A stretch of 64,000 nucleotides of DNA from a virus (taxonomy: Duplodnaviria; Caudoviricetes). The stretch is taken from the IMG/VR virus record IMGVR_UViG_3300014613_000025, positions 9,114 through 73,113 of that record; one strand, 5' to 3'. The notes under the pieces are model-generated. The model did not search any database, was not told the DNA's origin, and worked only from the letters and a program-made list of their open reading frames with translations. The number at the start of each line of letters is the position of its first letter. Positions within the stretch are counted from its first letter, which is position 1. Below are positions 1 through 64,000 of this stretch, piece after piece. A program made the translations under genes and the position numbers.

Positions 1-492
1 ATCGTTGAGACGGGTTTTCGCATTGCCGCCGAACGCGACGCCGCGCGGTACGAACTGGAAGCCGAACGCGAGGAATGCAATCAGATCGTTGCTGCTATGA
101 ACCAAGCGGAAGACGAACGCGACGCCGCGCGGGATGAACTGTCCGAGCAGATCGGCGTGACGTACGAATTGCGCGCAGAACTCACCAAGGCTGAGTCCGA
201 ACGCGGCGCAGCGCTCGATCTGGCGTACATCGGAGAACACCGTTTCCCCGATCTCACCTACAAGGCGAGGCTTGAAGAGTGTGTGACAGACCTGCGCAAG
301 GCTGAGTCCGAACGCGACGCCGCGCGGGCCGAATTGGTGCGGCTGCAGTGGTCTCACTATGGCCCGTGTGGGCTGAAACAGTGCCCCAGGTGCTTCGGGT
401 ACTCCACGGAATACTCGGCTGATAGCGGGCTAACGCGAGGGCATAAGGCGAACTGTCTGTTGGCCGAAGCATCCGCGCTGGGGAAGCGATGA
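1..492 (+). CDS. Phage coiled-coil protein, 5'-truncated, with repeated ERDAAR motif
   Basis: Frame is open from base 1; gaacgcgacgccgcgcgg occurs three times. Confidence 0.6.
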   Translation: MVETGFRIAAERDAARYELEAEREECNQIVAAMNQAEDERDAARDELSEQIGVTYELRAELTKAESERGAALDLAYIGEHRFPDLTYKARLEECVTDLRKAESERDAARAELVRLQWSHYGPCGLKQCPRCFGYSTEYSADSGLTRGHKANCLLAEASALGKR

Positions 493-686
493 CCCGCGAA
501 CCATTCAAGCACGTAGGCCACCGCTTCAAGCCGGTCAAGGGCCTGCCGTGGCCCGTGTGTATCGGATGCGGTCTCGTGCGCTTGCGCAACCCTATCACGG
601 AGTGGTGCGTGCGCCACGGATGCAACCATGAGGACCGCCCAGAATACAAGTCTGTGCTCAAACAGACCACATCGGAGAAGCGATGA
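489..686 (+). CDS. Small Cys-rich hypothetical protein
   Basis: ATGA overlap chain; CxxC motif. Confidence 0.5.
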   Translation: MTREPFKHVGHRFKPVKGLPWPVCIGCGLVRLRNPITEWCVRHGCNHEDRPEYKSVLKQTTSEKR

Positions 687-1039
687 CTGACACCCAAGAC
701 GACCGCCAGGTAGCTCGCCTACTGTGCGAGATAACGAAGATGTCGAAGACCATTGACGCGCTCACCAAGGCGCGGGACAATGCCGTAGAACAACTATATC
801 AGACCAGTACCCAACTGCGTGGCACGGAACGCCAGTTGTCGGGGTGGCGCGTGGACGCATACAACGCCGAGGGCAAACTGGCAGACCTGCGCAACGCGGC
901 GCAGTCGTTGTTTGATGCGTTGGACTATGTGCTAGGCCCGGAGTGGCGCTCTGACACGCTTGTCAATGGCGAGCAATCGGACGAAGTCAACGAGGCATGG
1001 TGTCGACTCGCTAAAGAACTTGGGAGGGACAAGGAATGA
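683..1039 (+). CDS. Hypothetical coiled-coil protein
   Basis: ATGA overlaps at both ends. Confidence 0.6.
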   Translation: MTDTQDDRQVARLLCEITKMSKTIDALTKARDNAVEQLYQTSTQLRGTERQLSGWRVDAYNAEGKLADLRNAAQSLFDALDYVLGPEWRSDTLVNGEQSDEVNEAWCRLAKELGRDKE

Positions 1040-1422
1040 CACGCAAAGCGGAAGAGTCAATACGTCGACTAGCATGCCTGCACAACCAAGCGGAGCACGG
1101 TCCGTGGTTGTGTGTGGCTGGTAGCGATGCCGCCAGCGAGAACTGGATACTAGCCAATACTGGCGCACATCCTGATACCGGCGAGGTTGTCTACATCACA
1201 ACGGACCACCTACGCGTGAGCGAGTGTCGCGGCAATGGCGCGGAAGCGGACGGCCAATGGATCGCTGAGACGCGTACGCTTGCGCCGGAACTTGCGCGAC
1301 ACCTCGACACCGTTATGCACCTACTCATCGAGCACAAGGACGCGTTGCCCCACGAGGTTATCGATTGGCTTGATGCCAACACTGGGACAGGCGACCAAGG
1401 CCAAGGCGAACTGCTGCCGTGA
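1036..1422 (+). CDS. Ead/Ea22-like phage protein
   Basis: HGPW...DGQWIAETR...LARHL pattern resembles the Ead/Ea22 family; SD aaggaa. Confidence 0.5.
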   Translation: MTRKAEESIRRLACLHNQAEHGPWLCVAGSDAASENWILANTGAHPDTGEVVYITTDHLRVSECRGNGAEADGQWIAETRTLAPELARHLDTVMHLLIEHKDALPHEVIDWLDANTGTGDQGQGELLP

Positions 1423-1466
1423 AGACCAACGGTTCCGGTTGGTTGTGTAATTGCTGACAGCGTCGG

Positions 1467-1493
1467 TTGACAGAACCGTAACATTGTGATAAC
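1467..1493 (+). promoter_or_regulatory. Possible sigma70 promoter of the replication operon
   Basis: TTGACA at 1467 with a weak GATAAC -10; spacing is non-ideal (15 nt). Confidence 0.3.
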
Positions 1494-1500
1494 AGGGTGC

Positions 1501-1677
1501 GCCATGGCAAACAAGAACAGGACTGCAAAGGCCGTGCTTCTGCGAGTGAACGACAGAGAGCGCGCAATGATTGAGTGGATGTCGCAACAGTCGGGGTTGA
1601 ACCTGTCCGACACCGTTCGACAAGCGGTGCGAGAGGAGTACTCGCGTCGCTGCGGACGGGAGAAGGTGGCAGCGTGA
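1501..1677 (+). CDS. Ribbon-helix-helix (CopG/Arc-like) DNA-binding protein
   Basis: AVLLRVNDRERAMIEWMSQQSGLNLSDTVRQAV: beta-strand plus two helices. Confidence 0.65.
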   Translation, partial: AMANKNRTAKAVLLRVNDRERAMIEWMSQQSGLNLSDTVRQAVREEYSRRCGREKVAA

Positions 1678-2357
1678 AGAACCTAGAAGCGTTCAGATGG
1701 GGCTGCTATGCAGCGGGAGTGTGCACAGACGACGACGGCATCATGTTGTGCCCATTCTGTGGTGGTCACAACACGCACCATGCCGCAGTGACGGTGCACG
1801 ACTCTGGCGGAGAGAACGACGACGGCAAAGAGACCTGCGTGATTGGCAGCAACGTAGTATCAAGACCGGCCACCCGCGAGGAATTCCTTGGCAGGCGTAA
1901 CGATGTTGTGATATCGTTTTGGTGCGAGACGTGCCCAGCCGTTTGGGATCTTCAGATTGTCCAACACAAGGGGTCAACGTTGTTCCTTGTTGACCGCCAA
2001 CGCACGTCGTTAGATGACATCGAATCCACCTGCGAGTCTCCAATCGAGGTAGCACTGTTGCGTGCCATTGTGGCCACCGGAGACATACCGCTTGACGCAA
2101 TACGCCCTCAACATGTTTTCGGTGGCTACCGGTTAGACTTTGCCATCCTACACAATGGCCGAAAGGTGTGCGTCGAAGCAGACGGCCACGACTATCACGA
2201 GCGGACCAAAGAACAGGCGTCGCACGACCGCGCACGAGACAGGGCGTTGACGCTTGCGGGTTGGTCCGTATTGCGATTCACAGGGTCAGAGATATACAGA
2301 GACGCTGGCGCTTGCGCGTCGCAAGTTGTTCAAGCCGTTGTTGACGAGGTGGCGTGA
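1674..2357 (+). CDS. DUF559/Vsr-like endonuclease domain protein with N-terminal Zn ribbon
   Basis: ESPIE...YRLDFA...VEADGHDYH...HDRARD...GWSVLRFTGSEI; GTGA overlap start. Confidence 0.8.
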   Translation: MKNLEAFRWGCYAAGVCTDDDGIMLCPFCGGHNTHHAAVTVHDSGGENDDGKETCVIGSNVVSRPATREEFLGRRNDVVISFWCETCPAVWDLQIVQHKGSTLFLVDRQRTSLDDIESTCESPIEVALLRAIVATGDIPLDAIRPQHVFGGYRLDFAILHNGRKVCVEADGHDYHERTKEQASHDRARDRALTLAGWSVLRFTGSEIYRDAGACASQVVQAVVDEVA

Positions 2358-3352
2358 TGCCAACCTTTGAAGTGGATGACAAGCTGCACTCTCACCCCAA
2401 GACAGACTCGGCTGGTCTAGAAGCCATGGGGTTGTGGGTCGTTGCCGGGTCGTGGTCCGCTGACTACCTGACCGATGGATTTGTCCCCCAGGGACGCGCT
2501 CTCAAGTTCGGCGAAGTGTCCCTATGGGACAGGTTGGTGGACGCTGGTTTTGTTGAGCGCGTCGATGGCGGTTACCAGTTTCACGACTGGGACCACTGGA
2601 ACCGGACCGCTGTCACAATTCAAACCGGCAGAGCTAGAGCGGCCGAAAAGAAGGCGGATCAACGGGCAAGAAAGCGAGCATTGTCTAAGTGTCCCCAGGG
2701 GACACCTGCTAGGACATCCCCAGGGACATCCCAGGGGACTCCCCCAGGGAGTCTTATGGGGAGTCCCGACGTCCCACGCGCGCGCGTATCCCAGGCCTCC
2801 TCCTCCTCCGTTTCTCTTCCTACGGAAGAGTCGACGCCCGCCGCGCCGCCAACCGACAAGCCAACCAAGTCAACACAGCAATCGTTGACGTTGCCAAAGT
2901 TGGATCGAGGTTTTGGGTTCGGCCTATGGCAACCACGGTACAAGGCTAAGTATGGCGTGACGTATCGCTCGCCCAAGCAAAGCCCTGACGGCAAGATAAT
3001 GTCTTCTCTCGTTGATGAGGCAATGAGTGCCGCTCGCGAGCGAGCAGCAGAAACGCAAACGCTGTTCGACACAAGTACCGTTGCCGATGTGTTGGCGCAT
3101 TGGTTCGATTCGTACCTTGCGTCTGATAGTCAATTCTTGCAAACACAACGACACCCGCTCCGGTTCTTGCCGTCAGAGATAGGCAAGTACGGTTCTCCGT
3201 GGGAGACCGCAACCAGCATCGATGGCGATGACTTCGAGTGGACCGACGAGGGACCAACTACTCCACCGGAAGACCCTCCTGGAACAGAGTACGTCAAACC
3301 CGAAGAGATAAACGCTTTCGTTGAGCAACTTGCATTCGGTGAGCCAACATGA
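2354..3352 (+). CDS. Phage replication initiator-like protein
   Basis: N-terminal KLHSHPK...GLW...DGFVP; internal iteron-like repeats; directly upstream of primase and helicase. Confidence 0.65.
   Translation: MMPTFEVDDKLHSHPKTDSAGLEAMGLWVVAGSWSADYLTDGFVPQGRALKFGEVSLWDRLVDAGFVERVDGGYQFHDWDHWNRTAVTIQTGRARAAEKKADQRARKRALSKCPQGTPARTSPGTSQGTPPGSLMGSPDVPRARVSQASSSSVSLPTEESTPAAPPTDKPTKSTQQSLTLPKLDRGFGFGLWQPRYKAKYGVTYRSPKQSPDGKIMSSLVDEAMSAARERAAETQTLFDTSTVADVLAHWFDSYLASDSQFLQTQRHPLRFLPSEIGKYGSPWETATSIDGDDFEWTDEGPTTPPEDPPGTEYVKPEEINAFVEQLAFGEPT
2690..2773. repeat. 12-bp-period direct repeats (candidate origin iterons)
   Basis: tgtccccagggg / acatccccaggg / acatcccagggg / actcccccaggg / agtcttatgggg; related copy at 2481-2495. 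Confidence 0.65.
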
Positions 3353-4395
3353 GCGAGCACAGGGATACCGTTGCGCAAGCGTGGGCGTCGCGTGGGCCGT
3401 TTGGCGCGTGCGACTTGCTCAATGTGCGATACGAGCGCAACGGGCGCAACGCGGTAGTGTCGTGTCTGTGGCACGCTGACAAGTCGCCATCGTGCAACGT
3501 GGCAATCGGCCCAAACGGTACGCTACGCTTCCACTGCTTCGCATGCTCGCAGTCGTGGGACATCTTCTCAGCGGTGGCAGAACGCGATGGCCTCGACGCG
3601 TCCACCGACTTCCCGAAGGTGTTGTGTCGTGCCGCTGAGCTTGTGGGTTGTTGGGATGTCGTTGATGACATCGAGGGTCGCGAGACTAAACGCGAGGCAA
3701 AGCCATTGCCGGTTCAATCTGTACCGGTTGAGGTTGAGCGCACCTATCCAGACCCGAAAGAGATTGCCAACCTTGTGGGTCAGTGCGTAACGTGTGACTC
3801 CGACCGTGGTGTGTGGGACTGGCTCAAGGGTCGCGGGTTGAACGCCTTTGCGGTTGCGGTTAGAGACCTGGCCTACGCGTTGCCTGAAGACGCCACCCTT
3901 CCGTTTTGGGCTAAGTATCGAGGCAAGACATGGGTTGAACTTGGACACCGACTGATTGTCCCGTTGTTCGACAGTGAAGCACAAGTGCGAAGCGTGCGCG
4001 CGGGTCGTATCGTTGATGGTGAGTCGCCTAAGCGCTTGCCGCCATCGGGCCACAAGGCAAGCGGATTGGTTATGCTTGACTCGATGGGCCGCGAGGCATT
4101 CCGCCTTGGCGCGTGGCCCTCGTGGGCGACTGGCGAATCAAGGTTCGTTGTGTGCGAGGGCGAGCCAGACTTCTTGTGTTGGGCCACACATAACAACAAG
4201 TTGAACGAGTGCCCCAAGCATGCAGTGATTGGCATCTACTCAGGTTCGTGGTGCGATGATATCGCGGCAAGGATTCCTGACGGGTCAAAGGTTGCCATCT
4301 GGACTGACGCCGACGACGCTGGGGACAAGTACGCCGCAATCATCCGCAAGTCATTGGAGCACCGTTGCTCCGTCATTAGAGGTAAGTATCAATGA
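3349..4395 (+). CDS. DNA primase (CHC2 zinc finger + TOPRIM)
   Basis: CLWHADKSPS...FHCFAC; VVCEGEPDFL; WTDADDAGDKYA. Confidence 0.85.
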   Translation: MSEHRDTVAQAWASRGPFGACDLLNVRYERNGRNAVVSCLWHADKSPSCNVAIGPNGTLRFHCFACSQSWDIFSAVAERDGLDASTDFPKVLCRAAELVGCWDVVDDIEGRETKREAKPLPVQSVPVEVERTYPDPKEIANLVGQCVTCDSDRGVWDWLKGRGLNAFAVAVRDLAYALPEDATLPFWAKYRGKTWVELGHRLIVPLFDSEAQVRSVRAGRIVDGESPKRLPPSGHKASGLVMLDSMGREAFRLGAWPSWATGESRFVVCEGEPDFLCWATHNNKLNECPKHAVIGIYSGSWCDDIAARIPDGSKVAIWTDADDAGDKYAAIIRKSLEHRCSVIRGKYQ

Positions 4396-5378
4396 CACGA
4401 GACGCAAACGATGTTCTGTTGTCGAAGGGTCGGTTGCCTGACCCATTCGAACCTGAGACGTCGGACGATATCGTTGACATGAAGACGTCGCTACGTGACG
4501 CGCTCACCGACGTGACACACAGAATGCAACGCAACGGAGAACTTGCTGGAGCGTGCACTGGATACACGAAGATCGACAACGCCATCGATGGTTGGCAACG
4601 CGAGCAGGTCTACGTGGTCGGCGGGCGCAGCGGCATTGGCAAGTCAGTGTTCGGCCTCAACGTCGCAATGCGTTTTGCCGATCGAGGTCTTGGCGTCGAC
4701 TTCATTACTCTTGAGATGCCAATCGGACAGCAGGCATTGCGTGCCATGTTCTGCAAGTCTGGGGTCGAGTCTCATCGGTTGAAGTTCGGGACTATGCGTC
4801 CCACCGACTTCGCCGACATGGTTCAAGCCAACCGCCACATGTGCGATTGGACGTGGGCCTGGAACCCAAAGTCAACGCTAAACATCGAAGGCATCCGCGA
4901 ACACATCCAACGGGTCAAGGCGCACTTCGCATCGAAGGGGAAAGAACTTCACGCTGTGTTCATTGACCACGTCCTAAACATCAAGGGATCGAACCTGCGG
5001 CAACCAAGGCGTGAACAACTGATACACATCACGCAGCAGTTGAAGTCTATTGCTAAAGATGAGCACGTTTGCATGGTGGCATTGACGCAACTAAACAGGT
5101 CATTGGAGCAACGCGGGGTGAAGGACAAGCGGCCTCGCATCTCTGACCTAAAAGAGTCCGGTTCGTTCGAGGAAGACTCCGACGTTGTCATGTTGCTGTA
5201 TCGTGCGGACAGGTACGAAAAAAACCGCGAGCGATGGAACTACGAATTTGAGGTGTCGTTGCCGAAGATTCGCGGGGGCGAGGACGGGGTGTGTTCGATT
5301 CTGAAGTTTGACGGCCCACGCTACCGTATCGACAACAACGAGACGGATACGGGTAGCGACACGGACCCAAACCGTTAG
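4392..5378 (+). CDS. dnaB: DnaB-type replicative helicase, motor domain only
   Basis: Walker A GGRSGIGKS; TLEM; FIDH; LTQLNR; RPRISDLKESGSFEEDSDVV. Confidence 0.92.
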   Translation: MTRDANDVLLSKGRLPDPFEPETSDDIVDMKTSLRDALTDVTHRMQRNGELAGACTGYTKIDNAIDGWQREQVYVVGGRSGIGKSVFGLNVAMRFADRGLGVDFITLEMPIGQQALRAMFCKSGVESHRLKFGTMRPTDFADMVQANRHMCDWTWAWNPKSTLNIEGIREHIQRVKAHFASKGKELHAVFIDHVLNIKGSNLRQPRREQLIHITQQLKSIAKDEHVCMVALTQLNRSLEQRGVKDKRPRISDLKESGSFEEDSDVVMLLYRADRYEKNRERWNYEFEVSLPKIRGGEDGVCSILKFDGPRYRIDNNETDTGSDTDPNR

Positions 5379-5389
5379 GGGGTAGATGT

Positions 5390-5875
5390 ATGCGAGTGCT
5401 AGGCATTGACCCAGGTGTTCACGTTGGTTGGTGCGTGGTTGACATGTTCGCCAAACCCGAATGGGTGGCGCATGGTGTTATCGAGTGTCAACCCGGCGAC
5501 GAACTGGATACGGCTAACGAGCTTTGCGAGATAGTCGCGGAGCACAATACCGCCTTGGTAGCCATTGAGGACTACGCGCGCCGGTTCGTGTCGCCAAAGG
5601 CAGCACAGCAGATGATTCAGGCGGCGCAGTCGTGTGGTATGATTCGCGGGTTGCTGACAGCGTGGCTTGAGCCGTCGTCAGGCGTTGACGTTGTGGCCTA
5701 CCCGGCAAACGTCTGGCGCAAAGCTATAGTTGGGAACGGGTCGGCGAAGGATGCGAAGATCGAATGGGCCTTGCGTGAACTGCACCACGTGACGGACATG
5801 CCAAGGCGCACTAACGCTCACGTGCGAGACGCTTGCGGGTTGGCAATCTATGCGGGTCGCGAGGTGGACCAATGA
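5390..5875 (+). CDS. ruvC: RuvC-like Holliday junction resolvase
   Basis: VLGIDPG, VAIED, RKAIVGNGSAKDAKI, RDACGLA. Confidence 0.8.
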   Translation: MRVLGIDPGVHVGWCVVDMFAKPEWVAHGVIECQPGDELDTANELCEIVAEHNTALVAIEDYARRFVSPKAAQQMIQAAQSCGMIRGLLTAWLEPSSGVDVVAYPANVWRKAIVGNGSAKDAKIEWALRELHHVTDMPRRTNAHVRDACGLAIYAGREVDQ

Positions 5876-6063
5876 TGCGCCTTGGTAAGTGGGGGCTGGA
5901 TACCAAGTGGTATCGCATCCGCTCCGAGTCGTACGGCCTTGGCGTTGACGTCGACACGTGGAACCAATTGGTTGGGTTGGAGATAGCCAACGCGGAGGTG
6001 TGGGTGTGCGTGCCAGGTTGGGGTAGGCGTGTTGTTTTGCGAATTGGTCACGAGCACGGTTGA
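5872..6063 (+). CDS. Hypothetical protein
   Basis: SD gagg, ATGA overlap. Confidence 0.45.
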   Translation: MMRLGKWGLDTKWYRIRSESYGLGVDVDTWNQLVGLEIANAEVWVCVPGWGRRVVLRIGHEHG

Positions 6064-6102
6064 CAATGCGACGGCAGTGGTTATCGTTGAGGTGGAGGCA
6101 AC

Positions 6103-6351
6103 ATGATTGACCCGAAGGCTATCGAGGATGCTAGGTACATATCGTCCATGGGTGCAGCCTGGTGCGGTTCGCCTCGCAGTGTTGTGGTTGCCCGTGCATT
6201 GCTCGCCGAGCACGACCGGCAGGAACGGCAGCGGTGCGGGACGTGCCGGTGGATGGACATGAGCGAGTGTCTCAGAATCCCTGGCGCGTGGATTTCTACA
6301 TGCGAACACACATCGTGCTCGTGGTGGCAGGCAAAGGACGGTGCGGAATGA
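6103..6351 (+). CDS. Small Cys-rich hypothetical protein
   Basis: SD ggagg; CGTC...CSWW. Confidence 0.55.
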   Translation: MIDPKAIEDARYISSMGAAWCGSPRSVVVARALLAEHDRQERQRCGTCRWMDMSECLRIPGAWISTCEHTSCSWWQAKDGAE

Positions 6352-6626
6352 CCGACGATGAACTGGCGCAGGTCAAGGCGATTGTTAGGGGGTTCGCGTG
6401 GCCGTGTGGAGCATCACTGCGGAGCATCCTAACGGACCTTGATGCGCTGCCTGTGCATGGCACGTGCGAGACTTGCGCAGAGTGGATGACGTTTGAGGGC
6501 AGGCCATGCGGTTCCCTCGAACCTGGGCATGGTGAGTGCGGAGAGTGGGAACGCGCTAGCTACTACGCAATCACGCGCAAAGAGGAATACTGTTCGTGTT
6601 GGATAGCGAGAGGTGGCAACGAATGA
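6348..6626 (+). CDS. Small Cys-rich hypothetical protein, similar to the upstream one
   Basis: ATGA overlap; CETC...CSCW. Confidence 0.55.
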   Translation: MTDDELAQVKAIVRGFAWPCGASLRSILTDLDALPVHGTCETCAEWMTFEGRPCGSLEPGHGECGEWERASYYAITRKEEYCSCWIARGGNE

Positions 6627-6814
6627 CCGACGAAGAACTGCAGGCAATCTGGGAACGGGTCGAAGCTGTTGGCGACAACTGGAGGACGTGGGACGAATTG
6701 CATGACAACGCTATCACCGACATCCAGGCCCTCCTCGCCGAAGTCGACCGGCTGCGCGCCTTGGCGATGCGGTGGGAAGCGGTAGCGAGCGAACTTGGTG
6801 TGTCCATCGCGTAA
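6623..6814 (+). CDS. Ead/Ea22-like small protein
   Basis: MTDEELQAI...DIQALLAEVDRLR. Confidence 0.55.
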   Translation: MTDEELQAIWERVEAVGDNWRTWDELHDNAITDIQALLAEVDRLRALAMRWEAVASELGVSIA

Positions 6815-6991
6815 ACAGGAGGCAACCAGCCCACCTAGCCAAACATGGCCAACGCTGGCGTGACGTTGGCTTAGGAGGGCCGTTTGGGTTGTCGCGCGTG
6901 GTAGGAGGCATGACGGAACGAAAGGCCGTCCTAGATACCGCTACGGCCCAGCAAACAGGTGTTACGTTTTGCAACAGGGAGGCATGGTAGA

Positions 6992-7267
6992 ATGGCAACG
7001 ATTCAATTGAACGAGGGTGCGCGGCTCGTGGGAACCACAGGGCCGACGCAGTGGACGCTAGAAACGCTGCGCATTGCGGGACCAAACGCCAAGAACCCTG
7101 GCGAGGAACACTGGACGGGTGTCGGTTGGTGGCCAAAGTTGGGGATGGCGTTGACCCACGTGCTAGAGCACGACATCGCGGGGTCGCAAGCGGAAGGTAT
7201 CGCCGAACTGAGGGCCGTTGTTCTCGCCGCTCGCGACGATATCGTTAGCGCGGTAGGTGGGTCGTGA
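6992..7267 (+). CDS. Hypothetical protein
   Basis: SD ggagg; GTGA overlap with next gene. Confidence 0.5.
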   Translation: MATIQLNEGARLVGTTGPTQWTLETLRIAGPNAKNPGEEHWTGVGWWPKLGMALTHVLEHDIAGSQAEGIAELRAVVLAARDDIVSAVGGS

Positions 7268-7557
7268 GTGACGCGCTAACAACCAAGCAGTGCATGATTG
7301 AACTGATAGCCATGGCGCAACTGATGGGCAGACCCAACGAGCAAGCGCAAGTGCGAGACGCCATCGTGTGGGACGGACAGGTTAGCGGCTACTACAATCG
7401 CGACTTCGCCGAAGACGCGCGCGCTCACCTGTGCAACGCGCTAGTGTGCGTGGCTACGGCCATCGCCTACGGGGCAGAGACCGGCGAGAACTTCGACGCG
7501 CTGCACGACATCGCTGAGGTGTGGTTCGACCTGGAGGATAGCAGTGTCACCGGCTGA
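7264..7557 (+). CDS. Hypothetical protein
   Basis: Overlap chain. Confidence 0.5.
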   Translation: MSDALTTKQCMIELIAMAQLMGRPNEQAQVRDAIVWDGQVSGYYNRDFAEDARAHLCNALVCVATAIAYGAETGENFDALHDIAEVWFDLEDSSVTG

Positions 7558-8041
7558 ACGGGTTGAGGCAATCCTGAAGCGTTGTCGTGGTAGACAGGTA
7601 TGGCGTGACAACATGGCAATCAATCAACAACGAAACACTGAACGCGTCATCAAGCGAAAGCAAAGGGTCAAACTGTCCAAGGCGTGGCTGCTAGAGCAGT
7701 ATGTCATTCAGCGTCGCAGTACGGCATCGATAGGCAAAGAGCGGAGATGCTCGCCCTGTTCCGTGTCAACAGCACTGCGGCGTTGTGGCATAGCGATACG
7801 ACCCGTGAATACGCCAGACATTGACGACCCCGAACGCATCGCTGAGATGCGCAAGCACGACAAGCCCGATTGTGTGTCATATCGCACATGCCTGACAACG
7901 GCGTTCAACCTTGACACTCCGTGCGTGTGCGAGCAAGGTTGTCGACGCTACCAGGCGGAACCCGCTGCGCTTCGCATCGAGCGAGTCTCACCACTGCGCA
8001 GTGCTATGGGCTGGTTCGTCGGCGAGGATTCCGACACGTGA
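7544..8041 (+). CDS. Hypothetical protein with possible HTH segment
   Basis: WLLEQYV...STASIG...SVSTALRRCGI. Confidence 0.45.
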   Translation: MSPAERVEAILKRCRGRQVWRDNMAINQQRNTERVIKRKQRVKLSKAWLLEQYVIQRRSTASIGKERRCSPCSVSTALRRCGIAIRPVNTPDIDDPERIAEMRKHDKPDCVSYRTCLTTAFNLDTPCVCEQGCRRYQAEPAALRIERVSPLRSAMGWFVGEDSDT

Positions 8042-8274
8042 GCGTGAAGTCGCGCAAGGCCATGGTTGACAGGGCCAAGTCGATGGTTACTGTTGACATC
8101 ATGAACCCCGGCGAGCGCATCGACCCGCTACCCGAAGCCGTGGCGTGGTGTCTCGCGTCAAGGTGGTCGTTTACGTGTCGGGTGTGTGGTTCACGCGTAG
8201 CGGTATCGTCGAAGGCATTGCCGCACGACTGGATTGCAAAGCACCGCGAGTGCGAGGGAGGCGAGAGTGCCTAA
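8038..8274 (+). CDS. Hypothetical Zn-ribbon protein
   Basis: GTGA overlap; CRVC...HREC. Confidence 0.45.
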   Translation: MSVKSRKAMVDRAKSMVTVDIMNPGERIDPLPEAVAWCLASRWSFTCRVCGSRVAVSSKALPHDWIAKHRECEGGESA

Positions 8275-8473
8275 GCTATACGAGATTCCCAACGGGTCAA
8301 CCGTTGTGGCTGAATGCAGCGACGGTAGCACATGGCTAACGTTCCACCGCATCGATGGTATGTATTCGGTTTGCACGACAGAACGTGGTGCGCTGGCGCA
8401 CTTGTATGCGTGCTCTGATATGCGGTTGCGGGATGACGGCAAGTACGAACTAGAGGGAGGCGAGAGTGAGTAA
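8267..8473 (+). CDS. Hypothetical protein
   Basis: SD ggagg before GTG. Confidence 0.45.
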   Translation: MPKLYEIPNGSTVVAECSDGSTWLTFHRIDGMYSVCTTERGALAHLYACSDMRLRDDGKYELEGGESE

Positions 8474-9422
8474 CATCGAAGTCGGTATGTGGGTCAAGGA
8501 CACTTGGTATCCTGGTGCCGGTGTTGCTGTGGTAACAGCGGTAGACAAGGACGGCATTGTAGAATGTTTGCACAACAAAAAACTTGACTCCAAGTCGTCG
8601 TGCCAAGCGGACAGGTTGGTTCCAGTCGACGACTCCGCGCGCGTCAAGGTTGGTGCTCGCGTGCGGTGGTTGCAGAACAACCACCACGTGGAAGCCGGGG
8701 TTGTGGACCTCGTAGATGAGAGTGACAACATGGCACACGTTGAGTATTTCGGCATCAACAGGTGGGTGCGCCTGCACAAGTTGCACGTCATCGAGGACGC
8801 CCCGGTCAATGTGAAGGGTGTTGCTAGCGACGGCGCGGCGATTGTTGGCGTTGCCACGTCAAAGACAACGTTCACTAACACCAAGTATGCAACGCAAGCC
8901 GAACTGTCGAACGCTGCATTTCTGCCAGTGGTCGCACACGCGGCATCGCAAGCCATCATCGCTGACAGGTACAAGCGCATTGAAGCGTTGTTCCGCGAGC
9001 ATGATTGGTTGTCGCCATCGAAGCCGGTCTGGCACCCTACGCAACTGGACGGCTACATGGGTGCGAGACACCTTGACTTTGACGGCAACATCACTGTCAC
9101 CGAGGTCAAGACGCGTTCCACCGTTGATGCGAAGCCGTGCTTGCGCGAACGTCTAGCGCGAGCGTTTGGGTTGTCGCCAGACGCTAGTGACGACATCGTG
9201 GAGGCTACCGCGTGCAAGGCGTGGGATGGTGTCAGCGATAGGGCAACACGCCTTGATGTGGAATTGCGCGCACTGCGTGCAGACTACGCGGTAGAACGTC
9301 AGCGCGCGTTGGGATTGGCCGACGTGTGCGGAGAACAGACCACCACTAACGGTTGGCTAGAGACGGAGAACCGTGACCTGCTAGCAGAGAACGCAAGACT
9401 ACGTCGGAGACTGGACAAATGA
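8466..9422 (+). CDS. Hypothetical protein (SH3-like N-terminal repeats, C-terminal coiled coil)
   Basis: 318-aa ORF with SD ggagg; VGMWV and VGARV beta-rich repeats. Confidence 0.6.
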   Translation: MSNIEVGMWVKDTWYPGAGVAVVTAVDKDGIVECLHNKKLDSKSSCQADRLVPVDDSARVKVGARVRWLQNNHHVEAGVVDLVDESDNMAHVEYFGINRWVRLHKLHVIEDAPVNVKGVASDGAAIVGVATSKTTFTNTKYATQAELSNAAFLPVVAHAASQAIIADRYKRIEALFREHDWLSPSKPVWHPTQLDGYMGARHLDFDGNITVTEVKTRSTVDAKPCLRERLARAFGLSPDASDDIVEATACKAWDGVSDRATRLDVELRALRADYAVERQRALGLADVCGEQTTTNGWLETENRDLLAENARLRRRLDK

Positions 9423-9766
9423 GCTTCACCAGCGCTGAGATACTCGAAGAGTGCTTGTCGTCGGCATGCGTGCTAGACGCTACCCGATACGATAGACTCT
9501 TCGCATGGTCGGACTACTGCGAGACGCGCGACAACGAGGCCGCTCAGGACCGACGCCAGCGCCTGCGATGCATTCGAGGGCGCACGCGCTCGCAATGCGG
9601 TTGGTGCGGCAGCGAGATTGTGCGCGGGTTCGACCCTGGCCGACCGCGTGGGTTCTGTTGCCATTCACACAAGACCCGCGAGATGCACGAGCGATGCAAG
9701 CGGTTGAGGCGGGGGAGTGTTGCGGGTGGACAGGCGTTGTTGTTTGGGGAGGATGTGGGCCAATGA
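9419..9766 (+). CDS. Zn-ribbon protein with GRPRxFC motif
   Basis: CGWC...GRPRGFCC. Confidence 0.5.
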   Translation: MSFTSAEILEECLSSACVLDATRYDRLFAWSDYCETRDNEAAQDRRQRLRCIRGRTRSQCGWCGSEIVRGFDPGRPRGFCCHSHKTREMHERCKRLRRGSVAGGQALLFGEDVGQ

Positions 9767-10626
9767 CGTTGGAAGAGGAACAAGAACAGCGCGCAGCGAA
9801 GTTCGTGGTGAGTGGGGCAATACCGCGCTCTGATTGGCCTCCCCTTCCTGGTGTATACTTCGCCCGTGTGGCAGAGATACCAGATCGAGTGAAGATTGGT
9901 CGGTCTGGTTGTATCCAAAAGCGGCTGGCTGACTTGGCTAGAATGAATTCTGGCACCTTGGAGGCGATGGCGTTCGCGCTTGGAGAAGAACCGTTAGAGT
10001 CGTCGTTGCATAATCGTTTCAGGGGCGCCAGGTTACATGGTGAGTGGTTCAGACTCACCGACGAAATCCAAGACGTGATTGTTAGTTATGCCAACGAATG
10101 GCGAACCAAGATAACTGACGTGGTGCTCGCATTGCGTCAAATGGAATGGCAGAAACTTGTGGCTGAAGGGCGGACCTCCCCAGGTAAAGTGAAGGAACAC
10201 ATAACAGACAACATTGTGTCAGAATTGGTGTCAGGTGACATGTTTTGCGCAGAACTGTGTACGCCACACAATGGCGGAATGTGGCCCAAACCATGGCACC
10301 CTATTCTGTTAGCGGCGAGAGAGTGGTTTATCCGTAGCGTATTCGTCTTTCCAGACGCGGATAGTGGGATTGGTATAGAATACAGGGATGAACTGCGGGA
10401 GATTGTCGATACCATTGGTCGCATTCACGCCGTATGTAACCCACGACTTGCCCAGGATTGGGCTCATTGGAGACGACCTAGGCCCTATTGGGTCAGGCAT
10501 TACATGAAAAATTCGTCTTTCTACCACGCGGCCCAACGCAACGGAATTGATGTTAACGAACTGGTCGAAGGTGTTGGTAGGTTGGATAGTGAAAAAGAGA
10601 TTGCGCTAGACTTCACTGGACACTAA
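9763..10626 (+). CDS. GIY-YIG nuclease, T5orf172/MUG113 family
   Basis: VYFA...VKIGRS...KRL...LE..LH.RF...RLHGEWF. Confidence 0.8.
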   Translation: MTLEEEQEQRAAKFVVSGAIPRSDWPPLPGVYFARVAEIPDRVKIGRSGCIQKRLADLARMNSGTLEAMAFALGEEPLESSLHNRFRGARLHGEWFRLTDEIQDVIVSYANEWRTKITDVVLALRQMEWQKLVAEGRTSPGKVKEHITDNIVSELVSGDMFCAELCTPHNGGMWPKPWHPILLAAREWFIRSVFVFPDADSGIGIEYRDELREIVDTIGRIHAVCNPRLAQDWAHWRRPRPYWVRHYMKNSSFYHAAQRNGIDVNELVEGVGRLDSEKEIALDFTGH

Positions 10627-10632
10627 CCCACG

Positions 10633-11130
10633 ATGACTCTCTCAACCTGGCTCGCCAACGACGAACTATTCCTCCGCGAACTACGCGAGGGCCACGCGTG
10701 GCAGATGCTGCCCGCCACGTTCTTCACGCTCGCAGGTCTCCGCGTCGAAGTGCCAGCACTGCGTGAGCGTGAGCGACAATCGCAGGCGCGGCAATGGTCG
10801 GACACCACCGACATCGTCCTAAACGGCTGGCCCATCGAAGTCAAGAGTAGGCGCGAGGCATTCACGAGCAACATTGACTACCCCTACAAGACAGCGTTCG
10901 TCGACACCGTCTCAGGGTTCGAGGCGAAGACCACGAAGCCGCTCGCCTACGTGCTAGTGAGTCGACCCACCGGGGCCATGCTGTGCCTGTCCGTTGCCAA
11001 GACGCGAGCGGTGTGGAAGGTGGTCGAGAAACGCGACAGGGTCAGAGACATTGACGAGCGGTTCTACGTCGTTGGCTCGCGACACCTCCAACCGGTTGGC
11101 GTGTTGGTGGATGCGCTGAAGGCGACCTAA
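10633..11130 (+). CDS. PD-(D/E)xK-fold nuclease-like protein
   Basis: DTTDIV...IEVKSR. Confidence 0.55.
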   Translation: MTLSTWLANDELFLRELREGHAWQMLPATFFTLAGLRVEVPALRERERQSQARQWSDTTDIVLNGWPIEVKSRREAFTSNIDYPYKTAFVDTVSGFEAKTTKPLAYVLVSRPTGAMLCLSVAKTRAVWKVVEKRDRVRDIDERFYVVGSRHLQPVGVLVDALKAT

Positions 11131-11144
11131 ACGCGTGACGCCTA

Positions 11145-11172
11145 TTGACGTGCGCTGAGATGTGGTTACCGT
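11145..11172 (+). promoter_or_regulatory. Possible sigma70 promoter for the tRNA-like gene
   Basis: TTGACG-N16-TACCGT ending 9 nt before the RNA. Confidence 0.4.
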
Positions 11173-11181
11173 AGAAGATGA

Positions 11182-11258
11182 GCCGCTGTAGACTAATTGG
11201 CAGGTCGTCTCTCGTGGGCCCGTCGAGGGAGATGCGGGTTCGATTCCCGTCAGCGGTG
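11182..11258 (+). tRNA. Atypical tRNA or tRNA-like gene with enlarged anticodon arm; isotype not assignable
   Basis: Acceptor GCCGCTG/CAGCGGT; D arm GACT-AATTGGCA-GGTC; T arm GCGGG-TTCGATT-CCCGT; stem TCTCT/AGGGA closes 13 nt; ends G-CTA, no CCA. Confidence 0.7.
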
Positions 11259-11276
11259 CTAAGTGGGAGGGAAGCG

Positions 11277-11642
11277 ATGCGAATACTATTCGTTGACGAT
11301 GACGATACCAGACACGACATCGCCGCCAAAGCGTTCAAGGCGCACGAGGTCTGGCACGCGCGAGACATTGACGTCGCCATCCACATGCTTGCAGCGCGCG
11401 AGTATGACCTGGTGTGTATCGACCACGACATGGCAGACGATGGCAGGACCGGGGTCGATGTCGCTACCGCACTGGTCGCCCAACCGTGGGAACCTCGCTT
11501 TGCGTGGGTCCACTCGTGGAACCCGGTTGGTCAGCAACGGATTGCGGACGTTCTAAGCGGCAAGGTAAGGCATGGCATCCGCGCGTTTTCTGGCGATGCG
11601 TGCGTGTCAGTGTCTCAGATAGTGAGAGGCATAGAGACATGA
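11277..11642 (+). CDS. Divergent receiver domain (cyclic-phosphate-processing cREC type)
   Basis: ILFVDDD...CIDHD...VHSWNPVG; the DHD and HSxN motifs fit the RNA-repair-associated clade. Confidence 0.7.
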   Translation: MRILFVDDDDTRHDIAAKAFKAHEVWHARDIDVAIHMLAAREYDLVCIDHDMADDGRTGVDVATALVAQPWEPRFAWVHSWNPVGQQRIADVLSGKVRHGIRAFSGDACVSVSQIVRGIET

Positions 11643-11812
11643 GAGCCATAGACGGTATCGCGGTAGCCATGCTCGGCGGTGCGATGGGTGCTATCGCATC
11701 AATGTCTGTCGAACGATGGGACGCACGTACCGTGTTGGCATCGGTAGCGTTAGCGGCCATGGCGGCATGGTGTGTGTCGCAGTGGAAAGGAGACGATGAC
11801 GATGGCGAATAG
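11639..11812 (+). CDS. Small membrane protein
   Basis: Two hydrophobic stretches; ATGA overlap. Confidence 0.45.
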   Translation: MRAIDGIAVAMLGGAMGAIASMSVERWDARTVLASVALAAMAAWCVSQWKGDDDDGE

Positions 11813-12017
11813 CATGACCGTGATGGTGCCAAGGCGCATCGTGGTGCACAAGGACGGCGCGCATTGCGGGAGGTTGTGTTCTTGGTTGTGGGACGTATAT
11901 GGCGCGTCAGAGTGCGATGTGTTCATTCTGCGCGGCGGCCCTTCGCGACCACTGGTTAGGGACAATGTCGGCCCGCTCCGATGCAAGCAATGCCTCGCCG
12001 CGACCAAGGCGAAGTGA
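11799..12017 (+). CDS. Small Cys-rich protein
   Basis: SD aaggag. Confidence 0.45.
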   Translation, partial: TMANSMTVMVPRRIVVHKDGAHCGRLCSWLWDVYGASECDVFILRGGPSRPLVRDNVGPLRCKQCLAATKAK

Positions 12018-12727
12018 TGGCGCGTCACGACTCGCTAGGCGACCGAATGAAGCGCTACGAGTGCGCCACGCGCACAACGCTAACGCCTCGCACGCCGGTC
12101 ATCGTCCGCGTTGACGGCAAGGCATTCCACGCTTACACGCGAGGGCTACCGGCATTCCACGAGCCGTTCGGTGATGCCATGGCTGTGGTCGCGTGGAAGC
12201 TATGCGAAGGCATCCAAGGCGCTGTGATGGCCTACGTGCAAAGTGACGAGGTCAGCGTTCTCGTGCACCCATACAAGCGCTATGCGACAAGCGCATGGTT
12301 TGACGGGCAAGTCCAGAAGACCGTTAGCGTTGCGGCAAGCATTGCGTCGTCGACCATGACGGTGGAGTCCGCGCGTGTGTTCCAATACATTAGACCCGCA
12401 GTCTTCGACGCGCGCGCGTTCGTATTGCCAGAGGGCGAGGTGGCTAACTACTTCGTCTGGCGACAGCAAGACGCTGTCCGCAACAGCGTTCAGATGCACG
12501 CGCGCTCGATGTTTTCTCACAAGCAATGCGACCACAAGAACTGCGACACGCTCAAGGCCATGTGTGCGGACGCGGGCAAGCCATGGGATGACCTGTTGCC
12601 GCGCTGGCGCCAAGGTATCGTGTCGATGCGTGGCGGTGGCGACATCCCAGGGAGGTCAATGCCCGCCATGACGTTTGCCGACAACCGAGACGTCTTTGCG
12701 TTGTTGCTAGCGACGGAGGAGGAGTGA
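12017..12727 (+). CDS. thg1: tRNA(His) guanylyltransferase Thg1-like protein
   Basis: LGDRMKRYE...IVRVDGKAFH...YVQSDEVS...FDARAF...YFVWRQQDAVRNS. Confidence 0.92.
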   Translation: MARHDSLGDRMKRYECATRTTLTPRTPVIVRVDGKAFHAYTRGLPAFHEPFGDAMAVVAWKLCEGIQGAVMAYVQSDEVSVLVHPYKRYATSAWFDGQVQKTVSVAASIASSTMTVESARVFQYIRPAVFDARAFVLPEGEVANYFVWRQQDAVRNSVQMHARSMFSHKQCDHKNCDTLKAMCADAGKPWDDLLPRWRQGIVSMRGGGDIPGRSMPAMTFADNRDVFALLLATEEE

Positions 12728-13050
12728 TGTCGGCAACGAGTGAGACAGTTATACCGTTCGACCGAACCGGCACCCTAATCGAAGTGGGAGACATTGTCCT
12801 GTATGCTCACAACCTGGATCGCAGTGCTGGTCTGCAATGGGGCAAGGTTGTTGCGCTTGACTATGGCGATGACCGATACAAGTTCCCGCGAGGTGTGCGC
12901 GTTCACGTGCGCGGTGTGTCAGAGTACTCCAGTAGGCCACCAACGTTACTGTTGCGCGTGGGTCGGTTGCAGTACCCCGACCGCGTGGTTGTCATACCGC
13001 TCCCCAGGGTACCGGTTGCAATTGGCGACTTGCTAAGAGGTGTGACGTGA
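12727..13050 (+). CDS. Hypothetical protein
   Basis: SD ggagg; DRTGTLIEVGDIV motif. Confidence 0.55.
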   Translation: MSATSETVIPFDRTGTLIEVGDIVLYAHNLDRSAGLQWGKVVALDYGDDRYKFPRGVRVHVRGVSEYSSRPPTLLLRVGRLQYPDRVVVIPLPRVPVAIGDLLRGVT

Positions 13051-13060
13051 CTCGCGACGG

Positions 13061-13087
13061 GCCTAAACGCGTGGGACTGTAGACATG
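13061..13087 (+). promoter_or_regulatory. CCTAAACG motif 23 nt before ATG
   Basis: gcctaaacgcgtgggactgtagacATG; similar copies at 15778, 18104 and 36029. Confidence 0.5.
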
Positions 13088-14422
13088 GCTGACGTTCTCC
13101 TGGTCAATTATGACAATGGGTCGCACATCGCTCAACCGCCCCACGGGTTGGCGTATCTCGCGAGCGCGCTTGTCAACGCGGGCCACAACGTTGACGTGTG
13201 GGACGCTGGCGTTACGCACGAGCCTGCCGACAAGTTGCGTGAACACATCAACGCAACCAAGCCGTCAGTCGTGGCAGCGTCCGTGATCGGCGGATACTGG
13301 CAGCATGCCCAATTGCTAGCGCTCAGCAAGGCCGTGAATGCCTCGCAACATCGTGACCGCTTGTGGTATGTCATCGGAGGACATGGCCCTGCCAGTGCCC
13401 CGGAGTACTTCCGCAAGGTAACGGGTGCCGATACCGTCTTTAGCGGCGAGGGCGAGGTAACGTTCCCCGCGCTGTGCTCCGCTAAGGACCGCCCGCAATT
13501 CGCGCACGGTGAGACTGTTGACGTTGACGCGGTAGCGTGGCCCGCGTGGGACTTGTTTGACATGTCCGTCTATAGGTTGCAACGGTATCCCAAGACGTTG
13601 CCGACCGACTTCGCTATGCCGGTGTTGAGCGGACGAGGGTGCACGTATAAGTGCTCATTCTGTTTTCGCCACGTGCCGGGATTCCGCGCGCGTCAACCCG
13701 CTGCCGTTGCCGATGAGATTGCTTGGTTGCAAAGCGCACACAATATGACGTACGTCAATTTCGACGATGAACTGCTCATGAGTGGCCCCAAGCGCACGCG
13801 CGACTTGTGCGAGGCAATCGGACCACTAGGCATTCGGTGGATGTGCAATGGTCGCCTTGACGTTGCAGCGAAGCACCCTGATCTGTTGCCATTGATGCGA
13901 GACGCGGGAGCGACGTTCATCAACTACGGGGTTGAGTCTCTCTCGCAACCCGTGCTCGATGCCATGAACAAGCGCCTAACTGTGGAGCAGATTCACGCTG
14001 GCGTACGTGCTACGCTTGACGCTGGTTTAAGTCCGGGCCTCAACGTCATGTGGGGTTGCCCCAATGACACGGTTGAGTCGTTGCGCATGTTGGTCGGCTT
14101 CCTACGTGAGTATGATGATGGCGCGCAGATTCGCTCGATCAGACCGGTAACGCCCTACCCCGGCAGTCCGCTGTTCGACCTGGCGGTGCGCGAAGGGCGT
14201 ATCAAAGACGCCGAAGACTTCTATGTGCGACACGTCAACAGCGACCTTGCAAGCGTGCAGTGGACTGGCCTAGATGACGACGCGTTCCACTCCGCGCTAT
14301 ACGACGCTAACGCCGACCTTGTGGAGTACGGTTGCGAACGGATCGAGGCCGACCGCAAGCGTCAATTGTCCAAGTTATACCACGAGCGCGATGCCTCGTG
14401 GCGCGGGTTCAGACACACCTAG
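13085..14422 (+). CDS. Cobalamin-binding radical SAM protein (class B type)
   Basis: PPHGLAYLASAL; GGH; SGRGCTYKCSFC; YGVES; TPYPGSPLF. Confidence 0.9.
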   Translation: MADVLLVNYDNGSHIAQPPHGLAYLASALVNAGHNVDVWDAGVTHEPADKLREHINATKPSVVAASVIGGYWQHAQLLALSKAVNASQHRDRLWYVIGGHGPASAPEYFRKVTGADTVFSGEGEVTFPALCSAKDRPQFAHGETVDVDAVAWPAWDLFDMSVYRLQRYPKTLPTDFAMPVLSGRGCTYKCSFCFRHVPGFRARQPAAVADEIAWLQSAHNMTYVNFDDELLMSGPKRTRDLCEAIGPLGIRWMCNGRLDVAAKHPDLLPLMRDAGATFINYGVESLSQPVLDAMNKRLTVEQIHAGVRATLDAGLSPGLNVMWGCPNDTVESLRMLVGFLREYDDGAQIRSIRPVTPYPGSPLFDLAVREGRIKDAEDFYVRHVNSDLASVQWTGLDDDAFHSALYDANADLVEYGCERIEADRKRQLSKLYHERDASWRGFRHT

Positions 14423-14431
14423 GAGGGTAAC

Positions 14432-14773
14432 GTGATGCCGTGGCCGAATGATTACCGTCAACCCGCGACGCGGGCAATGCCGCAACCGTCAGACGTATTC
14501 GACATCAACGCAGAACTTGAAGCGTATGGGTGCGGTCATCTGGCGGTGAAGGAGGAGCCGGTGGGACTATTGCAAGAGTGGTTTGGTGGGCCATTCGTGT
14601 GCCTGTTGTGCGGGGAGAAAAGCGTGGATGTGGTGGAGTACCAAGAGAGGAACAACGACAGATGGTCACACAACATGTTCGGCAAACTTGTAACTGTGGC
14701 CTATGCCCCAAGAAGCGTCCGCGCTAAGTATCAGTGCTACAGTTGCGGTGCTACCATCGTGGTGGACCGATGA
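14432..14773 (+). CDS. Zn-ribbon hypothetical protein
   Basis: SD aggagg; CLLC...CYSC. Confidence 0.5.
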   Translation: MMPWPNDYRQPATRAMPQPSDVFDINAELEAYGCGHLAVKEEPVGLLQEWFGGPFVCLLCGEKSVDVVEYQERNNDRWSHNMFGKLVTVAYAPRSVRAKYQCYSCGATIVVDR

Positions 14774-15105
14774 ACCACAACCCAAACGGCGACCCTGGTA
14801 GTCACAACCCTCGCGGCAATCCTCAACGCGGGTTGCGACTGCCAACGATTACGATTGACCTGCCGCACATCTACTTGCCACAGTTTACGGCCTGCACGTC
14901 ATGTACGCATTGCCTTGACGCCGAAGCGTGTGACGTCGCCACGTGTGACCGGCCAGACGCTTGTGCGTGCGACAGTGCCAACGGTTGCGAGTCATGCGAA
15001 GCGGGCGGCATCTGTCGCCACTGCGGCGGCAAGGACGACTATGCGGAGCGTGGCAAAGACGGACTAGTGTGTTGCTGGCAATGCGTGGATAAGGAGACGG
15101 CGTGA
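14770..15105 (+). CDS. Very Cys-rich hypothetical protein
   Basis: ATGA overlap; many Cys pairs. Confidence 0.45.
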   Translation: MNHNPNGDPGSHNPRGNPQRGLRLPTITIDLPHIYLPQFTACTSCTHCLDAEACDVATCDRPDACACDSANGCESCEAGGICRHCGGKDDYAERGKDGLVCCWQCVDKETA

Positions 15106-15581
15106 GACCCGTTCGCCACACGTCAACCGATGCGCTCCTAGGCCATCGGGTCGCTTTCACCGGCAGTGCTGATGTGCTTAGGTTCGAGTCGCCACGTGGC
15201 CCGGTAGACACCATGGCGAAGCAAGCGACAGGAACACTACTCAAGACGGTCGCAACCAACGGGGTGCGGCCCGATAACCGCAACGACGCATTGTGTGCGG
15301 ACCCTATCCACGAATTGCGCGAAGTGATGGCGGAACACTCCGTCAACGGGTCGTGGATGATGTCGCGACTTGCCGCTGAGAGGCTGTGGTCTCGTGCTGT
15401 GGTTGATGCGTTGTGGCCCGACCATGACGCTGGCGTGGCAACGCTGGACATCAATGGTAAACGCATATCGGTTGACGTGGCCCGCAACGATACGCCTAAG
15501 CGCATCGCGTCCAAACTTGTGGACGCCGTCAATTCGTCGAGCGTTGGGCTCGTGGCTAGCGTTAGGAAGGAACCAGGATGA
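15102..15581 (+). CDS. Hypothetical protein
   Basis: SD aaggag, GTGA overlap. Confidence 0.5.
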   Translation: MRPVRHTSTDALLGHRVAFTGSADVLRFESPRGPVDTMAKQATGTLLKTVATNGVRPDNRNDALCADPIHELREVMAEHSVNGSWMMSRLAAERLWSRAVVDALWPDHDAGVATLDINGKRISVDVARNDTPKRIASKLVDAVNSSSVGLVASVRKEPG

Positions 15582-15796
15582 CAGACCCACACAGATACCT
15601 AGTCAAGGTTGGGGATATCGTCGAGACGTATCACGACGGGAGGGCAACGGTAACCAAGGCCAAACACGAGGGCCACGTGCAATACGACTTCGACAGCGGC
15701 GAACTGTACTACACGCTACACACGTGGGAGTCGTGGGTCAAGGCCATCGACAGCGGCGAAGTCAAGGTGATACGCGCCCTAAACGCGTCGGGTTAG
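15578..15796 (+). CDS. Hypothetical protein
   Basis: SD aagga, ATGA overlap. Confidence 0.55.
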   Translation: MTDPHRYLVKVGDIVETYHDGRATVTKAKHEGHVQYDFDSGELYYTLHTWESWVKAIDSGEVKVIRALNASG

Positions 15797-15800
15797 TGGT

Positions 15801-16007
15801 ATGACGTCAACCAAGTGGCCGCCGCACCCATGCTCGCGTTGCCAGTGTGAGGACTGTTGCGAGACAGGAGCGTATCGAGACTTCTACGTGCGCAGTGCGA
15901 TTGACGGGTCGTGGTGGTGCGAGGTGTGTTGGTTGTATGACGTCGAGGGTTGCAATTCAGATTGCGAGCGCCCACCGTATATTGACATTGTCTACAGGGA
16001 GGTGTGA
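15801..16007 (+). CDS. Cys-rich hypothetical protein
   Basis: Preceded by the CCTAAACG motif. Confidence 0.45.
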   Translation: MTSTKWPPHPCSRCQCEDCCETGAYRDFYVRSAIDGSWWCEVCWLYDVEGCNSDCERPPYIDIVYREV

Positions 16008-16279
16008 GCATGGGCGTCACGTTGGAAGAGTACGATAGACTTGAACGCGAGGTAAAGACCGACTACGTTCGACACACACCAACGCAGCGGTTGGCTCTTG
16101 GCCTTGTGAGGTTATCAGAACTGACGGCAGAGCAAGACATAGCGTGCACTGATGATGTGCTATACGGCCCTGGTGGTGGCCCAGATTCACACTACTTTGA
16201 GAAAGCAGACATCTTGCTATTGTTGTCGCTTGGTTGGCGCTGGCATGCAACCGTCGAGTCGTGGGCGTTTGTGGTATGA
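16004..16279 (+). CDS. Hypothetical protein
   Basis: SD ggagg; HDDVLY-like segment CTDDVLYGP. Confidence 0.5.
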   Translation: MSMGVTLEEYDRLEREVKTDYVRHTPTQRLALGLVRLSELTAEQDIACTDDVLYGPGGGPDSHYFEKADILLLLSLGWRWHATVESWAFVV

Positions 16280-17040
16280 CACCCGCCGAAATCCTAACCT
16301 CGATAGGCCACGAACCGCGCAACCCGCGACCGTTCGGCCCAACGCGAGACGGCACCGCTACGGCCTGGACGTGCGACGGTGGAACCATCTACCTCGACAG
16401 GTCACCAACTACGCCATACGTCGGGCGCGGGTCTGCCATGCTCGCCATCGACGACGCGAGACGTGCGCACCTAATCGAGCGCCAAGCGTGCGGTCGGCGA
16501 GTGCTTGACTTCGGGTCTGGCCTTGGTGGGTTCGTTGGCCGTGTGCGTGAGTGCGCAGCGTTTGCGATTGGCTACGAACCGTCCGCTCCCGATGCCATCA
16601 CATGGTCATCGGTGGCCCACCAAGGCCCCTACGACATCGCAACAGCGTGGCATGTGGTAGAACACCTTGACGACCCTATTGAGGCCCTGACGCGCCTGTC
16701 AGGCATCATGGCTCCCGGTGCGCTACTGGTCGTCGAAGTGCCCCATGCGCGCGATTGGTTGCTCCACTCGTGCGGGGCGTTCCGTGCGTTCTCGCTGTGG
16801 TCGGAGCATCGTATTCTGCACACGCGAGAGACGTTGCGGTCGCTGCTACAATGTGGAGGCTTCGACGTCGAACGGATTGAGGCCGTGCAACGCTACCCGC
16901 TCGCCAATCACCTGCACTGGCTAACGCGTGGGATGCCAGGTGGGGTTGATGTCAACGAGAACCTTGACCGCGAGTATGCGGCAATGCTTGCGGCGCGAGA
17001 TGAGACCGATACTCTGATCGCTTGGGCAAGGAAGGGGTGA
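16276..17040 (+). CDS. Class I SAM-dependent methyltransferase (glycan-locus type)
   Basis: VLDFGSGLGGF; HVVEHLDDP; LVVEVP; QRYPLANHLHWL. Confidence 0.85.
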   Translation: MTPAEILTSIGHEPRNPRPFGPTRDGTATAWTCDGGTIYLDRSPTTPYVGRGSAMLAIDDARRAHLIERQACGRRVLDFGSGLGGFVGRVRECAAFAIGYEPSAPDAITWSSVAHQGPYDIATAWHVVEHLDDPIEALTRLSGIMAPGALLVVEVPHARDWLLHSCGAFRAFSLWSEHRILHTRETLRSLLQCGGFDVERIEAVQRYPLANHLHWLTRGMPGGVDVNENLDREYAAMLAARDETDTLIAWARKG

Positions 17041-17043
17041 CAA

Positions 17044-18087
17044 GTGGAACGTAAACTAGCAAGCATCCAACGCATCGAATCACTGAAGCCCATAGCCAAG
17101 GCCGACGCCATCGAGTGCGCTCGCGTACTTGGATGGGATGTCGTGGTCAAGAAGGGAGAATTCCAACCCGGAGACCTGTGCGTCTACTTCGAGATTGACT
17201 CGATGATACCGCAGGACGTGCCAGAATTGGCATTCATGGCTAACGCTCGATGGCGAGTCAAGACCATCAAGTTGCGGGGCCAATTGTCGCAGGGCCTAGC
17301 GTTACCAGTGTCCACGTTCCCTTGGTTGCGGCTCACCGACAACCCTATCGACACCGACGTATCAAGCATGATTGGCAGCGGTGTCACCAAGTGGGAACCG
17401 GACATTCACCCGTCGCTATCGGGAGAAGCGCGCGGGTCGTTCCCTGGGTTCCTTCGCAAGACCGACGAACCACGCATTCAGTCGTGCGCCGGATTGCTGC
17501 GCAGGCATGCGGACGCGTTGTGGTATGCGACCGAGAAACTGGACGGCACATCGTTTACGGCGTACTGGTATCGCGAAGACTTTGGCGTGTGCTCGCGCAA
17601 CCTCAACCTGAAACCAGAGAGCGTCAATGGCAACGACACGCGCAATGTTCACTGGCGCGTTGCTAACCGGCTGGACCTGGCAGAGACGTTGCCAAAGTTG
17701 TGTGTTGCATACGGACGCGACCTAGCTATCCAAGGCGAAGTCGTCGGCCCTCGCATCCAAGGAAACAAGTACGGGCTAGAGGAACCAACGTTGTTCCTGT
17801 TTGGTGTGTATGACATCGAGCGCGCTGAATTCTTGGACTTGCCAGACCTTGTCAATATGTCTGCATCACTTGGTGTCAAGCATGTGCCAATGATTGCCAA
17901 CCACATAGACTTGGGCGGCTCTACTGTTAATGACCTGGTTAGGAGTGCTGAGGGTAAGTCTAGGTTAGCCGACACACAGCGTGAGGGACTGGTCTACCGG
18001 ACCACGCAATACCGCGCAGACGACAGGGCGGGCCATGCGTCGTTCAAGGCCATCAACAACAAGTTCCTGCTAAAGCACGGCGAGTGA
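17044..18087 (+). CDS. ATP-dependent RNA ligase, Rnl2-like (DRB0094-type)
   Basis: KLASIQRI...VVKKGEF...YFEIDS N-domain; TEKLDGTS, QGE, EGLV, FKAINNKFLLK. Confidence 0.9.
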   Translation: MERKLASIQRIESLKPIAKADAIECARVLGWDVVVKKGEFQPGDLCVYFEIDSMIPQDVPELAFMANARWRVKTIKLRGQLSQGLALPVSTFPWLRLTDNPIDTDVSSMIGSGVTKWEPDIHPSLSGEARGSFPGFLRKTDEPRIQSCAGLLRRHADALWYATEKLDGTSFTAYWYREDFGVCSRNLNLKPESVNGNDTRNVHWRVANRLDLAETLPKLCVAYGRDLAIQGEVVGPRIQGNKYGLEEPTLFLFGVYDIERAEFLDLPDLVNMSASLGVKHVPMIANHIDLGGSTVNDLVRSAEGKSRLADTQREGLVYRTTQYRADDRAGHASFKAINNKFLLKHGE

Positions 18088-18126
18088 CCATGGCTGACCA
18101 CGGCCTAAACGTGTAGGGCTATAGAC

Positions 18127-18348
18127 ATGAGCGACAACGTAACAACCGAAGCGGTAGCACTCGACCCCGAAGCGCTATGGGAGCACGTCGGGTTGCCAAT
18201 CATCAAGCAGGTGTGCGCGCCAATCGTTGAGGGAATCGAGTCGCAAGCGCTTGCGCTAGAGTACGGCATCGAACCTGAGCGGGTGGCCGCGACGCTGCGC
18301 GTGTTGGCTAAGTCTATTCGCGAGGCGTACGGGTTGGAGTCTATGTAG
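18127..18348 (+). CDS. Hypothetical protein
   Basis: Preceded by the CCTAAACG motif (18104). Confidence 0.55.
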   Translation: MSDNVTTEAVALDPEALWEHVGLPIIKQVCAPIVEGIESQALALEYGIEPERVAATLRVLAKSIREAYGLESM

Positions 18349-18349
18349 C

Positions 18350-19378
18350 ATGTTCGACACTCACGCATACGAGCGCATGCACGGCCTCACGCACGGTAGT
18401 CTGTTCGAGCGCTACCGCTCACGCAAGCCAACCGTGTGGAACATTGAGACTACCTCGCATTGCAACATGCGTTGCCGGATGTGTCCACGAACCACGATGA
18501 TGACGCGTAAGCCGTCGACGATGCCTCTTGGCACGTTCGCTAACGTGGTATCGCAACTGACGGCCCCAACGCGAGAGGCCGAGATGTCGTGGCGATGGTT
18601 CTGCGAAGACGTATTCGGCATAGCTCACGATGACGCGCCAAGCGAGAATCACTTTTACCTGCACACCATGCCATGGGTCGTGCAACTACACGGCTACGGT
18701 GACCCGCTACTCGACCCGCACATTGCGGAGCGTATTGCGTTGCTTACCGAACGAGGGTTGCGCTCCTACTTCTCGTGTAACCCGGCCAACGTGGACCAAG
18801 CGCGTATCAACGATTGCCTGCGCGCTGGCCTTGGCGTGGTTAAGTTTAGCATCGAGTCAACCGATGACGAGCGGTTCAGGTCGATACGTGGCAACAAGGC
18901 GACATTCACGCAAGCGTTTGACGCCGTCAGGAACGTGGTTGACGCGAGAGACCATGTCAATCCACATACCCAAGTTGTCGTGACCATGCTTGACCTTGGC
19001 GCGAGCGACAGCGCTGCCGAATTCGCACGACTTCGCGAAGCGTTCGATGGGGTTGACGTGTATCTGTACCACAAGAGCGAGGATACCCAGTGGTTGAGAC
19101 CAGACGGGACACACGGCACCAATTCAATCCACTGGTCAACGCCGTGTCTACACCCCTGGACGTCGATGACCGTGCTCGCCAACGGCGATGTCGGGGCTTG
19201 TATGGAAACGTTTGACGAGGGAGAATTCGCACTCGGCAACGTCAACGATGCGTCGCTAGAGGACATCTGGAATGGCGAGGCGTATGCCGCGTTGCGACGC
19301 GCCCACCTGACCGGCAAGGGGTTGCCGCTCAAGTGCCAAGCGCGTTGCGATATGCCTGTGATTGGAGGGAGACAATGA
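18350..19378 (+). CDS. Radical SAM protein with SPASM/twitch domain
   Basis: NIETTSHCNMRCRMCPR; LHGYGDPLL; PCLHPW...GDVGAC...LGNV...IWNG...C. Confidence 0.9.
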   Translation: MFDTHAYERMHGLTHGSLFERYRSRKPTVWNIETTSHCNMRCRMCPRTTMMTRKPSTMPLGTFANVVSQLTAPTREAEMSWRWFCEDVFGIAHDDAPSENHFYLHTMPWVVQLHGYGDPLLDPHIAERIALLTERGLRSYFSCNPANVDQARINDCLRAGLGVVKFSIESTDDERFRSIRGNKATFTQAFDAVRNVVDARDHVNPHTQVVVTMLDLGASDSAAEFARLREAFDGVDVYLYHKSEDTQWLRPDGTHGTNSIHWSTPCLHPWTSMTVLANGDVGACMETFDEGEFALGNVNDASLEDIWNGEAYAALRRAHLTGKGLPLKCQARCDMPVIGGRQ

Positions 19379-19605
19379 ATATTGAAGATGACACCCTGTG
19401 CGACGTGTGCTATCATTCTGGCGTTACCACTGTTGAGATGGTTGGCATTCAGGTGTGCGCCGATTGTTTATGGTCTGCTAGCCAAGCAATGGCTAGACAC
19501 ATGCAAAGCCATGGCCTAACGGACACTGACGAAAGCGCAAACGCCATAAGTGACGCGTGGCGATTGGCCGAAGCGGCAATGTTGGCGGCAACGGAGGGCG
19601 AATGA
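19375..19605 (+). CDS. Hypothetical protein
   Basis: SD ggagg; ATGA overlap. Confidence 0.5.
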   Translation: MNIEDDTLCDVCYHSGVTTVEMVGIQVCADCLWSASQAMARHMQSHGLTDTDESANAISDAWRLAEAAMLAATEGE

Positions 19606-19952
19606 AGACGCTAGCGTTTGAGGGTTACAGTGATGATACGTTCGGTGAATACCGCACAACCATGGACGATGCCAGCAACAGTGCCAACGGTAAGCCCATC
19701 GTGTTTTCGGTGCGCTCGCCATCGACAGGCGATGGCCTTTTCGTGTGGGGACTGTACGCCAACGATGACGCGCCAAGGTCAACGCCAGGTTGCTGGGTTA
19801 TCGGTATCCAACAGTTAGACGAGGACGTCCTGTTGCCGTTGTGGCCCATGTACTGGCGCACAGCCAAGAGCGGGTATTCGCCTATCCTTGAGATTGACGC
19901 CCCTGACGATGTTGTTGTGAAGTACGAATCGCCAGGGAAGGAAGGGCGATGA
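19602..19952 (+). CDS. Hypothetical protein
   Basis: SD ggagg; FEGYSDDTF motif. Confidence 0.55.
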   Translation: MKTLAFEGYSDDTFGEYRTTMDDASNSANGKPIVFSVRSPSTGDGLFVWGLYANDDAPRSTPGCWVIGIQQLDEDVLLPLWPMYWRTAKSGYSPILEIDAPDDVVVKYESPGKEGR

Positions 19953-20140
19953 GCAAGCAAGAGATTATCAGTTGCGACGTGTGCAAAACTGCCGAAGAAG
20001 TAAACGACGCCACGCGTGACGGACGATGGTGTCACGTCTTCATAGAACTAACGCCCAAACTGTCGGGGCGCAAAGGCCGCTCTTACGACCTATGCCCAGA
20101 GTGCGCGTCCCGCGTCAACGACGCGTTGACAGAGCGATGA
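19949..20140 (+). CDS. Zn-ribbon small protein
   Basis: CDVC...DLCPEC. Confidence 0.55.
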   Translation: MSKQEIISCDVCKTAEEVNDATRDGRWCHVFIELTPKLSGRKGRSYDLCPECASRVNDALTER

Positions 20141-20268
20141 GCATCGCGCGCAAAGTCTCGCCGCCTATCGCGCTAGCAATAGCGGTTGCCGTCGTGCTGT
20201 TCGCGTTCGCTGCGCCCACCGTGCAAGCGTTGCTGATTGTGTGGGCGTTCTGTGATTGGCGGGGCTAA
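20137..20268 (+). CDS. Small membrane peptide
   Basis: ATGA overlap; hydrophobic. Confidence 0.35.
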   Translation: MSIARKVSPPIALAIAVAVVLFAFAAPTVQALLIVWAFCDWRG

Positions 20269-20369
20269 CGGCGTGCGTGCCGATATACGCAACTGTGATT
20301 GTCGAGGTGGGCCTTGAGCCAACTTGTTTGCGCGCTCAAAGTGCCCAGTTTAGGCAAGGAAGGTGCGCG

Positions 20370-20684
20370 ATGGTAATCAACGTAACACTGGAACACTTCA
20401 ACGGTCACGGGTTCGAGTGTTCATTCGACCCGCCCATGACCGAGTGGAAACTACACGGGGTGTCGTACAAGTGGACAGAGGCCAGAGTCGTCGAATGTCT
20501 GAATTCGTTTACGGGCAGACCTATGTTGATTGAGGAACCTGGGCCTAACGAACACGTACCGGCTAGCGTGCTAACCGTGGGCCGCGTCGCGCGTGAACTG
20601 GTGCGCGTTCTCAACAACCTAGTCGCGCGAGAATGTATCATCGCTGACGGGTTCAGGTCGGCACACGTTAGGGCGTGGCCGTGA
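20370..20684 (+). CDS. Hypothetical protein
   Basis: SD aagg. Confidence 0.4.
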   Translation: MVINVTLEHFNGHGFECSFDPPMTEWKLHGVSYKWTEARVVECLNSFTGRPMLIEEPGPNEHVPASVLTVGRVARELVRVLNNLVARECIIADGFRSAHVRAWP

Positions 20685-21337
20685 TTCTCATCTTCGGAGG
20701 TGGGCCGATATCGGATGCGCTAACGCATGGCTTGCCGAACACGCAACGCTTGCATAGGTCAGAGGTTGACGTTACGGATCTTGACGAAGCCGCGTGGGCA
20801 TTCAAAACATGGCACACCTCCACCTCCGTCATCGTGTGCGCGGCCCGCAACCCCAAACACGGCGATGCCTGGGCCTGGCGGCCTTTCCACGAGACCCACA
20901 ACGACGGGGTTGACTCGTGGTCCGTCAACGTCGCCGGGTCCGCTAACGTGGCCCGTGCGGCCATTGCCGCGTGGTTGCCCAAGGGCGTGCGCGGTAGCAT
21001 CGTCCTGATGGGCTCGATACACGGCGAAGTCTCGCCTGACCCGCGACTATACGACGGGGCGCACAAACCCTGGGAATACAGCGCCACGAAAGCCGCGCTG
21101 CCTGCCCTGGCGCGATACGTCGCCGCTCACTACGGGCGAGACGGTATCAGGTGCAACGTGCTGGCCCCTGGCGGGGTCGACACGACGTCGATGCAGTCCT
21201 ATGCGCATCGGTCGCCATCGGGTCGCATGGTGCCCCTACAAGGCGTCGTGAGCGCAGCAAAGTGGCTTTGCTCGCCAGACTCTGATGGCGTCAACGGGAC
21301 CGTTGTTCGTGTGGATGATGGGTGGTGCGCGGTCTAA
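20681..21337 (+). CDS. SDR oxidoreductase resembling flagellin modification protein A (PtmA-like)
   Basis: IFGGGPI; GSIVLMGSIHG; EYSATKAAL (YxxxK); GIRCNVLAPGG; VNGTVVRVDDGW. Confidence 0.8.
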   Translation: MILIFGGGPISDALTHGLPNTQRLHRSEVDVTDLDEAAWAFKTWHTSTSVIVCAARNPKHGDAWAWRPFHETHNDGVDSWSVNVAGSANVARAAIAAWLPKGVRGSIVLMGSIHGEVSPDPRLYDGAHKPWEYSATKAALPALARYVAAHYGRDGIRCNVLAPGGVDTTSMQSYAHRSPSGRMVPLQGVVSAAKWLCSPDSDGVNGTVVRVDDGWCAV

Positions 21338-21678
21338 CCTTCAAGGATTGCCAACGCGGACGCGGGCCACTTGGTTTTAGCGTCCCACCCTGGAGCGTCG
21401 TCGGCCATGCGGTAGCAAGGCACGGCCTCTCCGCCACCGTCGCCCAGTCGCAATTCAGGCACAGCCCACGTTGATGCTAGGTAGGTGTAGGATTCAACGT
21501 CTGGGATGCCATCCGCTAGGATGGTGCCTCCAGTGTAACCCCAGTCGCCACTCAACCCGGCCTGGGCATCGGTGGCCCCACGCTCTCGGATGATGCGGGC
21601 GGCCTTGTCCCAGTCGAAGACCATGCTTGGATTGCCAGCATTAGCCATGCCCATATCGAATGCTTGCCATGTGTTCAA
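21334..21678 (-). CDS. Hypothetical protein
   Basis: TTG start with SD GGAGGG; converges on the SDR gene. Confidence 0.6.
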   Translation of the reverse strand: MNTWQAFDMGMANAGNPSMVFDWDKAARIIRERGATDAQAGLSGDWGYTGGTILADGIPDVESYTYLASTWAVPELRLGDGGGEAVPCYRMADDAPGWDAKTKWPASALAILEG

Positions 21679-21733
21679 TGTCTTTCCCTCCTAACCGTCG
21701 TATTCGCTAACCTTACCCTAACCACGTTTAGAC

Positions 21734-22525
21734 CTAGCGCAACCGCATGCCGCCAGCAATTTGGTTGAGGCGAGCGACAAGGTCTGGCCTACGGAATTCA
21801 ACGTGAAGGTTGCCGTTCTTGAAGCAACGGAACGCGAAGTAGGCGGTCGCACCCTTGCCGGTGCCATCGAGCGGAGTCGACTCCACCGCGTTGTAGACGT
21901 CGGAGCGATAACCCTTGTGGGCAAAGCCCTTGCCGTCAAGCGCGGTAAAGACGTTTTCGAGTGCCGTTAGTTGCGCCGCACGGTAGTAGTTCACTCGGTA
22001 GTGTGTCGACCAGTCGCTGCTAACCATTCGCTCCAAGATGGCCTTGGGGCCAATCTCATATTCGCTGTTGGTCTTGTGCCGCGAGCGAACCGGGCGCAAA
22101 AAGTCGAACACCTCGCGCACGGCCTCACCGTGTATCTCGGTTAGGTTATCGGCGTACCCCCTGGCAAACGCGTAGACACTTGCCTCAGTGACGGGTGGCA
22201 ATTCGCCCCGCTCCAACTGGTTATCAAGCTCCTTCGCACGCTTGACCGAGAGCATGCTACGAATCTCCAAGCGGTCGACAATCGAGGCCCAGACGTCTCG
22301 CTTCAATGCCTCGATGGTGCTTGACGGGTTGTCGAACGATACCCCACCATGCTGACGGTCACGGATGCGAATGGTGCGATGGTTGCCCAGCGAGAAGGCA
22401 TCGTTGAGGCTAGTCTCAGCGGCGTGGATTGACGCGAACGCTGACTCGATGTCAGCGACAGCGCGGCGATACGTTGCCACGAGCCCTGCGATTGTCGCAC
22501 GCTTAGCAAGCTCCGCTGTGTTCAT
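21734..22525 (-). CDS. DUF4942-like protein
   Basis: C-terminal FAFRCFKNGNLHVEFRRPDLVARLNQI; SD GGGGAG. Confidence 0.7.
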   Translation of the reverse strand: MNTAELAKRATIAGLVATYRRAVADIESAFASIHAAETSLNDAFSLGNHRTIRIRDRQHGGVSFDNPSSTIEALKRDVWASIVDRLEIRSMLSVKRAKELDNQLERGELPPVTEASVYAFARGYADNLTEIHGEAVREVFDFLRPVRSRHKTNSEYEIGPKAILERMVSSDWSTHYRVNYYRAAQLTALENVFTALDGKGFAHKGYRSDVYNAVESTPLDGTGKGATAYFAFRCFKNGNLHVEFRRPDLVARLNQIAGGMRLR

Positions 22526-22576
22526 TGGGTAGATTCTCCCCTATCGGTTGATGCGAAACGCCACGGTTACGGAAAC

Positions 22577-22598
22577 AAGTGTAACAGGTGTTACACTT
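22577..22598. promoter_or_regulatory. Perfect palindrome, operator-like
   Basis: AAGTGTAACA-GG-TGTTACACTT, intergenic. Confidence 0.6.
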
Positions 22599-22607
22599 TG
22601 GAACGTG

Positions 22608-22817
22608 TCAGGCAACGATGCCACGCAACGAGGTGAACGCCTTGGCGAGCGAGACATCAACCGCTTGGCGTACCTCGTCCGGTTCGCGGTCTAGCGCATT
22701 CCAAACGGATTCGTTCGCACGGTTGAACCCTTCGAAGTCGCCGGTGCTAGCCAACGCGAGGTTGGCTGTTAGTCGCGCGATGTACCACGCTACGGCATCG
22801 TTAGTACTGATAGGCAT
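22608..22817 (-). CDS. Hypothetical protein
   Basis: Follows the stop of the upstream ORF. Confidence 0.5.
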   Translation of the reverse strand: MPISTNDAVAWYIARLTANLALASTGDFEGFNRANESVWNALDREPDEVRQAVDVSLAKAFTSLRGIVA

Positions 22818-22820
22818 CGG

Positions 22821-22991
22821 TCAACCTGCTTTCTTTTCGGACTTCTCCGCTAGTTCCAAAGAGGCAAGCGCGAGGTATAGCAACTGTAACGCGTTGGACA
22901 GTTCAACCTTGCCGGTCTCAGTGATGGGCCGCATGCCCCGCAATGCCTCGATGGTGCGCACGGTGTTGTCGATTGCGTCGTCGATGTTCAT
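22821..22991 (-). CDS. 56-aa hypothetical protein (MNIDDAID...), not in the ORF track
   Basis: SD AAGGA; open frame ending in TGA. Confidence 0.55.
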   Translation of the reverse strand: MNIDDAIDNTVRTIEALRGMRPITETGKVELSNALQLLYLALASLELAEKSEKKAG

Positions 22992-23004
22992 TCGGCCCAT
23001 CCTT

Positions 23005-23025
23005 TCACGGTCTCAAGCGCTTCAT
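23005..23025 (-). CDS. Minigene MKRLRP* directly after a sigma54 promoter
   Basis: GCACC-ATG AAG CGC TTG AGA CCG TGA at +6. Confidence 0.35.
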   Translation of the reverse strand: MKRLRP

Positions 23026-23040
23026 GGTGCCCTCAGCAGT

Positions 23041-23056
23041 TGCAATGCGTGTGCCA
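23041..23056 (-). promoter_or_regulatory. sigma54 promoter 1
   Basis: TGGCACACGCATTGCA; ATG at +6. Confidence 0.8.
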
Positions 23057-23057
23057 A

Positions 23058-23306
23058 TCAGGCCGTGCTTCCCACCAGCCAAAGTTCAACCACGGTCTCA
23101 AGCGCTTCCGTCAATGCCTCGTGCCTCGTTGCCCCTGCGCCGATGATGTCGCCATCAAAGTCCAGTCCTGGGTCCACAACGAAGTAGCGCGGCAACCCTT
23201 CCTTGACGCCATCTGCATCCGTCTCTTGGACGTCGATGGCCGTAACGCCTAGCAGGTTGCAAAGCGCGCATCGGGTGTCGTCGATTGTGTGGGTGTTGTT
23301 CTTCAT
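23058..23306 (-). CDS. Small cassette protein MKNNTH...
   Basis: Own sigma54 promoter; start moved from the ORF track to +6. Confidence 0.65.
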   Translation of the reverse strand: MKNNTHTIDDTRCALCNLLGVTAIDVQETDADGVKEGLPRYFVVDPGLDFDGDIIGAGATRHEALTEALETVVELWLVGSTA

Positions 23307-23321
23307 GGTGCTCTCAGTAGT

Positions 23322-23337
23322 TGCAAGTGCGATGCCA
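23322..23337 (-). promoter_or_regulatory. sigma54 promoter 2
   Basis: TGGCATCGCACTTGCA; ATG at +6. Confidence 0.8.
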
Positions 23338-23340
23338 CAG

Positions 23341-23529
23341 TTACCGGCCACGATAGGGCGAACTTGAGACGGTAGGCCGCTGCCCCCCGCCGTTGTCGTT
23401 GTCATGTGCGGCGGCATACCAGCCCTCGCGTTCGAGGTTCGACTTGGGGTTGTCCAAGTCTTGGATGGCTTCCCACATGACCCACATGACCCAACCGTGG
23501 TGCCTGCGCTCGTTATCCTGATTCGTCAT
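23341..23529 (-). CDS. Small protein MTNQDN...
   Basis: SD AGGAG. Confidence 0.5.
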   Translation of the reverse strand: MTNQDNERRHHGWVMWVMWEAIQDLDNPKSNLEREGWYAAAHDNDNGGGQRPTVSSSPYRGR

Positions 23530-23575
23530 GGCGACTCCTGCCGGGGTCACCGCGACCCCGTTGTGCGGGTTGGGG

Positions 23576-23824
23576 TTATGCGTCGAGTGCGTACTCCGCT
23601 GCGCAAGCGCGGCACATGGTCTGGCCGTCGAGGTATCCGCCTTCGGCACGGACCGGCGACTGGCCCTCTTGCGGTTGCAGGATGCGACCACAAGCGCAGC
23701 GGAACGCGCGGGCGGTTGCACCACGGTAGGCTGAGACCACCGCGTCAGCGTGGGCATCGGCATCGTAGCGGGCTTGGATTTCGGCGTGGGTCGCGTCTCG
23801 GTTGCTGTTGTTTTGGTTCTTCAT
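23576..23824 (-). CDS. Small Zn-ribbon cassette protein MKNQNN...
   Basis: Own sigma54 promoter; CACG...CRAC. Confidence 0.65.
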   Translation of the reverse strand: MKNQNNSNRDATHAEIQARYDADAHADAVVSAYRGATARAFRCACGRILQPQEGQSPVRAEGGYLDGQTMCRACAAEYALDA

Positions 23825-23839
23825 GGTACTCTCAACCTT

Positions 23840-23855
23840 TGCAATGCGTGTGCCA
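23840..23855 (-). promoter_or_regulatory. sigma54 promoter 3
   Basis: TGGCACACGCATTGCA; ATG at +6. Confidence 0.8.
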
Positions 23856-23858
23856 GGT

Positions 23859-24071
23859 TCAGCCGCCCATCTGTTCCGCTGACTCGCGCGCTTCGTTCTC
23901 GGCAGCCGCAAAGCGGAGAGCTTCGGCGACACCCTTCAGCGCGCGCTTGCTGCCCCGGAGTGCTCGTCCACACATCCTGACCTGCGCGTCGTCGCCGAAC
24001 CGGTTGGCCTCGTCGCGGAGTTTGCAGATTTGTTCGTAGGTGGGATTGCTGCTGTTGGTCTTGCTGGTCAT
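23859..24071 (-). CDS. Small protein MTSKTN...
   Basis: Leader AGGAGGACACGAACC-ATG; shares LRDEA/GD..QV..C pattern with 25369-25599. Confidence 0.65.
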   Translation of the reverse strand: MTSKTNSSNPTYEQICKLRDEANRFGDDAQVRMCGRALRGSKRALKGVAEALRFAAAENEARESAEQMGG

Positions 24072-24144
24072 GGTTCGTGTCCTCCTACGGCCTCAGGCCG
24101 GGAACCGCGAAGGCTACCCGGCCGGGGTTGGGGTTGGAGAGAGC

Positions 24145-24336
24145 CTATACGGCTACCGTGTATCCGTTGCGCTTAGCGTGGCGGTTGACGCCTTCGACCC
24201 ATTCCTGAGCCGATTCTTCCGACACGAAGTCCATCGTGCTTTGGATGGTGATGCCTTCGAGGTTGCCAGAGATGAAGGTCTGGGAGAAGGTGAGGGTGTA
24301 GGGGTAGGGGTTGCTGCTGTTGTTTTGGTTTTTCAT
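24145..24336 (-). CDS. Small cassette protein MKNQNN...
   Basis: Own sigma54 promoter. Confidence 0.65.
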   Translation of the reverse strand: MKNQNNSSNPYPYTLTFSQTFISGNLEGITIQSTMDFVSEESAQEWVEGVNRHAKRNGYTVAV

Positions 24337-24351
24337 GGTACCAATTCCTAA

Positions 24352-24367
24352 TGCAAACGCGGTGCCA
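24352..24367 (-). promoter_or_regulatory. sigma54 promoter 4
   Basis: TGGCACCGCGTTTGCA; ATG at +6. Confidence 0.8.
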
Positions 24368-24368
24368 A

Positions 24369-24635
24369 TCAGGCCGGGGTGTGCGCGCGGACGAGAGCAC
24401 GAACCGTGTTTTCGTAGGTTGCCGTGAAAACCCAGATGGCGGCATCGTAATCGCCAGCGAAGGTAGCCTTGGGGAATTCAACCTGAAACGACTGCCAAAG
24501 GCCCATGCTCATATCGGTATCGGGTTCGTCTCCGCTAAAGACGCAGTAGTTTACGTGATCTTCCGCAGCGTCGACTGCGAACTTGATGACGCGAGCGGTT
24601 GTCTTGCCGATGTCGTATTGGGTGATGTTCTTCAT
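24369..24635 (-). CDS. Small cassette protein MKNITQ...
   Basis: Own sigma54 promoter. Confidence 0.65.
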   Translation of the reverse strand: MKNITQYDIGKTTARVIKFAVDAAEDHVNYCVFSGDEPDTDMSMGLWQSFQVEFPKATFAGDYDAAIWVFTATYENTVRALVRAHTPA

Positions 24636-24650
24636 GGTGCCCCCAACCTA

Positions 24651-24666
24651 TGCACTCCGCATGCCA
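24651..24666 (-). promoter_or_regulatory. sigma54 promoter 5
   Basis: TGGCATGCGGAGTGCA; ATG at +6. Confidence 0.75.
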
Positions 24667-24732
24667 CGCGCAACCCGAAAGCGTAAACGCCTAGAACGAG
24701 GCTGCGCCGCGCATATCATTGCGCCGCCAGAC

Positions 24733-25124
24733 CACGACTTTGAAGTCAGGGCCATGCAAACTTTGCCGATTCGTCCAAAAGTGTATGGTCACTATTTGGC
24801 CTTGTCCTTAGAAACAAGCGGTATTGCGTTTGGTTGCGCGGATAACAACCATGGCATCCATGTCATGGTGTGCGAAAACGTCGGGGTTTTGGGGGTAACT
24901 TCAGCAGTCCTAATGTTACCGCGAGACGCTACCGGGGCCAGCGCTGACCATGACATCCATGTCATAGCGGATGGCCCCCAAACGCGCGATGCTCGGTAAA
25001 CGTAGGCTAACGTCCCCATGACATCCATGTCATAGCAAACCGGGTCGGCCTTGCCATGCTGCGCGAATACATGCGCAGCGATAGCGTTTTCGCGTTGCAG
25101 GGCGACTATGACATTGATGTCATA
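24733..25124. promoter_or_regulatory. Palindrome cluster A (5 sites, YAYGRC-N6-GTCRTR)
   Basis: Sites at 24733 (imperfect), 24850, 24949, 25017, 25107. Confidence 0.75.
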
Positions 25125-25138
25125 CCCATGAACCATGC

Positions 25139-25372
25139 CTAGAAAACGTCTCTCCGGGTCAACCGCTGGCTTGGTGCTCCACCCTCGCCGCGCAGGGTGG
25201 CCATGATGGCGAGGACATGCGCTATCGTATCGCGAGCCGCTTGTGTCTCGCACACGTCGGGGTCGGACGCTATCGGGGTTATCGCGTTCGCAAGCTCAGC
25301 CGCTAGGTCCGCCGCGTTGAAGGGCCGCTCGCTAGCGATACGCCTAGCGGCGTGGATGCCAACCAGACTCAC
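25139..25372 (-). CDS. Small hypothetical protein
   Basis: GTGA overlap with the upstream gene. Confidence 0.5.
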   Translation of the reverse strand: MSLVGIHAARRIASERPFNAADLAAELANAITPIASDPDVCETQAARDTIAHVLAIMATLRGEGGAPSQRLTRRDVF

Positions 25373-25599
25373 GACGGCCCCGCAGTGCCGCGAGGTTGGC
25401 TGTAGCGGGATTCCGCTACCGCCCCGGCGCAAGCGTCGCGAGCGAACCGTTGGGCCACCTCTGACGGGTAGCTGCCCCCGTCATCGAGGTACACCCCCAA
25501 CGCTATCTCGCATAGCTTCACCTGTTCAGTGTCGCCAGCCATGGCGGCTTCGTTGAGCAAGTCGCCAATCTGTCTGTCCGTCACGTAGTTTGATCCCAT
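25369..25599 (-). CDS. Small protein MGSNYV...
   Basis: SD GAAGGA. Confidence 0.55.
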   Translation of the reverse strand: MGSNYVTDRQIGDLLNEAAMAGDTEQVKLCEIALGVYLDDGGSYPSEVAQRFARDACAGAVAESRYSQPRGTAGPS

Positions 25600-25600
25600 G

Positions 25601-25777
25601 TTATTCGTCCTTCTCGGTTGCTGAGATGGCCTTTGATAGCGCCAGCGCGGTGTGCAGGATGGCGACCTGGACAAGTTCTCTGCCTTCAGCGGTAGACGGT
25701 TCGACCTTGTGTAACGCGTCCAGTGCCTCGTCCAGCGCCGCTAGCGCGGTAGCGTGCGGGGTGTGGTCCGTGGTCAT
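25601..25777 (-). CDS. Small protein MTTDHT...
   Basis: ATGA overlap. Confidence 0.55.
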   Translation of the reverse strand: MTTDHTPHATALAALDEALDALHKVEPSTAEGRELVQVAILHTALALSKAISATEKDE

Positions 25778-25995
25778 GACAGACGGTCCCATCCGCCGTT
25801 GCGCCGCTGGATTTCGACACGACCCCACGCGTCGTCAAAGTAGGGGCGCATGGCGCGAGCGAGCGCACGCTCCGCGCTTGTCACGGACTTGGCGCGCGTC
25901 GCGATGACGTGGCCGACATCGTTACCAGTCTCGCCCACTACCAACCGGAAGGTTGAGCCGTAGGCTTCGTTGGGGTCGTTCTTGTTCGTGGTCAT
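25774..25995 (-). CDS. Small cassette protein MTTNKN...
   Basis: sigma54 promoter plus SD AAGGAG. Confidence 0.65.
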   Translation of the reverse strand: MTTNKNDPNEAYGSTFRLVVGETGNDVGHVIATRAKSVTSAERALARAMRPYFDDAWGRVEIQRRNGGWDRLS

Positions 25996-26022
25996 GTTCG
26001 TGGTCTCCTTGTCTCTCAGCGT

Positions 26023-26038
26023 TGCAAGCGTTACGCCA
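26023..26038 (-). promoter_or_regulatory. sigma54 promoter 6
   Basis: TGGCGTAACGCTTGCA; SD-containing leader. Confidence 0.65.
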
Positions 26039-26357
26039 ACTGCCAACCCTTGGGCAAGTCACACGGCAAGAATTCCGCGTTACCGGCAACGATAACCCCG
26101 ACCGTTGGGCTCGCGACGCAACCGCACGCGCCGTCGCCAAAGGGCGACCCGTCCCACGGCACGACGCTAACGAGGTCAGCACTAGCGTTGTGCGCGCACA
26201 CCTCCGCAACGTCTCGCGACTCGACCATCACACACCACTCGTTCGCGCTTGGTCCTTCCAGGTCGAACCAGATTGCATCATCGCAAGCGAGTCCGTTAGG
26301 GTCTCCGCCGCGAAGGGTGGCGATGTGGAGCGCGCTGGGCTTGGTTGTCGTTGTCAT
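26031..26357 (-). CDS. Cassette protein MTTTTKP...
   Basis: sigma54 promoter plus SD GGAGGA. Confidence 0.65.
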   Translation of the reverse strand: MTTTTKPSALHIATLRGGDPNGLACDDAIWFDLEGPSANEWCVMVESRDVAEVCAHNASADLVSVVPWDGSPFGDGACGCVASPTVGVIVAGNAEFLPCDLPKGWQLA

Positions 26358-26384
26358 GTTCGTATCCTCCTACGCGCCTAAGCC

Positions 26385-26400
26385 TGCAAGGCGTGAGCCA
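26385..26400 (-). promoter_or_regulatory. sigma54 promoter 7
   Basis: TGGCTCACGCCTTGCA; SD-containing leader. Confidence 0.65.
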
Positions 26401-26426
26401 AGCAGGCGAAGCGGTGTGGGTTGTGG

Positions 26427-26990
26427 TTAGAAATTGTAATCGTAGTACTTGTGCCTCGCTCCGATGGTAACGCGTTCCGTGCTGCGCGACACTCGCCAAG
26501 TGCCATCCTTGCGGAGCGTGGCCTTGGTGGTGGGGCCATCCAAGTCTCGTTCGTAGGAGTAGCGCTGGACGCCTTCAGTATGGCCGAAGAACCCACCAGG
26601 TGTGAACGTCAACGCGTCAGGTTCGCCGGAATTGAAGCCGTTGAGCAGGGTGGCCTTGTCGCGCTGCAACGTGATTGTCTTGCCGTTAGCCGACACGGCG
26701 ATGACGGTTTGGGGAGTGGAGTCGCTGTAGTGGTGAATGGTGGCACCGTCACCAACCGCAGGCTTGTTCCGCGCCAACCGCATGGCCTTAGTGAACGAAC
26801 CTCCGCAATCACAGACAATATTTCGGACGTCCAATACTGATGGGGTGCGCCCGTGGCGCTCCATGGTAGCGACGATGATTTCGCGCAGCGAAGCGGTAGC
26901 GATTGACGGGTATGTCCAGCGCAGTAGGTAGTCCTCGCACAGTTCGTCAACGCGCTCGTTCTGGGTGTCGGTCAAGGTTGTCGTTGTCAT
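26427..26990 (-). CDS. Cassette protein MTTTTLT... (187 aa)
   Basis: sigma54 promoter plus SD GGAGGA. Confidence 0.7.
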   Translation of the reverse strand: MTTTTLTDTQNERVDELCEDYLLRWTYPSIATASLREIIVATMERHGRTPSVLDVRNIVCDCGGSFTKAMRLARNKPAVGDGATIHHYSDSTPQTVIAVSANGKTITLQRDKATLLNGFNSGEPDALTFTPGGFFGHTEGVQRYSYERDLDGPTTKATLRKDGTWRVSRSTERVTIGARHKYYDYNF

Positions 26991-27017
26991 TGTCGTTGTC
27001 CTCCTACGCGTTACCTT

Positions 27018-27033
27018 TGCAATTCTAGTGCCA
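27018..27033 (-). promoter_or_regulatory. sigma54 promoter 8
   Basis: TGGCACTAGAATTGCA; SD-containing leader. Confidence 0.8.
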
Positions 27034-27036
27034 CCG

Positions 27037-27258
27037 CTACGCCCTAGCCAAGAATCCTTTGCGGATTGCCAGGTACGCTTGCGACTGTTCGTTGCGGCCA
27101 TGCTTCGCACACGTTGCAGCCATACGGCCAGCGGCATCGGCAGCCATCATGGCGGCATCAACCGAGCCGTTGTAGCGGGCGAGTGCAAAGACCTTGGCTG
27201 CGCGGGTTGGCGTCAAGGAGCCGCTCAGTATCTCTTTGATTTGGTCGATGTAGTTCAT
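27037..27258 (-). CDS. Cassette protein MNYIDQ...
   Basis: Own sigma54 promoter. Confidence 0.65.
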   Translation of the reverse strand: MNYIDQIKEILSGSLTPTRAAKVFALARYNGSVDAAMMAADAAGRMAATCAKHGRNEQSQAYLAIRKGFLARA

Positions 27259-27271
27259 GACATCTTACCTT

Positions 27272-27287
27272 TGCAATCCTCGCGCCA
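27272..27287 (-). promoter_or_regulatory. sigma54 promoter 9
   Basis: TGGCGCGAGGATTGCA; ATG at +4. Confidence 0.75.
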
Positions 27288-27288
27288 A

Positions 27289-27477
27289 CTAGCGCCCGGT
27301 GTGCCTGAGATACCAGCGGACCGCGCCCGATTGAGTCTTGAACGTCTTGCTGACGGTAAACGTCATGGCGAGCCAAGTGCCGTCCGGTTGCGCGAAAACG
27401 CCGCTCGACAGGCTCTCGTTGTTGCCCATGTCAAGGGTCCGGTTCGTTACGGTCGGGGTTGTCGTTGTGGTCTTCAT
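27289..27477 (-). CDS. Cassette protein MKTTTT...
   Basis: Own sigma54 promoter. Confidence 0.65.
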   Translation of the reverse strand: MKTTTTTPTVTNRTLDMGNNESLSSGVFAQPDGTWLAMTFTVSKTFKTQSGAVRWYLRHTGR

Positions 27478-27492
27478 GATGCTTTCCTTCGG

Positions 27493-27508
27493 TGCAAACC
27501 TGATGCCA
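27493..27508 (-). promoter_or_regulatory. sigma54 promoter 10
   Basis: TGGCATCAGGTTTGCA; ATG at +6. Confidence 0.8.
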
Positions 27509-27512
27509 ACCG

Positions 27513-27749
27513 CTACACTTCGACGATGACGCAATCGCCATTGTCGATGGCGCGCACGAAGCTGGCGGTAGCACTGTTGGCCCAATACGAGCCGCAGTTT
27601 TCGAGGTAGCGCGAGAACACGCCAGCAAGTTGGGCAGACCTGAAAGTCTTGCGTGCGCGCTTGCCATTGATGGGGTCCGTGTAGCGGACCGTGGTGCGTC
27701 CGGTACGGGTTGTCGTGGTCTCGATGTCGGCGTTGTATTGAGTCGTCAT
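27513..27749 (-). CDS. Cassette protein MTTQYN...
   Basis: Own sigma54 promoter. Confidence 0.65.
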   Translation of the reverse strand: MTTQYNADIETTTTRTGRTTVRYTDPINGKRARKTFRSAQLAGVFSRYLENCGSYWANSATASFVRAIDNGDCVIVEV

Positions 27750-27764
27750 GATGCTTGTTCCTTA

Positions 27765-27780
27765 TGCGAGCGGCGTGCCA
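27765..27780 (-). promoter_or_regulatory. sigma54 promoter 11
   Basis: TGGCACGCCGCTCGCA; ATG at +6. Confidence 0.75.
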
Positions 27781-27781
27781 A

Positions 27782-28072
27782 TCACTCCCACGAACCGTTA
27801 CGCGTTCGGGTCAAGCCAACGGAGCGGCGGATGCCGTTGCTCGCGCGAGCCCTGGCGTTACGTGCGTTCCGCGCCTTGTCCTGCGTTGCCGCTTCGGTGC
27901 GTGCGCAAGTGCGTCCAGACTCGGTCAACGAAAGGTAATCGGCGTCGAATACGTCGCCTTCTGCGAGGCCGTAGGCCACAAGTGCGCCGAGAGTCTCCCA
28001 TCCGCATCGCGGGGTCTGGTTGAGGTAGAGGGCCAGGAGTGCATCGCGCTGGGTTCTGGTGAGCTTATTCAT
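27782..28072 (-). CDS. Cassette protein MNKLTR...
   Basis: Own sigma54 promoter. Confidence 0.65.
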   Translation of the reverse strand: MNKLTRTQRDALLALYLNQTPRCGWETLGALVAYGLAEGDVFDADYLSLTESGRTCARTEAATQDKARNARNARARASNGIRRSVGLTRTRNGSWE

Positions 28073-28085
28073 GGGAGATTCCTTA

Positions 28086-28101
28086 TGCGATACTTGTGCC
28101 A
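28086..28101 (-). promoter_or_regulatory. sigma54 promoter 12
   Basis: TGGCACAAGTATCGCA; ATG at +4. Confidence 0.75.
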
Positions 28102-28107
28102 AGTGGT

Positions 28108-28497
28108 CTAGCCGTTGTGGCGATGGCCGCTGCCGTTGCAACGGTAGCAGCAACCGCCGTTAATGTGGCGGTACTCAGGCAGCACACCAGTCCCACCACA
28201 GCGCGGGCACTTGGCGGCTTCGCGCTCTGCGTTGGCGACTGCTGCCTGAACCTGGTAAAGCGCATCCAAGCGCGTTTCCGTGGCGGAATCCATGGCCTTA
28301 GAGGTGGTCGCCATCAACAGGGCCAGCGGGTCGAAGGGTGCGGATGCATCGTAGGAGGCGTCAAGCGTCGGAGCGAAAGCAGCGCGAATCTCGGCGATAC
28401 GGTCGGCGATGGCATCGGAACCGGTTGCGATTGCCATTAGGTCAGCAACCACTTCGTCGTCGAGTGCGAGGAGGGCGGTGTTTTCGTTGGCGTTCAT
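28108..28497 (-). CDS. Cassette protein with C-terminal CxxCxGxG zinc finger
   Basis: CPRCGGTG...CYRCNGSG; own sigma54 promoter. Confidence 0.7.
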   Translation of the reverse strand: MNANENTALLALDDEVVADLMAIATGSDAIADRIAEIRAAFAPTLDASYDASAPFDPLALLMATTSKAMDSATETRLDALYQVQAAVANAEREAAKCPRCGGTGVLPEYRHINGGCCYRCNGSGHRHNG

Positions 28498-28512
28498 GAT
28501 GATAATTCCTAA

Positions 28513-28528
28513 TGCTAGATGCGTGCCA
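28513..28528 (-). promoter_or_regulatory. sigma54 promoter 13
   Basis: TGGCACGCATCTAGCA; ATG at +6. Confidence 0.75.
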
Positions 28529-28534
28529 ACTTGG

Positions 28535-28744
28535 CTAGCGAGCGCGGCGAGTCTTGCGAGTGGGCATCGTCAATTCGATATCGTCCACCGTGAGGGTATT
28601 GACGGCCTTGGTGGTATTGAGCCAGCGGACGCAGCGGTCGCACATGCAACGCCCCGCATCTTCGGAATCCATAAAGCAGACGTTGGTTCCGTAGGTGGGG
28701 TGGTTGGTGTCGATGGTAACGTTGGCGTGTTCTGCGTTCGTCAT
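28535..28744 (-). CDS. Cassette protein MTNAEH...
   Basis: Own sigma54 promoter; CMCDRC. Confidence 0.6.
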   Translation of the reverse strand: MTNAEHANVTIDTNHPTYGTNVCFMDSEDAGRCMCDRCVRWLNTTKAVNTLTVDDIELTMPTRKTRRAR

Positions 28745-28759
28745 GGTGCTTCGACACAA

Positions 28760-28775
28760 TGCAACAGCGATGCCA
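28760..28775 (-). promoter_or_regulatory. sigma54 promoter 14
   Basis: TGGCATCGCTGTTGCA; ATG at +6. Confidence 0.8.
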
Positions 28776-28867
28776 ACCAGACAACCTAGCCCAACCGCAT
28801 ATCATTACGCTGGCACTGCACGGAACCACCGATGTTCAGTGCTTTGGCGGGGCTGAAATGTATGGTG

Positions 28868-29335
28868 CCATACATGCAGGACTAAACGTATGACTTCAAT
28901 GTCATAGGGCCTTTAGCGCTTTGATTCTCGATGAAACGTGACGCCAAAGGGGAATGACCATACATGTAGGAGCAAACGTATGACTTGAAAGTCATAGGGC
29001 CAAACCGTCACGATGTGCCTAGAAAACAAGCGTGGCGCGCAAAGCGTGGCTGAATGACCATACACGTAGGAGCAAACGCATGGCGCCGTGGTCATACTGA
29101 ACAAGGCCCAACCCCATCGAGCGGACCTTGGCGCCGTGGTCCGATGTCGAATGTTCGCGTTGGCCTTGTTCTGTAGCGTTTAGCGTTCGTTGGGCCACGA
29201 GTCCGCAACGTTTGCATACCACCACGACATCAAAGTCATAGGTGTTTCGGGTTCGCGGAATGCCTTGAATCGTAGCGGCAAGCGCGGCGTGACCATACAT
29301 GCAGGAGCAAATGCATGACTTCAATGTCATGGTGC
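28868..29335. promoter_or_regulatory. Palindrome cluster B (5 sites; four lie in a 43-bp repeat unit)
   Basis: Sites at 28889, 28979, 29079, 29223, 29314. Confidence 0.75.
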
Positions 29336-29504
29336 TGTGTGGGATAGCGTGTGGGCTGGTGGCAACCTGTGGGAGCTATTCGTTGACAGCGTGGAATAGT
29401 GCGGCGTTTTGGACGGTGGGCCATTGCTGGGCCAAGGATGGGCCTAGGACGCGTCGGGGTGGCGCCATGGCATCCAAGGCCAACCTGTGGCCGAAAGGGC
29501 CGTC

Positions 29505-29837
29505 CTAGGCCAACGTCGCGCGCCAATACCAGAGACCGCGCGCGCCGGTTGACTGGTAGAATACCTCGCCACGGTCCCCAACGTCTCCGTGGGTTGGAGC
29601 GCCGATACCGTGCAGGTAGTATCGTTCGCCATCATCCGCGCGGATTGTCCAGACGTAGGCGTTATAGTGGCAGGGTTTGCCTACGATGGTAGCTGGTTTG
29701 CCTGTGGGCGAAATGTCAAGGTAAGCCTGGGCCAACCTAACCATGTTGGGCGCTCCGGGTATTGCGTGAGATACCAGATACTCTGCCAATTGCCTGGGTG
29801 ACATGTCGTCGGGGTCGATTGGATTATTCTGTTCCAC
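29505..29837 (-). CDS. Hypothetical protein
   Basis: GTG start with SD AAGGAGG. Confidence 0.65.
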   Translation of the reverse strand: MEQNNPIDPDDMSPRQLAEYLVSHAIPGAPNMVRLAQAYLDISPTGKPATIVGKPCHYNAYVWTIRADDGERYYLHGIGAPTHGDVGDRGEVFYQSTGARGLWYWRATLA

Positions 29838-29846
29838 TATTCCTCC

Positions 29847-30161
29847 TTACAGGCTCAGATAAAGGCCGGTCTCATCGGTGAACAAGGTCTTCAACCCATC
29901 GGCGTAGATGTCGCTATGCGCGCTGCGCTTGGTTGCCTTGCCGCCACGGACCGTCCAGAATTCAACGGTGTAGGTGTCGCTAGGGTCCAAGCGAACCTTG
30001 ACCATGTTTGACTTGTTACGGGCGCGCGCCTTGAACCGGAATGACGCGGTGTCCTCCGTCCCGAAGAACGATGACGCGCCAAGCATGGCGGAGAGTCGGC
30101 CCGTGCCGCCCATCTGGGCTAGGATTGTGTTTGCAACTTCGAGGTTGGTTTGCGTTGTCAT
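29847..30161 (-). CDS. Phage protein MTTQTNLEVANTILAQMGG...
   Basis: Own sigma54 promoter; TILAQMGG...DTYTVEF...DIYADGL pattern recalled from phage hypothetical proteins. Confidence 0.7.
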   Translation of the reverse strand: MTTQTNLEVANTILAQMGGTGRLSAMLGASSFFGTEDTASFRFKARARNKSNMVKVRLDPSDTYTVEFWTVRGGKATKRSAHSDIYADGLKTLFTDETGLYLSL

Positions 30162-30176
30162 GATGCTTTCCTGTCT

Positions 30177-30192
30177 TGCACGAGCCGTGCCA
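30177..30192 (-). promoter_or_regulatory. sigma54 promoter 15
   Basis: TGGCACGGCTCGTGCA; ATG at +6. Confidence 0.8.
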
Positions 30193-30474
30193 TCACTTGC
30201 TGGCGAGGTAGGCAACCACTCGGCGCAGGTCGCGTGCGCCAAGGGATCCGAACCTGTCAGCGATCCATCCGCCGTCCGAGTCGCTAACGCTAGCGCTCGT
30301 TCCTTTGCCGCAAGCGGAAGGGGTTACGGTAAGCACTGCGTCAGCCGGAACCTGGCGCACGCGAACCTTGGTCCCCTCGTAGCAACCCGCGTTGACGTAG
30401 GCGAGCGGTTGGCCCCAAAGGGCGGAGCAGAGGTCAGCGGCTGAGACGGTGATGGGGTTGGTGAAGTTCGTCAT
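30193..30474 (-). CDS. Cassette protein MTNFTN...
   Basis: Own sigma54 promoter. Confidence 0.65.
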   Translation of the reverse strand: MTNFTNPITVSAADLCSALWGQPLAYVNAGCYEGTKVRVRQVPADAVLTVTPSACGKGTSASVSDSDGGWIADRFGSLGARDLRRVVAYLASK

Positions 30475-30489
30475 GGTGTTGGTTCTCTT

Positions 30490-30505
30490 TGCACGAGCCG
30501 TGCCA
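30490..30505 (-). promoter_or_regulatory. sigma54 promoter 16
   Basis: TGGCACGGCTCGTGCA (identical to 15); ATG at +6. Confidence 0.8.
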
Positions 30506-30562
30506 CTAACGCAGCATGCCCCGCGTGGCATGCGCCAGCGGGGCGGTTGGCGTGGGTTCTGG

Positions 30563-30790
30563 CTACACGCTCTCGGCCACTTCCTGCAAACGCCGCATCC
30601 AATACGCCTTCTCTTCCCTGCCGCCAATCACCATCTCATTGGCTGCGCGGCAAGCCTCAACGTGCGAGTAAAACCCGCACTCGCCAGCGTTGGGCGCGTT
30701 GGCAACGAGGGAGGCGAATCGGGCCTTGCCAGCAAGGATGCAGCGTTCGGATTTGGCGATCTGGTTGGTGATGTAGGTTGCGGTATTCAT
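30563..30790 (-). CDS. Cassette protein MNTATY...
   Basis: sigma54 promoter plus SD AAGGAG. Confidence 0.65.
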   Translation of the reverse strand: MNTATYITNQIAKSERCILAGKARFASLVANAPNAGECGFYSHVEACRAANEMVIGGREEKAYWMRRLQEVAESV

Positions 30791-30818
30791 GGTTCGTGTT
30801 CTCCTTGCCAGATAGCAA

Positions 30819-30834
30819 TGCACTCCGCGTGCCA
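30819..30834 (-). promoter_or_regulatory. sigma54 promoter 17
   Basis: TGGCACGCGGAGTGCA; SD-containing leader. Confidence 0.75.
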
Positions 30835-30838
30835 ACCG

Positions 30839-31030
30839 CTACCAGTCCTCCAACCACTCGATGGTGGCCCCGTCTTCCAGCAAGGCCCACGGGCGGCCAT
30901 CGTGGTAAACGAGCACGAACCAAAGATGCCACTCGCCGATTTTGTTACACACGTGAGGGCGGCCCATGATGTCGCTGGTTTTGATGTAGTCGGAGCAAGC
31001 GGCTTGGGTCGTGAAGGTCATGGTATTCAT
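30839..31030 (-). CDS. Cassette protein MNTMTF...
   Basis: Own sigma54 promoter. Confidence 0.65.
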   Translation of the reverse strand: MNTMTFTTQAACSDYIKTSDIMGRPHVCNKIGEWHLWFVLVYHDGRPWALLEDGATIEWLEDW

Positions 31031-31045
31031 GGTGCTTGGTTCCTT

Positions 31046-31061
31046 TGCGAGACTCGTGCCA
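31046..31061 (-). promoter_or_regulatory. sigma54 promoter 18
   Basis: TGGCACGAGTCTCGCA; ATG at +6. Confidence 0.75.
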
Positions 31062-31065
31062 ATGT

Positions 31066-31266
31066 CTACGCTATCCTGAGACCTGACACCAGCCTCTGGT
31101 TCGCTCGGCTGTAGGTGGCGGTGCTGACTCGGTCAAGCTCTGCCTTTGCCGCTGCATCGCCAGTCCACGCCTTCGTTGTCTTGTCGAACGCGAATCCGCA
31201 GTCGCGGAGCAGTTTCGCTGCGGGGTAGGTGTTTCCGGTGATGGTGACTGTGTTCTCGTTGTTCAT
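31066..31266 (-). CDS. Cassette protein with GNTY...G..FD..TK.W motif (DUF5710/HARP-like)
   Basis: TITGNTYPAAKLLRDCGFAFDKTTKAW. Confidence 0.65.
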   Translation of the reverse strand: MNNENTVTITGNTYPAAKLLRDCGFAFDKTTKAWTGDAAAKAELDRVSTATYSRANQRLVSGLRIA

Positions 31267-31281
31267 GATGACTCTTCCTTA

Positions 31282-31297
31282 TGCACTCAGCGTGCCA
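31282..31297 (-). promoter_or_regulatory. sigma54 promoter 19
   Basis: TGGCACGCTGAGTGCA; ATG at +6. Confidence 0.8.
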
Positions 31298-31298
31298 A

Positions 31299-31466
31299 TC
31301 ATGCCCAGGTTTCGGTGCAGAGTACCTCGAACCCATTGACGCGACCCTTGCTGTCAAGCGATTCGCGCACCAGTCGGCGGACCTTGCGGCAAGTGTTGGT
31401 CTCCCAGAAGCAGCGGTATTCGACGGTCGGGGCCACGGTCGACTTGGTGTTGTTTTGGTTCTTCAT
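31299..31466 (-). CDS. 55-aa cassette protein MKNQNNTK..., not in the ORF track
   Basis: Own sigma54 promoter; TGA abuts the next promoter. Confidence 0.6.
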   Translation of the reverse strand: MKNQNNTKSTVAPTVEYRCFWETNTCRKVRRLVRESLDSKGRVNGFEVLCTETWA

Positions 31467-31481
31467 GGTACAAGTTACCTT

Positions 31482-31497
31482 TGCACGCGTCGTGCCA
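31482..31497 (-). promoter_or_regulatory. sigma54 promoter 20
   Basis: TGGCACGACGCGTGCA; ATG at +6. Confidence 0.8.
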
Positions 31498-31517
31498 GGT
31501 TCAACAAAACTAACCGT

Positions 31518-31784
31518 TCAGCATCCCCAGATCCAGATCTGGTAAGTGTTCAGATTGCCGTGTTCATGCAGATATTCGAGCGCATCGGCGAAGTCTTCGC
31601 GCGTCCAATCGAGCACGCGGATCGCTATCGATTCGTTCGAATAGCGCGGCTTGCGCGTTAGCATCTTTCCGTAGTCGTCGAGGTTCCACTCACCTCCCCT
31701 GGCTCCTCGTTCCAACAACGCACGCAAGCCACGGGGGGTAAAAGCCCAGTAGTGATCGTACTGCTGAACGTATATTCTAGACAT
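31518..31784 (-). CDS. Hypothetical protein MSRIYV...
   Basis: SD AAGGA; overlaps the upstream ORF. Confidence 0.6.
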   Translation of the reverse strand: MSRIYVQQYDHYWAFTPRGLRALLERGARGGEWNLDDYGKMLTRKPRYSNESIAIRVLDWTREDFADALEYLHEHGNLNTYQIWIWGC

Positions 31785-31941
31785 TGCAGCTATCTTCCTT
31801 GTCCAACCTAAGTTCCGTCGCTACGATCCTGCGAATGTAGGCTTCAATTTGGTCCCGCGATGCCATCCCAGGAATCCCTAGCCGCGTGGCTATCGTGCGG
31901 CGATCTTCGTCAGTTACCTCGACCAAAACTCGAATTTTCAT
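31777..31941 (-). CDS. Small protein MKIRVL...
   Basis: SD GGGGGG. Confidence 0.5.
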   Translation of the reverse strand: MKIRVLVEVTDEDRRTIATRLGIPGMASRDQIEAYIRRIVATELRLDKEDSCNV

Positions 31942-31949
31942 GTCCCCCC

Positions 31950-32231
31950 CTACGCTCGGCAAAGGTGGACCCAGATCGACTTGATCGTCCACGTCCCATA
32001 GTCGGCATCGTCTACCATGTCCAAGTCGAACATGCGGTCGACCACGGCGTCCGAAACCCGGCGCTCCCACACGGGCCGAGCGGAGTCGAAGATCGACCAC
32101 ATTTTCTCGCCAAGGCCCGGCCTCATCAGAGTGACGGTCCCAGTACACTCCGCGAGGGCCTTTCGCAATCCGGCGGGTAGGCGAGCGGGGTTGTTGTCTG
32201 TGCCCGCGGTGCGCTTGCTCGTGCTCTTCAT
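31950..32231 (-). CDS. Cassette protein MKSTSK...
   Basis: sigma54 promoter plus AGGAGGACACGAACC leader. Confidence 0.65.
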   Translation of the reverse strand: MKSTSKRTAGTDNNPARLPAGLRKALAECTGTVTLMRPGLGEKMWSIFDSARPVWERRVSDAVVDRMFDLDMVDDADYGTWTIKSIWVHLCRA

Positions 32232-32258
32232 GGTTCGTGTCCTCCTGCTTGTTATCAT

Positions 32259-32274
32259 TGCATTCAGCGTGCCA
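32259..32274 (-). promoter_or_regulatory. sigma54 promoter 21
   Basis: TGGCACGCTGAATGCA; SD-containing leader. Confidence 0.75.
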
Positions 32275-32275
32275 A

Positions 32276-32533
32276 TCACTCCCCGCAGAATCCGTCGTCG
32301 CATAGACAAGCCGTTGCGTTGCCTTTCGCCCAATCCTTGGCCGCCGTCAAGGCTCGGAACCACTTGCTCTTACCATTGTCCAGGCACACTTCGTATTCGG
32401 TCCCATGGATTTGGCTTACAAGCACCGTGATTGTTCCCTCGCTATTCCCATCGATGGCGACGTCAATCCGTGCGCTTCCGTCCCAGTTGGTGACCTTGTC
32501 TCCGAACGTGACCTTGTTTGTTTGAGTCTTCAT
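32276..32533 (-). CDS. Cassette protein MKTQTN...
   Basis: Own sigma54 promoter. Confidence 0.65.
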   Translation of the reverse strand: MKTQTNKVTFGDKVTNWDGSARIDVAIDGNSEGTITVLVSQIHGTEYEVCLDNGKSKWFRALTAAKDWAKGNATACLCDDGFCGE

Positions 32534-32548
32534 GGTACAAGTTACCTT

Positions 32549-32564
32549 TGCAGGACGTGTGCCA
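32549..32564 (-). promoter_or_regulatory. sigma54 promoter 22
   Basis: TGGCACACGTCCTGCA; ATG at +6. Confidence 0.75.
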
Positions 32565-32574
32565 ACCTGACGGC

Positions 32575-32784
32575 TCACTCGAATTCGGCGAACAGGTCAG
32601 GTTCGCCATCGGCGTCCACCGGGCGACCCTGGGCGACCCAATCGGCCTTGAATGCAGCGTGGCAAGCGGCAACGCGAGCGGATTCCGCTGCATCCGCGCG
32701 TCGCTCCTTAGCGGTGCGGTAGTAGTTCGCGGGGTTGCTGATGTAGGCGTGGACGTCTGCGAAGCTGGTTTGGTTGTTGTTCAT
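32575..32784 (-). CDS. Cassette protein MNNNQT...
   Basis: Own sigma54 promoter. Confidence 0.65.
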   Translation of the reverse strand: MNNNQTSFADVHAYISNPANYYRTAKERRADAAESARVAACHAAFKADWVAQGRPVDADGEPDLFAEFE

Positions 32785-32799
32785 GGTGCAATCCTACCT

Positions 32800-32815
32800 A
32801 GCACGCACTGTGCCA
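32800..32815 (-). promoter_or_regulatory. sigma54 promoter 23
   Basis: TGGCACAGTGCGTGCT; ATG at +6. Confidence 0.75.
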
Positions 32816-32883
32816 ATACCCCAACGACACCGCGAAGCGCTACGTCTACCGACGAAAGCGCGTTCCACTGAGTGGATTCATAC

Positions 32884-33309
32884 CACGACTTTCAAGTCGT
32901 GCCTGTGCAAAGTTTGCCGGTTTGGCCAAAAACGTATGGTCACTGTTCCGCGATACGCTATGAAACAAGGGTTAGCGTAACTTGCGCACACCTGAACACC
33001 GCACGACTTTCAAGTCGTGGTGTTGCTGGCATGCCTTGTTTTGTGGCGTTTGGCAAAGGGTACAAGTAATGCTGGTACCCTTGGGGCCACGGCCCGCAAC
33101 GGTGTGTGCGCTTGGTAGGACATGTGCGCTTGCCATGGCGTCAATGTCATACTGAACAAGCCAAACCGCACGACTTGCCGTAACCTGTAGGCTTTAGCCA
33201 CCACGACTTCGATGTCATGCTGAACAAGCCCCAATGGTGCACGGTTGTTGTGTTTGGCTTTAGTTGTGCGGATATCGTGGTAGGCGGCGGGTATGGCGTG
33301 GATGTCGTG
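32884..33309. promoter_or_regulatory. Palindrome cluster C (5 sites)
   Basis: Sites at 32884, 33002, 33134, 33202, 33292. Confidence 0.75.
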
Positions 33310-33328
33310 GTGGGTGTGCGTTCAGTGT

Positions 33329-33778
33329 CTAACCGACGATGCGCAACCCGGCATCGGCGACCATGGCCCGCACGATGTCAAGCGGAAGGTTGACCACCGC
33401 GACGCACCAGCCGTATCCGTAGCGCGTACGGCCCTCGTATTCATCGAAGCCAATCCGGCGCAGGGCGCGGATAGCAACGCCACGAGACGTCGCCTCAACC
33501 TCATATTCCCCAGCGGTATCCTGGTGGCTCAACTTGGTCGCAAGCGCACGGACTGCCTTGCGTGTCGAGTCGTCTCCGGTCAAGGTCGCGAGGCAATCGC
33601 CACCCATGGGACCGTGCGAGGTCAGGAAGACGTTGCCAATCCTCGCGCCGCAGCACACGCATGAGATGTTGGCAAAGGTTCCGCCAAGCGCTTCCAGGGC
33701 CGCTGGCGAGCCAGCAACCGCGAATCCTTCGAGGGCCACGCCGTCAAACTTGTCGCGGATCTTCTGGGTAAGTCGCAT
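33329..33778 (-). CDS. Zn-ribbon hypothetical protein downstream of the tRNA-like RNA
   Basis: SD GAGGGAG; CVCCG...GGDC. Confidence 0.65.
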   Translation of the reverse strand: MRLTQKIRDKFDGVALEGFAVAGSPAALEALGGTFANISCVCCGARIGNVFLTSHGPMGGDCLATLTGDDSTRKAVRALATKLSHQDTAGEYEVEATSRGVAIRALRRIGFDEYEGRTRYGYGWCVAVVNLPLDIVRAMVADAGLRIVG

Positions 33779-33804
33779 CGTCGTCTCCCTCTTCTCGTTG
33801 TCCT

Positions 33805-33889
33805 TGGTCGCAACCGTTGGAGTCGAACCAACCTTATACCACAATCACCCTGGTGGGCGCTCGCCGGAGCCTTTTCGTTGTGGGCTGCG
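33805..33889 (-). ncRNA. 85-nt tRNA-like RNA (acceptor stem, T arm and CCA; non-canonical core)
   Basis: CGCAGCC/GGTTGCG-A-CCA; GTTGG-TTCGACT-CCAAC; begins at +5 of sigma54 promoter 24. Confidence 0.75.
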
Positions 33890-33903
33890 ATGCTTGGTGA
33901 GTA

Positions 33904-33919
33904 TGCGAACGGCGTGCCA
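33904..33919 (-). promoter_or_regulatory. sigma54 promoter 24 (drives the tRNA-like RNA)
   Basis: TGGCACGCCGTTCGCA. Confidence 0.75.
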
Positions 33920-33921
33920 AG

Positions 33922-34113
33922 CTATGCGGCACGCTGGCTTTCCAACAGCGCTAGCCGCCAATACGCGGCCTCAAGCCGCTCGCCCACACGGAGGCCGTGC
34001 CAGGTGTGGGTTACGCCAGCGAACCGCCTATTGTTTAGGTCGCGAATCTCGACCTTGAGGTCAAGGATGCGACGTTGGATAAGCTCAGGAGTCATGCGGG
34101 TTGTGTTCGTCAT
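33922..34113 (-). CDS. Cassette protein MTNTTR...
   Basis: Own sigma54 promoter. Confidence 0.65.
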   Translation of the reverse strand: MTNTTRMTPELIQRRILDLKVEIRDLNNRRFAGVTHTWHGLRVGERLEAAYWRLALLESQRAA

Positions 34114-34126
34114 GGCTCTACTCCCA

Positions 34127-34142
34127 TGCACTCAGCGTGCCA
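34127..34142 (-). promoter_or_regulatory. sigma54 promoter 25
   Basis: TGGCACGCTGAGTGCA (identical to 19); ATG at +4. Confidence 0.8.
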
Positions 34143-34147
34143 AGCGC

Positions 34148-34411
34148 TCAGCGCGTTACCCTGAACCCCTGCGAGGTTGCGTTCAGGTAGACGTTCTCGG
34201 CGGCGATGCGGCAGTTGTTGCGGTGCGTTTCGGCATCGAGCAGAGCTTGCGGCCACTGCTCAGGTACACCGGCGCAGATCGTAGCGTACCGCAGCGCATT
34301 GTATGCGTGAATGGCCTTATCGTAGGCTTTCGTCGCCTTGTTCATGGCAACCTTGGCAGCGCGCGCGGTCGGGAAGGTCTTGGTCTCGGCGGGGTTGGCT
34401 TGGTTCGTCAT
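34148..34411 (-). CDS. Cassette protein MTNQAN...
   Basis: Own sigma54 promoter. Confidence 0.65.
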   Translation of the reverse strand: MTNQANPAETKTFPTARAAKVAMNKATKAYDKAIHAYNALRYATICAGVPEQWPQALLDAETHRNNCRIAAENVYLNATSQGFRVTR

Positions 34412-34426
34412 GGTGCAAACCCACTA

Positions 34427-34442
34427 TGCACGCACCATGCCA
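34427..34442 (-). promoter_or_regulatory. sigma54 promoter 26
   Basis: TGGCATGGTGCGTGCA; ATG at +6. Confidence 0.75.
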
Positions 34443-34509
34443 CGCAACACAAAAACGCGAAACGTCTACTCCCACAGGGACAACGTTGTTACACTAAGTA
34501 GATTCACAC

Positions 34510-34911
34510 CATGGCATTCAAGTCGTGCTATTGCAAAAGTTGCGTGATTGACCCAAAAGTGTATGGTCATTCCAAACGCGTCCTCAACGTTTCCGACATG
34601 TTGCGCGCCTAGTGAGTCATTCTTGACCCATGGCAAAACGGTCCTGGTCTGCACGAAGTGTCTTGTTTTGTAGCGGTTTGCGAAACGTGGCGGGCTAGGT
34701 CTGCCAGGTGTCGGGTTGTCGCGGCGAGACGATAGCCAACGGCCTACCATGACAGCGGTGTCATAGCAAAACGTCACATTAGCGAATCCTTCGAGGTTTA
34801 CGCTATGACATTGAAGTCATAGCATCGAGGTCCAAGACGGCTACGATGTGCTGGCGTGGCTTGTTCTGTAGCGATTGAGGTACGCGTGGCGGGTATGACA
34901 TTGATGTCATA
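34510..34911. promoter_or_regulatory. Palindrome cluster D (5 sites)
   Basis: Sites at 34510, 34629 (imperfect), 34748, 34804, 34894. Confidence 0.75.
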
Positions 34912-35191
34912 GGGTCTTGGCGGAGCGAAGGATTCGCGACGAAAGCGAGGTCAGCGCGTCACGGACCTTGCCGTCGCCATCGTCGTCCGCGCTATTGACG
35001 GCGTCAATTAGTCGCGACCATGCGGCTTCCTCTGCTCCCTCGTTGACGTGTAGCACGCCTGCGGCATGGTCGAACGTGCCAGGAAACGGCTCGTAGTCGC
35101 CGTCAAAGGCCAGGCAATCGTCAAACGCGGGGTCGAATACATAGATGGTCAACCCGCACGCCTGAATCTCGCCTACGCGGAATGTCGCCAT
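34907..35191 (-). CDS. Hypothetical protein MATFRV...
   Basis: TGATG coupling to the upstream gene; its stop lies inside a palindrome. Confidence 0.6.
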   Translation of the reverse strand: MATFRVGEIQACGLTIYVFDPAFDDCLAFDGDYEPFPGTFDHAAGVLHVNEGAEEAAWSRLIDAVNSADDDGDGKVRDALTSLSSRILRSAKTL

Positions 35192-35406
35192 CAGATGCCG
35201 CGACGCGCGCGCTCCTTTTGGAACAAGGACAATTCGGTGAGGTATCTTTCGCCGCCCATGCGCTGAACCCAGCTATTCGTGGCGGTAACGGTGAGCAGTC
35301 CTTCAAGAGCGAGGGAGCAGTCGCGATGCGACCACACCAGCTCGGAGTCACTCATCTTGCGGATGCGGTCGGCGATGCGCTTGGTTGCCTTGTCGGTGTT
35401 CTTCAT
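35191..35406 (-). CDS. Cassette protein MKNTDK...
   Basis: Own sigma54 promoter. Confidence 0.65.
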   Translation of the reverse strand: MKNTDKATKRIADRIRKMSDSELVWSHRDCSLALEGLLTVTATNSWVQRMGGERYLTELSLFQKERARRGI

Positions 35407-35421
35407 GGTGCTTTCCGAGTA

Positions 35422-35437
35422 TGCGAACGCTATGCCA
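35422..35437 (-). promoter_or_regulatory. sigma54 promoter 27
   Basis: TGGCATAGCGTTCGCA; ATG at +6. Confidence 0.75.
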
Positions 35438-35479
35438 TCGTTGCCGTAGCCTCAAAACCGCCAGGCTCGACACCCAAGC

Positions 35480-35641
35480 CATGACACGAATGTCATACCT
35501 AAACGCCGTTTCGCGATATTCGTGAGGTTTTCGCTATGACATTGGTGTCATGCTTAGGCGAGCGGTTGTCGGCTCGCTTCGCAATGTGCCTTTATTTGTA
35601 GCGATTATGCGCGGAGCGGGTGGTATGACATTGGTGTCATG
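35480..35641. promoter_or_regulatory. Palindrome cluster E (3 sites)
   Basis: Sites at 35480, 35535, 35624. Confidence 0.75.
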
Positions 35642-35652
35642 GCAGGCTGTGG

Positions 35653-35892
35653 TCATGCGTACATGGCGGCGTTCAAGGCCAGCCACGCTGCATCCACATG
35701 CGCGTTCAAGGTCTTGGCGTAGAGCCAGCGCGCCATGTTCACAGCCTTGCGGCTAGGCTTGCGGCTGCTGCTAGTGACGCACTGGATCCTGATCTCACCC
35801 AGGCAATCACAGGCGAACAAGTAGCCCCCGACTGTAACCGTCATGGGTGCGCCGCTGCCGTCCGAGTAGACTTCGATTGCTGTGGTTTTCAT
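35653..35892 (-). CDS. Cassette protein MKTTAI...
   Basis: Own sigma54 promoter. Confidence 0.6.
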   Translation of the reverse strand: MKTTAIEVYSDGSGAPMTVTVGGYLFACDCLGEIRIQCVTSSSRKPSRKAVNMARWLYAKTLNAHVDAAWLALNAAMYA

Positions 35893-35904
35893 ACCATCCT
35901 GCCT

Positions 35905-35920
35905 AGCACGTCGCATGCCA
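35905..35920 (-). promoter_or_regulatory. sigma54 promoter 28
   Basis: TGGCATGCGACGTGCT; ATG at +3. Confidence 0.7.
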
Positions 35921-35993
35921 ACGGTCCCAAACCCGTCCGCTAGCGCTTGACCATATCTCGCCGTTCCCCTCCAGCGGGAGTGACCCAAACCTG

Positions 35994-36009
35994 TGCACGT
36001 CGCATGCCA
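35994..36009 (-). promoter_or_regulatory. sigma54 promoter 29, outermost in the array
   Basis: TGGCATGCGACGTGCA; followed by SD and MVKR*. Confidence 0.7.
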
Positions 36010-36052
36010 AGGTTGGCGGCTGACCGGACCTAAACGCATTGGGCCTGGTGGT

Positions 36053-36286
36053 ATGAGTGAACCCAAACCAGGTGAACGGCCCGACGTTGAAGGCGTCTTT
36101 GAACGACTCCGCCAACGGTTGGATGACATTGTGCCGATGCCACGCAAGACAGTCGAGGTGCTTGCCACGCTGCTAGGTGGCCTTGACGCTAGGCGAGAGG
36201 TCAGATGGCGCAAGCGTGAACATCGAGTCAAGAACCGCAACGAACGGCAACGGCGCGCACTGTCGCGCAGGAAGGCGAGACGATAG
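36053..36286 (+). CDS. Basic hypothetical protein
   Basis: First rightward ORF after the divergence point; CCTAAACG motif upstream. Confidence 0.5.
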   Translation: MSEPKPGERPDVEGVFERLRQRLDDIVPMPRKTVEVLATLLGGLDARREVRWRKREHRVKNRNERQRRALSRRKARR

Positions 36287-36321
36287 CAATGCAACAGAGA
36301 CCAGCAAAGGAGCACGATACC

Positions 36322-36654
36322 ATGGCATGCACGAAGCGTATCGCGAAGGCTGCGAAGCACTTGGACAAGGCCGCCGACCTGTTGGACGATGCCATTGACG
36401 ACTACTACAACGAGGAGGTTGGTCAACGTGTTCCCACGCGCGAGGACGTTATCGCGCATGCGGCAAAGGCCATCCTAGACAATGTGTCAGCGCGCGGTGC
36501 CGTGGTCCTGTTCGGCCAACGTGACAACTGTGTGGCATTGACTGACACTGGGCCACTTCGCGCATCGCCTGCGGCCCAGATAGCTTCGCTGCTAACACTG
36601 GCCGTGCGCGAGGCAATCACGCAAGCGTATCAGGAGGCCAACGGCGATGACTGA
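36322..36654 (+). CDS. Hypothetical protein
   Basis: SD aaggag. Confidence 0.6.
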   Translation: MACTKRIAKAAKHLDKAADLLDDAIDDYYNEEVGQRVPTREDVIAHAAKAILDNVSARGAVVLFGQRDNCVALTDTGPLRASPAAQIASLLTLAVREAITQAYQEANGDD

Positions 36655-37768
36655 CAACGTCGTAGCCATCATCCCAGCGCGAGGCGGCAGTAAGGGACTG
36701 CCACGCAAGAACCTGGCAATGGTTGGCGGGTTGCCGTTGCTCGCGCGCGCTATCGAGACCTGCCGCGACGCGGGTATCGCTGACATCGTGGTCACGACAG
36801 ACGATGACGAAATTGCAGCGGTCGCACAATGTCATGGCGCGCAGGTTGTTCGGCGACCGTTGGACTTGGCTAGCGACACCGCCACAAGCGAGGATGCCAT
36901 CTGGCACGCGCTAGACGTGTGTGGCATCGATAGCGGGACGTGTGCGTTCGTGCAATGCACGACTCCGCTGTTGACGTCTGACGAGGTGGCGCACTGCGTG
37001 GCGTTGGCAGAACTAGGCCGCAGCGCGTTTACGGTCTATCCGCACCACAACGTTTTCTGGTACGATGATGAACCGCTTAGCACACTGCCACGCAAGCCAA
37101 GACAGCAATGCAAGCCGCTGTGGAAAGAGACTGGCGGATGCTATGCGTTCCCGGTCGAGGCATTCATGCGCAAGCGCTCGCGCTTCCCGACTGAGACCGT
37201 TATGGTCCGCTCAGAGTATGGCATTGACATCGATGATGAAAACGACCTGGCGGCGGCCAATGCGATTGTGCGTCGCGGTTTGACAAGCCCTGGCTTGCGT
37301 AGCCGATTGTCGCGCGTTCAGTTGCTCGTCCTAGACTTCGACGGTGTGCTAACAGACAACCGCGTGTTGACCGACAGCGATGGGCGCGAGGTGGTATCCT
37401 GTTCCAAGGCTGACAGTTCGGGCATCATACTGCTCCAACGCGCTGGCGTTCGGGTTGTGTGTTTGACTCACGAGCACGACAGGTCGGCACTGTTACGGTG
37501 TCGCAAGTTGGGCATCGAGTGTGTGCAAACGTCGGGGCTAAAACCGTTAGCCCTAGAGACAATGCTACAAGGCACACCGCTAGAGCAAGTCTGCTACGTT
37601 GGCAATGACGAACCCGACGTTGCGTGTATGGCAATGGTTGGCGTGAGCATGGCCCCGCATGATGCGGAACCGTGCGCGCTTGATGCCGCTCAGGTTGTGC
37701 TAAAGCGCAACGGTGGAGACGGCGCCGTACGCGAGGCGTGTGAGATGATTCTGGAGGCGCAATGCTAA
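36647..37768 (+). CDS. neuA: CMP-nonulosonate synthetase (NeuA) fused to a KdsC-like HAD phosphatase
   Basis: IIPARGGSKGLPRKN; VTTDD; LASDTATS; IDIDDEND; C-terminal LLVLDFDGVLTDN...YVGNDEPD. Confidence 0.92.
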   Translation: MTDNVVAIIPARGGSKGLPRKNLAMVGGLPLLARAIETCRDAGIADIVVTTDDDEIAAVAQCHGAQVVRRPLDLASDTATSEDAIWHALDVCGIDSGTCAFVQCTTPLLTSDEVAHCVALAELGRSAFTVYPHHNVFWYDDEPLSTLPRKPRQQCKPLWKETGGCYAFPVEAFMRKRSRFPTETVMVRSEYGIDIDDENDLAAANAIVRRGLTSPGLRSRLSRVQLLVLDFDGVLTDNRVLTDSDGREVVSCSKADSSGIILLQRAGVRVVCLTHEHDRSALLRCRKLGIECVQTSGLKPLALETMLQGTPLEQVCYVGNDEPDVACMAMVGVSMAPHDAEPCALDAAQVVLKRNGGDGAVREACEMILEAQC

Positions 37769-38139
37769 CCGTCTATGCAATCCAAAACGCCGATGGGCAA
37801 TGGCTTCGCAGCAAGGGATACGGCGGCTGCGGCCCGTCGTGGGTTGACGATATCAGCCTTGCGCGCCTATACCAGCGCATCGGAACGGCGCGCGGTCGCG
37901 TTGGCTACTACGTTGGAGCGTATCCAGACTTGCCGCCTCCCAAGTTGTTTGCGTTTACGTGCAACGAGGGTGTGGAACTTGACGAGTCCGCTCGCGTGGC
38001 AAAGGTAGCTAAGCACAAGTCGACACAGAAGAAACGAAAAGAATTGGCAGACGCTAAGCGGAAACTGAAGGACGCGAACGACAGGTTTGCTAAGGCCAAG
38101 AAAGACTTGGAGGCATTGAAGTGCACACCGTCAGAGTAG
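37762..38139 (+). CDS. Hypothetical protein
   Basis: SD ggagg; lies between neuA and neuB. Confidence 0.6.
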   Translation: MLTVYAIQNADGQWLRSKGYGGCGPSWVDDISLARLYQRIGTARGRVGYYVGAYPDLPPPKLFAFTCNEGVELDESARVAKVAKHKSTQKKRKELADAKRKLKDANDRFAKAKKDLEALKCTPSE

Positions 38140-38990
38140 GCAATCGCGAGGTTGGTGAGGGCAAACCGTGCTTCATTATAGCGGAGATCGGGATCAACCA
38201 CGATGGCGATGTTGACGTTGCCAAGCGGCTGATTGATGTGGCGGTGTCGGCAGGGTGTGACGCTGTCAAGTTTCAGAAGCGCACACCTGACTTGCACGTT
38301 GCACCAGACAAGCGAGACGTCTTGCGTGATACCCCGTGGGGCGAGATGCGCACGATTGACTACCGCGAGCGCATCGAATTCGGCCACGCCGAATACGACG
38401 ACATCAACGAGTATTGCTTGCAGCGTGGTATCCTGTGGTTCGCGTCGCCGTGGGACGTGCCGAGTGTTGACTTCCTCGAACAGTACAACCCGCCATGCTA
38501 CAAGATTGCGAGCGCTGGCATGGTCAACAAGGCCCTACGCTGCGCCGTCTGGGCCGCAAGACGGCCCGTCATCATGTCGACGGGCATGGCGACACTGGCA
38601 GACATTGACGAGGCGTACGATGACCTGGCAAGCGACAGGTTGACGCTATTGCATTGCACGAGCAACTACCCAACGACGGACGATGAGATTGACCTACCTG
38701 TAATCGAGACACTGCGGCAGCGCTACCGCGTACCGGTTGGTTACAGCGGCCACGAGGTTGGACTGTTGCCGTCTGTATTGTCCGTTGCGGCCTGGCGGGC
38801 TTGCATCGTTGAAAGGCATGTGACATTAGATCGAGGCCGAAAAGGCAGCGACCACGGCGCAAGCATTGAGCCGCATGGGTTGCACTTGCTCGTGCGCGAC
38901 ATCAGGCGAGCGGAGCGGTTGCGCGAGGGTGGTTGGAACAAGCGGGTTCATGCGTCGGAGGCGGCGCAGATCAAGAGGTTGAGAGGATGA
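38121..38990 (+). CDS. neuB: Nonulosonate synthase (NeuB family), short form without the C-terminal SAF domain
   Basis: IIAEIGINHDGD; GCDAVKFQKR; KIAS; STGM; LLHCTSNYP; GYSGHE; ERHVTLDR. Confidence 0.93.
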   Translation: MHTVRVGNREVGEGKPCFIIAEIGINHDGDVDVAKRLIDVAVSAGCDAVKFQKRTPDLHVAPDKRDVLRDTPWGEMRTIDYRERIEFGHAEYDDINEYCLQRGILWFASPWDVPSVDFLEQYNPPCYKIASAGMVNKALRCAVWAARRPVIMSTGMATLADIDEAYDDLASDRLTLLHCTSNYPTTDDEIDLPVIETLRQRYRVPVGYSGHEVGLLPSVLSVAAWRACIVERHVTLDRGRKGSDHGASIEPHGLHLLVRDIRRAERLREGGWNKRVHASEAAQIKRLRG

Positions 38991-39187
38991 CACCCAAGCA
39001 AGCAACAATGGTTCTGGACGTCATGCGGACGCATGAGTGGCATCGCGGGGAAGAGGGGACGTGGTGCCAATCGTGCAATGGCGGATATTCGATCTATAGC
39101 CATAGTAAGCACCGCACTCCTAGTCACAAGCGTGGATGCAAGTGGGCGCGCGCTGTTAGGTTGTTGGAGGGATTGTTGGCGTCCTAA
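38987..39187 (+). CDS. Small hypothetical protein
   Basis: ATGA overlap; HKRGC. Confidence 0.5.
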   Translation: MTPKQATMVLDVMRTHEWHRGEEGTWCQSCNGGYSIYSHSKHRTPSHKRGCKWARAVRLLEGLLAS

Positions 39188-39237
39188 ACCCGTTTGACGT
39201 ATTAGCATAGGACAACAGAACAACAGGACAGGAGAAC

Positions 39238-41121
39238 ATGCGACAAGTATCAGTGCTGGGTGGAGGTGAGATTGCACCGGAGATGATTGCGGTATTGCAA
39301 CCCGCGACGGTGTCAGTCATGGAAGCGGCAATGCCCGCTAACGTGGGGCCACGCTCGCGCGCTATCCTTGAGTCAGTGGAGCCCATTGGGCACTTTGGCA
39401 TCACTGGCAATGGTGCGTTTACGCTGGTCCACAGCGGTCAAACGTGGGACTCGTTCGACGCTGGCAAGGAAGAGTCGCTACGCAAGGAGATTGAACTAGG
39501 CCACCCGCTAGTCATCTTCGGATGCGGCGCAGGCAACCTGCTATTTCGCGTTCGCACTATCTGTCAATCTGTGCGCGACGGGGTTCCGCCAATCATCATC
39601 TACGAGCCAAACGCTGGCGTGCTCAAGGCGTTCCTGTCCGTGCGCTTCCCGCTCCAAGGTGTGAGTGTCTGTTGCGATATCGACGACTTCCGCCACATGC
39701 TGCAAACGCTGTTGCAGGGTCAGTCATCGTTGACCATCTTTCATACTGGCGACTACGTGATGCCCGCTGAGATTGCGGAGCAACGAGGGCCAATCGCCGT
39801 CGCTAACCAAGAGGCTTACGCGCTGTTCTCCGATGTCGTGCGGCGCATCGTTGACGCTGAGCAAGTGACCATGAACACCATCGCAGCGCGAATGGGCGAG
39901 TGGATTCGCAACGTGGCAGAGAACCTCGACGCATGCGCGGGACAAGTGCCAGCCATGTCGTTGGCGGGTGCGTTCGTTGGTGCGCCCGCGTTCATCGTCG
40001 GGGCAGGGCCATCGCTGGACCGTAACGGGCCTTTGCTGGCGTCGTGTTACGAGAAGGGGCTGGTCATCACCGTGGACGTTGCGGCGCGAGCGTTCGTCAA
40101 GCACAACGCGCAACCGCACCTATTCCTGGCGGTCGAAGGGCGCGACTTGTCAGAACACCTCGAAGGCGTCGAGTGGATTGACACTGTCCCGCGAGCGTTC
40201 TCGCTAGAGGCTAGTCCTGCGGTGTTGAAGATCGGCAATGGCCCACTGTTGCCTTGGGCGGATAGCAACTTTTCGTTCAACGCCGTCAACCACCAACTGC
40301 TAGGTTCCGAGGGATTGCCGATTGGTGGCAGTGTCACAACCGCTGCGTTCTTGTTTGCCGAAGCGTTCGGATGCAACCCCATTATCCTTGTGGGCCAAGA
40401 CCTGGCAAACACTGGCGGCAAGCGTGCGGCGGATGGCGTGCTAGCTGACAAGTTGCATGCACTCGAAGAGCATGGCGAGGTTGCCGCATGGGGCGACCCT
40501 GCAACGAAGATTCCCGATACGCCGCAGTGGTTGCACGCGCGTGTTTGGTTCGAGCAACGCGCTGCTAGGTTGGCAAAGGACAAGCCGCATATCAGGCTCA
40601 TCAACTGCACCGAAGGTGGGTCACACGTTGACGGGTTCGAGGACTTGCCGCTTGCGGATGTCATCGAGGAAATGCAAAGCGTTAGCATCGACATCAAGGG
40701 TGCGTTGAATGACGTTCAACCCGTGTGGAAAGACGGTATCGACTGGTTCCGCGATAAGCAAGTAGAGAAACTGCAACCCATTGCAGACGCGGCATTCGCG
40801 ACGGTTGCCGCCTGCGAGGCAGTAGCGTCAATGATTCGCACAGACAAGGATGCGGACGTGTCTGAACTGATGGCGACCCGGACCGAAAATGAGAACGCGT
40901 TTAGGGTGTTGGCCGCGCCCCACGAGATGTTCACCGGCTGGACCCAAGCACTCATCATCAACCTACAGGACATTCGCAAACAGTCGACTAAGCACGAGAT
41001 GGTTGGCGAGGATGCCGCCGCGTTCTTTGACACTGAGGCAGGCATCTTCCGCGCGATGGGTGATGCTGCGGTTGAACTTCGCAACGTGCTCACACGTCAA
41101 ACGGAGAAGGCCAATGCGTGA
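39238..41121 (+). CDS. maf: Motility-associated factor (Maf, DUF115/MptE-like) glycosyltransferase
   Basis: IIIYEPN; AFIVGAGPSLDRN; GGSVTTAA...GCNPIILVGQDLA; INCTEGG; helical C-terminus. Confidence 0.85.
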   Translation: MRQVSVLGGGEIAPEMIAVLQPATVSVMEAAMPANVGPRSRAILESVEPIGHFGITGNGAFTLVHSGQTWDSFDAGKEESLRKEIELGHPLVIFGCGAGNLLFRVRTICQSVRDGVPPIIIYEPNAGVLKAFLSVRFPLQGVSVCCDIDDFRHMLQTLLQGQSSLTIFHTGDYVMPAEIAEQRGPIAVANQEAYALFSDVVRRIVDAEQVTMNTIAARMGEWIRNVAENLDACAGQVPAMSLAGAFVGAPAFIVGAGPSLDRNGPLLASCYEKGLVITVDVAARAFVKHNAQPHLFLAVEGRDLSEHLEGVEWIDTVPRAFSLEASPAVLKIGNGPLLPWADSNFSFNAVNHQLLGSEGLPIGGSVTTAAFLFAEAFGCNPIILVGQDLANTGGKRAADGVLADKLHALEEHGEVAAWGDPATKIPDTPQWLHARVWFEQRAARLAKDKPHIRLINCTEGGSHVDGFEDLPLADVIEEMQSVSIDIKGALNDVQPVWKDGIDWFRDKQVEKLQPIADAAFATVAACEAVASMIRTDKDADVSELMATRTENENAFRVLAAPHEMFTGWTQALIINLQDIRKQSTKHEMVGEDAAAFFDTEAGIFRAMGDAAVELRNVLTRQTEKANA

Positions 41122-41269
41122 CAAGACTCGCAATGCTGTGCTCGAACCTGACCGCATGCTAACCCCTGCGCTGTGGTGTGCCATTGCCGCGAGCGATGGC
41201 GTGAGCGATGAGGTTATCAGTCACTACGCGGCCATCATGATCGAGTCTTGGTTGGGCCGGTGGATGTGA
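41114..41269 (+). CDS. Small hypothetical protein
   Basis: SD ggag; overlap chain. Confidence 0.35.
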   Translation: MRDKTRNAVLEPDRMLTPALWCAIAASDGVSDEVISHYAAIMIESWLGRWM

Positions 41270-41565
41270 TGAGGGTGGATACCATGCAAGGGCCAACCGT
41301 TGGAATGCAAGAGGTCATCGACAACATGATAGCGCGCATGTTGTTGATGAATCACACTGACCCGCAGGTGAGGGTGTGGACAGACAACGAGCGGCCTAAC
41401 CCTTGGCGCGTAGCGATGGTTACTGGCCGGGACTTCATGCGAGGCGGGTCCGCTGGATTCGACGGCACAGCGCTTGACCTGGCACTAGCACTGGTGGTGT
41501 TGTTGGGGAGTCTGTCAGACGTCCCGCTTGACGGAGTCATCCAAGAAGTGCCGAGGCGCAATTGA
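41269..41565 (+). CDS. Hypothetical protein
   Basis: Overlap chain; start uncertain. Confidence 0.4.
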   Translation: MRVDTMQGPTVGMQEVIDNMIARMLLMNHTDPQVRVWTDNERPNPWRVAMVTGRDFMRGGSAGFDGTALDLALALVVLLGSLSDVPLDGVIQEVPRRN

Positions 41566-41858
41566 TAATCTTGCCCGACAATGGCACTGCCACGCTGTGC
41601 GAACTATGCCACAAGCAAGAGGCGATGCAGTACGCGCATGACATGCCCCCGTGGATGCCTAACGCCACGGGTTGGATATGCTACGAGTGCTCGGAGATAG
41701 ACTTTAGGCCAAACCCTCGATGCGAGTGTTGCGGCTGTGAGAACGAGGCCGACACGTTCGAGCCAGACCCGTACACAACCGAGGTGTATGGGCCAAAACC
41801 TGGCGAGCAAGAGTGGCAGTGCAATGACTGTTGCGGCCACAGACTGGACGACATCTGA
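41562..41858 (+). CDS. Cys-rich hypothetical protein
   Basis: TTGA overlap; several CxxC. Confidence 0.45.
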   Translation: MIILPDNGTATLCELCHKQEAMQYAHDMPPWMPNATGWICYECSEIDFRPNPRCECCGCENEADTFEPDPYTTEVYGPKPGEQEWQCNDCCGHRLDDI

Positions 41859-42407
41859 ATGATCTCACCCGACAACGAGTCAGACTTGCGCTGGTACTTC
41901 AGCGAAGCGCGCGGGGCATGCGGCGTCAAGTCGCCACTCGGCGCGCAGTTGGACATCATGCGTACCGGTACGATGCGCGGCAAGCACGAGCGCGTAGTGG
42001 TGGCCGACATCAACGAGCGCACCTTGATGGCCGCTGAGCGCGCTAACCGTATTGGCAAGCGCTTACGCAAACTAGCACCCAACCACGTTCCGATACTGCG
42101 TCTGCAATACGACGCAGACGAGGCCGCCAATGGGTGCCAGGTTGGCGCGTCAAGGTTGCTCGATGGCGTACGGGTAGCGCTTATCGTGTCAACGCCCATC
42201 GCGTTGCGGTTGCATAACGCCATAGCGCGGACGTCATCGCGCAAGCATCCTGAGCAGTCGCCACCCACGCGGGTCATGTGGCTTGCGTGGCTCTGTCGCC
42301 GCGCCAAGGACAAGAAAGCGGAGCGTGAGGCTGAGACGCTAAGCGTGCTGTTGACGTCAGCACAAGGGCTCCTGAACGCGGCACATGCCGCTTACGAGGC
42401 AACGTAA
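41859..42407 (+). CDS. Hypothetical basic protein, possible transcription regulator
   Basis: 182-aa ORF; function guessed from position only. Confidence 0.5.
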   Translation: MISPDNESDLRWYFSEARGACGVKSPLGAQLDIMRTGTMRGKHERVVVADINERTLMAAERANRIGKRLRKLAPNHVPILRLQYDADEAANGCQVGASRLLDGVRVALIVSTPIALRLHNAIARTSSRKHPEQSPPTRVMWLAWLCRRAKDKKAEREAETLSVLLTSAQGLLNAAHAAYEAT

Positions 42408-42649
42408 TGTCGTACTTATACGCCGCCCCAGGGTTGGGCTTTGACCCGTTCCGGGTAGAACCGTTCGACCCAAACATTACAATCTACACAACCATGACAC
42501 AACCAATCCCAGCGACAAGGTTGGCGGCCGAGGCAATGGCAATGGTGACGTGTGCGCAGGCGGTTGCCGCGCTGTCGCCAGAGTCACGTAAGCGCGTCGC
42601 CGAATGGTTGCTACGCGAGTGCGAGCGAGAACAGGAAGAGGTAACGTGA
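42407..42649 (+). CDS. Hypothetical protein
   Basis: TAATG coupling. Confidence 0.45.
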   Translation: MSYLYAAPGLGFDPFRVEPFDPNITIYTTMTQPIPATRLAAEAMAMVTCAQAVAALSPESRKRVAEWLLRECEREQEEVT

Positions 42650-42879
42650 TGTCGTATACGAACAAGGAAGTAAAAGAGAACGAGCGGCTATTGGATAGCA
42701 AGTGCAAGGTTCCGTCGTTTTCACTACCGATGCCGCGTGACGCAGACATCCAAGCAATCCTAGACGCTATCGAACGGTTGCGCAAAGACGTCGACACGCT
42801 TACGGTTCAGGTCAATGACGTAAACAGTAGATGCGCGAGCATAGCGCGCACATTGCGAAGTGTTGGCTGGAAGGCATAG
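42649..42879 (+). CDS. Coiled-coil hypothetical protein
   Basis: TGATG coupling; SD gagg. Confidence 0.5.
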   Translation: MSYTNKEVKENERLLDSKCKVPSFSLPMPRDADIQAILDAIERLRKDVDTLTVQVNDVNSRCASIARTLRSVGWKA

Positions 42880-42890
42880 GAAGGCGCAAC

Positions 42891-43103
42891 GTGAGAGACG
42901 ACACTGTCACGCCATCGCAACTGCTAAAGGCCGACTGGTCCGCGCTTGTGCGCCTTGCCAAGTCGCTAGGGCTACGCGTGCGCGCTGGCCCAGAAGGCCA
43001 CGACGAACGCAAGCGTGAGGCGTTGGTTGCCAAGATGTTGGATAGGATGATTGAACTTGAGGATAGTGATGCGAGGGCGCGAGAAGGACTGAAGCACAAA
43101 TGA
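42891..43103 (+). CDS. Hypothetical protein
   Basis: SD aggaagg. Confidence 0.45.
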   Translation: MRDDTVTPSQLLKADWSALVRLAKSLGLRVRAGPEGHDERKREALVAKMLDRMIELEDSDARAREGLKHK

Positions 43104-43447
43104 CTACGATTGAAGCCAAACACGCTACGTGTGAGGATGACGATGGCCCGATGTCGATTGCCTCGTGCGCAGCGCTTGATGGCGTTAGCACTGGTGCCGT
43201 TCGGTCGATGCTCGATGTCGTCGATGCGTTCGTTGACGCCGCGTCAATGACGGATTCGTTCGTGTGGGAATTGGGCATGCACGCTGAGCAGCATGCGGTG
43301 CCAATCGGGTTCACTGCGATATGCCCTCAGTGTGATATGTTCTTTGAGGTCAAGTTGGGCAATGTCGGCAGACCTAGGCGGTTCTGTTCTGACGAGTGCT
43401 GTTTCTGCTATAACCACTGCATGCAATTGCCAAAGGTTTACGCGTGA
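43100..43447 (+). CDS. Zn-ribbon protein with GRPRxFC motif
   Basis: CPQC...GRPRRFCSDEC; same motif as 9419-9766. Confidence 0.5.
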   Translation: MTTIEAKHATCEDDDGPMSIASCAALDGVSTGAVRSMLDVVDAFVDAASMTDSFVWELGMHAEQHAVPIGFTAICPQCDMFFEVKLGNVGRPRRFCSDECCFCYNHCMQLPKVYA

Positions 43448-44784
43448 GTGACAATAACGCAAGCGTGGCGTTCTTGCTGTTCGAGAAACCAAGACACAAG
43501 CAATCAAGCGCAGCATTCGACGATGGCAACAATATGGGAGTACATGTTGTGCGGGACGTGCTAGAGCGCGCCGGTGTCCGCGTTGGCTATTGCACGCCAG
43601 AGACGGCCAAGCACTTCCGCGTTGTGTTGGTATCATTCACATCTAAGCACGATGTGATTGAATTATATAGGCGAGTATCCAAGCGCGCTGATTGGCAACG
43701 GCCTCGCTCTTTCGTGGCGATAGGTGGCGGGTCTGGTATGCAGAACCCCGTTGCCATCCGCAACCTTTTAGACATGGCTGTGTTTGGTAGGAGTGAGGCG
43801 TTTGTCGCCGAACTTGTAGTGTCAACCCTTGATGCTAAACCGTTCGAGCACCCAAGCGTGATGCACTTGCCAGACGTGTCAGACGTTGAGATTGCGCAGG
43901 CACCATGTCTATACCCCAACAGGATAATCGGACCTGATAAGCGCCACATCGGCGGATGGTCAGAGGCGTCGATAGGGTGCAAAAACAAGTGCATGTTTTG
44001 CCACTATGCGTTTACGCGGAAGACGCTTGCTGGCAATTCGTGGAACGACTCAGGCAACACTGAGTCCACGCTGTTAGACCTTGTCAATGCGGGAGCAACG
44101 CGATTACGTAGTAGTATCAAGGGCCAACTGGTAACGGCTCTTGATGGCACGTCTGAGCGCCTGCGTTGTCTATTCGGTAAACCCATCAAGGCCCACCACG
44201 TGACAGCGCTGATCGAACTACTAGCCGACGCAGGCGTGGGGCACATTGTGAAGCTATTCAACATTGGCAACTTCCCAACAGAATCCAAGTCTGACTGGGA
44301 TGAATTGCGTGACTGCTGCCTAGCGGCCAATCCGCGCGCCCACGTTCGTATTGCCGTACAGACAACACCGTTCCAACCTGAGCCGTTGACACCCATGCAG
44401 TGGGAAGCGGTGCGCCTATTTCCCAACCTAAAGCGCATGGAACAAAGCCCCATCGCGCGCACTGGCAATGTTGAGGTGTTCCACGGTCGTTATGTTCAGG
44501 GGCCTATGCCTCAATTGTCTTCAGCACTTGTGGCGCGAGCCACGCCGCAGACTGACGCGGCGTTTGCTGCACTGTGCATGTCCTCAAAGTTGCGCGCGAT
44601 GGGTTCGGAACAAGGCGTGCGAGCACTGTTGAAGTCGTTTGATTTGTCACCGGTAACGCGCGAGTATGAGATAGGCGAGCAGTTGCCAACGTGGTTCCTG
44701 CGTTCGTACACACCAACACACAAGATCGAGCGCATGGCGCAACGAATGAGGGCGAGGCCAGAATATGCCAATTCCAAAGGGTGA
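43444..44784 (+). CDS. Radical SAM protein with B12-binding-like N-terminus
   Basis: VLVSFTS...IGGGSGMQNP...GRSE; SIGCKNKCMFCHY; TTPFQPEPLTPMQWE. Confidence 0.8.
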   Translation: MSDNNASVAFLLFEKPRHKQSSAAFDDGNNMGVHVVRDVLERAGVRVGYCTPETAKHFRVVLVSFTSKHDVIELYRRVSKRADWQRPRSFVAIGGGSGMQNPVAIRNLLDMAVFGRSEAFVAELVVSTLDAKPFEHPSVMHLPDVSDVEIAQAPCLYPNRIIGPDKRHIGGWSEASIGCKNKCMFCHYAFTRKTLAGNSWNDSGNTESTLLDLVNAGATRLRSSIKGQLVTALDGTSERLRCLFGKPIKAHHVTALIELLADAGVGHIVKLFNIGNFPTESKSDWDELRDCCLAANPRAHVRIAVQTTPFQPEPLTPMQWEAVRLFPNLKRMEQSPIARTGNVEVFHGRYVQGPMPQLSSALVARATPQTDAAFAALCMSSKLRAMGSEQGVRALLKSFDLSPVTREYEIGEQLPTWFLRSYTPTHKIERMAQRMRARPEYANSKG

Positions 44785-45298
44785 CATCGGTAAGCAATCA
44801 GCGGAAGCCGCAGCGGTTTGGGTTGACACCAAGTCGCTCAAACCATGGGTAAAGAACCCACGCAAGAACGACGCGGCAGTATTGCGCGTGGCCGACAGTA
44901 TCAAGCGCTTTGGCTTCGGGTCTCCTATCCTAGCTCGCCGCGCTGACGGTGAGATCATTGCTGGGCATACTCGGCTCAAGGCGGCATTGTCTCTTGGCAT
45001 TGACAAGGTGCCAGTCAGGTATCTTGACCTAGACCCGGCTGACGCGCACTTGCTAGCGCTTGCCGACAACAAGTTGGGCGAGATTGCAGAGTGGGACAAC
45101 GAACTAGTCGCCGAGATTCTAGCAGACTACAACACAGACGACACCGGCCTAGCCGGTTGGACGGACCGCGAAGTCTCTGAACTAACAGGGCTTGACGACG
45201 ACTGCGACCTTGGAGACATCCCTGAGACTGGTAGTGATAAGGGTGAGCGCGACAACCTAATCACTTGTCCAAAGTGTGGATTGCAATGGGCGAAGTGA
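44765..45298 (+). CDS. ParB/Srx N-terminal-domain protein with C-terminal Zn ribbon
   Basis: LKPWVKNPRKND...SIKRFGFGSPIL...IIAGHTRLKAA...LALADNK; CPKCG. Confidence 0.88.
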   Translation: MPIPKGDIGKQSAEAAAVWVDTKSLKPWVKNPRKNDAAVLRVADSIKRFGFGSPILARRADGEIIAGHTRLKAALSLGIDKVPVRYLDLDPADAHLLALADNKLGEIAEWDNELVAEILADYNTDDTGLAGWTDREVSELTGLDDDCDLGDIPETGSDKGERDNLITCPKCGLQWAK

Positions 45299-45501
45299 CA
45301 CCACAATAAGAGACGGCGCGCAATGCCGCGCCGCGTTGTAGAAATCAATCCCAGTTATGAGGGACGTAGTGTAACCACACTGGGCGAGTGTGAGTGTCAA
45401 TGGCGCATCGTGATCGGTTGTCGAGTCGTGCGCCCACACGCGCAGCCTCGCCCCTCCTGCCGTGCCTCCCTCCGGTTCGACAACCGTTCACGGTGTGTAA
45501 A

Positions 45502-45638
45502 ACGTTGTGCGGAACGATAACCGCAACACGGTGCACCCACGTTGTGCGGGACGATAACCGCAACACGGTGCACCCACGTTGTGCGGGACGATAACCGCAA
45601 CACGGTGCACCCACGTTGTGCGGGACGATAACCGCAAC
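45502..45638. repeat. 37-bp tandem repeat, 3.7 copies, upstream of terS
   Basis: acgttgtgcgg(g/a)acgataaccgcaacacggtgcaccc at 45502, 45539, 45576 and partial 45613. Confidence 0.95.
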
Positions 45639-45744
45639 CGTCGATGCCAGGTCGCCCCAGATCGCGTCGATGCCAGGCCGACGCTTGACCCACAAGGCCA
45701 CTAATCCGGTGGGAGCCTGGCGCTACCTATCACGATGAGACAGC

Positions 45745-46170
45745 ATGCCACCGCGCACTAACAAGAATTCACCACGACGCCTAGACGCTGACGAGAAAGC
45801 ACGTCACGCACTATCGCTTAGGCGCGCTGGTTTGGACTTCGACGCCATCGCGCAACAGGTTGGTTATGCCAACCGTTCCGGCGCGTGGAAGGCTGTTGTG
45901 CGATTGGTCGAGTCTCGTGCTGCGGAGTCTGTGAAGGACGCCGATGTCATCATTGCCATGGAGGTTGAGCGCTTGGACGCGATGCTCATGGCGGTGTGGG
46001 CTAAGGCAAAGAAGGGCGACGTTGCCGCAGTCGACCGCGTATTGAAGATCCAAGAGCGCAGAGCTAAGTTGTTGGGCCTTGACGCTCCGACTAAGACCGC
46101 TAGTGAACTGAGCGGAAACGTTAGTGTGACCTCGCCTGTCATCATGATTCCGCCGGAATCGGATGAGTAG
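45745..46170 (+). CDS. terS: Terminase small subunit (HTH)
   Basis: ALSLRRAGLDFDAIAQQVGY...ERLDAM...AVDRVLKIQERRAKLLGLDAP; directly before terL. Confidence 0.8.
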   Translation: MPPRTNKNSPRRLDADEKARHALSLRRAGLDFDAIAQQVGYANRSGAWKAVVRLVESRAAESVKDADVIIAMEVERLDAMLMAVWAKAKKGDVAAVDRVLKIQERRAKLLGLDAPTKTASELSGNVSVTSPVIMIPPESDE

Positions 46171-46172
46171 GA

Positions 46173-47555
46173 GTGCCGCATCCTGAAGACTGGCGGCCTA
46201 ACCCAGGGCCGCAAACACGCTTCCTCTCACTGACGTGTAGAGAAGCGCTATACGGCGGAAGCGCTGGTGGTGGCAAGTCGGCAGCGCTCTTGGTCGACGC
46301 CATCCGATACGTTGGCAAGGGATACGGCCCGGCCTACAAGGCACTGCTACTTAGGCGCACGTACCCTGAACTTGAGCGCTCGCTTATTCAGGAGTCGCGG
46401 CTTCTGTACCCTCGCCTTGGTGGGCGGTACAATGGCACACTGCATGTCTGGACATTCCCGCAAGGCGAGACTGTGTGGATGTCGCATCTCCAACAAGAGA
46501 GCGACGTTGCGGCGCATCAGTCTGCTGAGTATCAGTTCGTTGGATTCGATGAGGTTACGCACTTCACCGAAAAGCAGTATCTGTATCTAGGGTTCTCGCG
46601 CATGCGTTCGTCGCATGGCATACCGCTGCGGTTGCGAGCCGGGACGAACCCTGGCGGCGACGGTCATGATTGGGTGTTTCGCAGGTTCGGCGCATGGCTT
46701 GACCCAGAGTCGAAGACCACGGCGGAACCTGGTCAGGTCTTGTACGTTAGGAACGTAGAAGGCAAAGACGAATACGTGCCACGCGGGACGCCTGAGTCGT
46801 TTGGTCGGTGCTTCGTACCTGCCAGGGTGACAGACAATCCGCGCATCAGTCCAGACTACGCCGCTGGGTTGAGCATGCTTGACCCCGTCACTCGCGCGCA
46901 ATTGCGCGATGGCGACTGGCTCATAAGGCCAGGTCGTGGGCTGTTCTTCAAGCGCGACATGTTCGAGACTGTCGGCCATGCGCCAGAGAGTCAACAGCGC
47001 ATACGATACTGGGACCGCGCAGGGACTGGTGAGACGGAAGCCTTCAAGCGCAAGTCTGACCCTGACTTCACAGCCGGGCTGTTGATGTGCAAGGTTGGTT
47101 CTATCTACTACGTTGAAGACGTGGACCACTTTCGCGGGTCGCCTGGCGAGGTCAAGGCGCGCATCGTTTCGGTTGCTCGCACCGATGGCAAGTCAGTACA
47201 GGTTGGGTTAGAGCAAGACCCTGGTTCTGCTGGCAAGTTCGAGATTGCTGAATACGTCACAGCACTAGACGGATTCAACGTTAGAGCGTACCCGGCACGA
47301 CAAGACAAGGTCACACGCGCGAAGCCGGTTAGTGCGCAGTCTGACCAGCACAGAGTGAAGTTGGTGCGCGGTTCGTGGAACAACGAATTCTTGCGCGAAC
47401 TAGAAGCCTTCCCAGAGGGTGGGCACGATGACATGGTTGACGCCTTCAGTGGAGCGCACAACGCGCTTGCTGTGGAGGTATTGCCGTCGTCAGTGACGAG
47501 GTTGCGGGCGACACCGCAGCGCGACACAATCTTTGGCGACGCTGGCGGCTGGTAA
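46173..47555 (+). CDS. terL: Terminase large subunit
   Basis: PNPGPQ; YGGSAGGGKS; FDEVTHF; GTNPGG; YWDRA; EQDPGSAGK; HDDMVDA. Confidence 0.93.
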   Translation: MPHPEDWRPNPGPQTRFLSLTCREALYGGSAGGGKSAALLVDAIRYVGKGYGPAYKALLLRRTYPELERSLIQESRLLYPRLGGRYNGTLHVWTFPQGETVWMSHLQQESDVAAHQSAEYQFVGFDEVTHFTEKQYLYLGFSRMRSSHGIPLRLRAGTNPGGDGHDWVFRRFGAWLDPESKTTAEPGQVLYVRNVEGKDEYVPRGTPESFGRCFVPARVTDNPRISPDYAAGLSMLDPVTRAQLRDGDWLIRPGRGLFFKRDMFETVGHAPESQQRIRYWDRAGTGETEAFKRKSDPDFTAGLLMCKVGSIYYVEDVDHFRGSPGEVKARIVSVARTDGKSVQVGLEQDPGSAGKFEIAEYVTALDGFNVRAYPARQDKVTRAKPVSAQSDQHRVKLVRGSWNNEFLRELEAFPEGGHDDMVDAFSGAHNALAVEVLPSSVTRLRATPQRDTIFGDAGGW

Positions 47556-47571
47556 CTACTAACACACAAGC

Positions 47572-48978
47572 ATGGCAAAACCACTCACATCGACGCAGCC
47601 AATAGCGGACTGGACGCTATACGATAAGGCTGCTGCGCATTGGGGCGCCGCCATGACCATTGGCGTAGTCACCTCGATGATGCGCCAGTGTGAACTAGGT
47701 CAACGCGACCTGTGGTGTGACCTGCTTAGCGAATTGCTCGAAGGCGACCCGCACGCGCACAGCGTGTTGAAGAAGTGTTACTCGTCAATCTCCAACCATC
47801 GATGGGAGCTAATCCCGCCACGGTTCGAGGACGAGGGCGAGCAATACAAGGCCGACATCGTAGCGCGCGAGACCACTGAGATTATCGCGAAGATTCCTAA
47901 CTGGAAGTCTCGCATATACCAGTTGCTTTGGGGCCATTTCACTGGTGCTTCCGCGCATGAGGTCATGTGGCGGTTCAACGGCAAGTGGTCAATCCGCGAA
48001 CTGCGCCACGTGCCGTCGCGCCGGTTGGGGTTCGACGACAGTTTTGAACTGTACTTGACGGATGGCAGTTACTCCACAACAGGCATTCCGTTAGGGTCTC
48101 TGCCTGGCAAGTTTCTGGCCTACGTCCCGTGTGTGACCGGAGAGGTTCCTACGCGTGAGGGACTTGGCAGAATCCTCGCTTACTGGCTTGGGTTTGGCCG
48201 TTGGGCGACTCGCGACTTTCTCACGTACGTTGAGCGCTTTGGCAAGCCGTTGCCGCTCGCTGTGATGAAGACAGGTCGAGTCACTTCCGATGAAACGGAT
48301 AAGACCTTAGCCAATTCGTTGGTGCAGAATATCGGTCGCGGTACGCAGTTCGGTGCTGTTGTTCCTGACACGATTGACCTGCAATTCCCAAGCACTGGCG
48401 GGTCTGGTGGCAACGGTGGTGCCAAGGTCACAGTACACGGCGACTTCCTTGACCGCAAGAACGCAGAGGTCAGCAAGGCAGTACTTGGCGGCACGCTCAC
48501 GACCGAGGTTGGTTCGAGCGGTGGCAACCGTGCGCTAGGCGAGCGGCAGGGCGTCGACCAGCAAGAGATTATCGAGACCATTGCGTCGCAGTTGGACGAG
48601 GCCATCACGGCGGCTATCGTGGTGTGGTTGGTGCGTTTGAACTTCGGCGAGGACGCCGAGAAGTACACGCCACAATACCACACCATGGTCGAGACCGACG
48701 ATGACCAGTTGGCCGCCGCTGAGGTGTTGAAGATTCTTGTCGACAGCAAGGTCAGGTTGCCAGCTAACGACGTCCGCGAGCGGTTCGGTTGGCGTGAGCC
48801 ATCCGATGACGAAGAGGTCGTTGGCGGCCCCATGGCGGCCCCGCAATCGGCAACGCCAGCGACTCCGCCAGACGATGGCGAGGACGATGGCGAGGACGAT
48901 ACTGAAGACGAACCCGATGCCACGCCACCGCGTGACACTGCTACTGAGGACGATACCCCGGACGACGGGGAGGAGTAA
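47572..48978 (+). CDS. Portal protein (DUF935, Mu gp29-like)
   Basis: Position after terL; FVERFGKP-like YVERFGKP; SKAVLGGTLTT; acidic tail. Confidence 0.88.
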   Translation: MAKPLTSTQPIADWTLYDKAAAHWGAAMTIGVVTSMMRQCELGQRDLWCDLLSELLEGDPHAHSVLKKCYSSISNHRWELIPPRFEDEGEQYKADIVARETTEIIAKIPNWKSRIYQLLWGHFTGASAHEVMWRFNGKWSIRELRHVPSRRLGFDDSFELYLTDGSYSTTGIPLGSLPGKFLAYVPCVTGEVPTREGLGRILAYWLGFGRWATRDFLTYVERFGKPLPLAVMKTGRVTSDETDKTLANSLVQNIGRGTQFGAVVPDTIDLQFPSTGGSGGNGGAKVTVHGDFLDRKNAEVSKAVLGGTLTTEVGSSGGNRALGERQGVDQQEIIETIASQLDEAITAAIVVWLVRLNFGEDAEKYTPQYHTMVETDDDQLAAAEVLKILVDSKVRLPANDVRERFGWREPSDDEEVVGGPMAAPQSATPATPPDDGEDDGEDDTEDEPDATPPRDTATEDDTPDDGEE

Positions 48979-48984
48979 AGACCA

Positions 48985-49389
48985 ATGACATACGGTGCAG
49001 TCCCGTCGTTTGGCAATATGCCGCAAGACGGCTTTCACAAGACGAACAATATCGCCAGTTGCGTTGAAGACCTTGGGTCTTTGGTGGGCTATGTTCCGGC
49101 CTCTGGTTCCACGCGAATCCCGCCCGCTGGCGGCACTACCACGCTGGCACTTGCGGACGGTTGCCTGCGAACCATCTCGACGGTAGCGATTGCCACTGGC
49201 ATGACGCTCGCCATTCAGACCACTGGCGCAGTGCAAGGACAGCGCTTCGTGATTGCGAAGATCTCCACTGCCGGGACGGGCGCCGTTACTATCGACCTCA
49301 AGGCGTCGACTACGAAGAAGAAGTTCAACGCCGAGTTGATGTTTGTCAACGGCGCATGGCGGCTAATCAGCCATTACGAATACGCGTGA
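48985..49389 (+). CDS. Thr/Ala-rich putative virion protein
   Basis: SD ggagg; located in the head module. Confidence 0.55.
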   Translation: MTYGAVPSFGNMPQDGFHKTNNIASCVEDLGSLVGYVPASGSTRIPPAGGTTTLALADGCLRTISTVAIATGMTLAIQTTGAVQGQRFVIAKISTAGTGAVTIDLKASTTKKKFNAELMFVNGAWRLISHYEYA

Positions 49390-49745
49390 TGGCTATGGCT
49401 GAGACGTTCTGGGAGATCGTTGATGGCGAGTGTCGCAACTGCGACTCCTGTGGAAAGTCTCAGCCGATTGGTGCGACTGTCAAGTATGTGGCAAACGGGA
49501 ATCTAATCGAGTCCCTGACGTGCGCCGCATGCGAAGGCAATACCCCGTCATGGTCAGAACGTTTGGTGCCATACAGTGGGCACAAGGCATACTACCTGCT
49601 TGGACTTCTCAGAGATCTGCGGCCAGTGCTTGAATGCCCAGGCAAGCAGAATATCATGCAGACGAAACACGGCAGGGTATTGGAACTGCGTAGTATGGCC
49701 GACGAAATCGAACAAGACCTAACTGCCAACGGGTACCACCTATGA
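49389..49745 (+). CDS. Zn-ribbon hypothetical protein
   Basis: TGATG coupling; CDSC...CAAC. Confidence 0.5.
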   Translation: MAMAETFWEIVDGECRNCDSCGKSQPIGATVKYVANGNLIESLTCAACEGNTPSWSERLVPYSGHKAYYLLGLLRDLRPVLECPGKQNIMQTKHGRVLELRSMADEIEQDLTANGYHL

Positions 49746-49882
49746 CTGACAGAGAGGCCGAATTGACTGCGGAGGTTGAGGCACTGCGTGAACGAGTGGC
49801 GGCCCTTGAGGCACAGTTGCGCAATGCCAAGAACGCAGCGGCGCAGGTTGGTGGTCAAGCGTCCTGGTATCAGACTCGCTAA
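49742..49882 (+). CDS. 46-aa coiled-coil peptide, not in the ORF track
   Basis: ATGA and TAATG overlaps at both ends. Confidence 0.5.
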   Translation: MTDREAELTAEVEALRERVAALEAQLRNAKNAAAQVGGQASWYQTR

Positions 49883-51837
49883 TGGCTAACCCGAACCCCT
49901 CACTGCTTGCCATGTCCAACGCGCAAGCGGAGGACGTTTCGGGCATAGTCGACCGTGGCGCACAGTCGCTTGTGGTGACGTATAGGCGTCTCGCCAAGGC
50001 ACCACGTGGCGAGCGATACGCAAAGCTCAAGGCGGCCATCGTCGGGACAGTGGATGGCGGTCGTGCGGCGGCCAACGAACTGGCCGCGACTCACCTGCTA
50101 GACCAGTTGCGCAAGGTCATCGGGTCGAAGGTTGACAACGTCTCGCTTGGACTGAACGCTAGGCCCAAGCGCGCTGAGGTTGACCAGTACATTGACAACG
50201 CTGTTGATGCCGCTCGTGCTGCCGACGAAAACGACGCTGGCATCGAGTCGACCGAATGGCACGCACTTCGTGTGCTAGAGTCGGAAGTCTTCCGCGAGTA
50301 TGACGAGGCCCGTCGTGTTGCGGAGTCTAGCCTTGCGGCGTTGTCCGACGATGCCGCTGCCAGGTTGGGCTTTCAGGTTGCTAGGAAGCAATCGCAACTA
50401 CGAGACATTGGCAACATTGAAACACGCGGCGACGTCCCGCTTGTGCCGGTGTTCGGCAAGATGTGGAACGCCGTTGGAGACAAGCGGACCTGCCAGGTTT
50501 GCTCTGCGCTCGATGGCAGTCTTGGGCTACTTGGCAGCGAGTATGACCCAAGCAATCCGCCAGCACATTCGCGCTGTCGTTGTGTCACGACCCTGTGGGC
50601 CGTTGGCTGGATCGACACGGAGAAAGCAATGACAGACACGGTTGAACGTGACAGCCCGGCAGAGCCCATCGTTAGGGCCTATGCGGCAATCGATACGCGT
50701 GCCACCAACGAAGAGACGCGCACCATTCTAGGCGCCGTTGCCAGCACGGAAGCGATTGACTCGCATGGTTCTATCATCCGCGCCAAGGGTTGGAATCTCT
50801 CGCGCTACGAGAGCAACCCAATCCTAGTGTGGAATCACGCGCTGTCCAACATGTTCACCAAGGCGATGCCTGAGGACATCCTGGGCACCGCGTCGATGCG
50901 CGTTGACAAGCGAGGCAAGCGACTGCTTGCCGACTTGCACTTTGCACCGGAGGGCGCCAACCCGCGCGCTGACATGGTGTGGGGGCAAGTCCAGCGCGGC
51001 GAAGTGCGTGGGTTGAGCGTTGGATTCCAACCTACGAAGTACCACTTCGAAGCCATCGATGGCGACACTGAAGACGAGCGCATGGTCATTGACAATGCTG
51101 ACCTCGTTGAATTGTCTGTGGTCGCATTGCCCAGCAATGCAGAGACACTAATTGCACAAGTGCGTAGTCTGTTCGGGCAACCGGATGACAAGGCGTGTTG
51201 TGCTCATGAAGTGCGTAAGGCATCGGCCTCCGCCGATAACAAAAACAAGGAGCAAGCAACCATGACGACGGAAGTTGTTACTGCCCTCCCGGCTGAGATC
51301 GTTGCCATCTTGGGAACGTCCGACGCTGTGGAAGCGGTCAAGCAGATCACGCAAGACAAGTTGCGCGTGAGTCAGTTGGAAGACGCATTGGCACGCAAGG
51401 ATGAGGCTATTGCCACCGCCAACGCCGCGACCGAAGTGGTCAAGGCCGAATTGGTTGAGGCACGTAGCGCGCTCACTGCACAACACGACAAGGCGTGTGA
51501 CGCTGAGGTCGACTCCCTCGTTGCATTGGGTCTTGTGAAAGAGACTCAGCGCGATATGGCGTGCAAGTTTGCGCGCTCTGACCTCGACGGGTTCAAGGCG
51601 TTTTACGCTGAGGAACGCGAAGAGATGGCTAAGCGCACGGCACCCATGGCCGCACTGCTTGACACGACCCCAGTGGTCAAGGTCAAGGCGAGTGATGGCA
51701 AGGTTGCCCCGACGCGACCCATTGCCGACCACGCCGCGATTCATCGCGCCAAGGCGATTGAGATTCAGAACCGAGACAAGTGCGATTGGAGCGAGGCATG
51801 TGCTCGCGCCTTCAACGAACTTCAGGCGAGTGCCTGA
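49882..51837 (+). CDS. Head morphogenesis (Mu gpF-like) + HK97-type prohead protease + scaffold fusion
   Basis: WNAVGDKRTCQVCSALDG...PPAHSRCRC; DSHGSII...NPILVWNH...GLSVGF...ELSVVALPSN; coiled C-terminus. Confidence 0.85.
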   Translation: MANPNPSLLAMSNAQAEDVSGIVDRGAQSLVVTYRRLAKAPRGERYAKLKAAIVGTVDGGRAAANELAATHLLDQLRKVIGSKVDNVSLGLNARPKRAEVDQYIDNAVDAARAADENDAGIESTEWHALRVLESEVFREYDEARRVAESSLAALSDDAAARLGFQVARKQSQLRDIGNIETRGDVPLVPVFGKMWNAVGDKRTCQVCSALDGSLGLLGSEYDPSNPPAHSRCRCVTTLWAVGWIDTEKAMTDTVERDSPAEPIVRAYAAIDTRATNEETRTILGAVASTEAIDSHGSIIRAKGWNLSRYESNPILVWNHALSNMFTKAMPEDILGTASMRVDKRGKRLLADLHFAPEGANPRADMVWGQVQRGEVRGLSVGFQPTKYHFEAIDGDTEDERMVIDNADLVELSVVALPSNAETLIAQVRSLFGQPDDKACCAHEVRKASASADNKNKEQATMTTEVVTALPAEIVAILGTSDAVEAVKQITQDKLRVSQLEDALARKDEAIATANAATEVVKAELVEARSALTAQHDKACDAEVDSLVALGLVKETQRDMACKFARSDLDGFKAFYAEEREEMAKRTAPMAALLDTTPVVKVKASDGKVAPTRPIADHAAIHRAKAIEIQNRDKCDWSEACARAFNELQASA

Positions 51838-51852
51838 AAGGAGCATTGAGAC

Positions 51853-52314
51853 ATGACCCTGCAAGTTAGCGTTCCCTGCAAAGAGCAGCGGATGATCGTG
51901 CCCGTCTACAACGCGAGCACCGCCGCTGTCATCAAGGCCAATACCGCTGTGCGACTCGTGACTAGCACGACTGTCAATCAGGTCTATTCGGTGAGCAACG
52001 TCGGTGCTACCGCTGGCGGCGCAAACCTCACGTTCATCTTCGGTGTGTGTGAGAGTCAGATCGCAACCGGAGGCGTTGGCGAGTGCGTCATTCACGGACC
52101 GGCTGAGATTACCGCCGCGTCTGCAATCACCGTCAAGTCGCCAGTGTGCGCGAACCCTGGCACCGCCGCGATTCGTGGCCGCTCGACTACCGCTACCATC
52201 GTGACCGCTGGTGGCGCGGTGTCCAGCAAGTATCTCGGTTGGGCCATGACCGTTGGCGCTACCGGTTCGACCCACGTCGTTTTCGTCAACACCCCGCACG
52301 CGCCGATTGCGTGA
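51853..52314 (+). CDS. Capsid decoration/cement protein (DUF2190-like)
   Basis: SD aaggag; FGVCE...GECVIHG...LGWAMT; directly before the MCP. Confidence 0.65.
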   Translation: MTLQVSVPCKEQRMIVPVYNASTAAVIKANTAVRLVTSTTVNQVYSVSNVGATAGGANLTFIFGVCESQIATGGVGECVIHGPAEITAASAITVKSPVCANPGTAAIRGRSTTATIVTAGGAVSSKYLGWAMTVGATGSTHVVFVNTPHAPIA

Positions 52315-52328
52315 TAAGGAGCCCAACT

Positions 52329-53438
52329 ATGACTGAGCCGCGAATCACCCAGATCCGTGACCTCGATACCGGGCTCATGCTTCGGTTCGACGAGGCCAAC
52401 CACACTGTCACGCTGCCCGATGGCCGAGTGCTTGACTTCGTCGAGCACGACCCGTCTGCCATGCTGCAACGCGACTTCTCGCTTAGCGACGTTCACGTTG
52501 CTGCGGCGTTGACGAACTTCGCCGTTGACTACGGTTCCCAGCAAGGCCAGGCGATTGCCGACTTGGTAGCGCCGCCCATCCTGGTCGACAAGGCGTCTGA
52601 CTACTACCACACGTTCGACAAAAACAACCGCTATCGTCGAGTCAACACCCTGTTGAGCACGAACGATGGGGCGATTCCTGAGATTGGCGCAGCCAAGTCC
52701 AGTTCGTCTTACACGGTTGATTCCTACGGTGCTTCGACGTTCGTTCCGCTCAAGATCGAAGCGGGCGCGGATGCCGTCGTTCAACCGCGTATGCGTGCCA
52801 TGCGGCGTATCATGAACGCCATGGTCACTGACCGTGAGCACCGCGTTGCGGCTGCTGCACTGAACGCTACCACGTTCGCGTCCTACCTGACCACGTTGAC
52901 GTCCTCGAACTTCTGGGATGACGGCGCGGACTCGGACCCTCGCAAGAACATCATCGACGCAACGGAAGCCATGCTCGCGCCTTGCACGCATATGGCTCTC
53001 AGCGAGAAGTCGTGGAACCGACTCGTTCACAACGCCAAGTCGCAGCAATACGGCATTAGCGTTGGAATGGCTGTGAATGAAGCGCCCGCTGCGTTCATGG
53101 CTCGCCTTGGATTCCCGAACATTACGCCACTCATCGGTCGTATGCGCTCGGAGTCCACCACGACTGGTACTACCACGTTGTCCTTCGTGTGGGACGATGA
53201 CGTGCTGTTCTTCCACAACCCGCAGGGGTCGACGGAAGACGAGCAGGAAGTGCCTACCATCCGCACGTTCCGCTGGGTTCTCCCCGGCATGTCTGCTGCC
53301 TCCGGTGGCTTCCGTATCCGCGAGTGGGACCAGCCCGACCGTGGCTCTGACGGTGGCCGCAAGATGGCAGTGCTGTGTGACGAGAAGGTGGTTGTGACTG
53401 GTGTGGATACCGGTTACATGATCCAGAACGTTTGGTGA
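52329..53438 (+). CDS. Major capsid protein
   Basis: SD aaggag; ALTNFAVDY...IADLVAPPILV; DPRKNI; position in head module. Confidence 0.8.
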   Translation: MTEPRITQIRDLDTGLMLRFDEANHTVTLPDGRVLDFVEHDPSAMLQRDFSLSDVHVAAALTNFAVDYGSQQGQAIADLVAPPILVDKASDYYHTFDKNNRYRRVNTLLSTNDGAIPEIGAAKSSSSYTVDSYGASTFVPLKIEAGADAVVQPRMRAMRRIMNAMVTDREHRVAAAALNATTFASYLTTLTSSNFWDDGADSDPRKNIIDATEAMLAPCTHMALSEKSWNRLVHNAKSQQYGISVGMAVNEAPAAFMARLGFPNITPLIGRMRSESTTTGTTTLSFVWDDDVLFFHNPQGSTEDEQEVPTIRTFRWVLPGMSAASGGFRIREWDQPDRGSDGGRKMAVLCDEKVVVTGVDTGYMIQNVW

Positions 53439-53824
53439 TGAGTATGAGTAAGCAAGGACGACCTGGGGGCGGCAGTTATGCGCTGTCGTCAATGCCGAAA
53501 ACGGTTGTGCAAAAGTCGGTTGAGGTAGAGTCTGAGGCCGCGAAAGTGGCTGAGGATGTGGCGCCCATCGACGAAGTGAAGGAACCAATGGAACAAGAAG
53601 TCAAGCAGATCTTTGCAGTGTCTCGCTGTTGCTATTCAAGCGCAGGCAAGATCGTTACCGCCGAGAAGTTCGACCGCATTGTGGATTGCAAACCACAAGA
53701 CCTGAAGGAGCTGAAGGCGGAGGGTTGCGTGATTGAGATTACCGAATCAGAATTGGCTGCGGTTCGCGCTGTGTCCAAGTCTGACGGCCCCGACCGCGCC
53801 AAGTTGCTCGCCCTGCTGGCCTAA
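53438..53824 (+). CDS. Hypothetical head-module protein
   Basis: TGATG coupling. Confidence 0.55.
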   Translation: MSMSKQGRPGGGSYALSSMPKTVVQKSVEVESEAAKVAEDVAPIDEVKEPMEQEVKQIFAVSRCCYSSAGKIVTAEKFDRIVDCKPQDLKELKAEGCVIEITESELAAVRAVSKSDGPDRAKLLALLA

Positions 53825-53827
53825 CGC

Positions 53828-54316
53828 ATGGGACGGTATCTGTCGCAAACCGGAGGCACGAGTGCCACTGGCGATCTGACCCAAGCGATTGGCAATGACC
53901 GCTTGTCTATCTTGTGCCCCAACACCGACAATGGTACCGTCTCAACGTCTGCTGTCGCCACGGTTATCACCAAGGCAGAGGCGGAAGTCAACAGCCTTCT
54001 AGGGCCTAACTTTTCGGTGCCTGTTGCCACGTCAATCGTGGCCGACATTGTGAAGTTGTGCGCCTGCGATATCGCTGTCCACTTCTGCTATAAACGCACT
54101 ACGGAATTCCGTGATGACCAGGGCAACACTCCTGTGCAACCAGACTTCGTCGAGGCCGTAAAGCGGTTGAAGGAATTGAAGTCAGGCGAGCGAGACATGG
54201 GAGATGAGGCAGCTACTAGCAAGTCATCCACGGTAGGCGGTGTTGTGTACTACAGCACCAACGCCTTTATCGTGGAGACTGCGGAGTCTACTGACGGGCC
54301 TAGCGGTGGGTTCTAG
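53828..54316 (+). CDS. Head-tail adaptor (DUF1320, Mu gp36-like)
   Basis: AEAEVNSLL...CACDIAVHFCY...AVKRLKELKSG. Confidence 0.75.
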   Translation: MGRYLSQTGGTSATGDLTQAIGNDRLSILCPNTDNGTVSTSAVATVITKAEAEVNSLLGPNFSVPVATSIVADIVKLCACDIAVHFCYKRTTEFRDDQGNTPVQPDFVEAVKRLKELKSGERDMGDEAATSKSSTVGGVVYYSTNAFIVETAESTDGPSGGF

Positions 54317-54769
54317 GTGGCTGTCACAATCAACGTTAGCGCGTTCCTGAAGTCGTGGGAAACCATGCAGAACCGCATGGATGCTAACGGCCAAACCGCA
54401 TGGCGCAATGCCGTGCGCGAGGCGTGGGACTCGCAGCGCGAGCATGGTTATCAGAACAAGACGGGACGCTTGACGGCGTCGATGTCTTGGAAGACCTCGC
54501 AGCGCGGCAAGTTCAATTGGGCTGGTAGGCTAAAGACGTCAGCCCCATACGCTGTATACGTGGACAGCGGGACTGGTATCTACGGGAGAGGTACTCCAAT
54601 CGTGCCTATCCGCGCCAAGTTCCTGCGATTCTGGATTGGTCCTAGACTGGTGTTTGCTAAGTCAGTCAAAGGATTCAAGGGTGCCAAGTTCACGAACAAT
54701 GCGCGTGGCATCTTTGAGAACAACGCACCATCATGGGTACAGAAGGCGCTTGATTCGGCGGTGAGATAA
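54317..54769 (+). CDS. Neck protein (HK97 gp10-like)
   Basis: TGRLTAS...APYAVYVDSGT...KFLRF...VFAKSV. Confidence 0.7.
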   Translation: MAVTINVSAFLKSWETMQNRMDANGQTAWRNAVREAWDSQREHGYQNKTGRLTASMSWKTSQRGKFNWAGRLKTSAPYAVYVDSGTGIYGRGTPIVPIRAKFLRFWIGPRLVFAKSVKGFKGAKFTNNARGIFENNAPSWVQKALDSAVR

Positions 54770-55515
54770 TGACTGCGCGCATTGACCAAATGGGCGCGGT
54801 GGTTGTGCCGCTGTCAAGCGTCGCGACAGGCGGGTCTCTTGTCTCGCTTGCTGACCCGGTCATCACAGACCTGCTTAGCAAGTTCAAGGCGGTACTGCGT
54901 GACAAGCTGGACACCGCGTGGAATAGCGCGGCATCTCAGACCAGCTCCCACGTAGTCGAGGGCACGTATGCGTGCGCGCCAGCACCCATGACAGGGCGCG
55001 GGTGGAAGTGGCCCGCGCTGTTCATGTGGCGCGACCGAGAGCGGTTGTTCTATCGGACGTCGTGCTACCGTTGCGCGGAGTCGACAGGGCATCTGCTATT
55101 CATCCTGCCACCGATGCCGTACGAGCAAGCCATTAGGCTTGACCCGATACGGACGGCAGTGCGTACCGTGCTTGACCTCTACAACGAGCAGCACGGCGAC
55201 CCTGACACGGCTAGCGGGGCATGCCCAATGACGGCGAACACCCTTGAGGCGTTCACGTTCAATGAGGCCGAATACGGATACGAATTCGACGACAAGTTGC
55301 ACACCGCTCACCCGGTGCTTGACCTGACGTGGACAATGCGCGAGCGGCAAGCGTTCGTTGATGACAACTACGTTACACTGTCTCGCATTGAGACCACCAT
55401 CGAGGTTATGCCTGAAGATGCCGCAACGAGTGGCGTTGACTTGGTTGTGACTCACTATGGGGCTGTCGCTTCTAGTGGGTTCTCTAGCGGGTTCAGTAGC
55501 ATAGGGTTCTATTGA
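54769..55515 (+). CDS. Putative tail terminator/completion protein
   Basis: Position; WPALFMWR. Confidence 0.5.
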   Translation: MTARIDQMGAVVVPLSSVATGGSLVSLADPVITDLLSKFKAVLRDKLDTAWNSAASQTSSHVVEGTYACAPAPMTGRGWKWPALFMWRDRERLFYRTSCYRCAESTGHLLFILPPMPYEQAIRLDPIRTAVRTVLDLYNEQHGDPDTASGACPMTANTLEAFTFNEAEYGYEFDDKLHTAHPVLDLTWTMRERQAFVDDNYVTLSRIETTIEVMPEDAATSGVDLVVTHYGAVASSGFSSGFSSIGFY

Positions 55516-56183
55516 TGGCTGACACAGAACGAACCACAGCAGACCTTCAAACGCTGTTTGCTGACAATGCGTCTGGCGCCATTAGCCCGCAAGACCTGCG
55601 CGACTTCCTGGTGTCAGCGCAGATGCACGGCACGTCATGTTGGGAAGACCAACAGGGCGACGCCATCAATTCTCAGTCGAACCGGCACGACTTGACAATT
55701 GAGGTGTATAGGGACACTGGTCACTATATGTCACACTACAGGCGCGACCAAGACAACCACCTGTCGTGCAAGTATCAGATGTCGCACGAGTGGTCTGGCA
55801 CGTCAGCCACACGCCTACACGTGCATTGCATCCCGGTGGCGACAGGCGCTGGCAACGTGGTATTCCAGACTAAGTATGTTTGGGGCCGCGTGGGTTATGT
55901 GCTGCCCGCGTCCGCTAGTTGGACCACCAAGCTTTCGACCATGTCTGTGGCAAGTGCTGACGTCTACAAGCCGGTATTGCATCACCTGGCGACGTGTGCT
56001 GTGGTGACTGGTTGCGCGGCATCGTCTGTGCTGTATGCCACGGTAAGTCGACTGGGCCTGACGGCATCCGCTGACACCTACTCAGCGAGCAAGACTGGCG
56101 GCACGGCAGCGGCCAACCTGGCCTTGGAATTCGTCGACAATCACTTTACGAAGAAACGCGCTGGGACTATCAGCGAATACTGA
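55515..56183 (+). CDS. Putative virion protein
   Basis: LFADNASGAISPQDLRDF N-terminus; TGATG coupling. Confidence 0.55.
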   Translation: MADTERTTADLQTLFADNASGAISPQDLRDFLVSAQMHGTSCWEDQQGDAINSQSNRHDLTIEVYRDTGHYMSHYRRDQDNHLSCKYQMSHEWSGTSATRLHVHCIPVATGAGNVVFQTKYVWGRVGYVLPASASWTTKLSTMSVASADVYKPVLHHLATCAVVTGCAASSVLYATVSRLGLTASADTYSASKTGGTAAANLALEFVDNHFTKKRAGTISEY

Positions 56184-56193
56184 GAGGGCAATC

Positions 56194-56589
56194 ATGGCTA
56201 ACACATTGCGCGTCTTGGCACGCGGCGGGATTCTTGTGCTCGATGTGGAGCACGCATCGTCACCTGGAACGCAAGGCAAGCGCGCATACGTTGGCCGTGA
56301 GACTGTGCGCCAATGGCACGTAGAGAAGTTGCCGCCTGGTGTGCCGACGCATATCCAGAGCAACGAATTCCTTGAGGTTGGCGAACTGCCTATCCCGCAT
56401 TGCGCGTATCCAGCGTTGCCGGTTCCTGTCGAGGTTCCCGGCACGCGATACTTCAAGCGCGCAGTTGCGGAGGGCGACCTGTGGGCGGCAGACCGCGAGA
56501 CAGCCATCGTATGCGGGGCAAGTTTTGATCCGACCTTCGGCGGGGAGTACCCGTCACTGACCCCTAAGCGTGGAAAGGATCGTGAGTGA
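56194..56589 (+). CDS. Hypothetical protein before the sheath gene
   Basis: SD gagg; YFKRAVAEGDLW. Confidence 0.55.
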   Translation: MANTLRVLARGGILVLDVEHASSPGTQGKRAYVGRETVRQWHVEKLPPGVPTHIQSNEFLEVGELPIPHCAYPALPVPVEVPGTRYFKRAVAEGDLWAADRETAIVCGASFDPTFGGEYPSLTPKRGKDRE

Positions 56590-58130
56590 TGGGCAACCTG
56601 ACTCAACCGATCACCGGGCTGTCGTCAAACGATCCAGTACCGGGGACGTATCTCGAAGTTCTGTTTGCACAAGGCCAGTTGTCTGGTGACACTGGCACGC
56701 CTAAGGTGCTATTCATTGGCCCTAAGACCACGGCTGGCACTGCCACGCTGAATACGACTGTGTATCAGTTGACCGGCGAGGATGACGCGTTGGACAAGGG
56801 CGGTCGCGGCATGCCTGTGCATAGGGCCATGCGACGCTTCAACAGTATCTGTAAGAGCGCGCAATGCTATGCAGTGTTCCACGCTCAGGCTACTAGCGGC
56901 ACGGCTGCGTCGAACAAGGTGACGTTTGCCGGTGGCACTGCCGCCGCAACCGGTGTTGTGAACTACACGCTAACCGGCGAGACCATCCAGGTTGGCATCC
57001 CAAAGGGGACCACGGTAACGGCTGCCGCTACCGCGTTGAAGAACGAGATCAACCTCCAACTGAACTGGCCCGTGACTGCGGTGTCGACCGCTGGCGCAAC
57101 GACCATCACGTGCCGCTACAAGGGCACTGACGGCCTCTACATCAGGCACCATGCGTCTATCACGCCTGGCATCACCATGACGTGCACAGCGTCCGCTGCG
57201 ACGCTGCAAAGCGGCGCTGGCGTACCGGTCGTGTCTAGCGCGTTGGACGCCATCGAGCCCGACAAGTACGATTACATCGTGCCTTGCTACAACCCTGGCG
57301 CCACGGCTGCCACGGCTGACGCTCGCGTCGGGTTGATTCGCACTCAGGTGTTGGCGCAGGCATTGCCCGTCGTTGGCATTCGGCAACAGGTCATCATCGG
57401 CCACGCTGGAACGGTATCGCAAGCGGTAACGTTTACAGCGCAGGGCACGAACGGACCGGCGAACAGTCCGCGATTCCAGGTTGTGTGGCAGGAGAAGAGT
57501 GAGTGGGAGCCTATGGAGGTTGCCGCCGCTGTTGCCGCCGTTCGGTACAACAAGGAAGTCGCCAACCCTGTCTACAACTACGACAACTATGGCAAGCGCG
57601 CGAACGACATCTGGGGAGTGCCTAAGCAATACCTCAACAGCGATTACCCGACACGCACTGAACTGTCGACTGCCATCTCTGGCGGCCTGACTCCGGTGGC
57701 TGTTGCTGGTGGTACCAAGACGTATATCGTTCGGTCCTGCACGGCGTCCACCGACGTGCGAGTGCGCGACACCGCGAAGGTTACAGAGGCCGACAAGTTT
57801 GCTGCTGACCTTGCCGCTAGGTACGAGTCTATGTGGTCGAGTGCTAACCTACAAGATGACCCGGCAGACGCCAACGTCATGGTGGCCCCAACGACGCTCA
57901 CGCCTAAGCGTCTCAAGTCGCTCACCATCCTGCCGCTCTACAAGTCGCATAGCGACGCGGGTTGGCTCGACAGTGACAAGACCATGGACAAGGTCAACGG
58001 CGACGTTGTGGCTTGTGCCACTGGCATCGACCCGAACAACGGGACGCGCATCAATGCGCGATGCCCCATCCACGCAACCAAGCAGGCCCACCAGTTCGCA
58101 GCGCTTATCAGCGAGAACAGTTCGGCGTAA
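56589..58130 (+). CDS. Tail sheath protein (Mu gpL-like)
   Basis: VPGTYLEV...LFIG...; GGLTPV...YIVRSCT; 513 aa; precedes the tube gene. Confidence 0.88.
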   Translation: MGNLTQPITGLSSNDPVPGTYLEVLFAQGQLSGDTGTPKVLFIGPKTTAGTATLNTTVYQLTGEDDALDKGGRGMPVHRAMRRFNSICKSAQCYAVFHAQATSGTAASNKVTFAGGTAAATGVVNYTLTGETIQVGIPKGTTVTAAATALKNEINLQLNWPVTAVSTAGATTITCRYKGTDGLYIRHHASITPGITMTCTASAATLQSGAGVPVVSSALDAIEPDKYDYIVPCYNPGATAATADARVGLIRTQVLAQALPVVGIRQQVIIGHAGTVSQAVTFTAQGTNGPANSPRFQVVWQEKSEWEPMEVAAAVAAVRYNKEVANPVYNYDNYGKRANDIWGVPKQYLNSDYPTRTELSTAISGGLTPVAVAGGTKTYIVRSCTASTDVRVRDTAKVTEADKFAADLAARYESMWSSANLQDDPADANVMVAPTTLTPKRLKSLTILPLYKSHSDAGWLDSDKTMDKVNGDVVACATGIDPNNGTRINARCPIHATKQAHQFAALISENSSA

Positions 58131-58142
58131 GGAGCATGACCT

Positions 58143-58514
58143 ATGGCAACTGACCAGTACGCAACAGGCTATGCCTTTATCGACGGGCAACTTCTCGCCG
58201 AGTCGCAGAAGGTGAGTCTTGAGGTTGACCCGCAGCACCAAGTGATTCGTACGATGTATAAGGGCTTTGCTGGTATCAGTAAGGGCGCGCCGTCTGCCAA
58301 GGCGAGCGTGACCAATGCGGTGCCCAAGGCTGGCCCCGAATACGACTACATCACTACGTGTCAAGACGGCACTCCAATCGAATTCATCGGATGGCTTGCC
58401 AACAAGCGATACTCGTCTAAGGGATTCATGATGAACGTCAAGGGCGACTTCGGCGAAGGCGAACCCGCCACGTTCTCGTTCGACTTCGAGGGCGAACCCT
58501 GGACGGTCGAGTAA
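58143..58514 (+). CDS. Tail tube protein
   Basis: SD aaggag; follows the sheath; 123 aa. Confidence 0.75.
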   Translation: MATDQYATGYAFIDGQLLAESQKVSLEVDPQHQVIRTMYKGFAGISKGAPSAKASVTNAVPKAGPEYDYITTCQDGTPIEFIGWLANKRYSSKGFMMNVKGDFGEGEPATFSFDFEGEPWTVE

Positions 58515-58579
58515 CGCTTACGGGTCTGTGATACGACAACCGCGCGAGGGCGTGCGATGACAGAATGAGGTAGGACTAC

Positions 58580-59290
58580 ATGGGTATCGATGCGCAGTTG
58601 AGGGGCAGCGCAGGCAATGGACCTCCGAAGGACGTTCCCGCGTCGGAGCTTGTTCGCAAGCTGTCAGCGGTTGGTGCGTCTTCGGAGGTTTTGCCATTTC
58701 CGCGCAATGGGTCTGATGGCAAACCGGTGTTTGAGTACCGGTGTCGCGTGCTAACGCAAGCCGAGATTGATGCGTGCGGCGCAGCGTCGGAAGAGCACGC
58801 CCGCAAGGTGTTCAAGGGCGACAAGCGCGCTGGCGAGATTGAGATTCAGTCAATCCGTTCCGAGGCATGGGACGAGGTCTATCAGAACGCGAAGATTGTT
58901 GAATTGCTGTTCCGTGCTTGCCGCGAGGTTGACGTGCAAGACGGCAACACGAAGCACAGGCATCTGTTCGACTCGCCCGCACAGATGCGTAACCTGTTGA
59001 CCAGCGATGAGATTGCGTCTCTGTTCCACGCTTACGCTACAACGCAAGCCAAGTATGGGCCACTGTGGAGGATGCTTAGCGAGGAAGATGTTGACGCGTG
59101 GATTGAGAAGTTGTCGATGGGGTTCGACGCGTACCCTTTAGCGCACTTGGAGCACGCGGAGCTGGTACAATTGGTGCTTTCTTTGGCATACCGCCTTGCT
59201 CCCTCGAAGACAGACACTGGCTCGTCTGGTTCGCAGTCCGATCCTGGTACAAGCGAAACGTCCCATCCGACCCCTGGTGACGAAGAGTAG
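58580..59290 (+). CDS. Tail assembly chaperone
   Basis: Between tube and tape measure genes. Confidence 0.65.
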   Translation: MGIDAQLRGSAGNGPPKDVPASELVRKLSAVGASSEVLPFPRNGSDGKPVFEYRCRVLTQAEIDACGAASEEHARKVFKGDKRAGEIEIQSIRSEAWDEVYQNAKIVELLFRACREVDVQDGNTKHRHLFDSPAQMRNLLTSDEIASLFHAYATTQAKYGPLWRMLSEEDVDAWIEKLSMGFDAYPLAHLEHAELVQLVLSLAYRLAPSKTDTGSSGSQSDPGTSETSHPTPGDEE

Positions 59291-59293
59291 ATA

Positions 59294-61489
59294 ATGCCAG
59301 CGCCCATCATAGTCAACTTTCAGATCGGCGGTGCTGCCGAACTTGCGCGCGCGTTCGATACGATTGAGAAGCGCGCTAAGAAGTTGGCTAACGTTGAGGA
59401 GCGAGCGGCCAAGCAAGGTGCCAATGCCGCAAAGAGTGCGGCGCGCACTCAGATAGCCGCGTCAAAGAACCTTGAGAAGATCAAGGAACGCTCTGCGCTT
59501 ATGACTGGCAGGTGGGCCGCGCGCGCAGCGGCCCAAGAGATAAGGGCAGCGGAAAAGTCGTCTCGCGCCAAGGTTAGAATCGCAGAGCAAGAGGCAAGGG
59601 CCGTTGCTCGCGCGAAAGCTCGCGAGGCAAGGGCCATTGCCAAGGCTGACGCGGCATCTCGCATGGGCCGCACTCGCATGGCTAGTGGAGCCATGGGCGC
59701 GGTTGGTCGTGGCGTACGCGGCACTGTGGGCTCACTAACTGGCATGGCTACTGGTATGGGCCTAACCGCTGGTGGCATCGCCATCACGTCGGCTCTAATG
59801 GCTCAGGTAAAGTTGACTGAGCAAGCGGCATACCTAGTCAATTCCACACGCGACAAGACTGGTGCTGCCACGCAAACCACTGGCGGACTAACATCTTTCG
59901 CGCAGTCGATGGGTAGCAAGTACGGCGTGAGTGCCGACGAAACGCTAACGGGTTTGGGCGTTGTGGCAGAGCGCGCTGGGGGCGGTGTGGGTCTCACTAG
60001 AGCCATGAAGGACTGGGAAGACCTAACCAAGACAGCGGTCGCTTATGGCGTATCGATGGAAGACCTTGGCGCGGTTGTCGCGGCATCAATCAATGCTGGC
60101 ATCCAACCTGGCAAAGAGATGACAGACCTAATTGAAGGTCTTGTTGCCATGGGCAAAGAGGGCCAGATCGAATTCAGGAACCTTGGTCCTGAACTGCCTC
60201 GCTTGATGGGCGCCGCCAAGGCCACTGAGATGGGCGGTTCCAGTGGTGTGCGTGAGATGGTTGCGCTTGCGCAGTTGGCCGTTGACGCCACCGTTAGCGC
60301 AGAGGAAGCGCGCACCGCTGTAGCTAGGTCAATCGATGACATGGGCATGAAGGCTCCGCAGTTGCGCAAGGCTGGAGTCGAGGTGTTCGGCAAGTCGGGC
60401 AGGGTGCGAGCAACGCACGACCTGATCCCAGACATCCTAGCTGCCGCTGAGAAAGACCCTTCCAAGTTTGGTTCTGATGTCAAGTCTCCCACCGAAGCGC
60501 TGATGAAGATCTTTGGCGTGCGGTCTAAGAAGATGACCAACAGTCTCGCCAATACGTTCAGCGAGGCTGGCGGTGGCGAGGCCGGGAAGAAGGCGGTAAA
60601 GGACTTGATTCTTGGCAAGGCTGGTGCCAAGTTGGGCGGCGGTGAAAGAGATGCTGCGCTCGCCACTGTGATGGGGACTGACGCCAAGAAGTTCCAACAG
60701 AACTATGCTCAGTTTCAAGCAGAGATTGGCAAGATGCTTCCAGCCTTTACGAAGTTGCTGCCTCAGATACTCTCACTAACGCAAGGGTTTGCGAAGTTGG
60801 CTGTCGTGGTTGCCGACAATCCGCTGAAGTCATTGGGCGCATTGCTAGCATTCAACGTTGGCAAAGAGGTTGCGACAGCGGCGTTGCCGTCTCTATTCAA
60901 GAGTGCATTCGCCTCAATGCAGACTGCTACTTATGGTGGCACTGGCGGCCTTGGTAAATTGGGTGGGGCCGGATCGGCACTGGCTATCACCGCCGCTGCG
61001 GTTACAATCACAGCCATGGGAGTGGAACTTATAGACCAGGCCAGTGATAGGGGGAAGGTGGTCGGGAAGGGCGTGTTTGCTGCTGACGTGGCATCGTCTA
61101 ACATCATGAACCGTGGCGGCAAAAGCGCTAAGGACTTGGCAGACCTGGAGGCACAGCGCGTAAAGTTGGCAGCGTACGCCGATAGGTCTAAGTTTGGGGC
61201 AGTCGGCCAGGTCGCAAGCGGTGAAGACTTCGCGGCAGACGCTACCGCTTTAGTCAATCCACTAACCGTGGTTCCTGCCGTGGCAAAGATGGCATACGAC
61301 TTCTTCAAAGCAAGCTCGGAACAGTCGCAAGGCACAACGTCCGACGCAGCCGCAGAGAAGGCCGCACAGATTGCAGCCTACTTGGCCGCTAGCGAGAAGT
61401 CTGCCGCAGCCATCGCTACCAATATGGCAAAGGGAGCGGACGCGTCTGGTCGCAACGGCAAACCAGCAACCGCTCTGCCAGGTGATTGA
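59294..61489 (+). CDS. Tape measure protein
   Basis: 731 aa, Ala/Gly-rich; GKEGQIEFRNL TMP-type segment. Confidence 0.88.
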   Translation: MPAPIIVNFQIGGAAELARAFDTIEKRAKKLANVEERAAKQGANAAKSAARTQIAASKNLEKIKERSALMTGRWAARAAAQEIRAAEKSSRAKVRIAEQEARAVARAKAREARAIAKADAASRMGRTRMASGAMGAVGRGVRGTVGSLTGMATGMGLTAGGIAITSALMAQVKLTEQAAYLVNSTRDKTGAATQTTGGLTSFAQSMGSKYGVSADETLTGLGVVAERAGGGVGLTRAMKDWEDLTKTAVAYGVSMEDLGAVVAASINAGIQPGKEMTDLIEGLVAMGKEGQIEFRNLGPELPRLMGAAKATEMGGSSGVREMVALAQLAVDATVSAEEARTAVARSIDDMGMKAPQLRKAGVEVFGKSGRVRATHDLIPDILAAAEKDPSKFGSDVKSPTEALMKIFGVRSKKMTNSLANTFSEAGGGEAGKKAVKDLILGKAGAKLGGGERDAALATVMGTDAKKFQQNYAQFQAEIGKMLPAFTKLLPQILSLTQGFAKLAVVVADNPLKSLGALLAFNVGKEVATAALPSLFKSAFASMQTATYGGTGGLGKLGGAGSALAITAAAVTITAMGVELIDQASDRGKVVGKGVFAADVASSNIMNRGGKSAKDLADLEAQRVKLAAYADRSKFGAVGQVASGEDFAADATALVNPLTVVPAVAKMAYDFFKASSEQSQGTTSDAAAEKAAQIAAYLAASEKSAAAIATNMAKGADASGRNGKPATALPGD

Positions 61490-61491
61490 CC

Positions 61492-62391
61492 ATGCCGCTC
61501 ACTGACATCCTGACTCTGCTACCAGCACTGTCGTGGCGTGGTATCGAGGTACCATCGCAGACCAACAGTCTAGCGTTCAAGCATGGGCAAGCCATGCATC
61601 GACAGCACGGCATTGACGGTGCGTTCATTGAGCACACTGGGCGCGAGTCTGCTACGATGTCTTTCCGCATCCCGTTCCGCGTGGGTGTGATTGAGTACCC
61701 CGACCTGTATCCTTCGAGGTTCCGAGACTTCTGGAATGCATGCCTCGACGGGTCGACTGGCAACTTGCGGCATCCTGAATTCGGTGAGATGGATGCCAAG
61801 GTGTCATCGTTTACGCTTAGCATCACACCTGAGCGGCGAGACGGCTACGACGTTGATGTTGAATTCGTAGAGACGACTGAGAACAACATCACCGTAGCGG
61901 ACAATCCGCTAGGCCCCATCGCTGAGGCTATCTCGGTTGCGGACGCCATCAAAGACAGTGCTGCGGAATTGACACCCAAGCCAGAGTACGAGGACGGCAG
62001 TGGAGTCGACTTGCTACAGGCTCTCAAGCAGCTTGAGGGCATGCTGTTCCTGGCACAGTTGTCCGTTCAGGCAATGATCAATTCGGTCAACAACGTCATA
62101 GGCGCAGTCAACGGCATGATTGACACTGTCAACCAAGCGACTGACCCCAAGGCGTGGGGCGTTGTCGATGGGTTGAAGTCTATCGAGGCATCGTTGCAAG
62201 AGGTCAAGGATTCGCTCGCGCCAAACCAGAAGAAGATCGACTTCATCATTGCCCAACAAGACATCGCGGTTCGCGACGCGTCTGGTGCGGCGGGCATGAA
62301 GATTGCCGACTTCCTAAAGCTCAATCCGGCGCTGGCTCGCACAGGTCTGATACCCATGGGCAAAGAGTACTTCGTGCAGGTCGGCGACTAG
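61492..62391 (+). CDS. DNA circularization/tail initiator protein (Mu gpN-like)
   Basis: SWRGIEVP...EHTGRE...GNLRHPEFG...FVET. Confidence 0.8.
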   Translation: MPLTDILTLLPALSWRGIEVPSQTNSLAFKHGQAMHRQHGIDGAFIEHTGRESATMSFRIPFRVGVIEYPDLYPSRFRDFWNACLDGSTGNLRHPEFGEMDAKVSSFTLSITPERRDGYDVDVEFVETTENNITVADNPLGPIAEAISVADAIKDSAAELTPKPEYEDGSGVDLLQALKQLEGMLFLAQLSVQAMINSVNNVIGAVNGMIDTVNQATDPKAWGVVDGLKSIEASLQEVKDSLAPNQKKIDFIIAQQDIAVRDASGAAGMKIADFLKLNPALARTGLIPMGKEYFVQVGD

Positions 62392-63624
62392 ATGGCAATC
62401 ATCGAGAAAGCGCGCATCATCCTTGAGGATGGCACACCGCTAGACCGATGGGATTCGTATTCGATTGACACTGACTTCCTGACTCCTACTGACGGTTGGT
62501 CGTTCACTGTGGGTGGCGAGGAAGCATACGTTGCCAATATAGGCCAACTGCAACCTGACTACCGCGTACAATTGTACGTTGACGGCATGCTCCAACTGAC
62601 CGGGTTCATCGACAACGTGTCAATGTCCAGCACGCCAGAGGGTGGACTGGTCACGACGGTAACGGGGCGCGACATCTTGCGCCCGTTGTGCAAGGCCAAC
62701 ATGCCGCCAGACTTCAAGGTTGACGGCCTTACGATTGAGGCATTGGTCGAGTCGCTGTTGCCTTACTACTACAAGCAAGGCCAACCGAATCTGATCACAG
62801 ACTCACAATCACAGCGTTCGCTGTTGGACGTGGCGGCGTCTGTCAAACCAAAGGACCGCGCCGCTATGCTCAAGAAGCTAGTGGAGCGCACGCGCGCCAA
62901 CCCCGGAGACGGAGCGTTTGAATTCATAGCGCGCAATATCCGGCGGTTTGGTTTGTGGTTGTGGGCCATGCCCAATGGTGACTTGGTACTTGGTGGTCCT
63001 GAGTATGAACAAGCACCAGCGTACAAGATACAACGGCGCAGGGGCGAGCGTTCGGTGGCATACCCCAGCGCAACCTACGAGCGCGACCGCACACAGACAC
63101 CGTCTTTCATCTCCGTTAGGGCCAAGACCACAGCGAAGGAATGGGCGAAGGGCGAAGTGTTCGGTGCCATCGACATGGGGGCTAGAGACCACTGGTTTGT
63201 TGAGCCTGCATACATGCAGAACGACAGCGCCACAACCATGGAAGAGTGCTATGCGTTTGCACTGCAAGAACTAACAAGGTTGACCGAGTCGTCAGAAGTC
63301 TACACTTGCACAGCGGTTGGGCACCGCGACCATGAGACCGGCAATATGTTCCAGGTCAATACCATCGCAACGATTGAAGATGACATCCTTGGAGTGCGAG
63401 GCGACTTCTGGGTCTCTCGCCGCACGTTCCGCAAAGACCTTGGCGGAGGCACGACAACCGAATTGCGACTAGTGCCCAAGGGATCAATTCAATTCGGCGA
63501 GGCAGACTTCCCCCCAGGTTCTCCAGGTGAATCTGAAGAGAAGAAACCTGCACCCATCAGGAACTTTGGCAAACCTCAACCTCGCGTGTTGGCGAATGCA
63601 CCACGCGGAGACGTTGGCAGGTAA
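62392..63624 (+). CDS. Baseplate hub protein (Mu gpP/gp44-like)
   Basis: WDSYSIDTDF...DGWSFT...LTGFID...TGRD...LC. Confidence 0.82.
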   Translation: MAIIEKARIILEDGTPLDRWDSYSIDTDFLTPTDGWSFTVGGEEAYVANIGQLQPDYRVQLYVDGMLQLTGFIDNVSMSSTPEGGLVTTVTGRDILRPLCKANMPPDFKVDGLTIEALVESLLPYYYKQGQPNLITDSQSQRSLLDVAASVKPKDRAAMLKKLVERTRANPGDGAFEFIARNIRRFGLWLWAMPNGDLVLGGPEYEQAPAYKIQRRRGERSVAYPSATYERDRTQTPSFISVRAKTTAKEWAKGEVFGAIDMGARDHWFVEPAYMQNDSATTMEECYAFALQELTRLTESSEVYTCTAVGHRDHETGNMFQVNTIATIEDDILGVRGDFWVSRRTFRKDLGGGTTTELRLVPKGSIQFGEADFPPGSPGESEEKKPAPIRNFGKPQPRVLANAPRGDVGR

Positions 63625-64000
63625 TGGGTAGGCGTCTCCAATCGCTGTTTAGCATTCTGCCAATCAAGCGCACAGACGTTGTGGGCGACGACAAGTCAAC
63701 CATTGTTGCGTTCCAAGAGCAACCGCCCAGCACACCAGGCGACCCGATTGACCTTGGCGCGGACGCTGACGAGTCGACTCCCATCGATTGGTGGCAGCAC
63801 TACGGGTTCCTTTCGCGACCTCCCGATGGCGCAGAGTCGTTGGTGGTGTGGATTGGTTCGCAAGCGTTCTCGCTCGCTTCCCGCGCGCTGGCTGCCGCTG
63901 GCGTGTGGGGCAAGATGACCGCTGGCGACGTTGCGCTTTACAGCGTAGGCAAGAACGCAATACGGCTGAACGCTACCGGGTCTATCTCGATGCTAGTGCC
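63624..64000 (+). CDS. Baseplate spike/assembly protein (Mu gp45-like), 3'-truncated
   Basis: Read by hand: MGRRLQ...WQHYGFLSRPPDGAE...GDVALYS; runs off the window. Confidence 0.75.
   Translation, partial: MGRRLQSLFSILPIKRTDVVGDDKSTIVAFQEQPPSTPGDPIDLGADADESTPIDWWQHYGFLSRPPDGAESLVVWIGSQAFSLASRALAAAGVWGKMTAGDVALYSVGKNAIRLNATGSISMLV

Follow-up and report, generated by a model that had tools for sequence, protein, structure and literature searches.

The promoter cassettes arrayed on the minus strand of this DNA from an uncultured phage probably each form a compact transcription-translation unit with leaderless-type initiation, a reading to which we assign a probability of about 0.55 from the sequence. 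In the window (the whole stretch of 64,000 nts that was analyzed), a PWM scan of the minus strand from 23005 to 36009 identified 29 TGGCAC-N5-TTGCA sites, each ahead of a gene or an RNA. All of them are on the coding strand, 14-41 nts ahead of the start codon or of the RNA 5' end. If transcription starts between 12 and 15 nts after the C of the GC element (C+12 to C+15), the predicted leader is only 0-5 nts long in 22 genes.

The sites carry the features expected of sigma-54 promoters. GG and GC are exactly ten bases apart within TGGCAC-N5-TTGCW in all 29; TGGC and GC are invariant, an A is found at -22 in 26 of 29 and GC is always followed by A or T. The strict pattern TGGC-N8-TGCA has 24 matches in the window where 4.15 are expected, 22 of them on the minus strand between 23041 and 36009. 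When the 29 sites were used to rebuild the PWM, 29 of the 31 sites scoring at least 14.5 across the whole 73-kb genome were in the array. We infer that sigma-54 is used at the array sites. Alternatively, a phage-specific polymerase or factor might recognize the motifs, or they might be operators at the RNA or DNA level; the start site, and hence the leader length, could then not be inferred. This is very unlikely given that the 29 copies have every conserved position of the sigma-54 consensus and are all co-oriented with genes, and that palindrome islands precede the promoter blocks as enhancers would; it would fit with the lack of an activator gene (PF00158 domain) in the 73-kb record, which is estimated to be 78% complete, and with the lack of a close relative in the collections searched. 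No sister genome was found there for a test of conservation.

The distance between promoter and start codon takes only a few values. Positions are numbered by the convention that GC is -13/-12, with start sites predicted. Our recount of the 29 promoters was identical to that of the earlier sequence-only reading: the A of ATG is at +6 (17 nts from the C of GC) in 18 sites, at +4 (15 nts) in three (27273, 28087 and 34128) and at +3 (14 nts) in one (35906), six others have longer leaders with AAGGAG or GGAGG, and one drives an RNA. The same five leader words were recovered at the +6 sites: GCACC (8), GTACC (4), GCATC (3), TCATC (2) and ACACC (1). All cassettes are on the minus strand. GCACC precedes ATG in cassettes 23304..23337 (gene 23306-23058, 82 aa), 24633..24666 (24635-24369, 88 aa), 28742..28775 (28744-28535), 31028..31061 (31030-30839), 32782..32815 (32784-32575), 34409..34442 (34411-34148) and 35404..35437 (35406-35191; weaker -24 context). 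It is also found at promoter 23042 (23023..23056). GTACC is found in 23822..23855 (23824-23576, 82 aa), 24334..24367 (24336-24145, 63 aa), 31464..31497 (31466-31299), these three encoding MKNQNN, and 32531..32564 (32533-32276). GCATC is found in 27475..27508 (27477-27289; GAAGGAA in the spacer), 27747..27780 (27749-27513; AUAAGGAA in the spacer) and 30159..30192 (30161-29847, 104 aa), TCATC in 28495..28528 (28497-28108, 129 aa) and 31264..31297 (31266-31066), and ACACC in 30472..30505 (30474-30193). The +4 cassettes have the leaders GTC (27256..27287, gene 27258-27037), CCC (28070..28101, gene 28072-27782) and GCC (34111..34142, gene 34113-33922), and the +3 cassette has GT (35890..35920, gene 35892-35653). 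None of these nine short leaders contains a Shine-Dalgarno (SD) sequence.

In five sites, 29-30 nts separate the C of GC from ATG and the leader carries AAGGAG or GGAGG. Leaders of 17 nts place ATG at +18 in 25993..26038 (AAGGAG; gene 25995-25774), 26355..26400 (GGAGG; 26357-26031) and 26988..27033 (GGAGG; 26990-26427, 187 aa); 32229..32274 (32231-31950) also has a 17-nt SD leader, and 30788..30834 (AAGGAG; 30790-30563) has an 18-nt leader with ATG at +19. This SD class corresponds to the short module with an added GGAGGACACGAA insert of 12-13 nts, as seen in the leader of 32229..32274, which reads GCA[GGAGGACACGAA]CCATGAAG, i.e. the short module with a 12-nt SD insert. The sixth long leader belongs to promoter 35995 (35952..36009), the upstream tandem promoter of a divergent intergenic region, where 41 nts including GGAGGGG separate the C of GC from ATG. 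Two starts of the earlier count need correction: at promoter 23042, the ORF that begins with the +6 ATG has just six codons (MKRLRP, 23025-23005), its real gene beginning at 22990 after an AAGGA of its own, and the ATG of promoter 35995 opens only a 4-codon ORF. Expressed as ATG positions, leader lengths are bimodal (3, 4, 4, 4 and 18 times 6 versus 18, 18, 18, 18, 19 and 30); values from 7 to 17 are absent among the 28 promoter-led starts. Non-coding palindrome islands lie upstream of promoter blocks, placed as enhancers would be. The five promoters that directly follow a non-coding island all belong to the short class, among them those of genes 24635-24369, 28744-28535, 32784-32575 and 34411-34148.

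A common signature is found where transcription is expected to begin. G is present at C+12 in 22 of 29 promoters. A Y-A step occupies C+13/14 in 25 of them and C+14/15 in the remaining four, SD and RNA promoters included. In C. jejuni, the sigma-54 motif lies 8-13 nts upstream of mapped start sites (PMC3847290); with the range taken from that work, roughly 10-16 nts downstream of GC, C+12 to C+15 is a suitable position for the start site, and the signature probably marks it. As G-Y-A is kept in all 29 promoters, the true leader of the +6 cassettes may be 3 nts. The fixed 5-nt leader put forward before was therefore an assumption that 3 nts fits equally; what stands is a promoter-tied gene class whose own transcripts leave no room for an SD. 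The four exceptions (+4 in three, +3 in one) may be fully leaderless: the A of the ATG of gene 27258-27037 comes after the Y at C+14/15, and that of gene 35892-35653 is the invariant A at C+14. In cassette 33805..33919, promoter 33905 with GCATC is followed by an RNA resembling a tRNA in its acceptor stem, T arm and CCA, which has no Rfam match and begins about where other cassettes place ATG.

The short spacing does not look like a relic. Pairwise identity is 33% in the -10..-1 spacer, which has a constant length (26% for random sequence), and 78% in +1..+5. Because the spacer has diverged almost to random and its length never varies, promoter-ATG spacing looks selected, not inherited. A frozen accident, in which recombination spread copies of a single ancestral promoter-ATG module whose short leader is of no significance for translation, the genes being perhaps weakly expressed, would account for the nucleotide-level 5' ends common to cassettes, such as ATGAAGAACCAAAACAAC in three unrelated proteins, and for the 18-nt repeat that forms a recombination scar at promoter 23042. 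It is nevertheless improbable, as spacer and flanks are near-random in identity (0.30-0.38) although none of 18 copies has an indel and +1..+9 is conserved, and as the length variants are only shorter ones or a discrete 12-13 nt jump that adds an SD.

The start regions also have distinctive properties. Firstly, ATG is used at all 28 promoter-led starts, whereas the strong-SD genes of this phage have 19 ATG, 8 GTG and 1 TTG (Fisher p = 0.002), and the difference holds for the short class alone (22/22 versus 19/28, Fisher p = 0.003). Secondly, codons 2-9 contain 43% A, 36% C, 13% G and 7% T, compared to 20%, 31%, 30% and 18%, respectively, in the remainder of the same genes. The A/C-rich coding starts reported earlier are thus real (79% A+C), but they are not specific to the short class since those of the SD class are A/C-rich too. 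Thirdly, the 5' ends are unstructured, as had been proposed, with a mean MFE of -1.6 kcal/mol for the first 40 nts versus -9.6 kcal/mol for internal windows (p = 3e-14). No alternative SD-led start was found within the first 24 codons of cassette genes. The start of one cassette protein (30161-29847) is backed by the N-termini of its homologues, which begin 0-6 residues from its ATG, and in the one protein family checked, the A/C-rich run consists of a few Thr, Asn or Gln ahead of the conserved core.

The main alternative concerns the RNA that is translated. No intrinsic terminators were found on the minus strand and cassettes abut, so that read-through RNAs could use weak SD-like runs. Translation might then occur mainly from polycistronic read-through RNA, with the spacer purine run as a modest SD or by re-initiation after a stop 30-37 nts upstream, and the closeness of promoter and ATG would be mere compaction. 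In 14 cassettes, the preceding stop codon ends 15-21 nts upstream of the C of GC. The 22 nts before the short-class ATG pair with the anti-SD with a median of -4.2 kcal/mol, compared to -2.4 for background (p = 9e-7), and better than the same promoter-relative window of SD and RNA promoters (p = 0.0014); at a spacing of 3-9 nts, pairing is as strong as -5.5 kcal/mol or stronger in 10 of 22 genes, and it is weak or absent in the rest. The sequence-only reading had named spacer purine runs acting as SD sequences as what would overturn it, and this holds in part: pairing exceeds background and read-through is possible, although on the own-promoter transcripts of the short class SD complementarity is absent, the weak runs being present on read-through RNA only. 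We nonetheless consider it unlikely that read-through is the main route. The spacer runs fall well short of the -8 to -12 kcal/mol reached by the SDs of the SD class and of most neighbours without their own promoter, these neighbours having mostly either such SDs or ATGA overlaps; gene 28744-28535 lacks any SD-like run (-0.2 kcal/mol); and AAAGGTAAC also follows the -12 element of SD-class promoter 27019, where it is unable to act as an SD. Moreover, read-through leaves unexplained the ATG-only rule, the bimodal leaders and the all-short class of first-after-island genes. An escape from a phage-imposed shut-off of SD-dependent initiation, suggested earlier as the purpose of the short leaders, is highly doubtful: the one point in its favor is that there is a class of 22 genes without SD, and the other genes of the phage rely on strong GGAGG-type SDs, namely at least 28 plus-strand ORFs (of at least 100 codons), five array genes and the array genes without a promoter of their own.

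In the reading that we favor, the compact unit with leaderless-type initiation, the host sigma-54 holoenzyme would bind TGGCAC-N5-TTGCA and, after activation, initiate at the conserved G-Y-A 12-14 nts past the C of GC. In 22 cassettes, ATG would be 0-5 nts from the start, giving an mRNA without SD that is leaderless by the usual definition (at most 5 nts before the start codon; PMC12754779, citing Beck and Moll 2018). The closeness of the AUG to the 5' end would guide the ribosome to it, helped by the obligatory use of AUG, by the A that comes next and by some eight codons that are rich in A/C and free of structure (Thr, Asn, Lys, Gln). Translation of both leaderless and leadered mRNAs is known to be enhanced when the start is followed by a CA-rich sequence (PMC9031893). 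This mode of ribosome recruitment is what the arrangement of the cassettes suggests. The 12-13-nt insert would create a minimal SD leader where stronger or conventional initiation is wanted. Since no terminators separate adjoining cassettes, transcripts that read through from promoters further upstream would also carry cassette genes, and on these the purine-rich spacer (UAAGGA, AAGGAA or similar, 6-9 nts before ATG) may provide a weak secondary SD route. One relation counts against this explanation: in Caulobacter reporters, every extra 5' nucleotide about halves leaderless initiation (TIE = 0.45 x i^-0.91; PMC8459731), so that a 3-5-nt leader would retain about 10-16%. More tentatively, and with less confidence than for the cassettes themselves, some uncultured phages may possess a fused sigma-54/ribosome start, G-Y-A-Y-C-AUG-A plus a CA-rich run, which would give about 22 small, probably early genes a translation of their own that depends on the 5' end and not on an SD, and which would be switched to the SD mode by a 12-nt insert. 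If so, leaderless mRNAs driven by sigma-54 would here form a systematic class for the first time, and the tolerance of the host for leaders of 3-5 nts would be far greater than that of Caulobacter or E. coli.

A sigma-54-type promoter with a near-adjacent start codon is a rare pairing; two other phage contigs each contained a single case. The array resembles glnAp2/NtrC, nifH/NifA and pspA/PspF in its TGGCAC-N5-TTGCA core, in the palindromes of the upstream islands and in a start expected about 12 nts after GC. Classical sigma-54 promoters have ordinary SD-containing leaders and occur once per operon, whereas the array fuses the start codon to the predicted start site with nearly one promoter per gene. 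Pseudomonas phage YuA likewise has host sigma-54-dependent promoters (Ceyssens et al. 2008, as cited in PMC10914365; NC_010116), which are predicted in the phage studied here. In YuA, however, the three annotated -24/-12 fragments are weak motif matches (PWM at most 5.3), the nearest GG-N10-GC sites place ATG at C+20 to C+31 or beyond with a normal SD, and there is neither a promoter array nor a short leader. The A/C-rich codons 2-9 directly after AUG recall the downstream CA-repeat enhancer that raises leadered and leaderless translation (Martin-Farmer and Janssen 1999, as cited in PMC9031893), except that the run in the array is a natural, conserved part of the promoter-start module. Finally, leaderless mRNAs are produced from promoters of the sigma-70 type in which the -10 element directly adjoins the ORF, such as lambda cI from PRM and many genes of Deinococcus-Thermus, Mycobacterium and Caulobacter (PMC12340547, PMC8459731, PMC9031893). 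The array shares with them a start codon at most 5 nts from the predicted 5' end, no SD, a strong preference for AUG, low structure and an A/C-rich, enhancer-like start; it differs by its enhancer-dependent -24/-12 type of promoter, by a mostly fixed leader of 3-5 nts and not 0, and by the presence of 22 copies in one phage array.

The window covers bases 9114-73113 of a linear IMG/VR virus record of 73,113 bp, estimated to be 78% complete. The plus strand of the window encodes a large terminase, a Mu-type portal, a prohead protease, a tape-measure protein and a sugar-nucleotide pathway; between ~22,500 and ~36,050 the coding strand switches to minus, and ~40 small ORFs of unknown function are found there. 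Searches of Pfam and PHROGs with ten proteins encoded by the cassettes of this block (each cassette being a promoter with the small gene or RNA it heads) retrieved no known function. The motif TGGC-N8-TGCA was matched 24 times in the window compared to 4.15 expected, with 22 of the 24 matches on the minus strand of 23041-36009. A PWM scan identified 29 sites in the array, which holds 29 of the 31 sites scoring at least 14.5 genome-wide; the consensus is GTTGGCACGCGGCTTGCA, in which TGGC and GC are invariant. The only strong sigma-54-type sites outside the array, at 3332 (-) and 60615 (-), are antisense to plus-strand genes and have no start codon close by. Islands without genes, at 24700-25140 and 28800-29340 (also near 35640), carry dense ATGAC-N6-GTCAT-type palindromes upstream of promoter blocks, placed as would be expected of enhancer sites.

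The distance from promoter to start codon was remeasured from the C of the GC in the -12 element (C+n). The A of the ATG was at C+17 in 18 sites, C+15 in three and C+14 in one, giving the same counts at +6, +4 and +3 as the sequence-only reading had obtained by taking the GC as -13/-12; the five leader words that it listed also agreed, with their counts, with our recount. The six promoters with longer SD leaders and the single promoter heading an RNA were likewise found again: leaders of 17-18 nt containing AAGGAG or GGAGG occur at five sites, GGAGGGG follows promoter 35995, and promoter 33905 lies upstream of a tRNA-like RNA (33805-33888, minus strand) with a 7-bp acceptor stem, a T arm (UUCGACU loop), a discriminator A and an encoded CCA. 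This RNA has no anticodon arm, its MFE is no better than that of shuffled sequences, and no Rfam match to it was found.

Two of these placements had to be amended as gene starts. At promoter 23042, the ATG at +6 opens a 6-codon ORF only (MKRLRP) and the true gene begins at 22990 after AAGGA. An 18-nt direct repeat, cacggtctcaagcgcttc, flanks this promoter (23006-23023 and 23091-23108); its downstream copy makes up the 6-codon ORF, and the arrangement looks like the recombination scar of a cassette insertion or duplication. At promoter 35995 the GGAGGGG is present but the ATG after it opens a 4-codon ORF only. This promoter and promoter 35906 stand in tandem, 89 bp apart, in the divergent intergenic region 35893-36056, and plus-strand genes with SDs begin near 36057 and 36289. 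A 268-aa minus-strand ORF (36459-35653) was rejected as probably spurious, as plus-strand SD genes fill ~36057-36654 and both promoters would fall within it.

With these two exceptions, the ORFs opened by cassette ATGs are 55-129 codons long. No in-frame alternative start with an SD was found within the first 24 codons of cassette genes, and in-frame starts further upstream have no SD and would extend the ORF into the gene before it. For a 104-aa cassette protein (gene 30161-29847), 34 homologues were found, 99-119 residues long; in 12 aligned homologues the N-terminus lies 0-6 residues from its ATG, and relative to the PHROG profile the phage protein carries an additional MTTQTN-type N-terminal extension. 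All 28 array starts are ATG, compared to 19 ATG, 8 GTG and 1 TTG among 28 strong-SD plus-strand genes (Fisher p = 0.002). An A always follows the ATG, and a C precedes it in 24/26. The A/C-rich starts and unstructured 5' ends noticed earlier were confirmed: codons 2-9 are 79% A+C, with 28% Thr and 20% Asn, and folding of the 40 nt beginning at the predicted +1 averages -1.6 kcal/mol compared to -9.6 kcal/mol in 301 windows taken from inside these genes (p = 3e-14). CA-rich sequence downstream of the start is known to enhance translation of leaderless and leadered mRNA alike (PMC9031893). Since low 5' structure is also present in the SD class, it goes with 5'-terminal position and not with absence of an SD. 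Thr accounts for 8% of codons elsewhere; a tRNA-Thr(CGU) is called by both ARAGORN and Rfam at 11182-11259 (+), and the main Thr codon at the array starts is ACC, not ACG.

A pyrimidine-purine step is the usual signature of a transcription start site. Across the 29 promoters, including those of the SD class and the RNA, a G stands at C+12 in 22, a pyrimidine at C+13 in 28 and an A at C+14 in 25; in the remaining four the Y-A step lies one base later. This conserved G-Y-A with its start-site signature, together with the 8-13 nt that separate the C. jejuni sigma-54 motif from the mapped start sites downstream of it (PMC3847290), makes initiation of transcription at G(C+12) or at A(C+14) plausible. 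If transcription starts at A(C+14), the leader of the main class would be 3 nt (AYC), the four +3/+4 genes would begin exactly at the A of the ATG and SD-class RNAs would have A(A)GGAG at their very 5' end. For the main class, transcription from the A of the ATG itself, 17 nt past the GC, was rejected, as the +3/+4 variants would require other promoter-to-start distances. Under either predicted start, the short-class RNA made from its own promoter would have no space for an SD, and the predicted RNAs would count as leaderless in the operational sense of at most 5 nt before the start (PMC12754779, citing Beck and Moll 2018).

To ask whether the spacing is under selection or simply inherited, the 18 promoters of the +6 type were compared with one another. 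Where 0.26 is expected at random, pairwise identity was 0.30 in the upstream flank, 0.38 in the stretch separating the promoter elements and 0.33 in the -10..-1 spacer; it was 0.78 at +1..+5, 1.0 at the ATG and 0.50 over codons 2-8. The near-random identity of flanks and spacer argues that these modules are old and diverged; no base has been gained or lost between GC and ATG in any copy. Variants place the ATG at 3 or 4 or at 18 and beyond, with nothing from 7 to 17. Promoter 32260, of the SD class, reads GCA[GGAGGACACGAA]CCATGAAG, and removal of the bracketed insert leaves the short consensus GCACCATGAAG. Promoters of the SD class are short modules that carry a discrete insert. The SD block of the promoter-less gene 24071 is the same as that in the insert.

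Alternatively, the real transcripts would start far upstream and purine runs near the -12 element would serve as SDs. Read-through RNA across cassettes is likely, since no intrinsic terminators were found on the minus strand and the preceding stop codon lies 15-21 nt before the C of the GC in 14 cassettes. Anti-SD pairing in the 22 nt before short-class ATGs has a median of -4.2 kcal/mol compared to -2.4 kcal/mol at all 2,399 genome ATG triplets (p = 9e-7), and is stronger than at the seven SD/RNA promoters in the window matched by its position relative to the promoter (0 to -3.9 kcal/mol; p = 0.0014); it reaches -5.5 kcal/mol or better in 10/22 genes, e.g. AUAAGGAA at 6-8 nt. However, these runs are far weaker than those of the SD class (-8.5 to -10.3 kcal/mol) and of most promoter-less array genes (-8 to -12 kcal/mol, or ATGA overlaps), and one short-class gene has none at all. 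Furthermore, one SD-class promoter likewise has AAAGGTAAC after its -12 element, a position in which no SD role is possible. A clear difference in SD-like strength between first-after-island and internal cassettes was not seen. We read the weak SD-like runs on read-through RNA as a secondary route and not the main one. The near-leaderless mode proposed by the sequence-only reading is thus partly supported, by predicted SD-free leaders, ATG-only starts and low structure, and qualified by the weak runs and read-through. Its suggestion of an escape from shut-off of SD-dependent initiation is at odds with the strong SDs on which the phage's structural genes and many genes of the array depend. In reporters tested in Caulobacter, leaderless initiation declines as the leader lengthens (0.45 x i^-0.91 for a length i), and short leaders seldom occur naturally (PMC8459731). 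Conservation of a leader of 3-5 nt would therefore be unexpected and would imply a tolerant host or a phage-specific aid.

Searches with the array, portal, terminase, DUF4942 and NeuA-like genes found no sister genome. Megablast of the array against GenBank phages gave no match, and tblastn of the portal protein gave relatives at <=30% identity only, an atlas search with the same protein providing no host clue. Terminase relatives reached <=42% identity in IMG/VR, where the array was absent from five long records, and <=36% in scattered MAGs among GTDB genomes, allowing no host call. The DUF4942 neighbour gene found nothing in IMG/VR; the NeuA-like neighbour gene found metagenome contigs at <=34% identity over most of the protein and one short contig at 43% over half. 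Two geometry patterns run against IMG/VR gave 1 and 78 single matches, with no contig carrying at least two, numbers that we estimate to be about chance level. Two of these matches are nevertheless strong sigma-54-type sites whose ATG opens an ORF. One, L001, opens a lipoprotein-like ORF of 170 codons beginning MKKLTLTLALLLNAC, a lipoprotein-type signal. The other, L087, lies in the complete 49-kb phage record IMGVR_UViG_3300033148_004560 (G006; L151) and reads GCATC-ATG-ACG-AAC (MTNTNN), opening a 67-codon ORF with an in-frame stop 3 codons upstream. The sigma-54-like sites of G006, at 6463(+), 1097(+) and 222(-), put the ATG at +6 and at +3, and its +6 gene is homologous to a promoter-less array gene (47% identity over 36 aa). 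In contigs with homologues of the 104-aa protein, sigma-54 sites were not found; in three (L049:7558-7630, L051:2709-2781 and L047:9931-10003), TTGAT-N17-TAGTAG (or TACTAC) stands 4 nt before the homologue's ATG, a layout that may be a sigma-70-type leaderless arrangement for this family.

If transcription starts sit at G-Y-A, an enhancer-dependent promoter can fuse directly to a start codon, selection can keep 3-5-nt leaders although reporter work describes them as crippling for leaderless initiation, and one 12-nt insert toggles a gene between two initiation modes. The 28 cassettes (0, 3, 5 or 17 nt) constitute a natural series for the rules of 5'-end-dependent initiation and may supply compact expression parts, while the weak SDs within them pose the problem of how a single sequence serves as both promoter spacer and ribosome site. 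Both sigma-54 promoters and leaderless mRNAs are familiar on their own; no literature report of the two combined as a rule was found. The one published precedent for sigma-54 promoters in a phage is YuA (PMC10914365), which has ordinary leaders. Its three annotated fragments match the array motif weakly, and its nearest GG-N10-GC sites have the ATG at C+20 or beyond (C+20 to C+31 for those placed best, which have an SD), compared to C+14 to C+17 in the short class of the array. With the caveat of read-through and weak SD-like runs, an array in which enhancer-type promoters are joined directly to start codons is a new combination of known kinds.

Follow-up and report, generated by a model that had tools for sequence, protein, structure and literature searches.

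Gene block and upstream element

The window, a 64,000-nucleotide stretch of a 73,113-bp contig of an uncultured tailed phage with an estimated completeness of ~78% (CheckV), carries a minus-strand block of ~45 small genes (21734..36009) that, by ORF map and GC3, runs opposite in direction to both flanking plus-strand arms. Within this block an array of sigma-54-type sites occupies 23041-36009, and a tail of promoter-less genes, including a DUF4942 gene, reaches down to 21734. The cassettes are also given by independent ENA/JGI gene calls, the protein genes of the region have gene-like GC3, and the block proteins, ORFans nearly throughout, are probably small accessory proteins acting on the host. 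Given that an identical assembly was obtained from at least three other samples, the window DNA is not an assembly artefact. No minus-strand terminators were found between cassettes of the block, and sigma-70-like promoters occur there at chance level (6 versus 5.2 expected).

When counting matches to TGGC-N9-GCW, we found 63 in the window compared with 31.4 +/- 5.3 in shuffles, and none of 100 shuffles reached the observed number. Thirty-six lie on the minus strand inside 23041-36009, and the remainder are scattered (13 minus-strand and 14 plus-strand, two of the latter inside the region). Seven of the 36 (23081, 25361, 26498, 27130, 29197, 31162 and 35463) look like chance matches; the array itself consists of 29 minus-strand sites of the form TGGCAY-N5-(T/G)TGCA. 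This is the number that the sequence-only reading had claimed, and the stricter TGGCAY-N6-TGCW makes the case stronger than it was put there, with 20 matches in the whole 73,113-bp genome, both strands counted, every one of them on the minus strand of this region. Scoring sites of at least 14 bits, the both-strand PWM scan proposed at that time recovered 29 from the region and a single further one beyond it (minus strand, 3347); the plus strand gave none. As the PWM was derived from the same sites it scores, these counts are partly circular and the regular-expression counts are the independent test. The GG-N10-GC spacing is exact in all 29 sites, as had been claimed, and the sigma-54 consensus is matched beyond the core at degenerate positions too, including a Y preceding TGG, a G following CAC, T/G-T ahead of GC and a W behind it (for example sigma-54 motifs, see PMC4591121). 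The two blocks are one helical turn apart, which is at odds with -35/-10 geometry, and spacers and flanks vary from site to site. A weak WAGG downstream of the -12 box, 9-12 nt before the ATG, could serve as a distant SD if the RNA starts farther upstream.

Twenty-six sites are followed, 12-28 nt downstream, by an ORF of 55-187 aa (Table 1), and these ORFs are non-paralogous. The claim that each site heads an ORF, a minigene or an RNA therefore stands for 28 of the 29, counting the 6-codon minigene (23056) and a candidate structured RNA (33919), and fails for 36009, which heads nothing. For the candidate RNA, fold statistics were not significant (z = -0.88), and neither Rfam nor ARAGORN gave a match. 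Upstream stop codons abut the motif as TGA-T-TGGCAC at 23058, 24369, 27782, 31299 and 32276, just as first described. No paralogues were found among the 40 proteins of the region, which rules out repeated duplication of a single cassette as the origin of the sites.

Table 1. Sigma-54-type sites, palindrome clusters and candidate RNA of the block (spacing is motif to ATG)
Feature	Position	Strand	Context
sigma-54-type site	35994..36009	-	no ORF behind; ~89-bp duplicate of site 35920
sigma-54-type promoter	35905..35920	-	ATG 12 nt downstream; 79-aa ORF 35892-35653
palindrome cluster A	35481..35640	.	3 exact sites; centres 52-196 bp upstream of GG of promoter 35437
sigma-54-type promoter	35422..35437	-	15-nt class; 71-aa ORF, then coupled 94-aa ORF
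palindrome cluster B	34749..34910	.	3 exact sites; 315-461 bp upstream of promoter 34442
sigma-54-type promoter	34427..34442	-	15-nt class; 87-aa ORF
sigma-54-type promoter	34127..34142	-	13-nt spacing; 63-aa ORF
sigma-54-type promoter	33904..33919	-	no ORF; 15-nt spacer ending GCATC, then candidate structured RNA
candidate tRNA-like RNA	33805..33889	-	acceptor-like stem, T-arm-like hairpin, ACCA end
palindrome cluster C	33135..33218	.	2 degenerate sites (1 mismatch each); 328-396 bp upstream of promoter 32815
sigma-54-type promoter	32800..32815	-	15-nt class; 69-aa ORF
sigma-54-type promoter	32549..32564	-	15-nt class; 85-aa ORF
sigma-54-type promoter	32259..32274	-	27-nt class, AGGAGG; 93-aa ORF from 32231
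sigma-54-type promoter	31482..31497	-	15-nt class; 55-aa ORF
sigma-54-type promoter	31282..31297	-	15-nt class; 66-aa ORF
sigma-54-type promoter	31046..31061	-	15-nt class; 63-aa ORF
sigma-54-type promoter	30819..30834	-	28-nt class, AAGGAG; 75-aa ORF
sigma-54-type promoter	30490..30505	-	15-nt class; 93-aa ORF
sigma-54-type promoter	30177..30192	-	15-nt class; 104-aa ORF; 56% orthologue in L209, same promoter and spacing
palindrome cluster D	28890..29330	.	5 sites (3 exact); 123-548 bp upstream of promoter 28775; non-coding by GC3
sigma-54-type promoter	28760..28775	-	15-nt class; 69-aa ORF
sigma-54-type promoter	28513..28528	-	15-nt class; 129-aa ORF
sigma-54-type promoter	28086..28101	-	13-nt spacing; 96-aa ORF
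sigma-54-type promoter	27765..27780	-	15-nt class; 78-aa ORF
sigma-54-type promoter	27493..27508	-	15-nt class; 62-aa ORF (DUF1391)
sigma-54-type promoter	27272..27287	-	13-nt spacing; 73-aa ORF
sigma-54-type promoter	27018..27033	-	27-nt class, AGGAGG; 187-aa ORF
sigma-54-type promoter	26385..26400	-	27-nt class, AGGAGG; 108-aa ORF
sigma-54-type promoter	26023..26038	-	27-nt class, AAGGAG; 73-aa ORF, then coupled promoter-less ORFs
palindrome cluster E	24851..25123	.	4 sites (3 exact); 193-450 bp upstream of promoter 24666; non-coding by GC3
sigma-54-type promoter	24651..24666	-	15-nt class; 88-aa ORF
sigma-54-type promoter	24352..24367	-	15-nt class; 63-aa ORF
sigma-54-type promoter	23840..23855	-	15-nt class; 82-aa ORF
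sigma-54-type promoter	23322..23337	-	15-nt class; 82-aa ORF
sigma-54-type promoter	23041..23056	-	15-nt class; 6-codon minigene, then promoter-less ORFs 23000-21734

Start-codon spacing, palindromes and recurrence

In 18 sites the distance from motif to ATG is exactly 15 nt, with no SD and a conserved GYAYC right before the ATG. By the rule from E. coli ChIP-seq, which puts the start of transcription 19 bp past the centre of the motif (PMC4591121), spacer nucleotide 11 is the predicted start, and 15 of these 18 sites have a G there; A13, C15 and the A after the ATG are invariant (18/18), and the first eight codons are A/C-rich. Five further sites form a 27-28-nt class, in which an SD-type AGGAGG or AAGGAG begins 2-4 nt past the predicted start point. 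The GCATC spacer end is retained at the ORF-less promoter 33919. As far as sequence can tell, the placement of both start codons and SDs fits the sigma-54 start-site rule.

Between the promoter runs lie 17 copies of ATGACA-N4-TGTCAT in five non-coding clusters; the exact palindrome occurs 12 times in the genome, always inside this region. Palindrome spacings are phased at 11.2 bp (R = 0.86, matched by 0 of 2000 random sets), and the phased clusters are a plausible candidate for the enhancer component. Enhancer sites are usually found at 80-200 bp. For most promoters, however, the nearest upstream palindrome is 0.3-3 kb away, far beyond that range, which counts against the enhancer reading. As a regulon signal, ATGACA-N4-TGTCAT was not found in 401 Myxococcota genomes.

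The same design recurs in metagenome contigs with no nucleotide similarity to the window: L209, L205, L211/L148/L170 and L175 each have 2-4 co-oriented sites per 1.7-2.6 kb, and two of these unrelated contigs also have the palindrome. The L209 counterpart of the 104-aa ORF behind promoter 30192 (56% identity, E = 8e-40) sits behind such a promoter too, likewise with a 15-nt leader, and L209 carries five of the same palindromes, their centres 72/116/159 bp from one promoter and 73/117 bp from another, upstream in both cases. In other orthologues (65% and 57% identity) the same place, 5-8 nt before the ATG, is taken by a two-block element of the TTGATYC-N14-17-CGTA type, indicating a promoter slot with leaderless design that is filled by different promoter classes. 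In the relatives L212 and L222, the leaderless design is found with sigma-70-type (-35/-10-like) promoters.

The earlier observation that the window has no rpoN or bEBP gene also holds for a larger search: neither these nor a phage RNA polymerase gene was found in the 73-kb contig plus 9.6 kb of extra sequence (82.7 kb in total). The nearest terminase relatives, at an identity of only 44-52%, are in Myxococcota genomes that have one rpoN and 51-73 bEBP genes each, making Myxococcota a candidate host clade; NeuB was uninformative as to host.

Proposed promoter function and rival explanations

The motif statistics, spacing classes, phased palindrome clusters, lack of phage sigma-54, bEBP and RNAP genes and recurrence in unrelated contigs computed here are, we believe, probably best explained by working -24/-12 promoters of host sigma-54 (RpoN), about one per gene, that need an enhancer-bound activator and yield near-leaderless mRNAs. 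Sigma-54 binding, start site, activator, expression timing and host are the parts of this proposal that we infer. Sigma-54 holoenzyme would be bound at each TGGCAY-N5-(T/G)TGCA as a closed complex, to be opened via DNA looping by an ATP-driven enhancer-binding activator, which is most likely a host protein since the phage has no recognisable activator gene. The activator would sit on the 17 phased palindromes and, because these are grouped in five clusters, one cluster may serve a run of up to nine promoters. Transcription would start ~11 nt past the motif, on the G conserved in GYAYC, so that in 18 cassettes the ATG would fall at +6 behind a leader of 5 nt and translation would proceed without an SD, aided by the A/C-rich first codons. 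Five cassettes would have a minimal leader with AGGAGG beginning at +3 to +5. Without terminators between cassettes, read-through would add to downstream gene expression. Against this reading, model bacteria translate SD-less mRNAs with 5-nt leaders inefficiently, and sigma-54 mRNAs have long leaders as a rule. The novelty would be that nearly every small gene of a 13-kb phage block has its own sigma-54-type promoter and almost no mRNA leader.

Promoters of a different transcription system that resemble the sigma-54 consensus, read by a phage specificity factor (an ORFan or a gene in the unsequenced part of this incomplete contig) or an unrecognised polymerase, could account for the third conserved block, GYAYC-ATG-A, which is foreign to any sigma-54 consensus, as phage-specific promoters often span the start site. 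The absence of an activator gene from the phage sequence and the other private-looking two-block promoter in the same slot of relatives also favour such a system. We nevertheless consider it unlikely: the sigma-54 match is too detailed for coincidence (Y-TGGCAC-G, T/G-T-GC-W, exact spacing in 29/29), the sequence searched showed no gene for an RNA polymerase or sigma factor, and boxes one helical turn apart are unlike those of sigma-70-family factors. The missing activator gene would also suit a decoy or roadblock, raised before as titration, in which the array mainly draws off sigma-54 RNA polymerase, or the activator via the palindromes, and shuts down host sigma-54 regulons instead of driving the phage genes. 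Sigma-54 holoenzyme is stable in closed complexes without activator, and most bound E. coli sites are transcriptionally silent, with decoy roles discussed (PMC4591121); 29 strong sites in 13 kb, compared with 135-250 per whole E. coli genome, would be multiplied by phage replication. Yet in a decoy there is no need for all sites to share one strand, or to sit at a set distance of 15 nt (27 nt where an SD is accommodated) from the start codons of 26 unrelated genes, and with no enrichment of sigma-70-type promoters these genes would have no other evident promoter. Titration is thus a poor fit with the start-codon anchoring and, though possible, quite improbable as the explanation; it is compatible with a promoter role, the two not being mutually exclusive.

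We give still less weight to an RNA-level element on long polycistronic transcripts, such as a processing site that trims mRNAs to leaderless form or a site for a translational regulator. The fixed distance to the ATG, the WAGG as a possible distant SD, the abutting stop codons and the block without terminators are in its favour, but covariation between the boxes does not exceed that of independent columns, which argues against a conserved hairpin, and two conserved sequence blocks with a free spacer are more like a DNA site. Furthermore, the motif is kept at the ORF-less 33919 and the orphan 36009, the same slot in relatives holds a clear DNA-type -35/-10-like element, and an upstream promoter for a single 14-kb transcript was not found. 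Apart from the ~89-bp duplication that produced the head copies 36009 and 35920, chance matches or a recently duplicated cassette are ruled out by the shuffles, the confinement of the strict motif to the region and the lack of paralogous proteins; spacers and flanks unlike between sites, and the same design in unrelated contigs, also speak against them.

Comparison with known systems

Three sigma-54 promoters in the morphogenesis/lysis region of Pseudomonas phage YuA were reportedly described by Ceyssens et al. 2008. Dependence of YuA on sigma-70 and sigma-54, and the re-mapping of one sigma-54 promoter, are reported in PMC10914365, so the earlier impression of an undescribed architecture does not extend to sigma-54 use by a phage. 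YuA, like this phage, is without an RNA polymerase of its own and relies in part on host sigma-54 for transcription, a dependence on rpoN that is experimental for YuA and inferred here; YuA has few such promoters, whereas this phage has a per-gene array in a small-ORF block with fixed leader and palindrome clusters. The phiKZ early and T7-like promoter arrays share the many co-oriented copies of one conserved promoter heading short units, but serve phage-encoded polymerases with a private consensus (PMC10914365), in contrast to the host alternative sigma consensus here, where no phage polymerase was found. What does stand is that the literature searched yielded no per-gene sigma-54 array combined with a near-leaderless layout.

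Enhancer-dependent bacterial sigma-54 promoters are exemplified by glnAp2 with its NtrC sites and pspA with PspF. Shared with these are the -24 GG and -12 GC with exact spacing and extended consensus (PMC4591121), the lack of a -35/-10 element and the dyad-symmetric, helically phased upstream sites (72-159 bp in L209, 52-213 bp for three window clusters). Unlike them, the phage has 29 putative promoters in 13 kb, one per small gene. Its mRNAs are predicted to begin with 5-nt leaders where long 5' UTRs are the norm, a single palindrome cluster would serve up to nine promoters as far as ~3 kb away, and both sigma factor and activator are encoded off its replicon. Leaderless or near-leaderless mRNAs are known from lambda cI transcribed from PRM and are widespread in Actinomycetota and Deinococcota. 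The lack of an SD, a start codon no more than 5 nt from the predicted 5' end and A/C-rich downstream codons are common to those and to the phage cassettes. We know of no description of sigma-54 promoters paired with leaderless mRNAs; those described so far have sigma-70-type promoters, whereas in this phage the promoters are sigma-54-type.

Sigma-54-type motifs in the minus-strand gene block

The phage from which the window derives is contractile-tailed, and its viral contig (73,113 bp, 64 kb of which make up the window) is linear in IMG/VR with a CheckV completeness of about 78%. Both arms are encoded on the plus strand, with primase, DnaB, radical-SAM enzymes, a methyltransferase and an RNA ligase on the left and terminase, a Mu-like portal, capsid-protease, sheath, tape measure and baseplate hub on the right. 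The stretch that separates the arms, about 36.0 down to 21.7 kb, holds some 45 small minus-strand genes; they are ORFans with few exceptions and have a gene-like GC3 of 0.7-0.8, and the ENA and JGI pipelines independently agree on the gene calls. The 9 kb of the contig outside the window encode an SSB, a PD-(D/E)XK nuclease, a Sak4-like ATPase, a helicase and a methylase, and a second assembly reaches 9.6 kb beyond the window end, adding baseplate and fibre genes only. Contigs of three further samples are 100% identical to the phage, which rules out an assembly artefact and also means that the other assemblies offer no comparative variation.

For this block, the sequence-only reading had described 29 co-oriented minus-strand sigma-54-type (-24/-12) motifs between 23041 and 36009, and we recovered them by both regular expression (regex) and PWM, with exact GG-N10-GC spacing in 29 of 29. 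The pattern TGGC-N9-GCW has 63 matches compared to 31.4 +/- 5.3 in shuffles, 36 of the 63 being on the minus strand within 23041-36009. For the stricter TGGCAY-N6-TGCW, each of the 20 matches is on the minus strand within the region, and the rest of the genome has none on either strand, so motif density is not equal elsewhere. A scan of both strands with the PWM likewise showed enrichment in the region: at 14 bits or more, 29 sites fall in the region and one outside (3347, minus strand), with none on the plus strand. As the PWM is circular, independent evidence comes from the regex counts.

The logo reads T-TGGCA(C/T)-G-N4-(T/G)TGCA-W, with GG-N10-GC invariant. Upstream, T precedes TGG in 66% of sites and TGGC is followed by A (85%), C or T (97%) and G (53%); downstream, GC is preceded by T or G (90%) and T (76%) and followed by A (89%). 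The sites match the extended sigma-54 consensus Y-TGGCAC-G-N4-TTGCW, and the logo agrees with the sigma-54 motif of E. coli sites, weakly conserved flanks included (PMC4591121). The two boxes lie one helical turn apart, which does not fit sigma-70-family factors; sigma-70-like promoters in the block are at chance level (6 vs 5.2 expected), and terminators are not enriched there. No paralogues were found among 40 block proteins at E <= 1e-3, so the sites have been kept independently at unrelated genes.

A different element marks the plus-strand arms. CCTAAAC(G/C)YRT has 15 matches at up to one mismatch (4.1 expected), and its exact copies lie directly upstream of plus-strand operons, a hint that the two arms have a promoter or regulatory class of their own. 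The tandem duplication of the head promoter, which overlaps reverse-complement near-copies of this motif, is perhaps a region of divergent control. The assembly of ENA sample ERZ27247121 breaks the phage into two contigs exactly at 36544-36573, where the minus-strand block and the right arm diverge, and the break could reflect a genome end or a variable junction. The nonulosonic-acid genes sit among ordinary phage ORFs, and the tRNA-Thr(CGU) gene lies in the replication/modification arm, adjoining radical-SAM, methyltransferase and RNA-ligase genes (13085-19378). DUF1391 is a family known chiefly from enterobacterial prophages, and its member here is odd in an uncultured phage of 58% GC.

Features located in the window and in related contigs (window positions unless a contig is named)
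Feature	Position	Strand	Description
Palindrome clusters A-E	35.6-35.5, 34.9-34.7, 33.2, 29.3-28.9, 25.1-24.9 kb		Putative enhancers
Tandem duplication of head promoter	35905-36009	-	About 89 bp; identical TGGCATGCGACGTGC
Candidate tRNA-like RNA	33805-33889	-	Behind its own sigma-54-type promoter (33919); acceptor-like stem, T-arm GGUUCGACUCC, ACCA end
DUF1391 member	27289-27477	-	62-aa cassette protein; E = 3e-23
tRNA-Thr(CGU) gene	11182-11259	+	ARAGORN; Rfam 42.8 bits
Nonulosonic-acid pathway	36647-41121	+	Cytidylyltransferase(-HAD), NeuB synthase, 627-aa Maf/MptE-like transferase; start of right arm
CCTAAAC(G/C)YRT, exact copies	11126-11136, 13062-13072, 15778-15788, 18104-18114, 36029-36039, 39183-39193	+	
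Repeated two-block element	L212:9940-10000, 12245-12305, 13430-13491, 16390-16445; L222:5920-5983, 7565-7627		

Start-codon spacing and predicted transcript starts

The distance from the GCA of the motif to the ATG is quantised, at exactly 15 nt for 18 sites, 12-13 nt for four and 27-28 nt for five. The 15-nt class leaves no space for a Shine-Dalgarno (SD) sequence and shares a third conserved block, G (15/18), Y, A (18/18), Y, C (18/18), ATG, A (18/18), with about eight A/C-rich codons after the start. Since GGAGG is common at plus-strand genes of the same phage, the missing SD is specific to the 15-nt cassettes (a cassette being one site and the small ORF behind it). Spacers of the 27-28-nt class contain AGGAGG or AAGGAG starting at nucleotide 13-15.

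For E. coli sigma-54 sites, transcription is placed as beginning 19 bp downstream of the centre of the motif (PMC4591121), and this rule applied here puts the start at spacer nucleotide 11, which is the conserved G. Both spacing classes then make sense, as the predicted start fits an ATG at +6 or an SD beginning at +3 to +5, and mRNAs of the 15-nt class would be near-leaderless from such a 5' end. The promoter at 33919, with no ORF behind it, keeps the 15-nt spacer and ends it in GCATC, which suggests that the conserved block belongs to initiation, not translation. For the candidate tRNA-like RNA that follows this promoter, the fold is not significant and Rfam and ARAGORN gave no match.

Putative enhancers, the activator and rival readings

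The palindrome ATGACA-N4-TGTCAT occurs in 12 exact copies in the genome, 12/12 within the region, and in 17 copies at up to one mismatch, forming the five clusters in the table. Every cluster lies in non-coding DNA (GC3 0.56-0.60) and heads a run of two to nine promoters. The palindromes are spaced at 55, 56, 68, 89-91, 99-100 and 144 bp (43-44 bp in the metagenome contig L209), in phase with a period of 11.2 bp (R = 0.86) that 0 of 2000 random sets matched. The 17 sites in five clusters thus show what is expected of enhancers for a bEBP, the AAA+ activator of sigma-54: multiple dyad-symmetric sites on one helix face. Such enhancers typically lie roughly 70-200 bp upstream of the promoter. The first promoter past clusters A, D and E has its nearest palindromes 52-213 bp away, and for most of the 29 promoters the distance to a cluster is 0.3-3 kb.

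No rpoN or bEBP gene had been visible in the window, and this holds over 82.7 kb. The contig lacks PF00158, PF04552 and PF00940, and a Walker A / GAFTGA screen of the 82.7 kb returned only DnaB, terminase, the Sak4-like ATPase and chance matches. With no bEBP in this span and tail genes in the 9.6-kb extension, we rejected an activator encoded within these 82.7 kb, and no HTH, regulator or other DNA-binding domains were found in the region's proteins.

Among named genomes, Myxococcota MAGs give the best terminase matches (44-52%), a weak basis for naming a host; one rpoN and 51-73 bEBP genes are present in each of the four Myxococcota genomes that hold the closest terminase relatives. Homologues of NeuB level off at 55-58% in Acidobacteriota, Actinomycetota and Gemmatimonadota and are uninformative for the host, and cultured-phage searches did not help with it. 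Palindrome counts in 401 Myxococcota-phylum genomes are 0-4 each, except for one genome (G404) with 17. We discarded this genome as a lead to host or regulon, as its copies are part of a dispersed repeat of about 150 bp and its sigma-54 motifs are at control level. The repeat (L214-L221) has conserved flanks, is often at contig ends and is MITE/REP-like, and it has the palindrome core alone in common with the phage sites.

We consider that the sites are probably host sigma-54 promoters that depend on an enhancer-bound activator and yield near-leaderless mRNAs, with all mechanistic claims drawn from the sequence. The motif, its spacing and the start-site fit favor the earlier proposal of sigma-54 wiring, while the failure to find an activator in 82.7 kb counts against it. 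A hairpin (N4-like) or an RNA element is not supported, as the boxes show no covariation. N4-type promoters feature a conserved hairpin of 5-7 bp that has a 3-nt loop, and go with a giant vRNAP gene; here no ORF exceeds 731 aa and no RNAP domain was found.

The sites may possibly be sigma-54 decoys, given that sigma-54 sits silent on many E. coli sites (PMC4591121), but decoys would leave the strand coherence and the start-codon anchoring unexplained. It is also possible, although unparsimonious, that a private factor of the phage mimics the sigma-54 consensus. We think it rather unlikely that a cassette ORFan of the phage, or some gene from its unsequenced part, binds the phased palindromes and opens or bypasses the sigma-54 closed complex, making the block a private regulon without a classical activator. 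Were this the case, about 30 near-leaderless genes would be expressed via sigma-54 polymerase during sigma-70 shut-off, by a new sigma-54 activation route that is non-AAA+ or unrecognisably divergent.

Recurrence of the design and comparison with known systems

Megablast found no close DNA relatives among cultured phages, and no arrays occur in terminase relatives from IMG/VR (<=42%), named genomes (<=52%), the big-database search (59-71%) or cultured phages (<=41%). Terminase relatives (<=71%), prophage-like loci and cultured phages are at background, about one PWM match per 20-40 kb. The three-block pattern has four single chance-like matches in IMG/VR, where the L209-type pattern has none. 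Scanning metagenomes with the full three-block pattern gave 77 loci, most of which have the seeded site alone. L209, L205, L211/L148/L170 and L175 have 2-4 co-oriented sites per 1.7-2.6 kb, at about 60% GC and with no nucleotide similarity to the window. L209 carries a 56% orthologue (E = 8e-40) of a 104-aa cassette protein of the window, with identical promoter design and the 15-nt leader, and in the nucleotide alignment conservation runs longest over the two boxes and the start context. Its five palindromes have their centres 72/116/159 bp upstream of one promoter and 73/117 bp upstream of another, which for putative enhancers is the classical geometry, and L205 has one palindrome 129 bp upstream of a promoter. 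No longer contig of the L209 lineage is on record.

Other orthologues, in L222-L224 (65%) and L212 (57%), lack the sigma-54-type motif and carry a two-block element of the type TTGATYC-N14-17-CGTA, whose end lies 5-8 nt upstream of the ATG. This looks like a -35/-10-like promoter class that would give truly leaderless mRNAs. As a different element occupies the same place in orthologues, the slot would be a promoter slot with a leaderless design, filled by a predicted promoter class that varies by lineage. No such promoter motif was found at the L213 (41%) and LR745208 (52%) copies, and the latter, from a 485-kb phage, was dismissed as a carrier of the design because no sigma-54 motif was found nearby. 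L212 is an 80-kb relative without sigma-54 motifs, and its small-gene block adjoins the gene (L212:1-81, minus strand) of a 285-aa protein that contains a response-regulator receiver domain.

Among the routes of bacterial transcription, only that of sigma-54 is fully off until an ATPase activator fires, and to our knowledge it has hardly been studied in phages. If the sites are indeed host sigma-54 promoters, a signalling protein of the host would gate infection, and the accessory programme would depend on host state. Enhancers would serve many promoters at kilobase range, testing the limits of the looping model, and sigma-54 transcripts would be translated without leaders, a pairing that we do not know from elsewhere. 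The design recurs in unrelated metagenome contigs and may be a widespread, overlooked phage strategy; its promoter-leader modules could serve synthetic biology as compact, tight and orthogonal parts.

A 2026 preprint proposes that a phage AAA+ protein is structurally bEBP-like. The suggestion that this architecture is undescribed stands in part: a per-gene sigma-54 array, shared enhancer clusters and near-leaderless sigma-54 transcripts in a phage were not found in the literature searched, but sigma-54 use by a phage is known. The published precedent is phage YuA, which is reported to depend on sigma-54 as well as on sigma-70, one sigma-54-like promoter having been re-mapped by cappable-seq (PMC10914365). 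YuA, the sole published phage case found in the literature searched, has a few sigma-54 promoters, in contrast to the array of 29 sites described here.

Follow-up and report, generated by a model that had tools for sequence, protein, structure and literature searches.

Promoters that depend on sigma54 remain silent until an activator powered by ATP has bound to an enhancer. Such enhancers include the glnAp2 sites of NtrC, the three sites (TGTC-N10-GACA) that GlrR has at glmY and the upstream activating sequences (UAS) of XylR and DmpR. The NtrC-family bacterial enhancer-binding proteins (bEBPs) bind DNA through an HTH_8 module, and HTH_8 proteins lacking the ATPase cannot themselves remodel the sigma54 holoenzyme. 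To our knowledge, phage gene control that relies on a host activator in this way is essentially undescribed, the sole phage case known to us being YuA, which has three promoters of this class, all late, and lacks enhancers of this kind; the rpoN-dependent promoters of YuA were reportedly described by Ceyssens et al. in 2008. The record of this Pseudomonas phage (NC_010116) annotates three rpoN-dependent -24/-12 promoters in the late region. Among bacterial activators, the sulfide-responsive sigma54 activators of sqr/pdo operons include the FisR of Cupriavidus pinatubonensis (cited in PMC13467558) and that of Acinetobacter (PMC7315123).

Here, we analyzed a 64,000-nt stretch of DNA (hereafter, the window; positions 9,114 to 73,113 of IMGVR_UViG_3300014613_000025; Duplodnaviria; Caudoviricetes) from the contig of an uncultivated phage, which is 78% complete. 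It carries clusters of an 18-bp palindrome resembling the enhancer sites of sigma54 promoters, with no activator gene found.

Results

Palindromes in five intergenic islands

A pattern scan of the window returned 39 strand-matches to YAYGRC-N6-GTCRTR against 0.31 expected by chance, a number reached by none of 100 shuffled sequences. Sites of the form YAYGRC-N6-GYCRTR amount to 23 (21 exact, and two at 24733 and 34629 with one mismatch), all of them within islands A to E (Table 1), which bears out the initial annotation's account of about 23 palindromes in five islands. The two exact matches outside the islands (14886 and 52446) are each single-strand and non-palindromic, and no site matching at 11 or more of the 12 positions was present in the other 9 kb of the record, beyond the window. 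The consensus is kept on both half-sites at 21 of the 23 sites while the arms are fully complementary in only 8, which argues for recognition by a protein and not for a hairpin.

The genes and promoters of the block are on the minus strand; therefore, "upstream" means rightward in window coordinates. The islands, which had been called gene-free, are effectively so. Islands A, C and D align as colinear paralogs in which only the motifs are conserved and the indels are not multiples of three. The auxiliary element (Table 1) is an invariant block of this alignment, and in island B a TGACCATACAYGYAGGAGCAAAYG element flanks each of four sites. Sites within the islands are spaced by 55, 68, 90, 100, 118, 132 or 144 bp with no visible helical phasing. 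In island E the distances of the site centres from the promoter follow the same pattern as the metagenomic modules described below (~57/101/197). Neither an IHF-like site nor an Rfam match was found in the islands.

Table 1 Palindrome islands and sigma54-type elements in window coordinates
Feature	Coordinates	Strand	Sites or sequence	Site centres upstream of promoter (nt)
Island A	24733..25124	-	5 palindromes: 24733 (1 mismatch), 24850, 24949, 25017, 25107	75.5, 192.5, 291.5, 359.5, 449.5 (promoter at 24666)
Island B	28889..29331	-	5 palindromes: 28889, 28979, 29079, 29223, 29314	122.5 to 547.5 (promoter at 28775)
Island C	32884..33309	-	5 palindromes: 32884, 33002, 33134, 33202, 33292	77.5, 195.5, 327.5, 395.5, 485.5 (promoter at 32815)
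Island D	34510..34911	-	5 palindromes, each 18 bp: 34510, 34629 (1 mismatch), 34748, 34804, 34894	76.5, 195.5, 314.5, 370.5, 460.5 (promoter at 34442)
Island E	35480..35641	-	3 palindromes: 35480-35497, 35535-35552, 35624-35641	51.5, 106.5, 195.5 (TGGCAT at 35437)
Auxiliary element	24751..24793	-	TGACCATACAyTTTTGG-N8-GCAAAsTTTGCA; adjoins proximal palindrome; copies 32902-32943, 34528-34570	
-24/-12 element proximal to A	24651..24666	-	TGGCATGCGGAGTGCA	
-24/-12 element proximal to B	28760..28775	-	TGGCATCGCTGTTGCA	
-24/-12 element proximal to C	32800..32815	-	TGGCACAGTGCGTGCT	
-24/-12 element proximal to D	34427..34442	-	TGGCATGGTGCGTGCA	
-24/-12 element proximal to E	35422..35437	-	TGGCATAGCGTTCGCA; ATG 15 nt further on	
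Sigma54-type -24/-12 array	23041..36009	-	28-29 elements, about one per small gene	

A strand-specific array of sigma54-type promoters

Each island had been placed directly upstream of a sigma54 promoter, and this holds for sigma54-type elements at all five (proximal centres 75.5, 122.5, 77.5, 76.5 and 51.5 nt for A to E). These elements are near-consensus matches to TGGCAY-N5-xTGCW, 51-123 nt from the nearest palindrome centre in 5/5 islands, and they belong to an array with 28 -24/-12 elements on the minus strand of the block, 0 on its plus strand and 9 in the remaining 50 kb. The runs comprise one promoter after E, three after D, nine after C, nine after B and five after A, with two more upstream of E. 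The block has no excess of sigma70-type promoters and none of intrinsic terminators (9 found against 14.8 expected). For about 23 of the 28 promoters there is no palindrome within several hundred bp, and the predicted start site is only ~5 nt ahead of the ATG, which is atypical of sigma54 promoters.

The same module in unrelated phages

The palindrome combined with TGGCAC-N5-xTGCA at stereotyped spacing recurs in unrelated phages of IMG/VR (at least 10) and in more than 120 metagenome contigs; for the metagenome scan, the >120 module matches compare with ~14 expected by our own estimate. In nine IMG/VR genomes (G001, G002, G003, G004 and G411-G415), clusters of 2-4 palindromes have outward-facing -24/-12 elements within 20-160 bp. 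All five clusters of G002 are coupled to a -24/-12 element, three of them on both sides (permutation P<0.0005), and in five other genomes the coupling gave P values of 0.007-0.03. In the metagenomic modules, the site centres lie ~57-62, 100-105 and 196-201 nt from TGGCAC, or at ~62 and 130 nt. Most of the other phages have two or three sites of their own at each promoter. The module-bearing IMG/VR phages have almost no genes in common, and across module phages ranging in GC from 0.39 to 0.73 it is the sequence of the arms, not just their pairing, that is conserved. The literature that we searched contained no description of the palindrome/promoter module.

In 1.07 Mb of module-bearing DNA there were 16 matches to HTH_8-type proteins, 10 of them no more than 271 bp from a palindrome, whereas 625 kb of phage DNA used as a control gave none. 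Small HTH_8 proteins without an AAA+ domain directly adjoin palindromes in G413, G002, L157, L163, L182, L196, L215 and L219. G413 is a structural relative of the phage in the window. Neither a PF00158 domain nor a GAFTGA loop was found in this phage or in nine other records bearing the module; three of these 10 records are complete. With Pfam and a dedicated profile, no HTH_8 protein was detected in the window's phage or in the complete G001 and G003, and no DNA-binding domain was found among 36 small proteins encoded in the block.

A bacterial counterpart

The initial annotation had proposed that finding the motif upstream of host sigma54 operons would name both the activator and the host. 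The search pointed to a candidate family, sqr-linked PAS-AAA+-HTH_8 proteins of Thiobacillus and relatives, but not to the phage's host. At the bacterial locus, a PAS-Sigma54_activat-HTH_8 gene is divergent from a CATGAC-N6-GTCATG palindrome followed by TGGCAC-N5-TTGCT and an SQR-like gene; we call the encoded protein (L192) FisR-like, a label that reflects only its domain order and SQR neighbour. In four orthologous loci, including that of Thiobacillus sedimenti, the palindrome and promoter are conserved where the spacer has diverged; in Thiobacillus-type bacteria the sqr sigma54 promoter is preceded, at ~58 nt, by a footprint-conserved palindrome. We compared the 12 activator orthologs of 56-61% identity that have a detectable divergent promoter, and nearly all have ATGACA/TGTCAT palindromes 52-70 nt upstream of it, as against 0/4 paralogs at 44-45% identity. 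The spacer in most of the orthologs is N3 or zero rather than N4.

When 401 Pseudomonadota genomes were searched strictly for the full module, the outcome stayed at chance level (2 matches versus 2 control matches), and single palindrome sites were scattered in the bacterial genome searches; a host regulon using the exact 18-mer would thus be rare or lineage-restricted. The closest cultured phages have <42% identity, and the phage's NeuA-like gene has its matches in scattered taxa.

Discussion

The comparisons establish, at the level of sequence, that selection maintains the palindromes as half-sites and that their coupling to -24/-12 elements extends over many phages; in bacteria, the same palindrome is conserved upstream of a promoter next to a bEBP gene. 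We consider that the palindromes are probably enhancers (upstream activating sites) at which an NtrC-family activator carrying a Fis-type HTH would dock. The core of the enhancer proposal made in the initial annotation, bEBP-type sites paired with sigma54 promoters, has strong comparative backing in the module geometry conserved among unrelated phages, the adjacent HTH_8 genes and the palindrome at UAS position in bacteria; that one island serves its entire downstream promoter run is a more distant step, which may apply. Each 18-mer would be a dyad site for one dimer of a Fis-type HTH_8 domain, and dimers on the three to five sites of an island would allow an AAA+ ring to assemble. Looping of the DNA could bring the ring into contact with the closed complex that sigma54-RNA polymerase forms 50-120 bp downstream, at the -24/-12 element, and perhaps with further promoters of the run; ATP would then be used to open the complex.

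Since the phage has neither an AAA+ activator nor a detectable HTH_8 protein, a bEBP of the host is the most likely activator, and the ATPase is attributed to it because no phage-encoded one was found; the contig being 78% complete, a phage-encoded binder could sit in the missing part. The phage thus seems to leave the activation of its ~28 small-gene promoters to a regulator encoded elsewhere. The best candidate is the sqr-linked PAS-AAA+-HTH_8 family (FisR-like and putatively sulfide-responsive), whose predicted UAS has the same half-site. Binding of a protein to the sites, activation of the promoters, the identity of the host and an effect over kilobases are all inferred here.

Other functions for the sites have to be weighed. 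They could be operators of a phage HTH_8 protein consisting of the DNA-binding domain only, whose role would be to repress the promoters or set their timing, for instance through displacement of the host activator, so that control would be mainly negative. The HTH_8 proteins without AAA+ that adjoin palindromes in G413, G002, L157 and others make such repressor operators conceivable in those phages, whereas no HTH_8 protein is detectable in the window's phage or in the complete G001 and G003, a DNA-binding domain is lacking in all 36 of the block's small proteins, and the sites end at least 40 nt upstream of the -24 element without overlapping it; we regard this role as unlikely here. It is compatible with enhancer function, and both may coexist in other phages. 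Operators of the CI/Cro type were rejected, as the sites are at least 40 nt from the core promoter and no adjacent repressor gene was found.

Far less probable is a parS-like centromere or a sponge for a ParB-type or other DNA-organising phage protein, unrelated to transcription. The palindrome clusters are dispersed and the window does contain a ParB_N-domain ORF (44765-45298), but this 177-aa ORF has ParB_N alone, without an HTH, is located 9 kb away among the packaging genes and is a member of a ParB_N/methylase family that is generic and widespread in phages; it is the sole candidate, and the nearby HTH-bearing ParB with a ParA partner expected of a centromere was not found. The parS-like function raised initially is accordingly weak, and it leaves unexplained the fixed distance to the -24/-12 element across unrelated phages and the footprint at bacterial sqr promoters. 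We give marginally less credence still to two further functions, equally improbable. Arms of 6-7 bp could pair, and the islands sit between transcription units, as hairpins acting as RNA terminators, processing sites or N4-type single-stranded DNA promoters would; yet the half-site sequence is conserved although only 8/23 sites pair fully, the arm sequence itself is kept across phages of GC 0.39-0.73, and there are no T-tracts after the sites, no terminator excess and no Rfam match. Translated or structured-RNA islands, envisaged in the initial annotation, are unsupported. The paralogous cassettes of A, C and D show that duplication or recombination clearly happened, as would suit replication-origin iterons or recombination hot spots shuffling gene cassettes, but it would be unusual for a phage to have five dispersed origins, no gene for an initiator was found next to the islands, and neither the -24/-12 coupling nor the association with HTH_8/bEBP genes would be explained.

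Returning to enhancer sites bound by a host bEBP, a wider generalization, which we put forward speculatively and which may well fail, is that many unrelated phage lineages (GC 0.39-0.73) carry copies of the enhancer of a host bEBP that senses a signal and thereby place the expression of their small genes, presumably early, under its control; for this bEBP the FisR-type sulfide/persulfide sensor of sulfur-oxidising bacteria is a candidate; some would add HTH_8 proteins with only the DNA-binding domain as decoys or switches, and in the present phage five islands would each drive up to nine sigma54 promoters over kilobases. If so, host physiology would control whether the phage genes are expressed. 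A phage with ~28 genes on sigma54 promoters and no activator found would have handed its on-switch to a host sensor protein, and the abundance of the module in metagenomes suggests that this may be a common strategy. Synthetic biology could also use the module as a compact and portable enhancer/promoter cassette, and the module gives a testable handle for predicting hosts and the host signals that license infection.

Compared with known systems, the locus resembles classical sigma54 UAS in having 17-18 bp dyad sites, in groups of 2-5, ~60-200 bp upstream of GG-N10-GC; the binder expected from this parallel is a Fis-type HTH dimer, three of which would make one hexamer. It differs in that the phage carries the sites without the activator gene, in that five islands of 160-440 bp head arrays of up to nine promoters, and in that the sites are 55-144 bp apart and not adjacent, with no IHF site found. 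YuA is a siphovirus that uses host sigma54 for part of its promoters, as the present phage probably does; the palindrome does not occur in YuA, even at 10/12 matches. FisR-type bacterial promoters have one or two sites, with N3 or zero spacing in many orthologs, compared with 3-5 sites per phage island, and a promoter distance of 52-70 nt, compared with 51.5 nt in E, 122.5 nt in B and ~76 nt in the three paralogous islands A, C and D. The half-site of Thiobacillus-type orthologs, ATGACA/TGTCAT, is identical to that of the phage, and in Thiobacillus and Sulfuriferula the same 18-bp CATGAC-N6-GTCATG lies ~58 nt upstream of TGGCAC, against 51.5 nt in island E.

Palindrome islands and sigma54-type promoters in the small-gene block

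The source record is a 73,113-bp linear IMG/VR viral contig with an estimated completeness of 78%, the terminase, head and tape-measure genes in the window are of siphovirus type, and the region from ~22.5 to 36.5 kb carries small genes on the minus strand. The pattern YAYGRC-N6-GTCRTR gave 39 strand-matches in the window against 0.31 expected. When all 18-mers were scored, we found 21 exact and two one-mismatch sites, every one of them within the gene-free islands A-E, and the only two exact matches outside the islands occur on one strand only and are not palindromic; the confinement of the palindrome clusters to these five islands, proposed in the initial annotation, is thus borne out. The pooled half-sites read Y-A-T/c-G-A/g-C-A/t-T, giving the core ATGACA/TGTCAT, and a palindrome doublet spaced 89-91 bp closes the upstream end of every island. 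Three of the islands (A, C and D) align colinearly as paralogs; outside the palindromes, one auxiliary element and the proximal promoter, their sequences have diverged, and the indels between the conserved elements are not multiples of three. The complementary arms are complete in only 8 of the 23 sites, while the half-site consensus is present on both sides in 21, and in hybrid sites, e.g., CACGAC...GTCATG, the pairing is broken and both half-sites are intact. Retention of the half-sites without the pairing indicates that it is the sequence of the half-sites that is under selection, a pattern expected of a protein that binds DNA as a dimer. The islands had no match to an Rfam family and no IHF consensus.

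The minus strand of the block contains 28-29 near-consensus sigma54 elements (TGGCAC-N5-TTGCA), four of which are perfect 16-mers; the plus strand here has none, and the remaining 50 kb have only nine. Neither sigma70-type promoters (6 vs 4.8 expected) nor intrinsic terminators (9 vs 14.8 expected) are enriched in the block. As the initial annotation had claimed, a sigma54-type element lies directly downstream of each island: measured from the first base of the nearest TGGCAY, the closest palindrome centre is located 75.5 (A), 122.5 (B), 77.5 (C), 76.5 (D) and 51.5 nt (E) upstream. In all islands but B, a second palindrome is found at 192.5-195.5 nt from the promoter. The runs headed by islands A to E comprise 5, 9, 9, 3 and 1 promoters, respectively. 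Each -24/-12 element is followed after ~15 nt (sometimes ~25 nt) by the ATG of a small gene; across window 23041-36009 on the minus strand, the ATG stands just 15 nt past the TGCA of most elements. With this gap, a sigma54 start would leave a leader of ~5 nt, and the GGAG/AGGA that resembles a Shine-Dalgarno sequence would fall at +1 or upstream of it. A short promoter-ATG gap (12-15 nt) was also seen in many metagenomic modules.

A second conserved element (minus strand TGACCATACAyTTTTGG-N8-GCAAAsTTTGCA), which includes a small GCAAA-s-TTTGC dyad, directly adjoins the palindromes in islands A, C and D. Island B carries four plus-strand copies of TGACCATACAyGyAGGAGCAAAyG, each followed by a palindrome. 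A second factor may bind this auxiliary element. Furthermore, in islands B to E, the two palindromes of the 90-bp doublets have between them a recurrent motif, CTTGTTYTGTAGCG (minus strand CGCTACARAACAAG), which differs from the IHF consensus.

Pfam searches of 36 small block proteins yielded DUF1391 as the sole match and no DNA-binding domain. Upstream of the block, plus-strand genes encode a Thg1-like tRNA-His guanylyltransferase, an RNA ligase and two radical-SAM proteins (one B12-binding, one SPASM); an RNA repair or modification cluster such as this one (window 11981-19378) is unusual for a siphovirus.

Coordinates of the islands and associated features (window positions unless a locus is named)
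Feature	Position	Strand	Remark
Islands A; B; C; D; E	24733-25124; 28889-29331; 32884-33309; 34510-34911; 35480-35641
Auxiliary element, islands A, C, D	24751-24793, 32902-32943, 34528-34570	-	invariant in island alignment
Auxiliary element, compressed inverted form, island B	28865-28888, 28955-28978, 29055-29078, 29290-29313	+
Motif CTTGTTYTGTAGCG	about 29162-29178, 33034-33050, 34661-34677, 34859-34875, 35591-35606		minus-strand form CGCTACARAACAAG
phrog_9437 homolog, 104 aa	29847-30164	-
T5orf172 protein	9505-10626
RNA repair/modification genes	11981-12727, 13085-14422, 17044-18087, 18350-19378	+
ParB_N-only ORF, 177 aa	44765-45298	+	just upstream of terminase genes
MUG113/T5orf172-HTH_8 fusion	L141:3430-3900 = G413:83430-83900

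The same module in other phages and metagenomes

In a scan of IMG/VR, 25 loci were found to have two palindromes separated by 50-80 bp; many of these carry 2-4 copies of TATGACA-N4-TGTCATA 30-85 nt upstream of TGGCAC-N5-xTGCA, and a second promoter often lies beyond the palindromes in divergent orientation. In the phage record G002, all five clusters have an outward-facing -24/-12 element within 160 bp, and three have one on each side (permutation P<0.0005); the single clusters of G003, G411, G412, G413 and G415 are likewise flanked by such an element (permutation P 0.007-0.03), and all four clusters of G001 lie 82-170 bp from more divergent promoters (TGGCAT-N5-GTGCT). These phages have almost no genes in common with each other or with the phage studied here (G000), except that G413/G414 and G000 have structural genes in common.

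In metagenomes, the pattern of a palindrome, 40-70 nt and TGGCAC-N6-TGC was matched by more than 120 contigs among the matches listed, against roughly 14 expected by our own estimate. Eighty of these loci, spanning GC contents of 0.39-0.73, contain 88 module instances, 39 with two or more sites, and their palindrome centres are stereotyped at ~57-62, 100-105 and 196-201 nt, or at ~62 and 130 nt. The centres of island E (51.5, 106.5 and 195.5 nt) fit this spacing. A Sorangium prophage (L033) was discarded as a host clue, having two palindromes but no -24/-12 element, probably by chance.

A bacterial counterpart beside sqr

Two bacterial metagenome matches with trpD adjacent (L178 and L192) encode a PAS-Sigma54_activat-HTH_8 activator of 429 aa. 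Its gene is divergent from just one CATGACA-N4-TGTCATG site, which is followed, after ~50 nt, by TGGCACGGCGCTTGCT and an SQR-type sulfide:quinone reductase gene. Close homologs of the activator are from Thiobacillus, Hydrogenophilales and Sulfuriferula. In four aligned orthologous intergenic regions (L192, L178, Thiobacillus sedimenti CP141769.1 and one Sulfuriferula MAG), the palindrome and the promoter are kept and the spacer between them has diverged. The order around the genome G008 yielded 24 activator homologs in 19 of 101 genomes. Twelve homologs of 56-61% identity have a divergent promoter that could be detected, and nearly all of these carry ATGACA/TGTCAT palindromes 52-70 nt upstream of it, in the form of CATGACA-N3-TGTCATG, TGACA-N3-TGTCA or TGTCATGACA, whereas none was found at four examined paralogs of 44-45% identity. 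Together, these comparisons point to the half-site as the predicted recognition element of the sqr-linked activator family. FisR is a sigma54-dependent, sulfide-responsive activator (PMC13467558; PMC7315123), which the family resembles by domain order and target; on these two grounds we infer that it is FisR-like.

A low-GC bacterial contig (L170) provides a second case, in which the 3' end of a gene for a bacterial enhancer-binding protein (bEBP, an NtrC-family sigma54 activator) is followed by ATGACAAATTTGTCAT, 57 nt and TGGCACAATTATTGCA. A long hairpin after this gene (L170:1340-1400) contains TGTCAT-TA-ATGACA, with the half-sites in reverse order, just before ATGACA-AATT-TGTCAT. In 401 sampled Pseudomonadota genomes, the exact module occurred at chance level (2 matches vs 2 control), and single palindromes showed no excess over control, being isolated from any promoter or bEBP. 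The chance-level count suggests that few hosts use the exact 18-mer, or that its use is confined to certain lineages.

The initial annotation anticipated that the motif upstream of bacterial sigma54 operons would name both the activator and the host; its presence upstream of sqr promoters beside bEBP genes does name a candidate activator family, but not the host of G000. G000 has no close cultured relative: Megablast against phages gave 0 matches, and the terminase, portal and capsid proteins are all <42% identical to those of cultured phages, with scattered hosts. Terminase relatives in genomes gave no informative host signal, and homologs of NeuA-HAD come from several different phyla, pointing to no particular host.

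Candidate binders encoded by the phages

Sigma54_activat (PF00158), the sigma54 DNA-binding domain (PF04552) and the GAFTGA loop are absent from G000 and from nine other module-bearing records, three of which are complete with terminal repeats, and a phage-encoded bEBP or sigma54 is therefore unlikely in these phages. When the proteins of 9 genomes and 18 metagenome loci were clustered all against all, no family proved common to all of them, and a universal phage protein was rejected as the binder. The widest shared family, ParB_N or N6/N4-methylase proteins (7 of 9), is generic. The phrog_9437 homolog was the sole protein common to the first four phages and is the only gene common to G000, G001, G002, G003 and G411, adjoining a palindrome cluster in all five; it was rejected as well, since homologs elsewhere lack palindromes or -24/-12 elements and the complete genome G413 lacks phrog_9437.

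Pfam HTH_8 was detected in G002, G413 and G411, and not in G000, G001 or G003. A search profile made from the HTH_8 proteins of module-bearing phages was run on 1.07 Mb of DNA with the module, where it identified 16 HTH_8-type frames, and on 625 kb of unrelated phage loci, where it identified none. For ten of these frames a palindrome is no more than 271 bp away, and for nine no more than 51 bp. The phage proteins are either stand-alone (~80-240 aa), a tandem HTH (G411) or a MUG113/T5orf172-HTH_8 fusion. The fusion gene, in the complete structural relative G413, lies 47 bp before a palindrome, and its combination of a nuclease-like (GIY-YIG-like) domain with a Fis-type HTH is unusual. The T5orf172 protein of G000 has only the N-terminal domain in common with this regulator and no HTH, and was rejected as an HTH_8 binder.

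A model for the islands and its alternatives

We propose that dimers of a host bEBP would bind the 18-mers via their Fis-type HTH, and that at least three dimers per island would assemble into an AAA+ ring, which by looping would reach sigma54 holoenzyme poised at the -24/-12 elements. In each run, the first promoter lies at the classic distance of an upstream activating site; those further away would require DNA loops of 0.3-3.5 kb, which are known to be possible for NtrC-type enhancers. Where phages carry HTH_8 proteins having only the DNA-binding domain, these would probably act on the same sites, by competition or modulation.

Other readings of the islands are weaker. Palindromes could serve as operators of a phage repressor or belong to replication origins, and we consider both less convincing than enhancer sites. 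As parS sites they would be expected to pair with a ParB-type protein, and the ParB_N-only ORF sits 9 kb away. Hairpin formation would draw on the dyad symmetry itself, but the incomplete arms of most sites and the conserved half-sites argue against it.

Phage YuA, a known sigma54 user, has none of these palindromes. Searches of the literature for the palindrome consensus and for phage sigma54 enhancers returned nothing relevant, and we found in the literature searched no description of multi-site islands heading sigma54 promoter arrays in activator-less phages; enhancer sites of sigma54 activators are, as a kind of element, already known.
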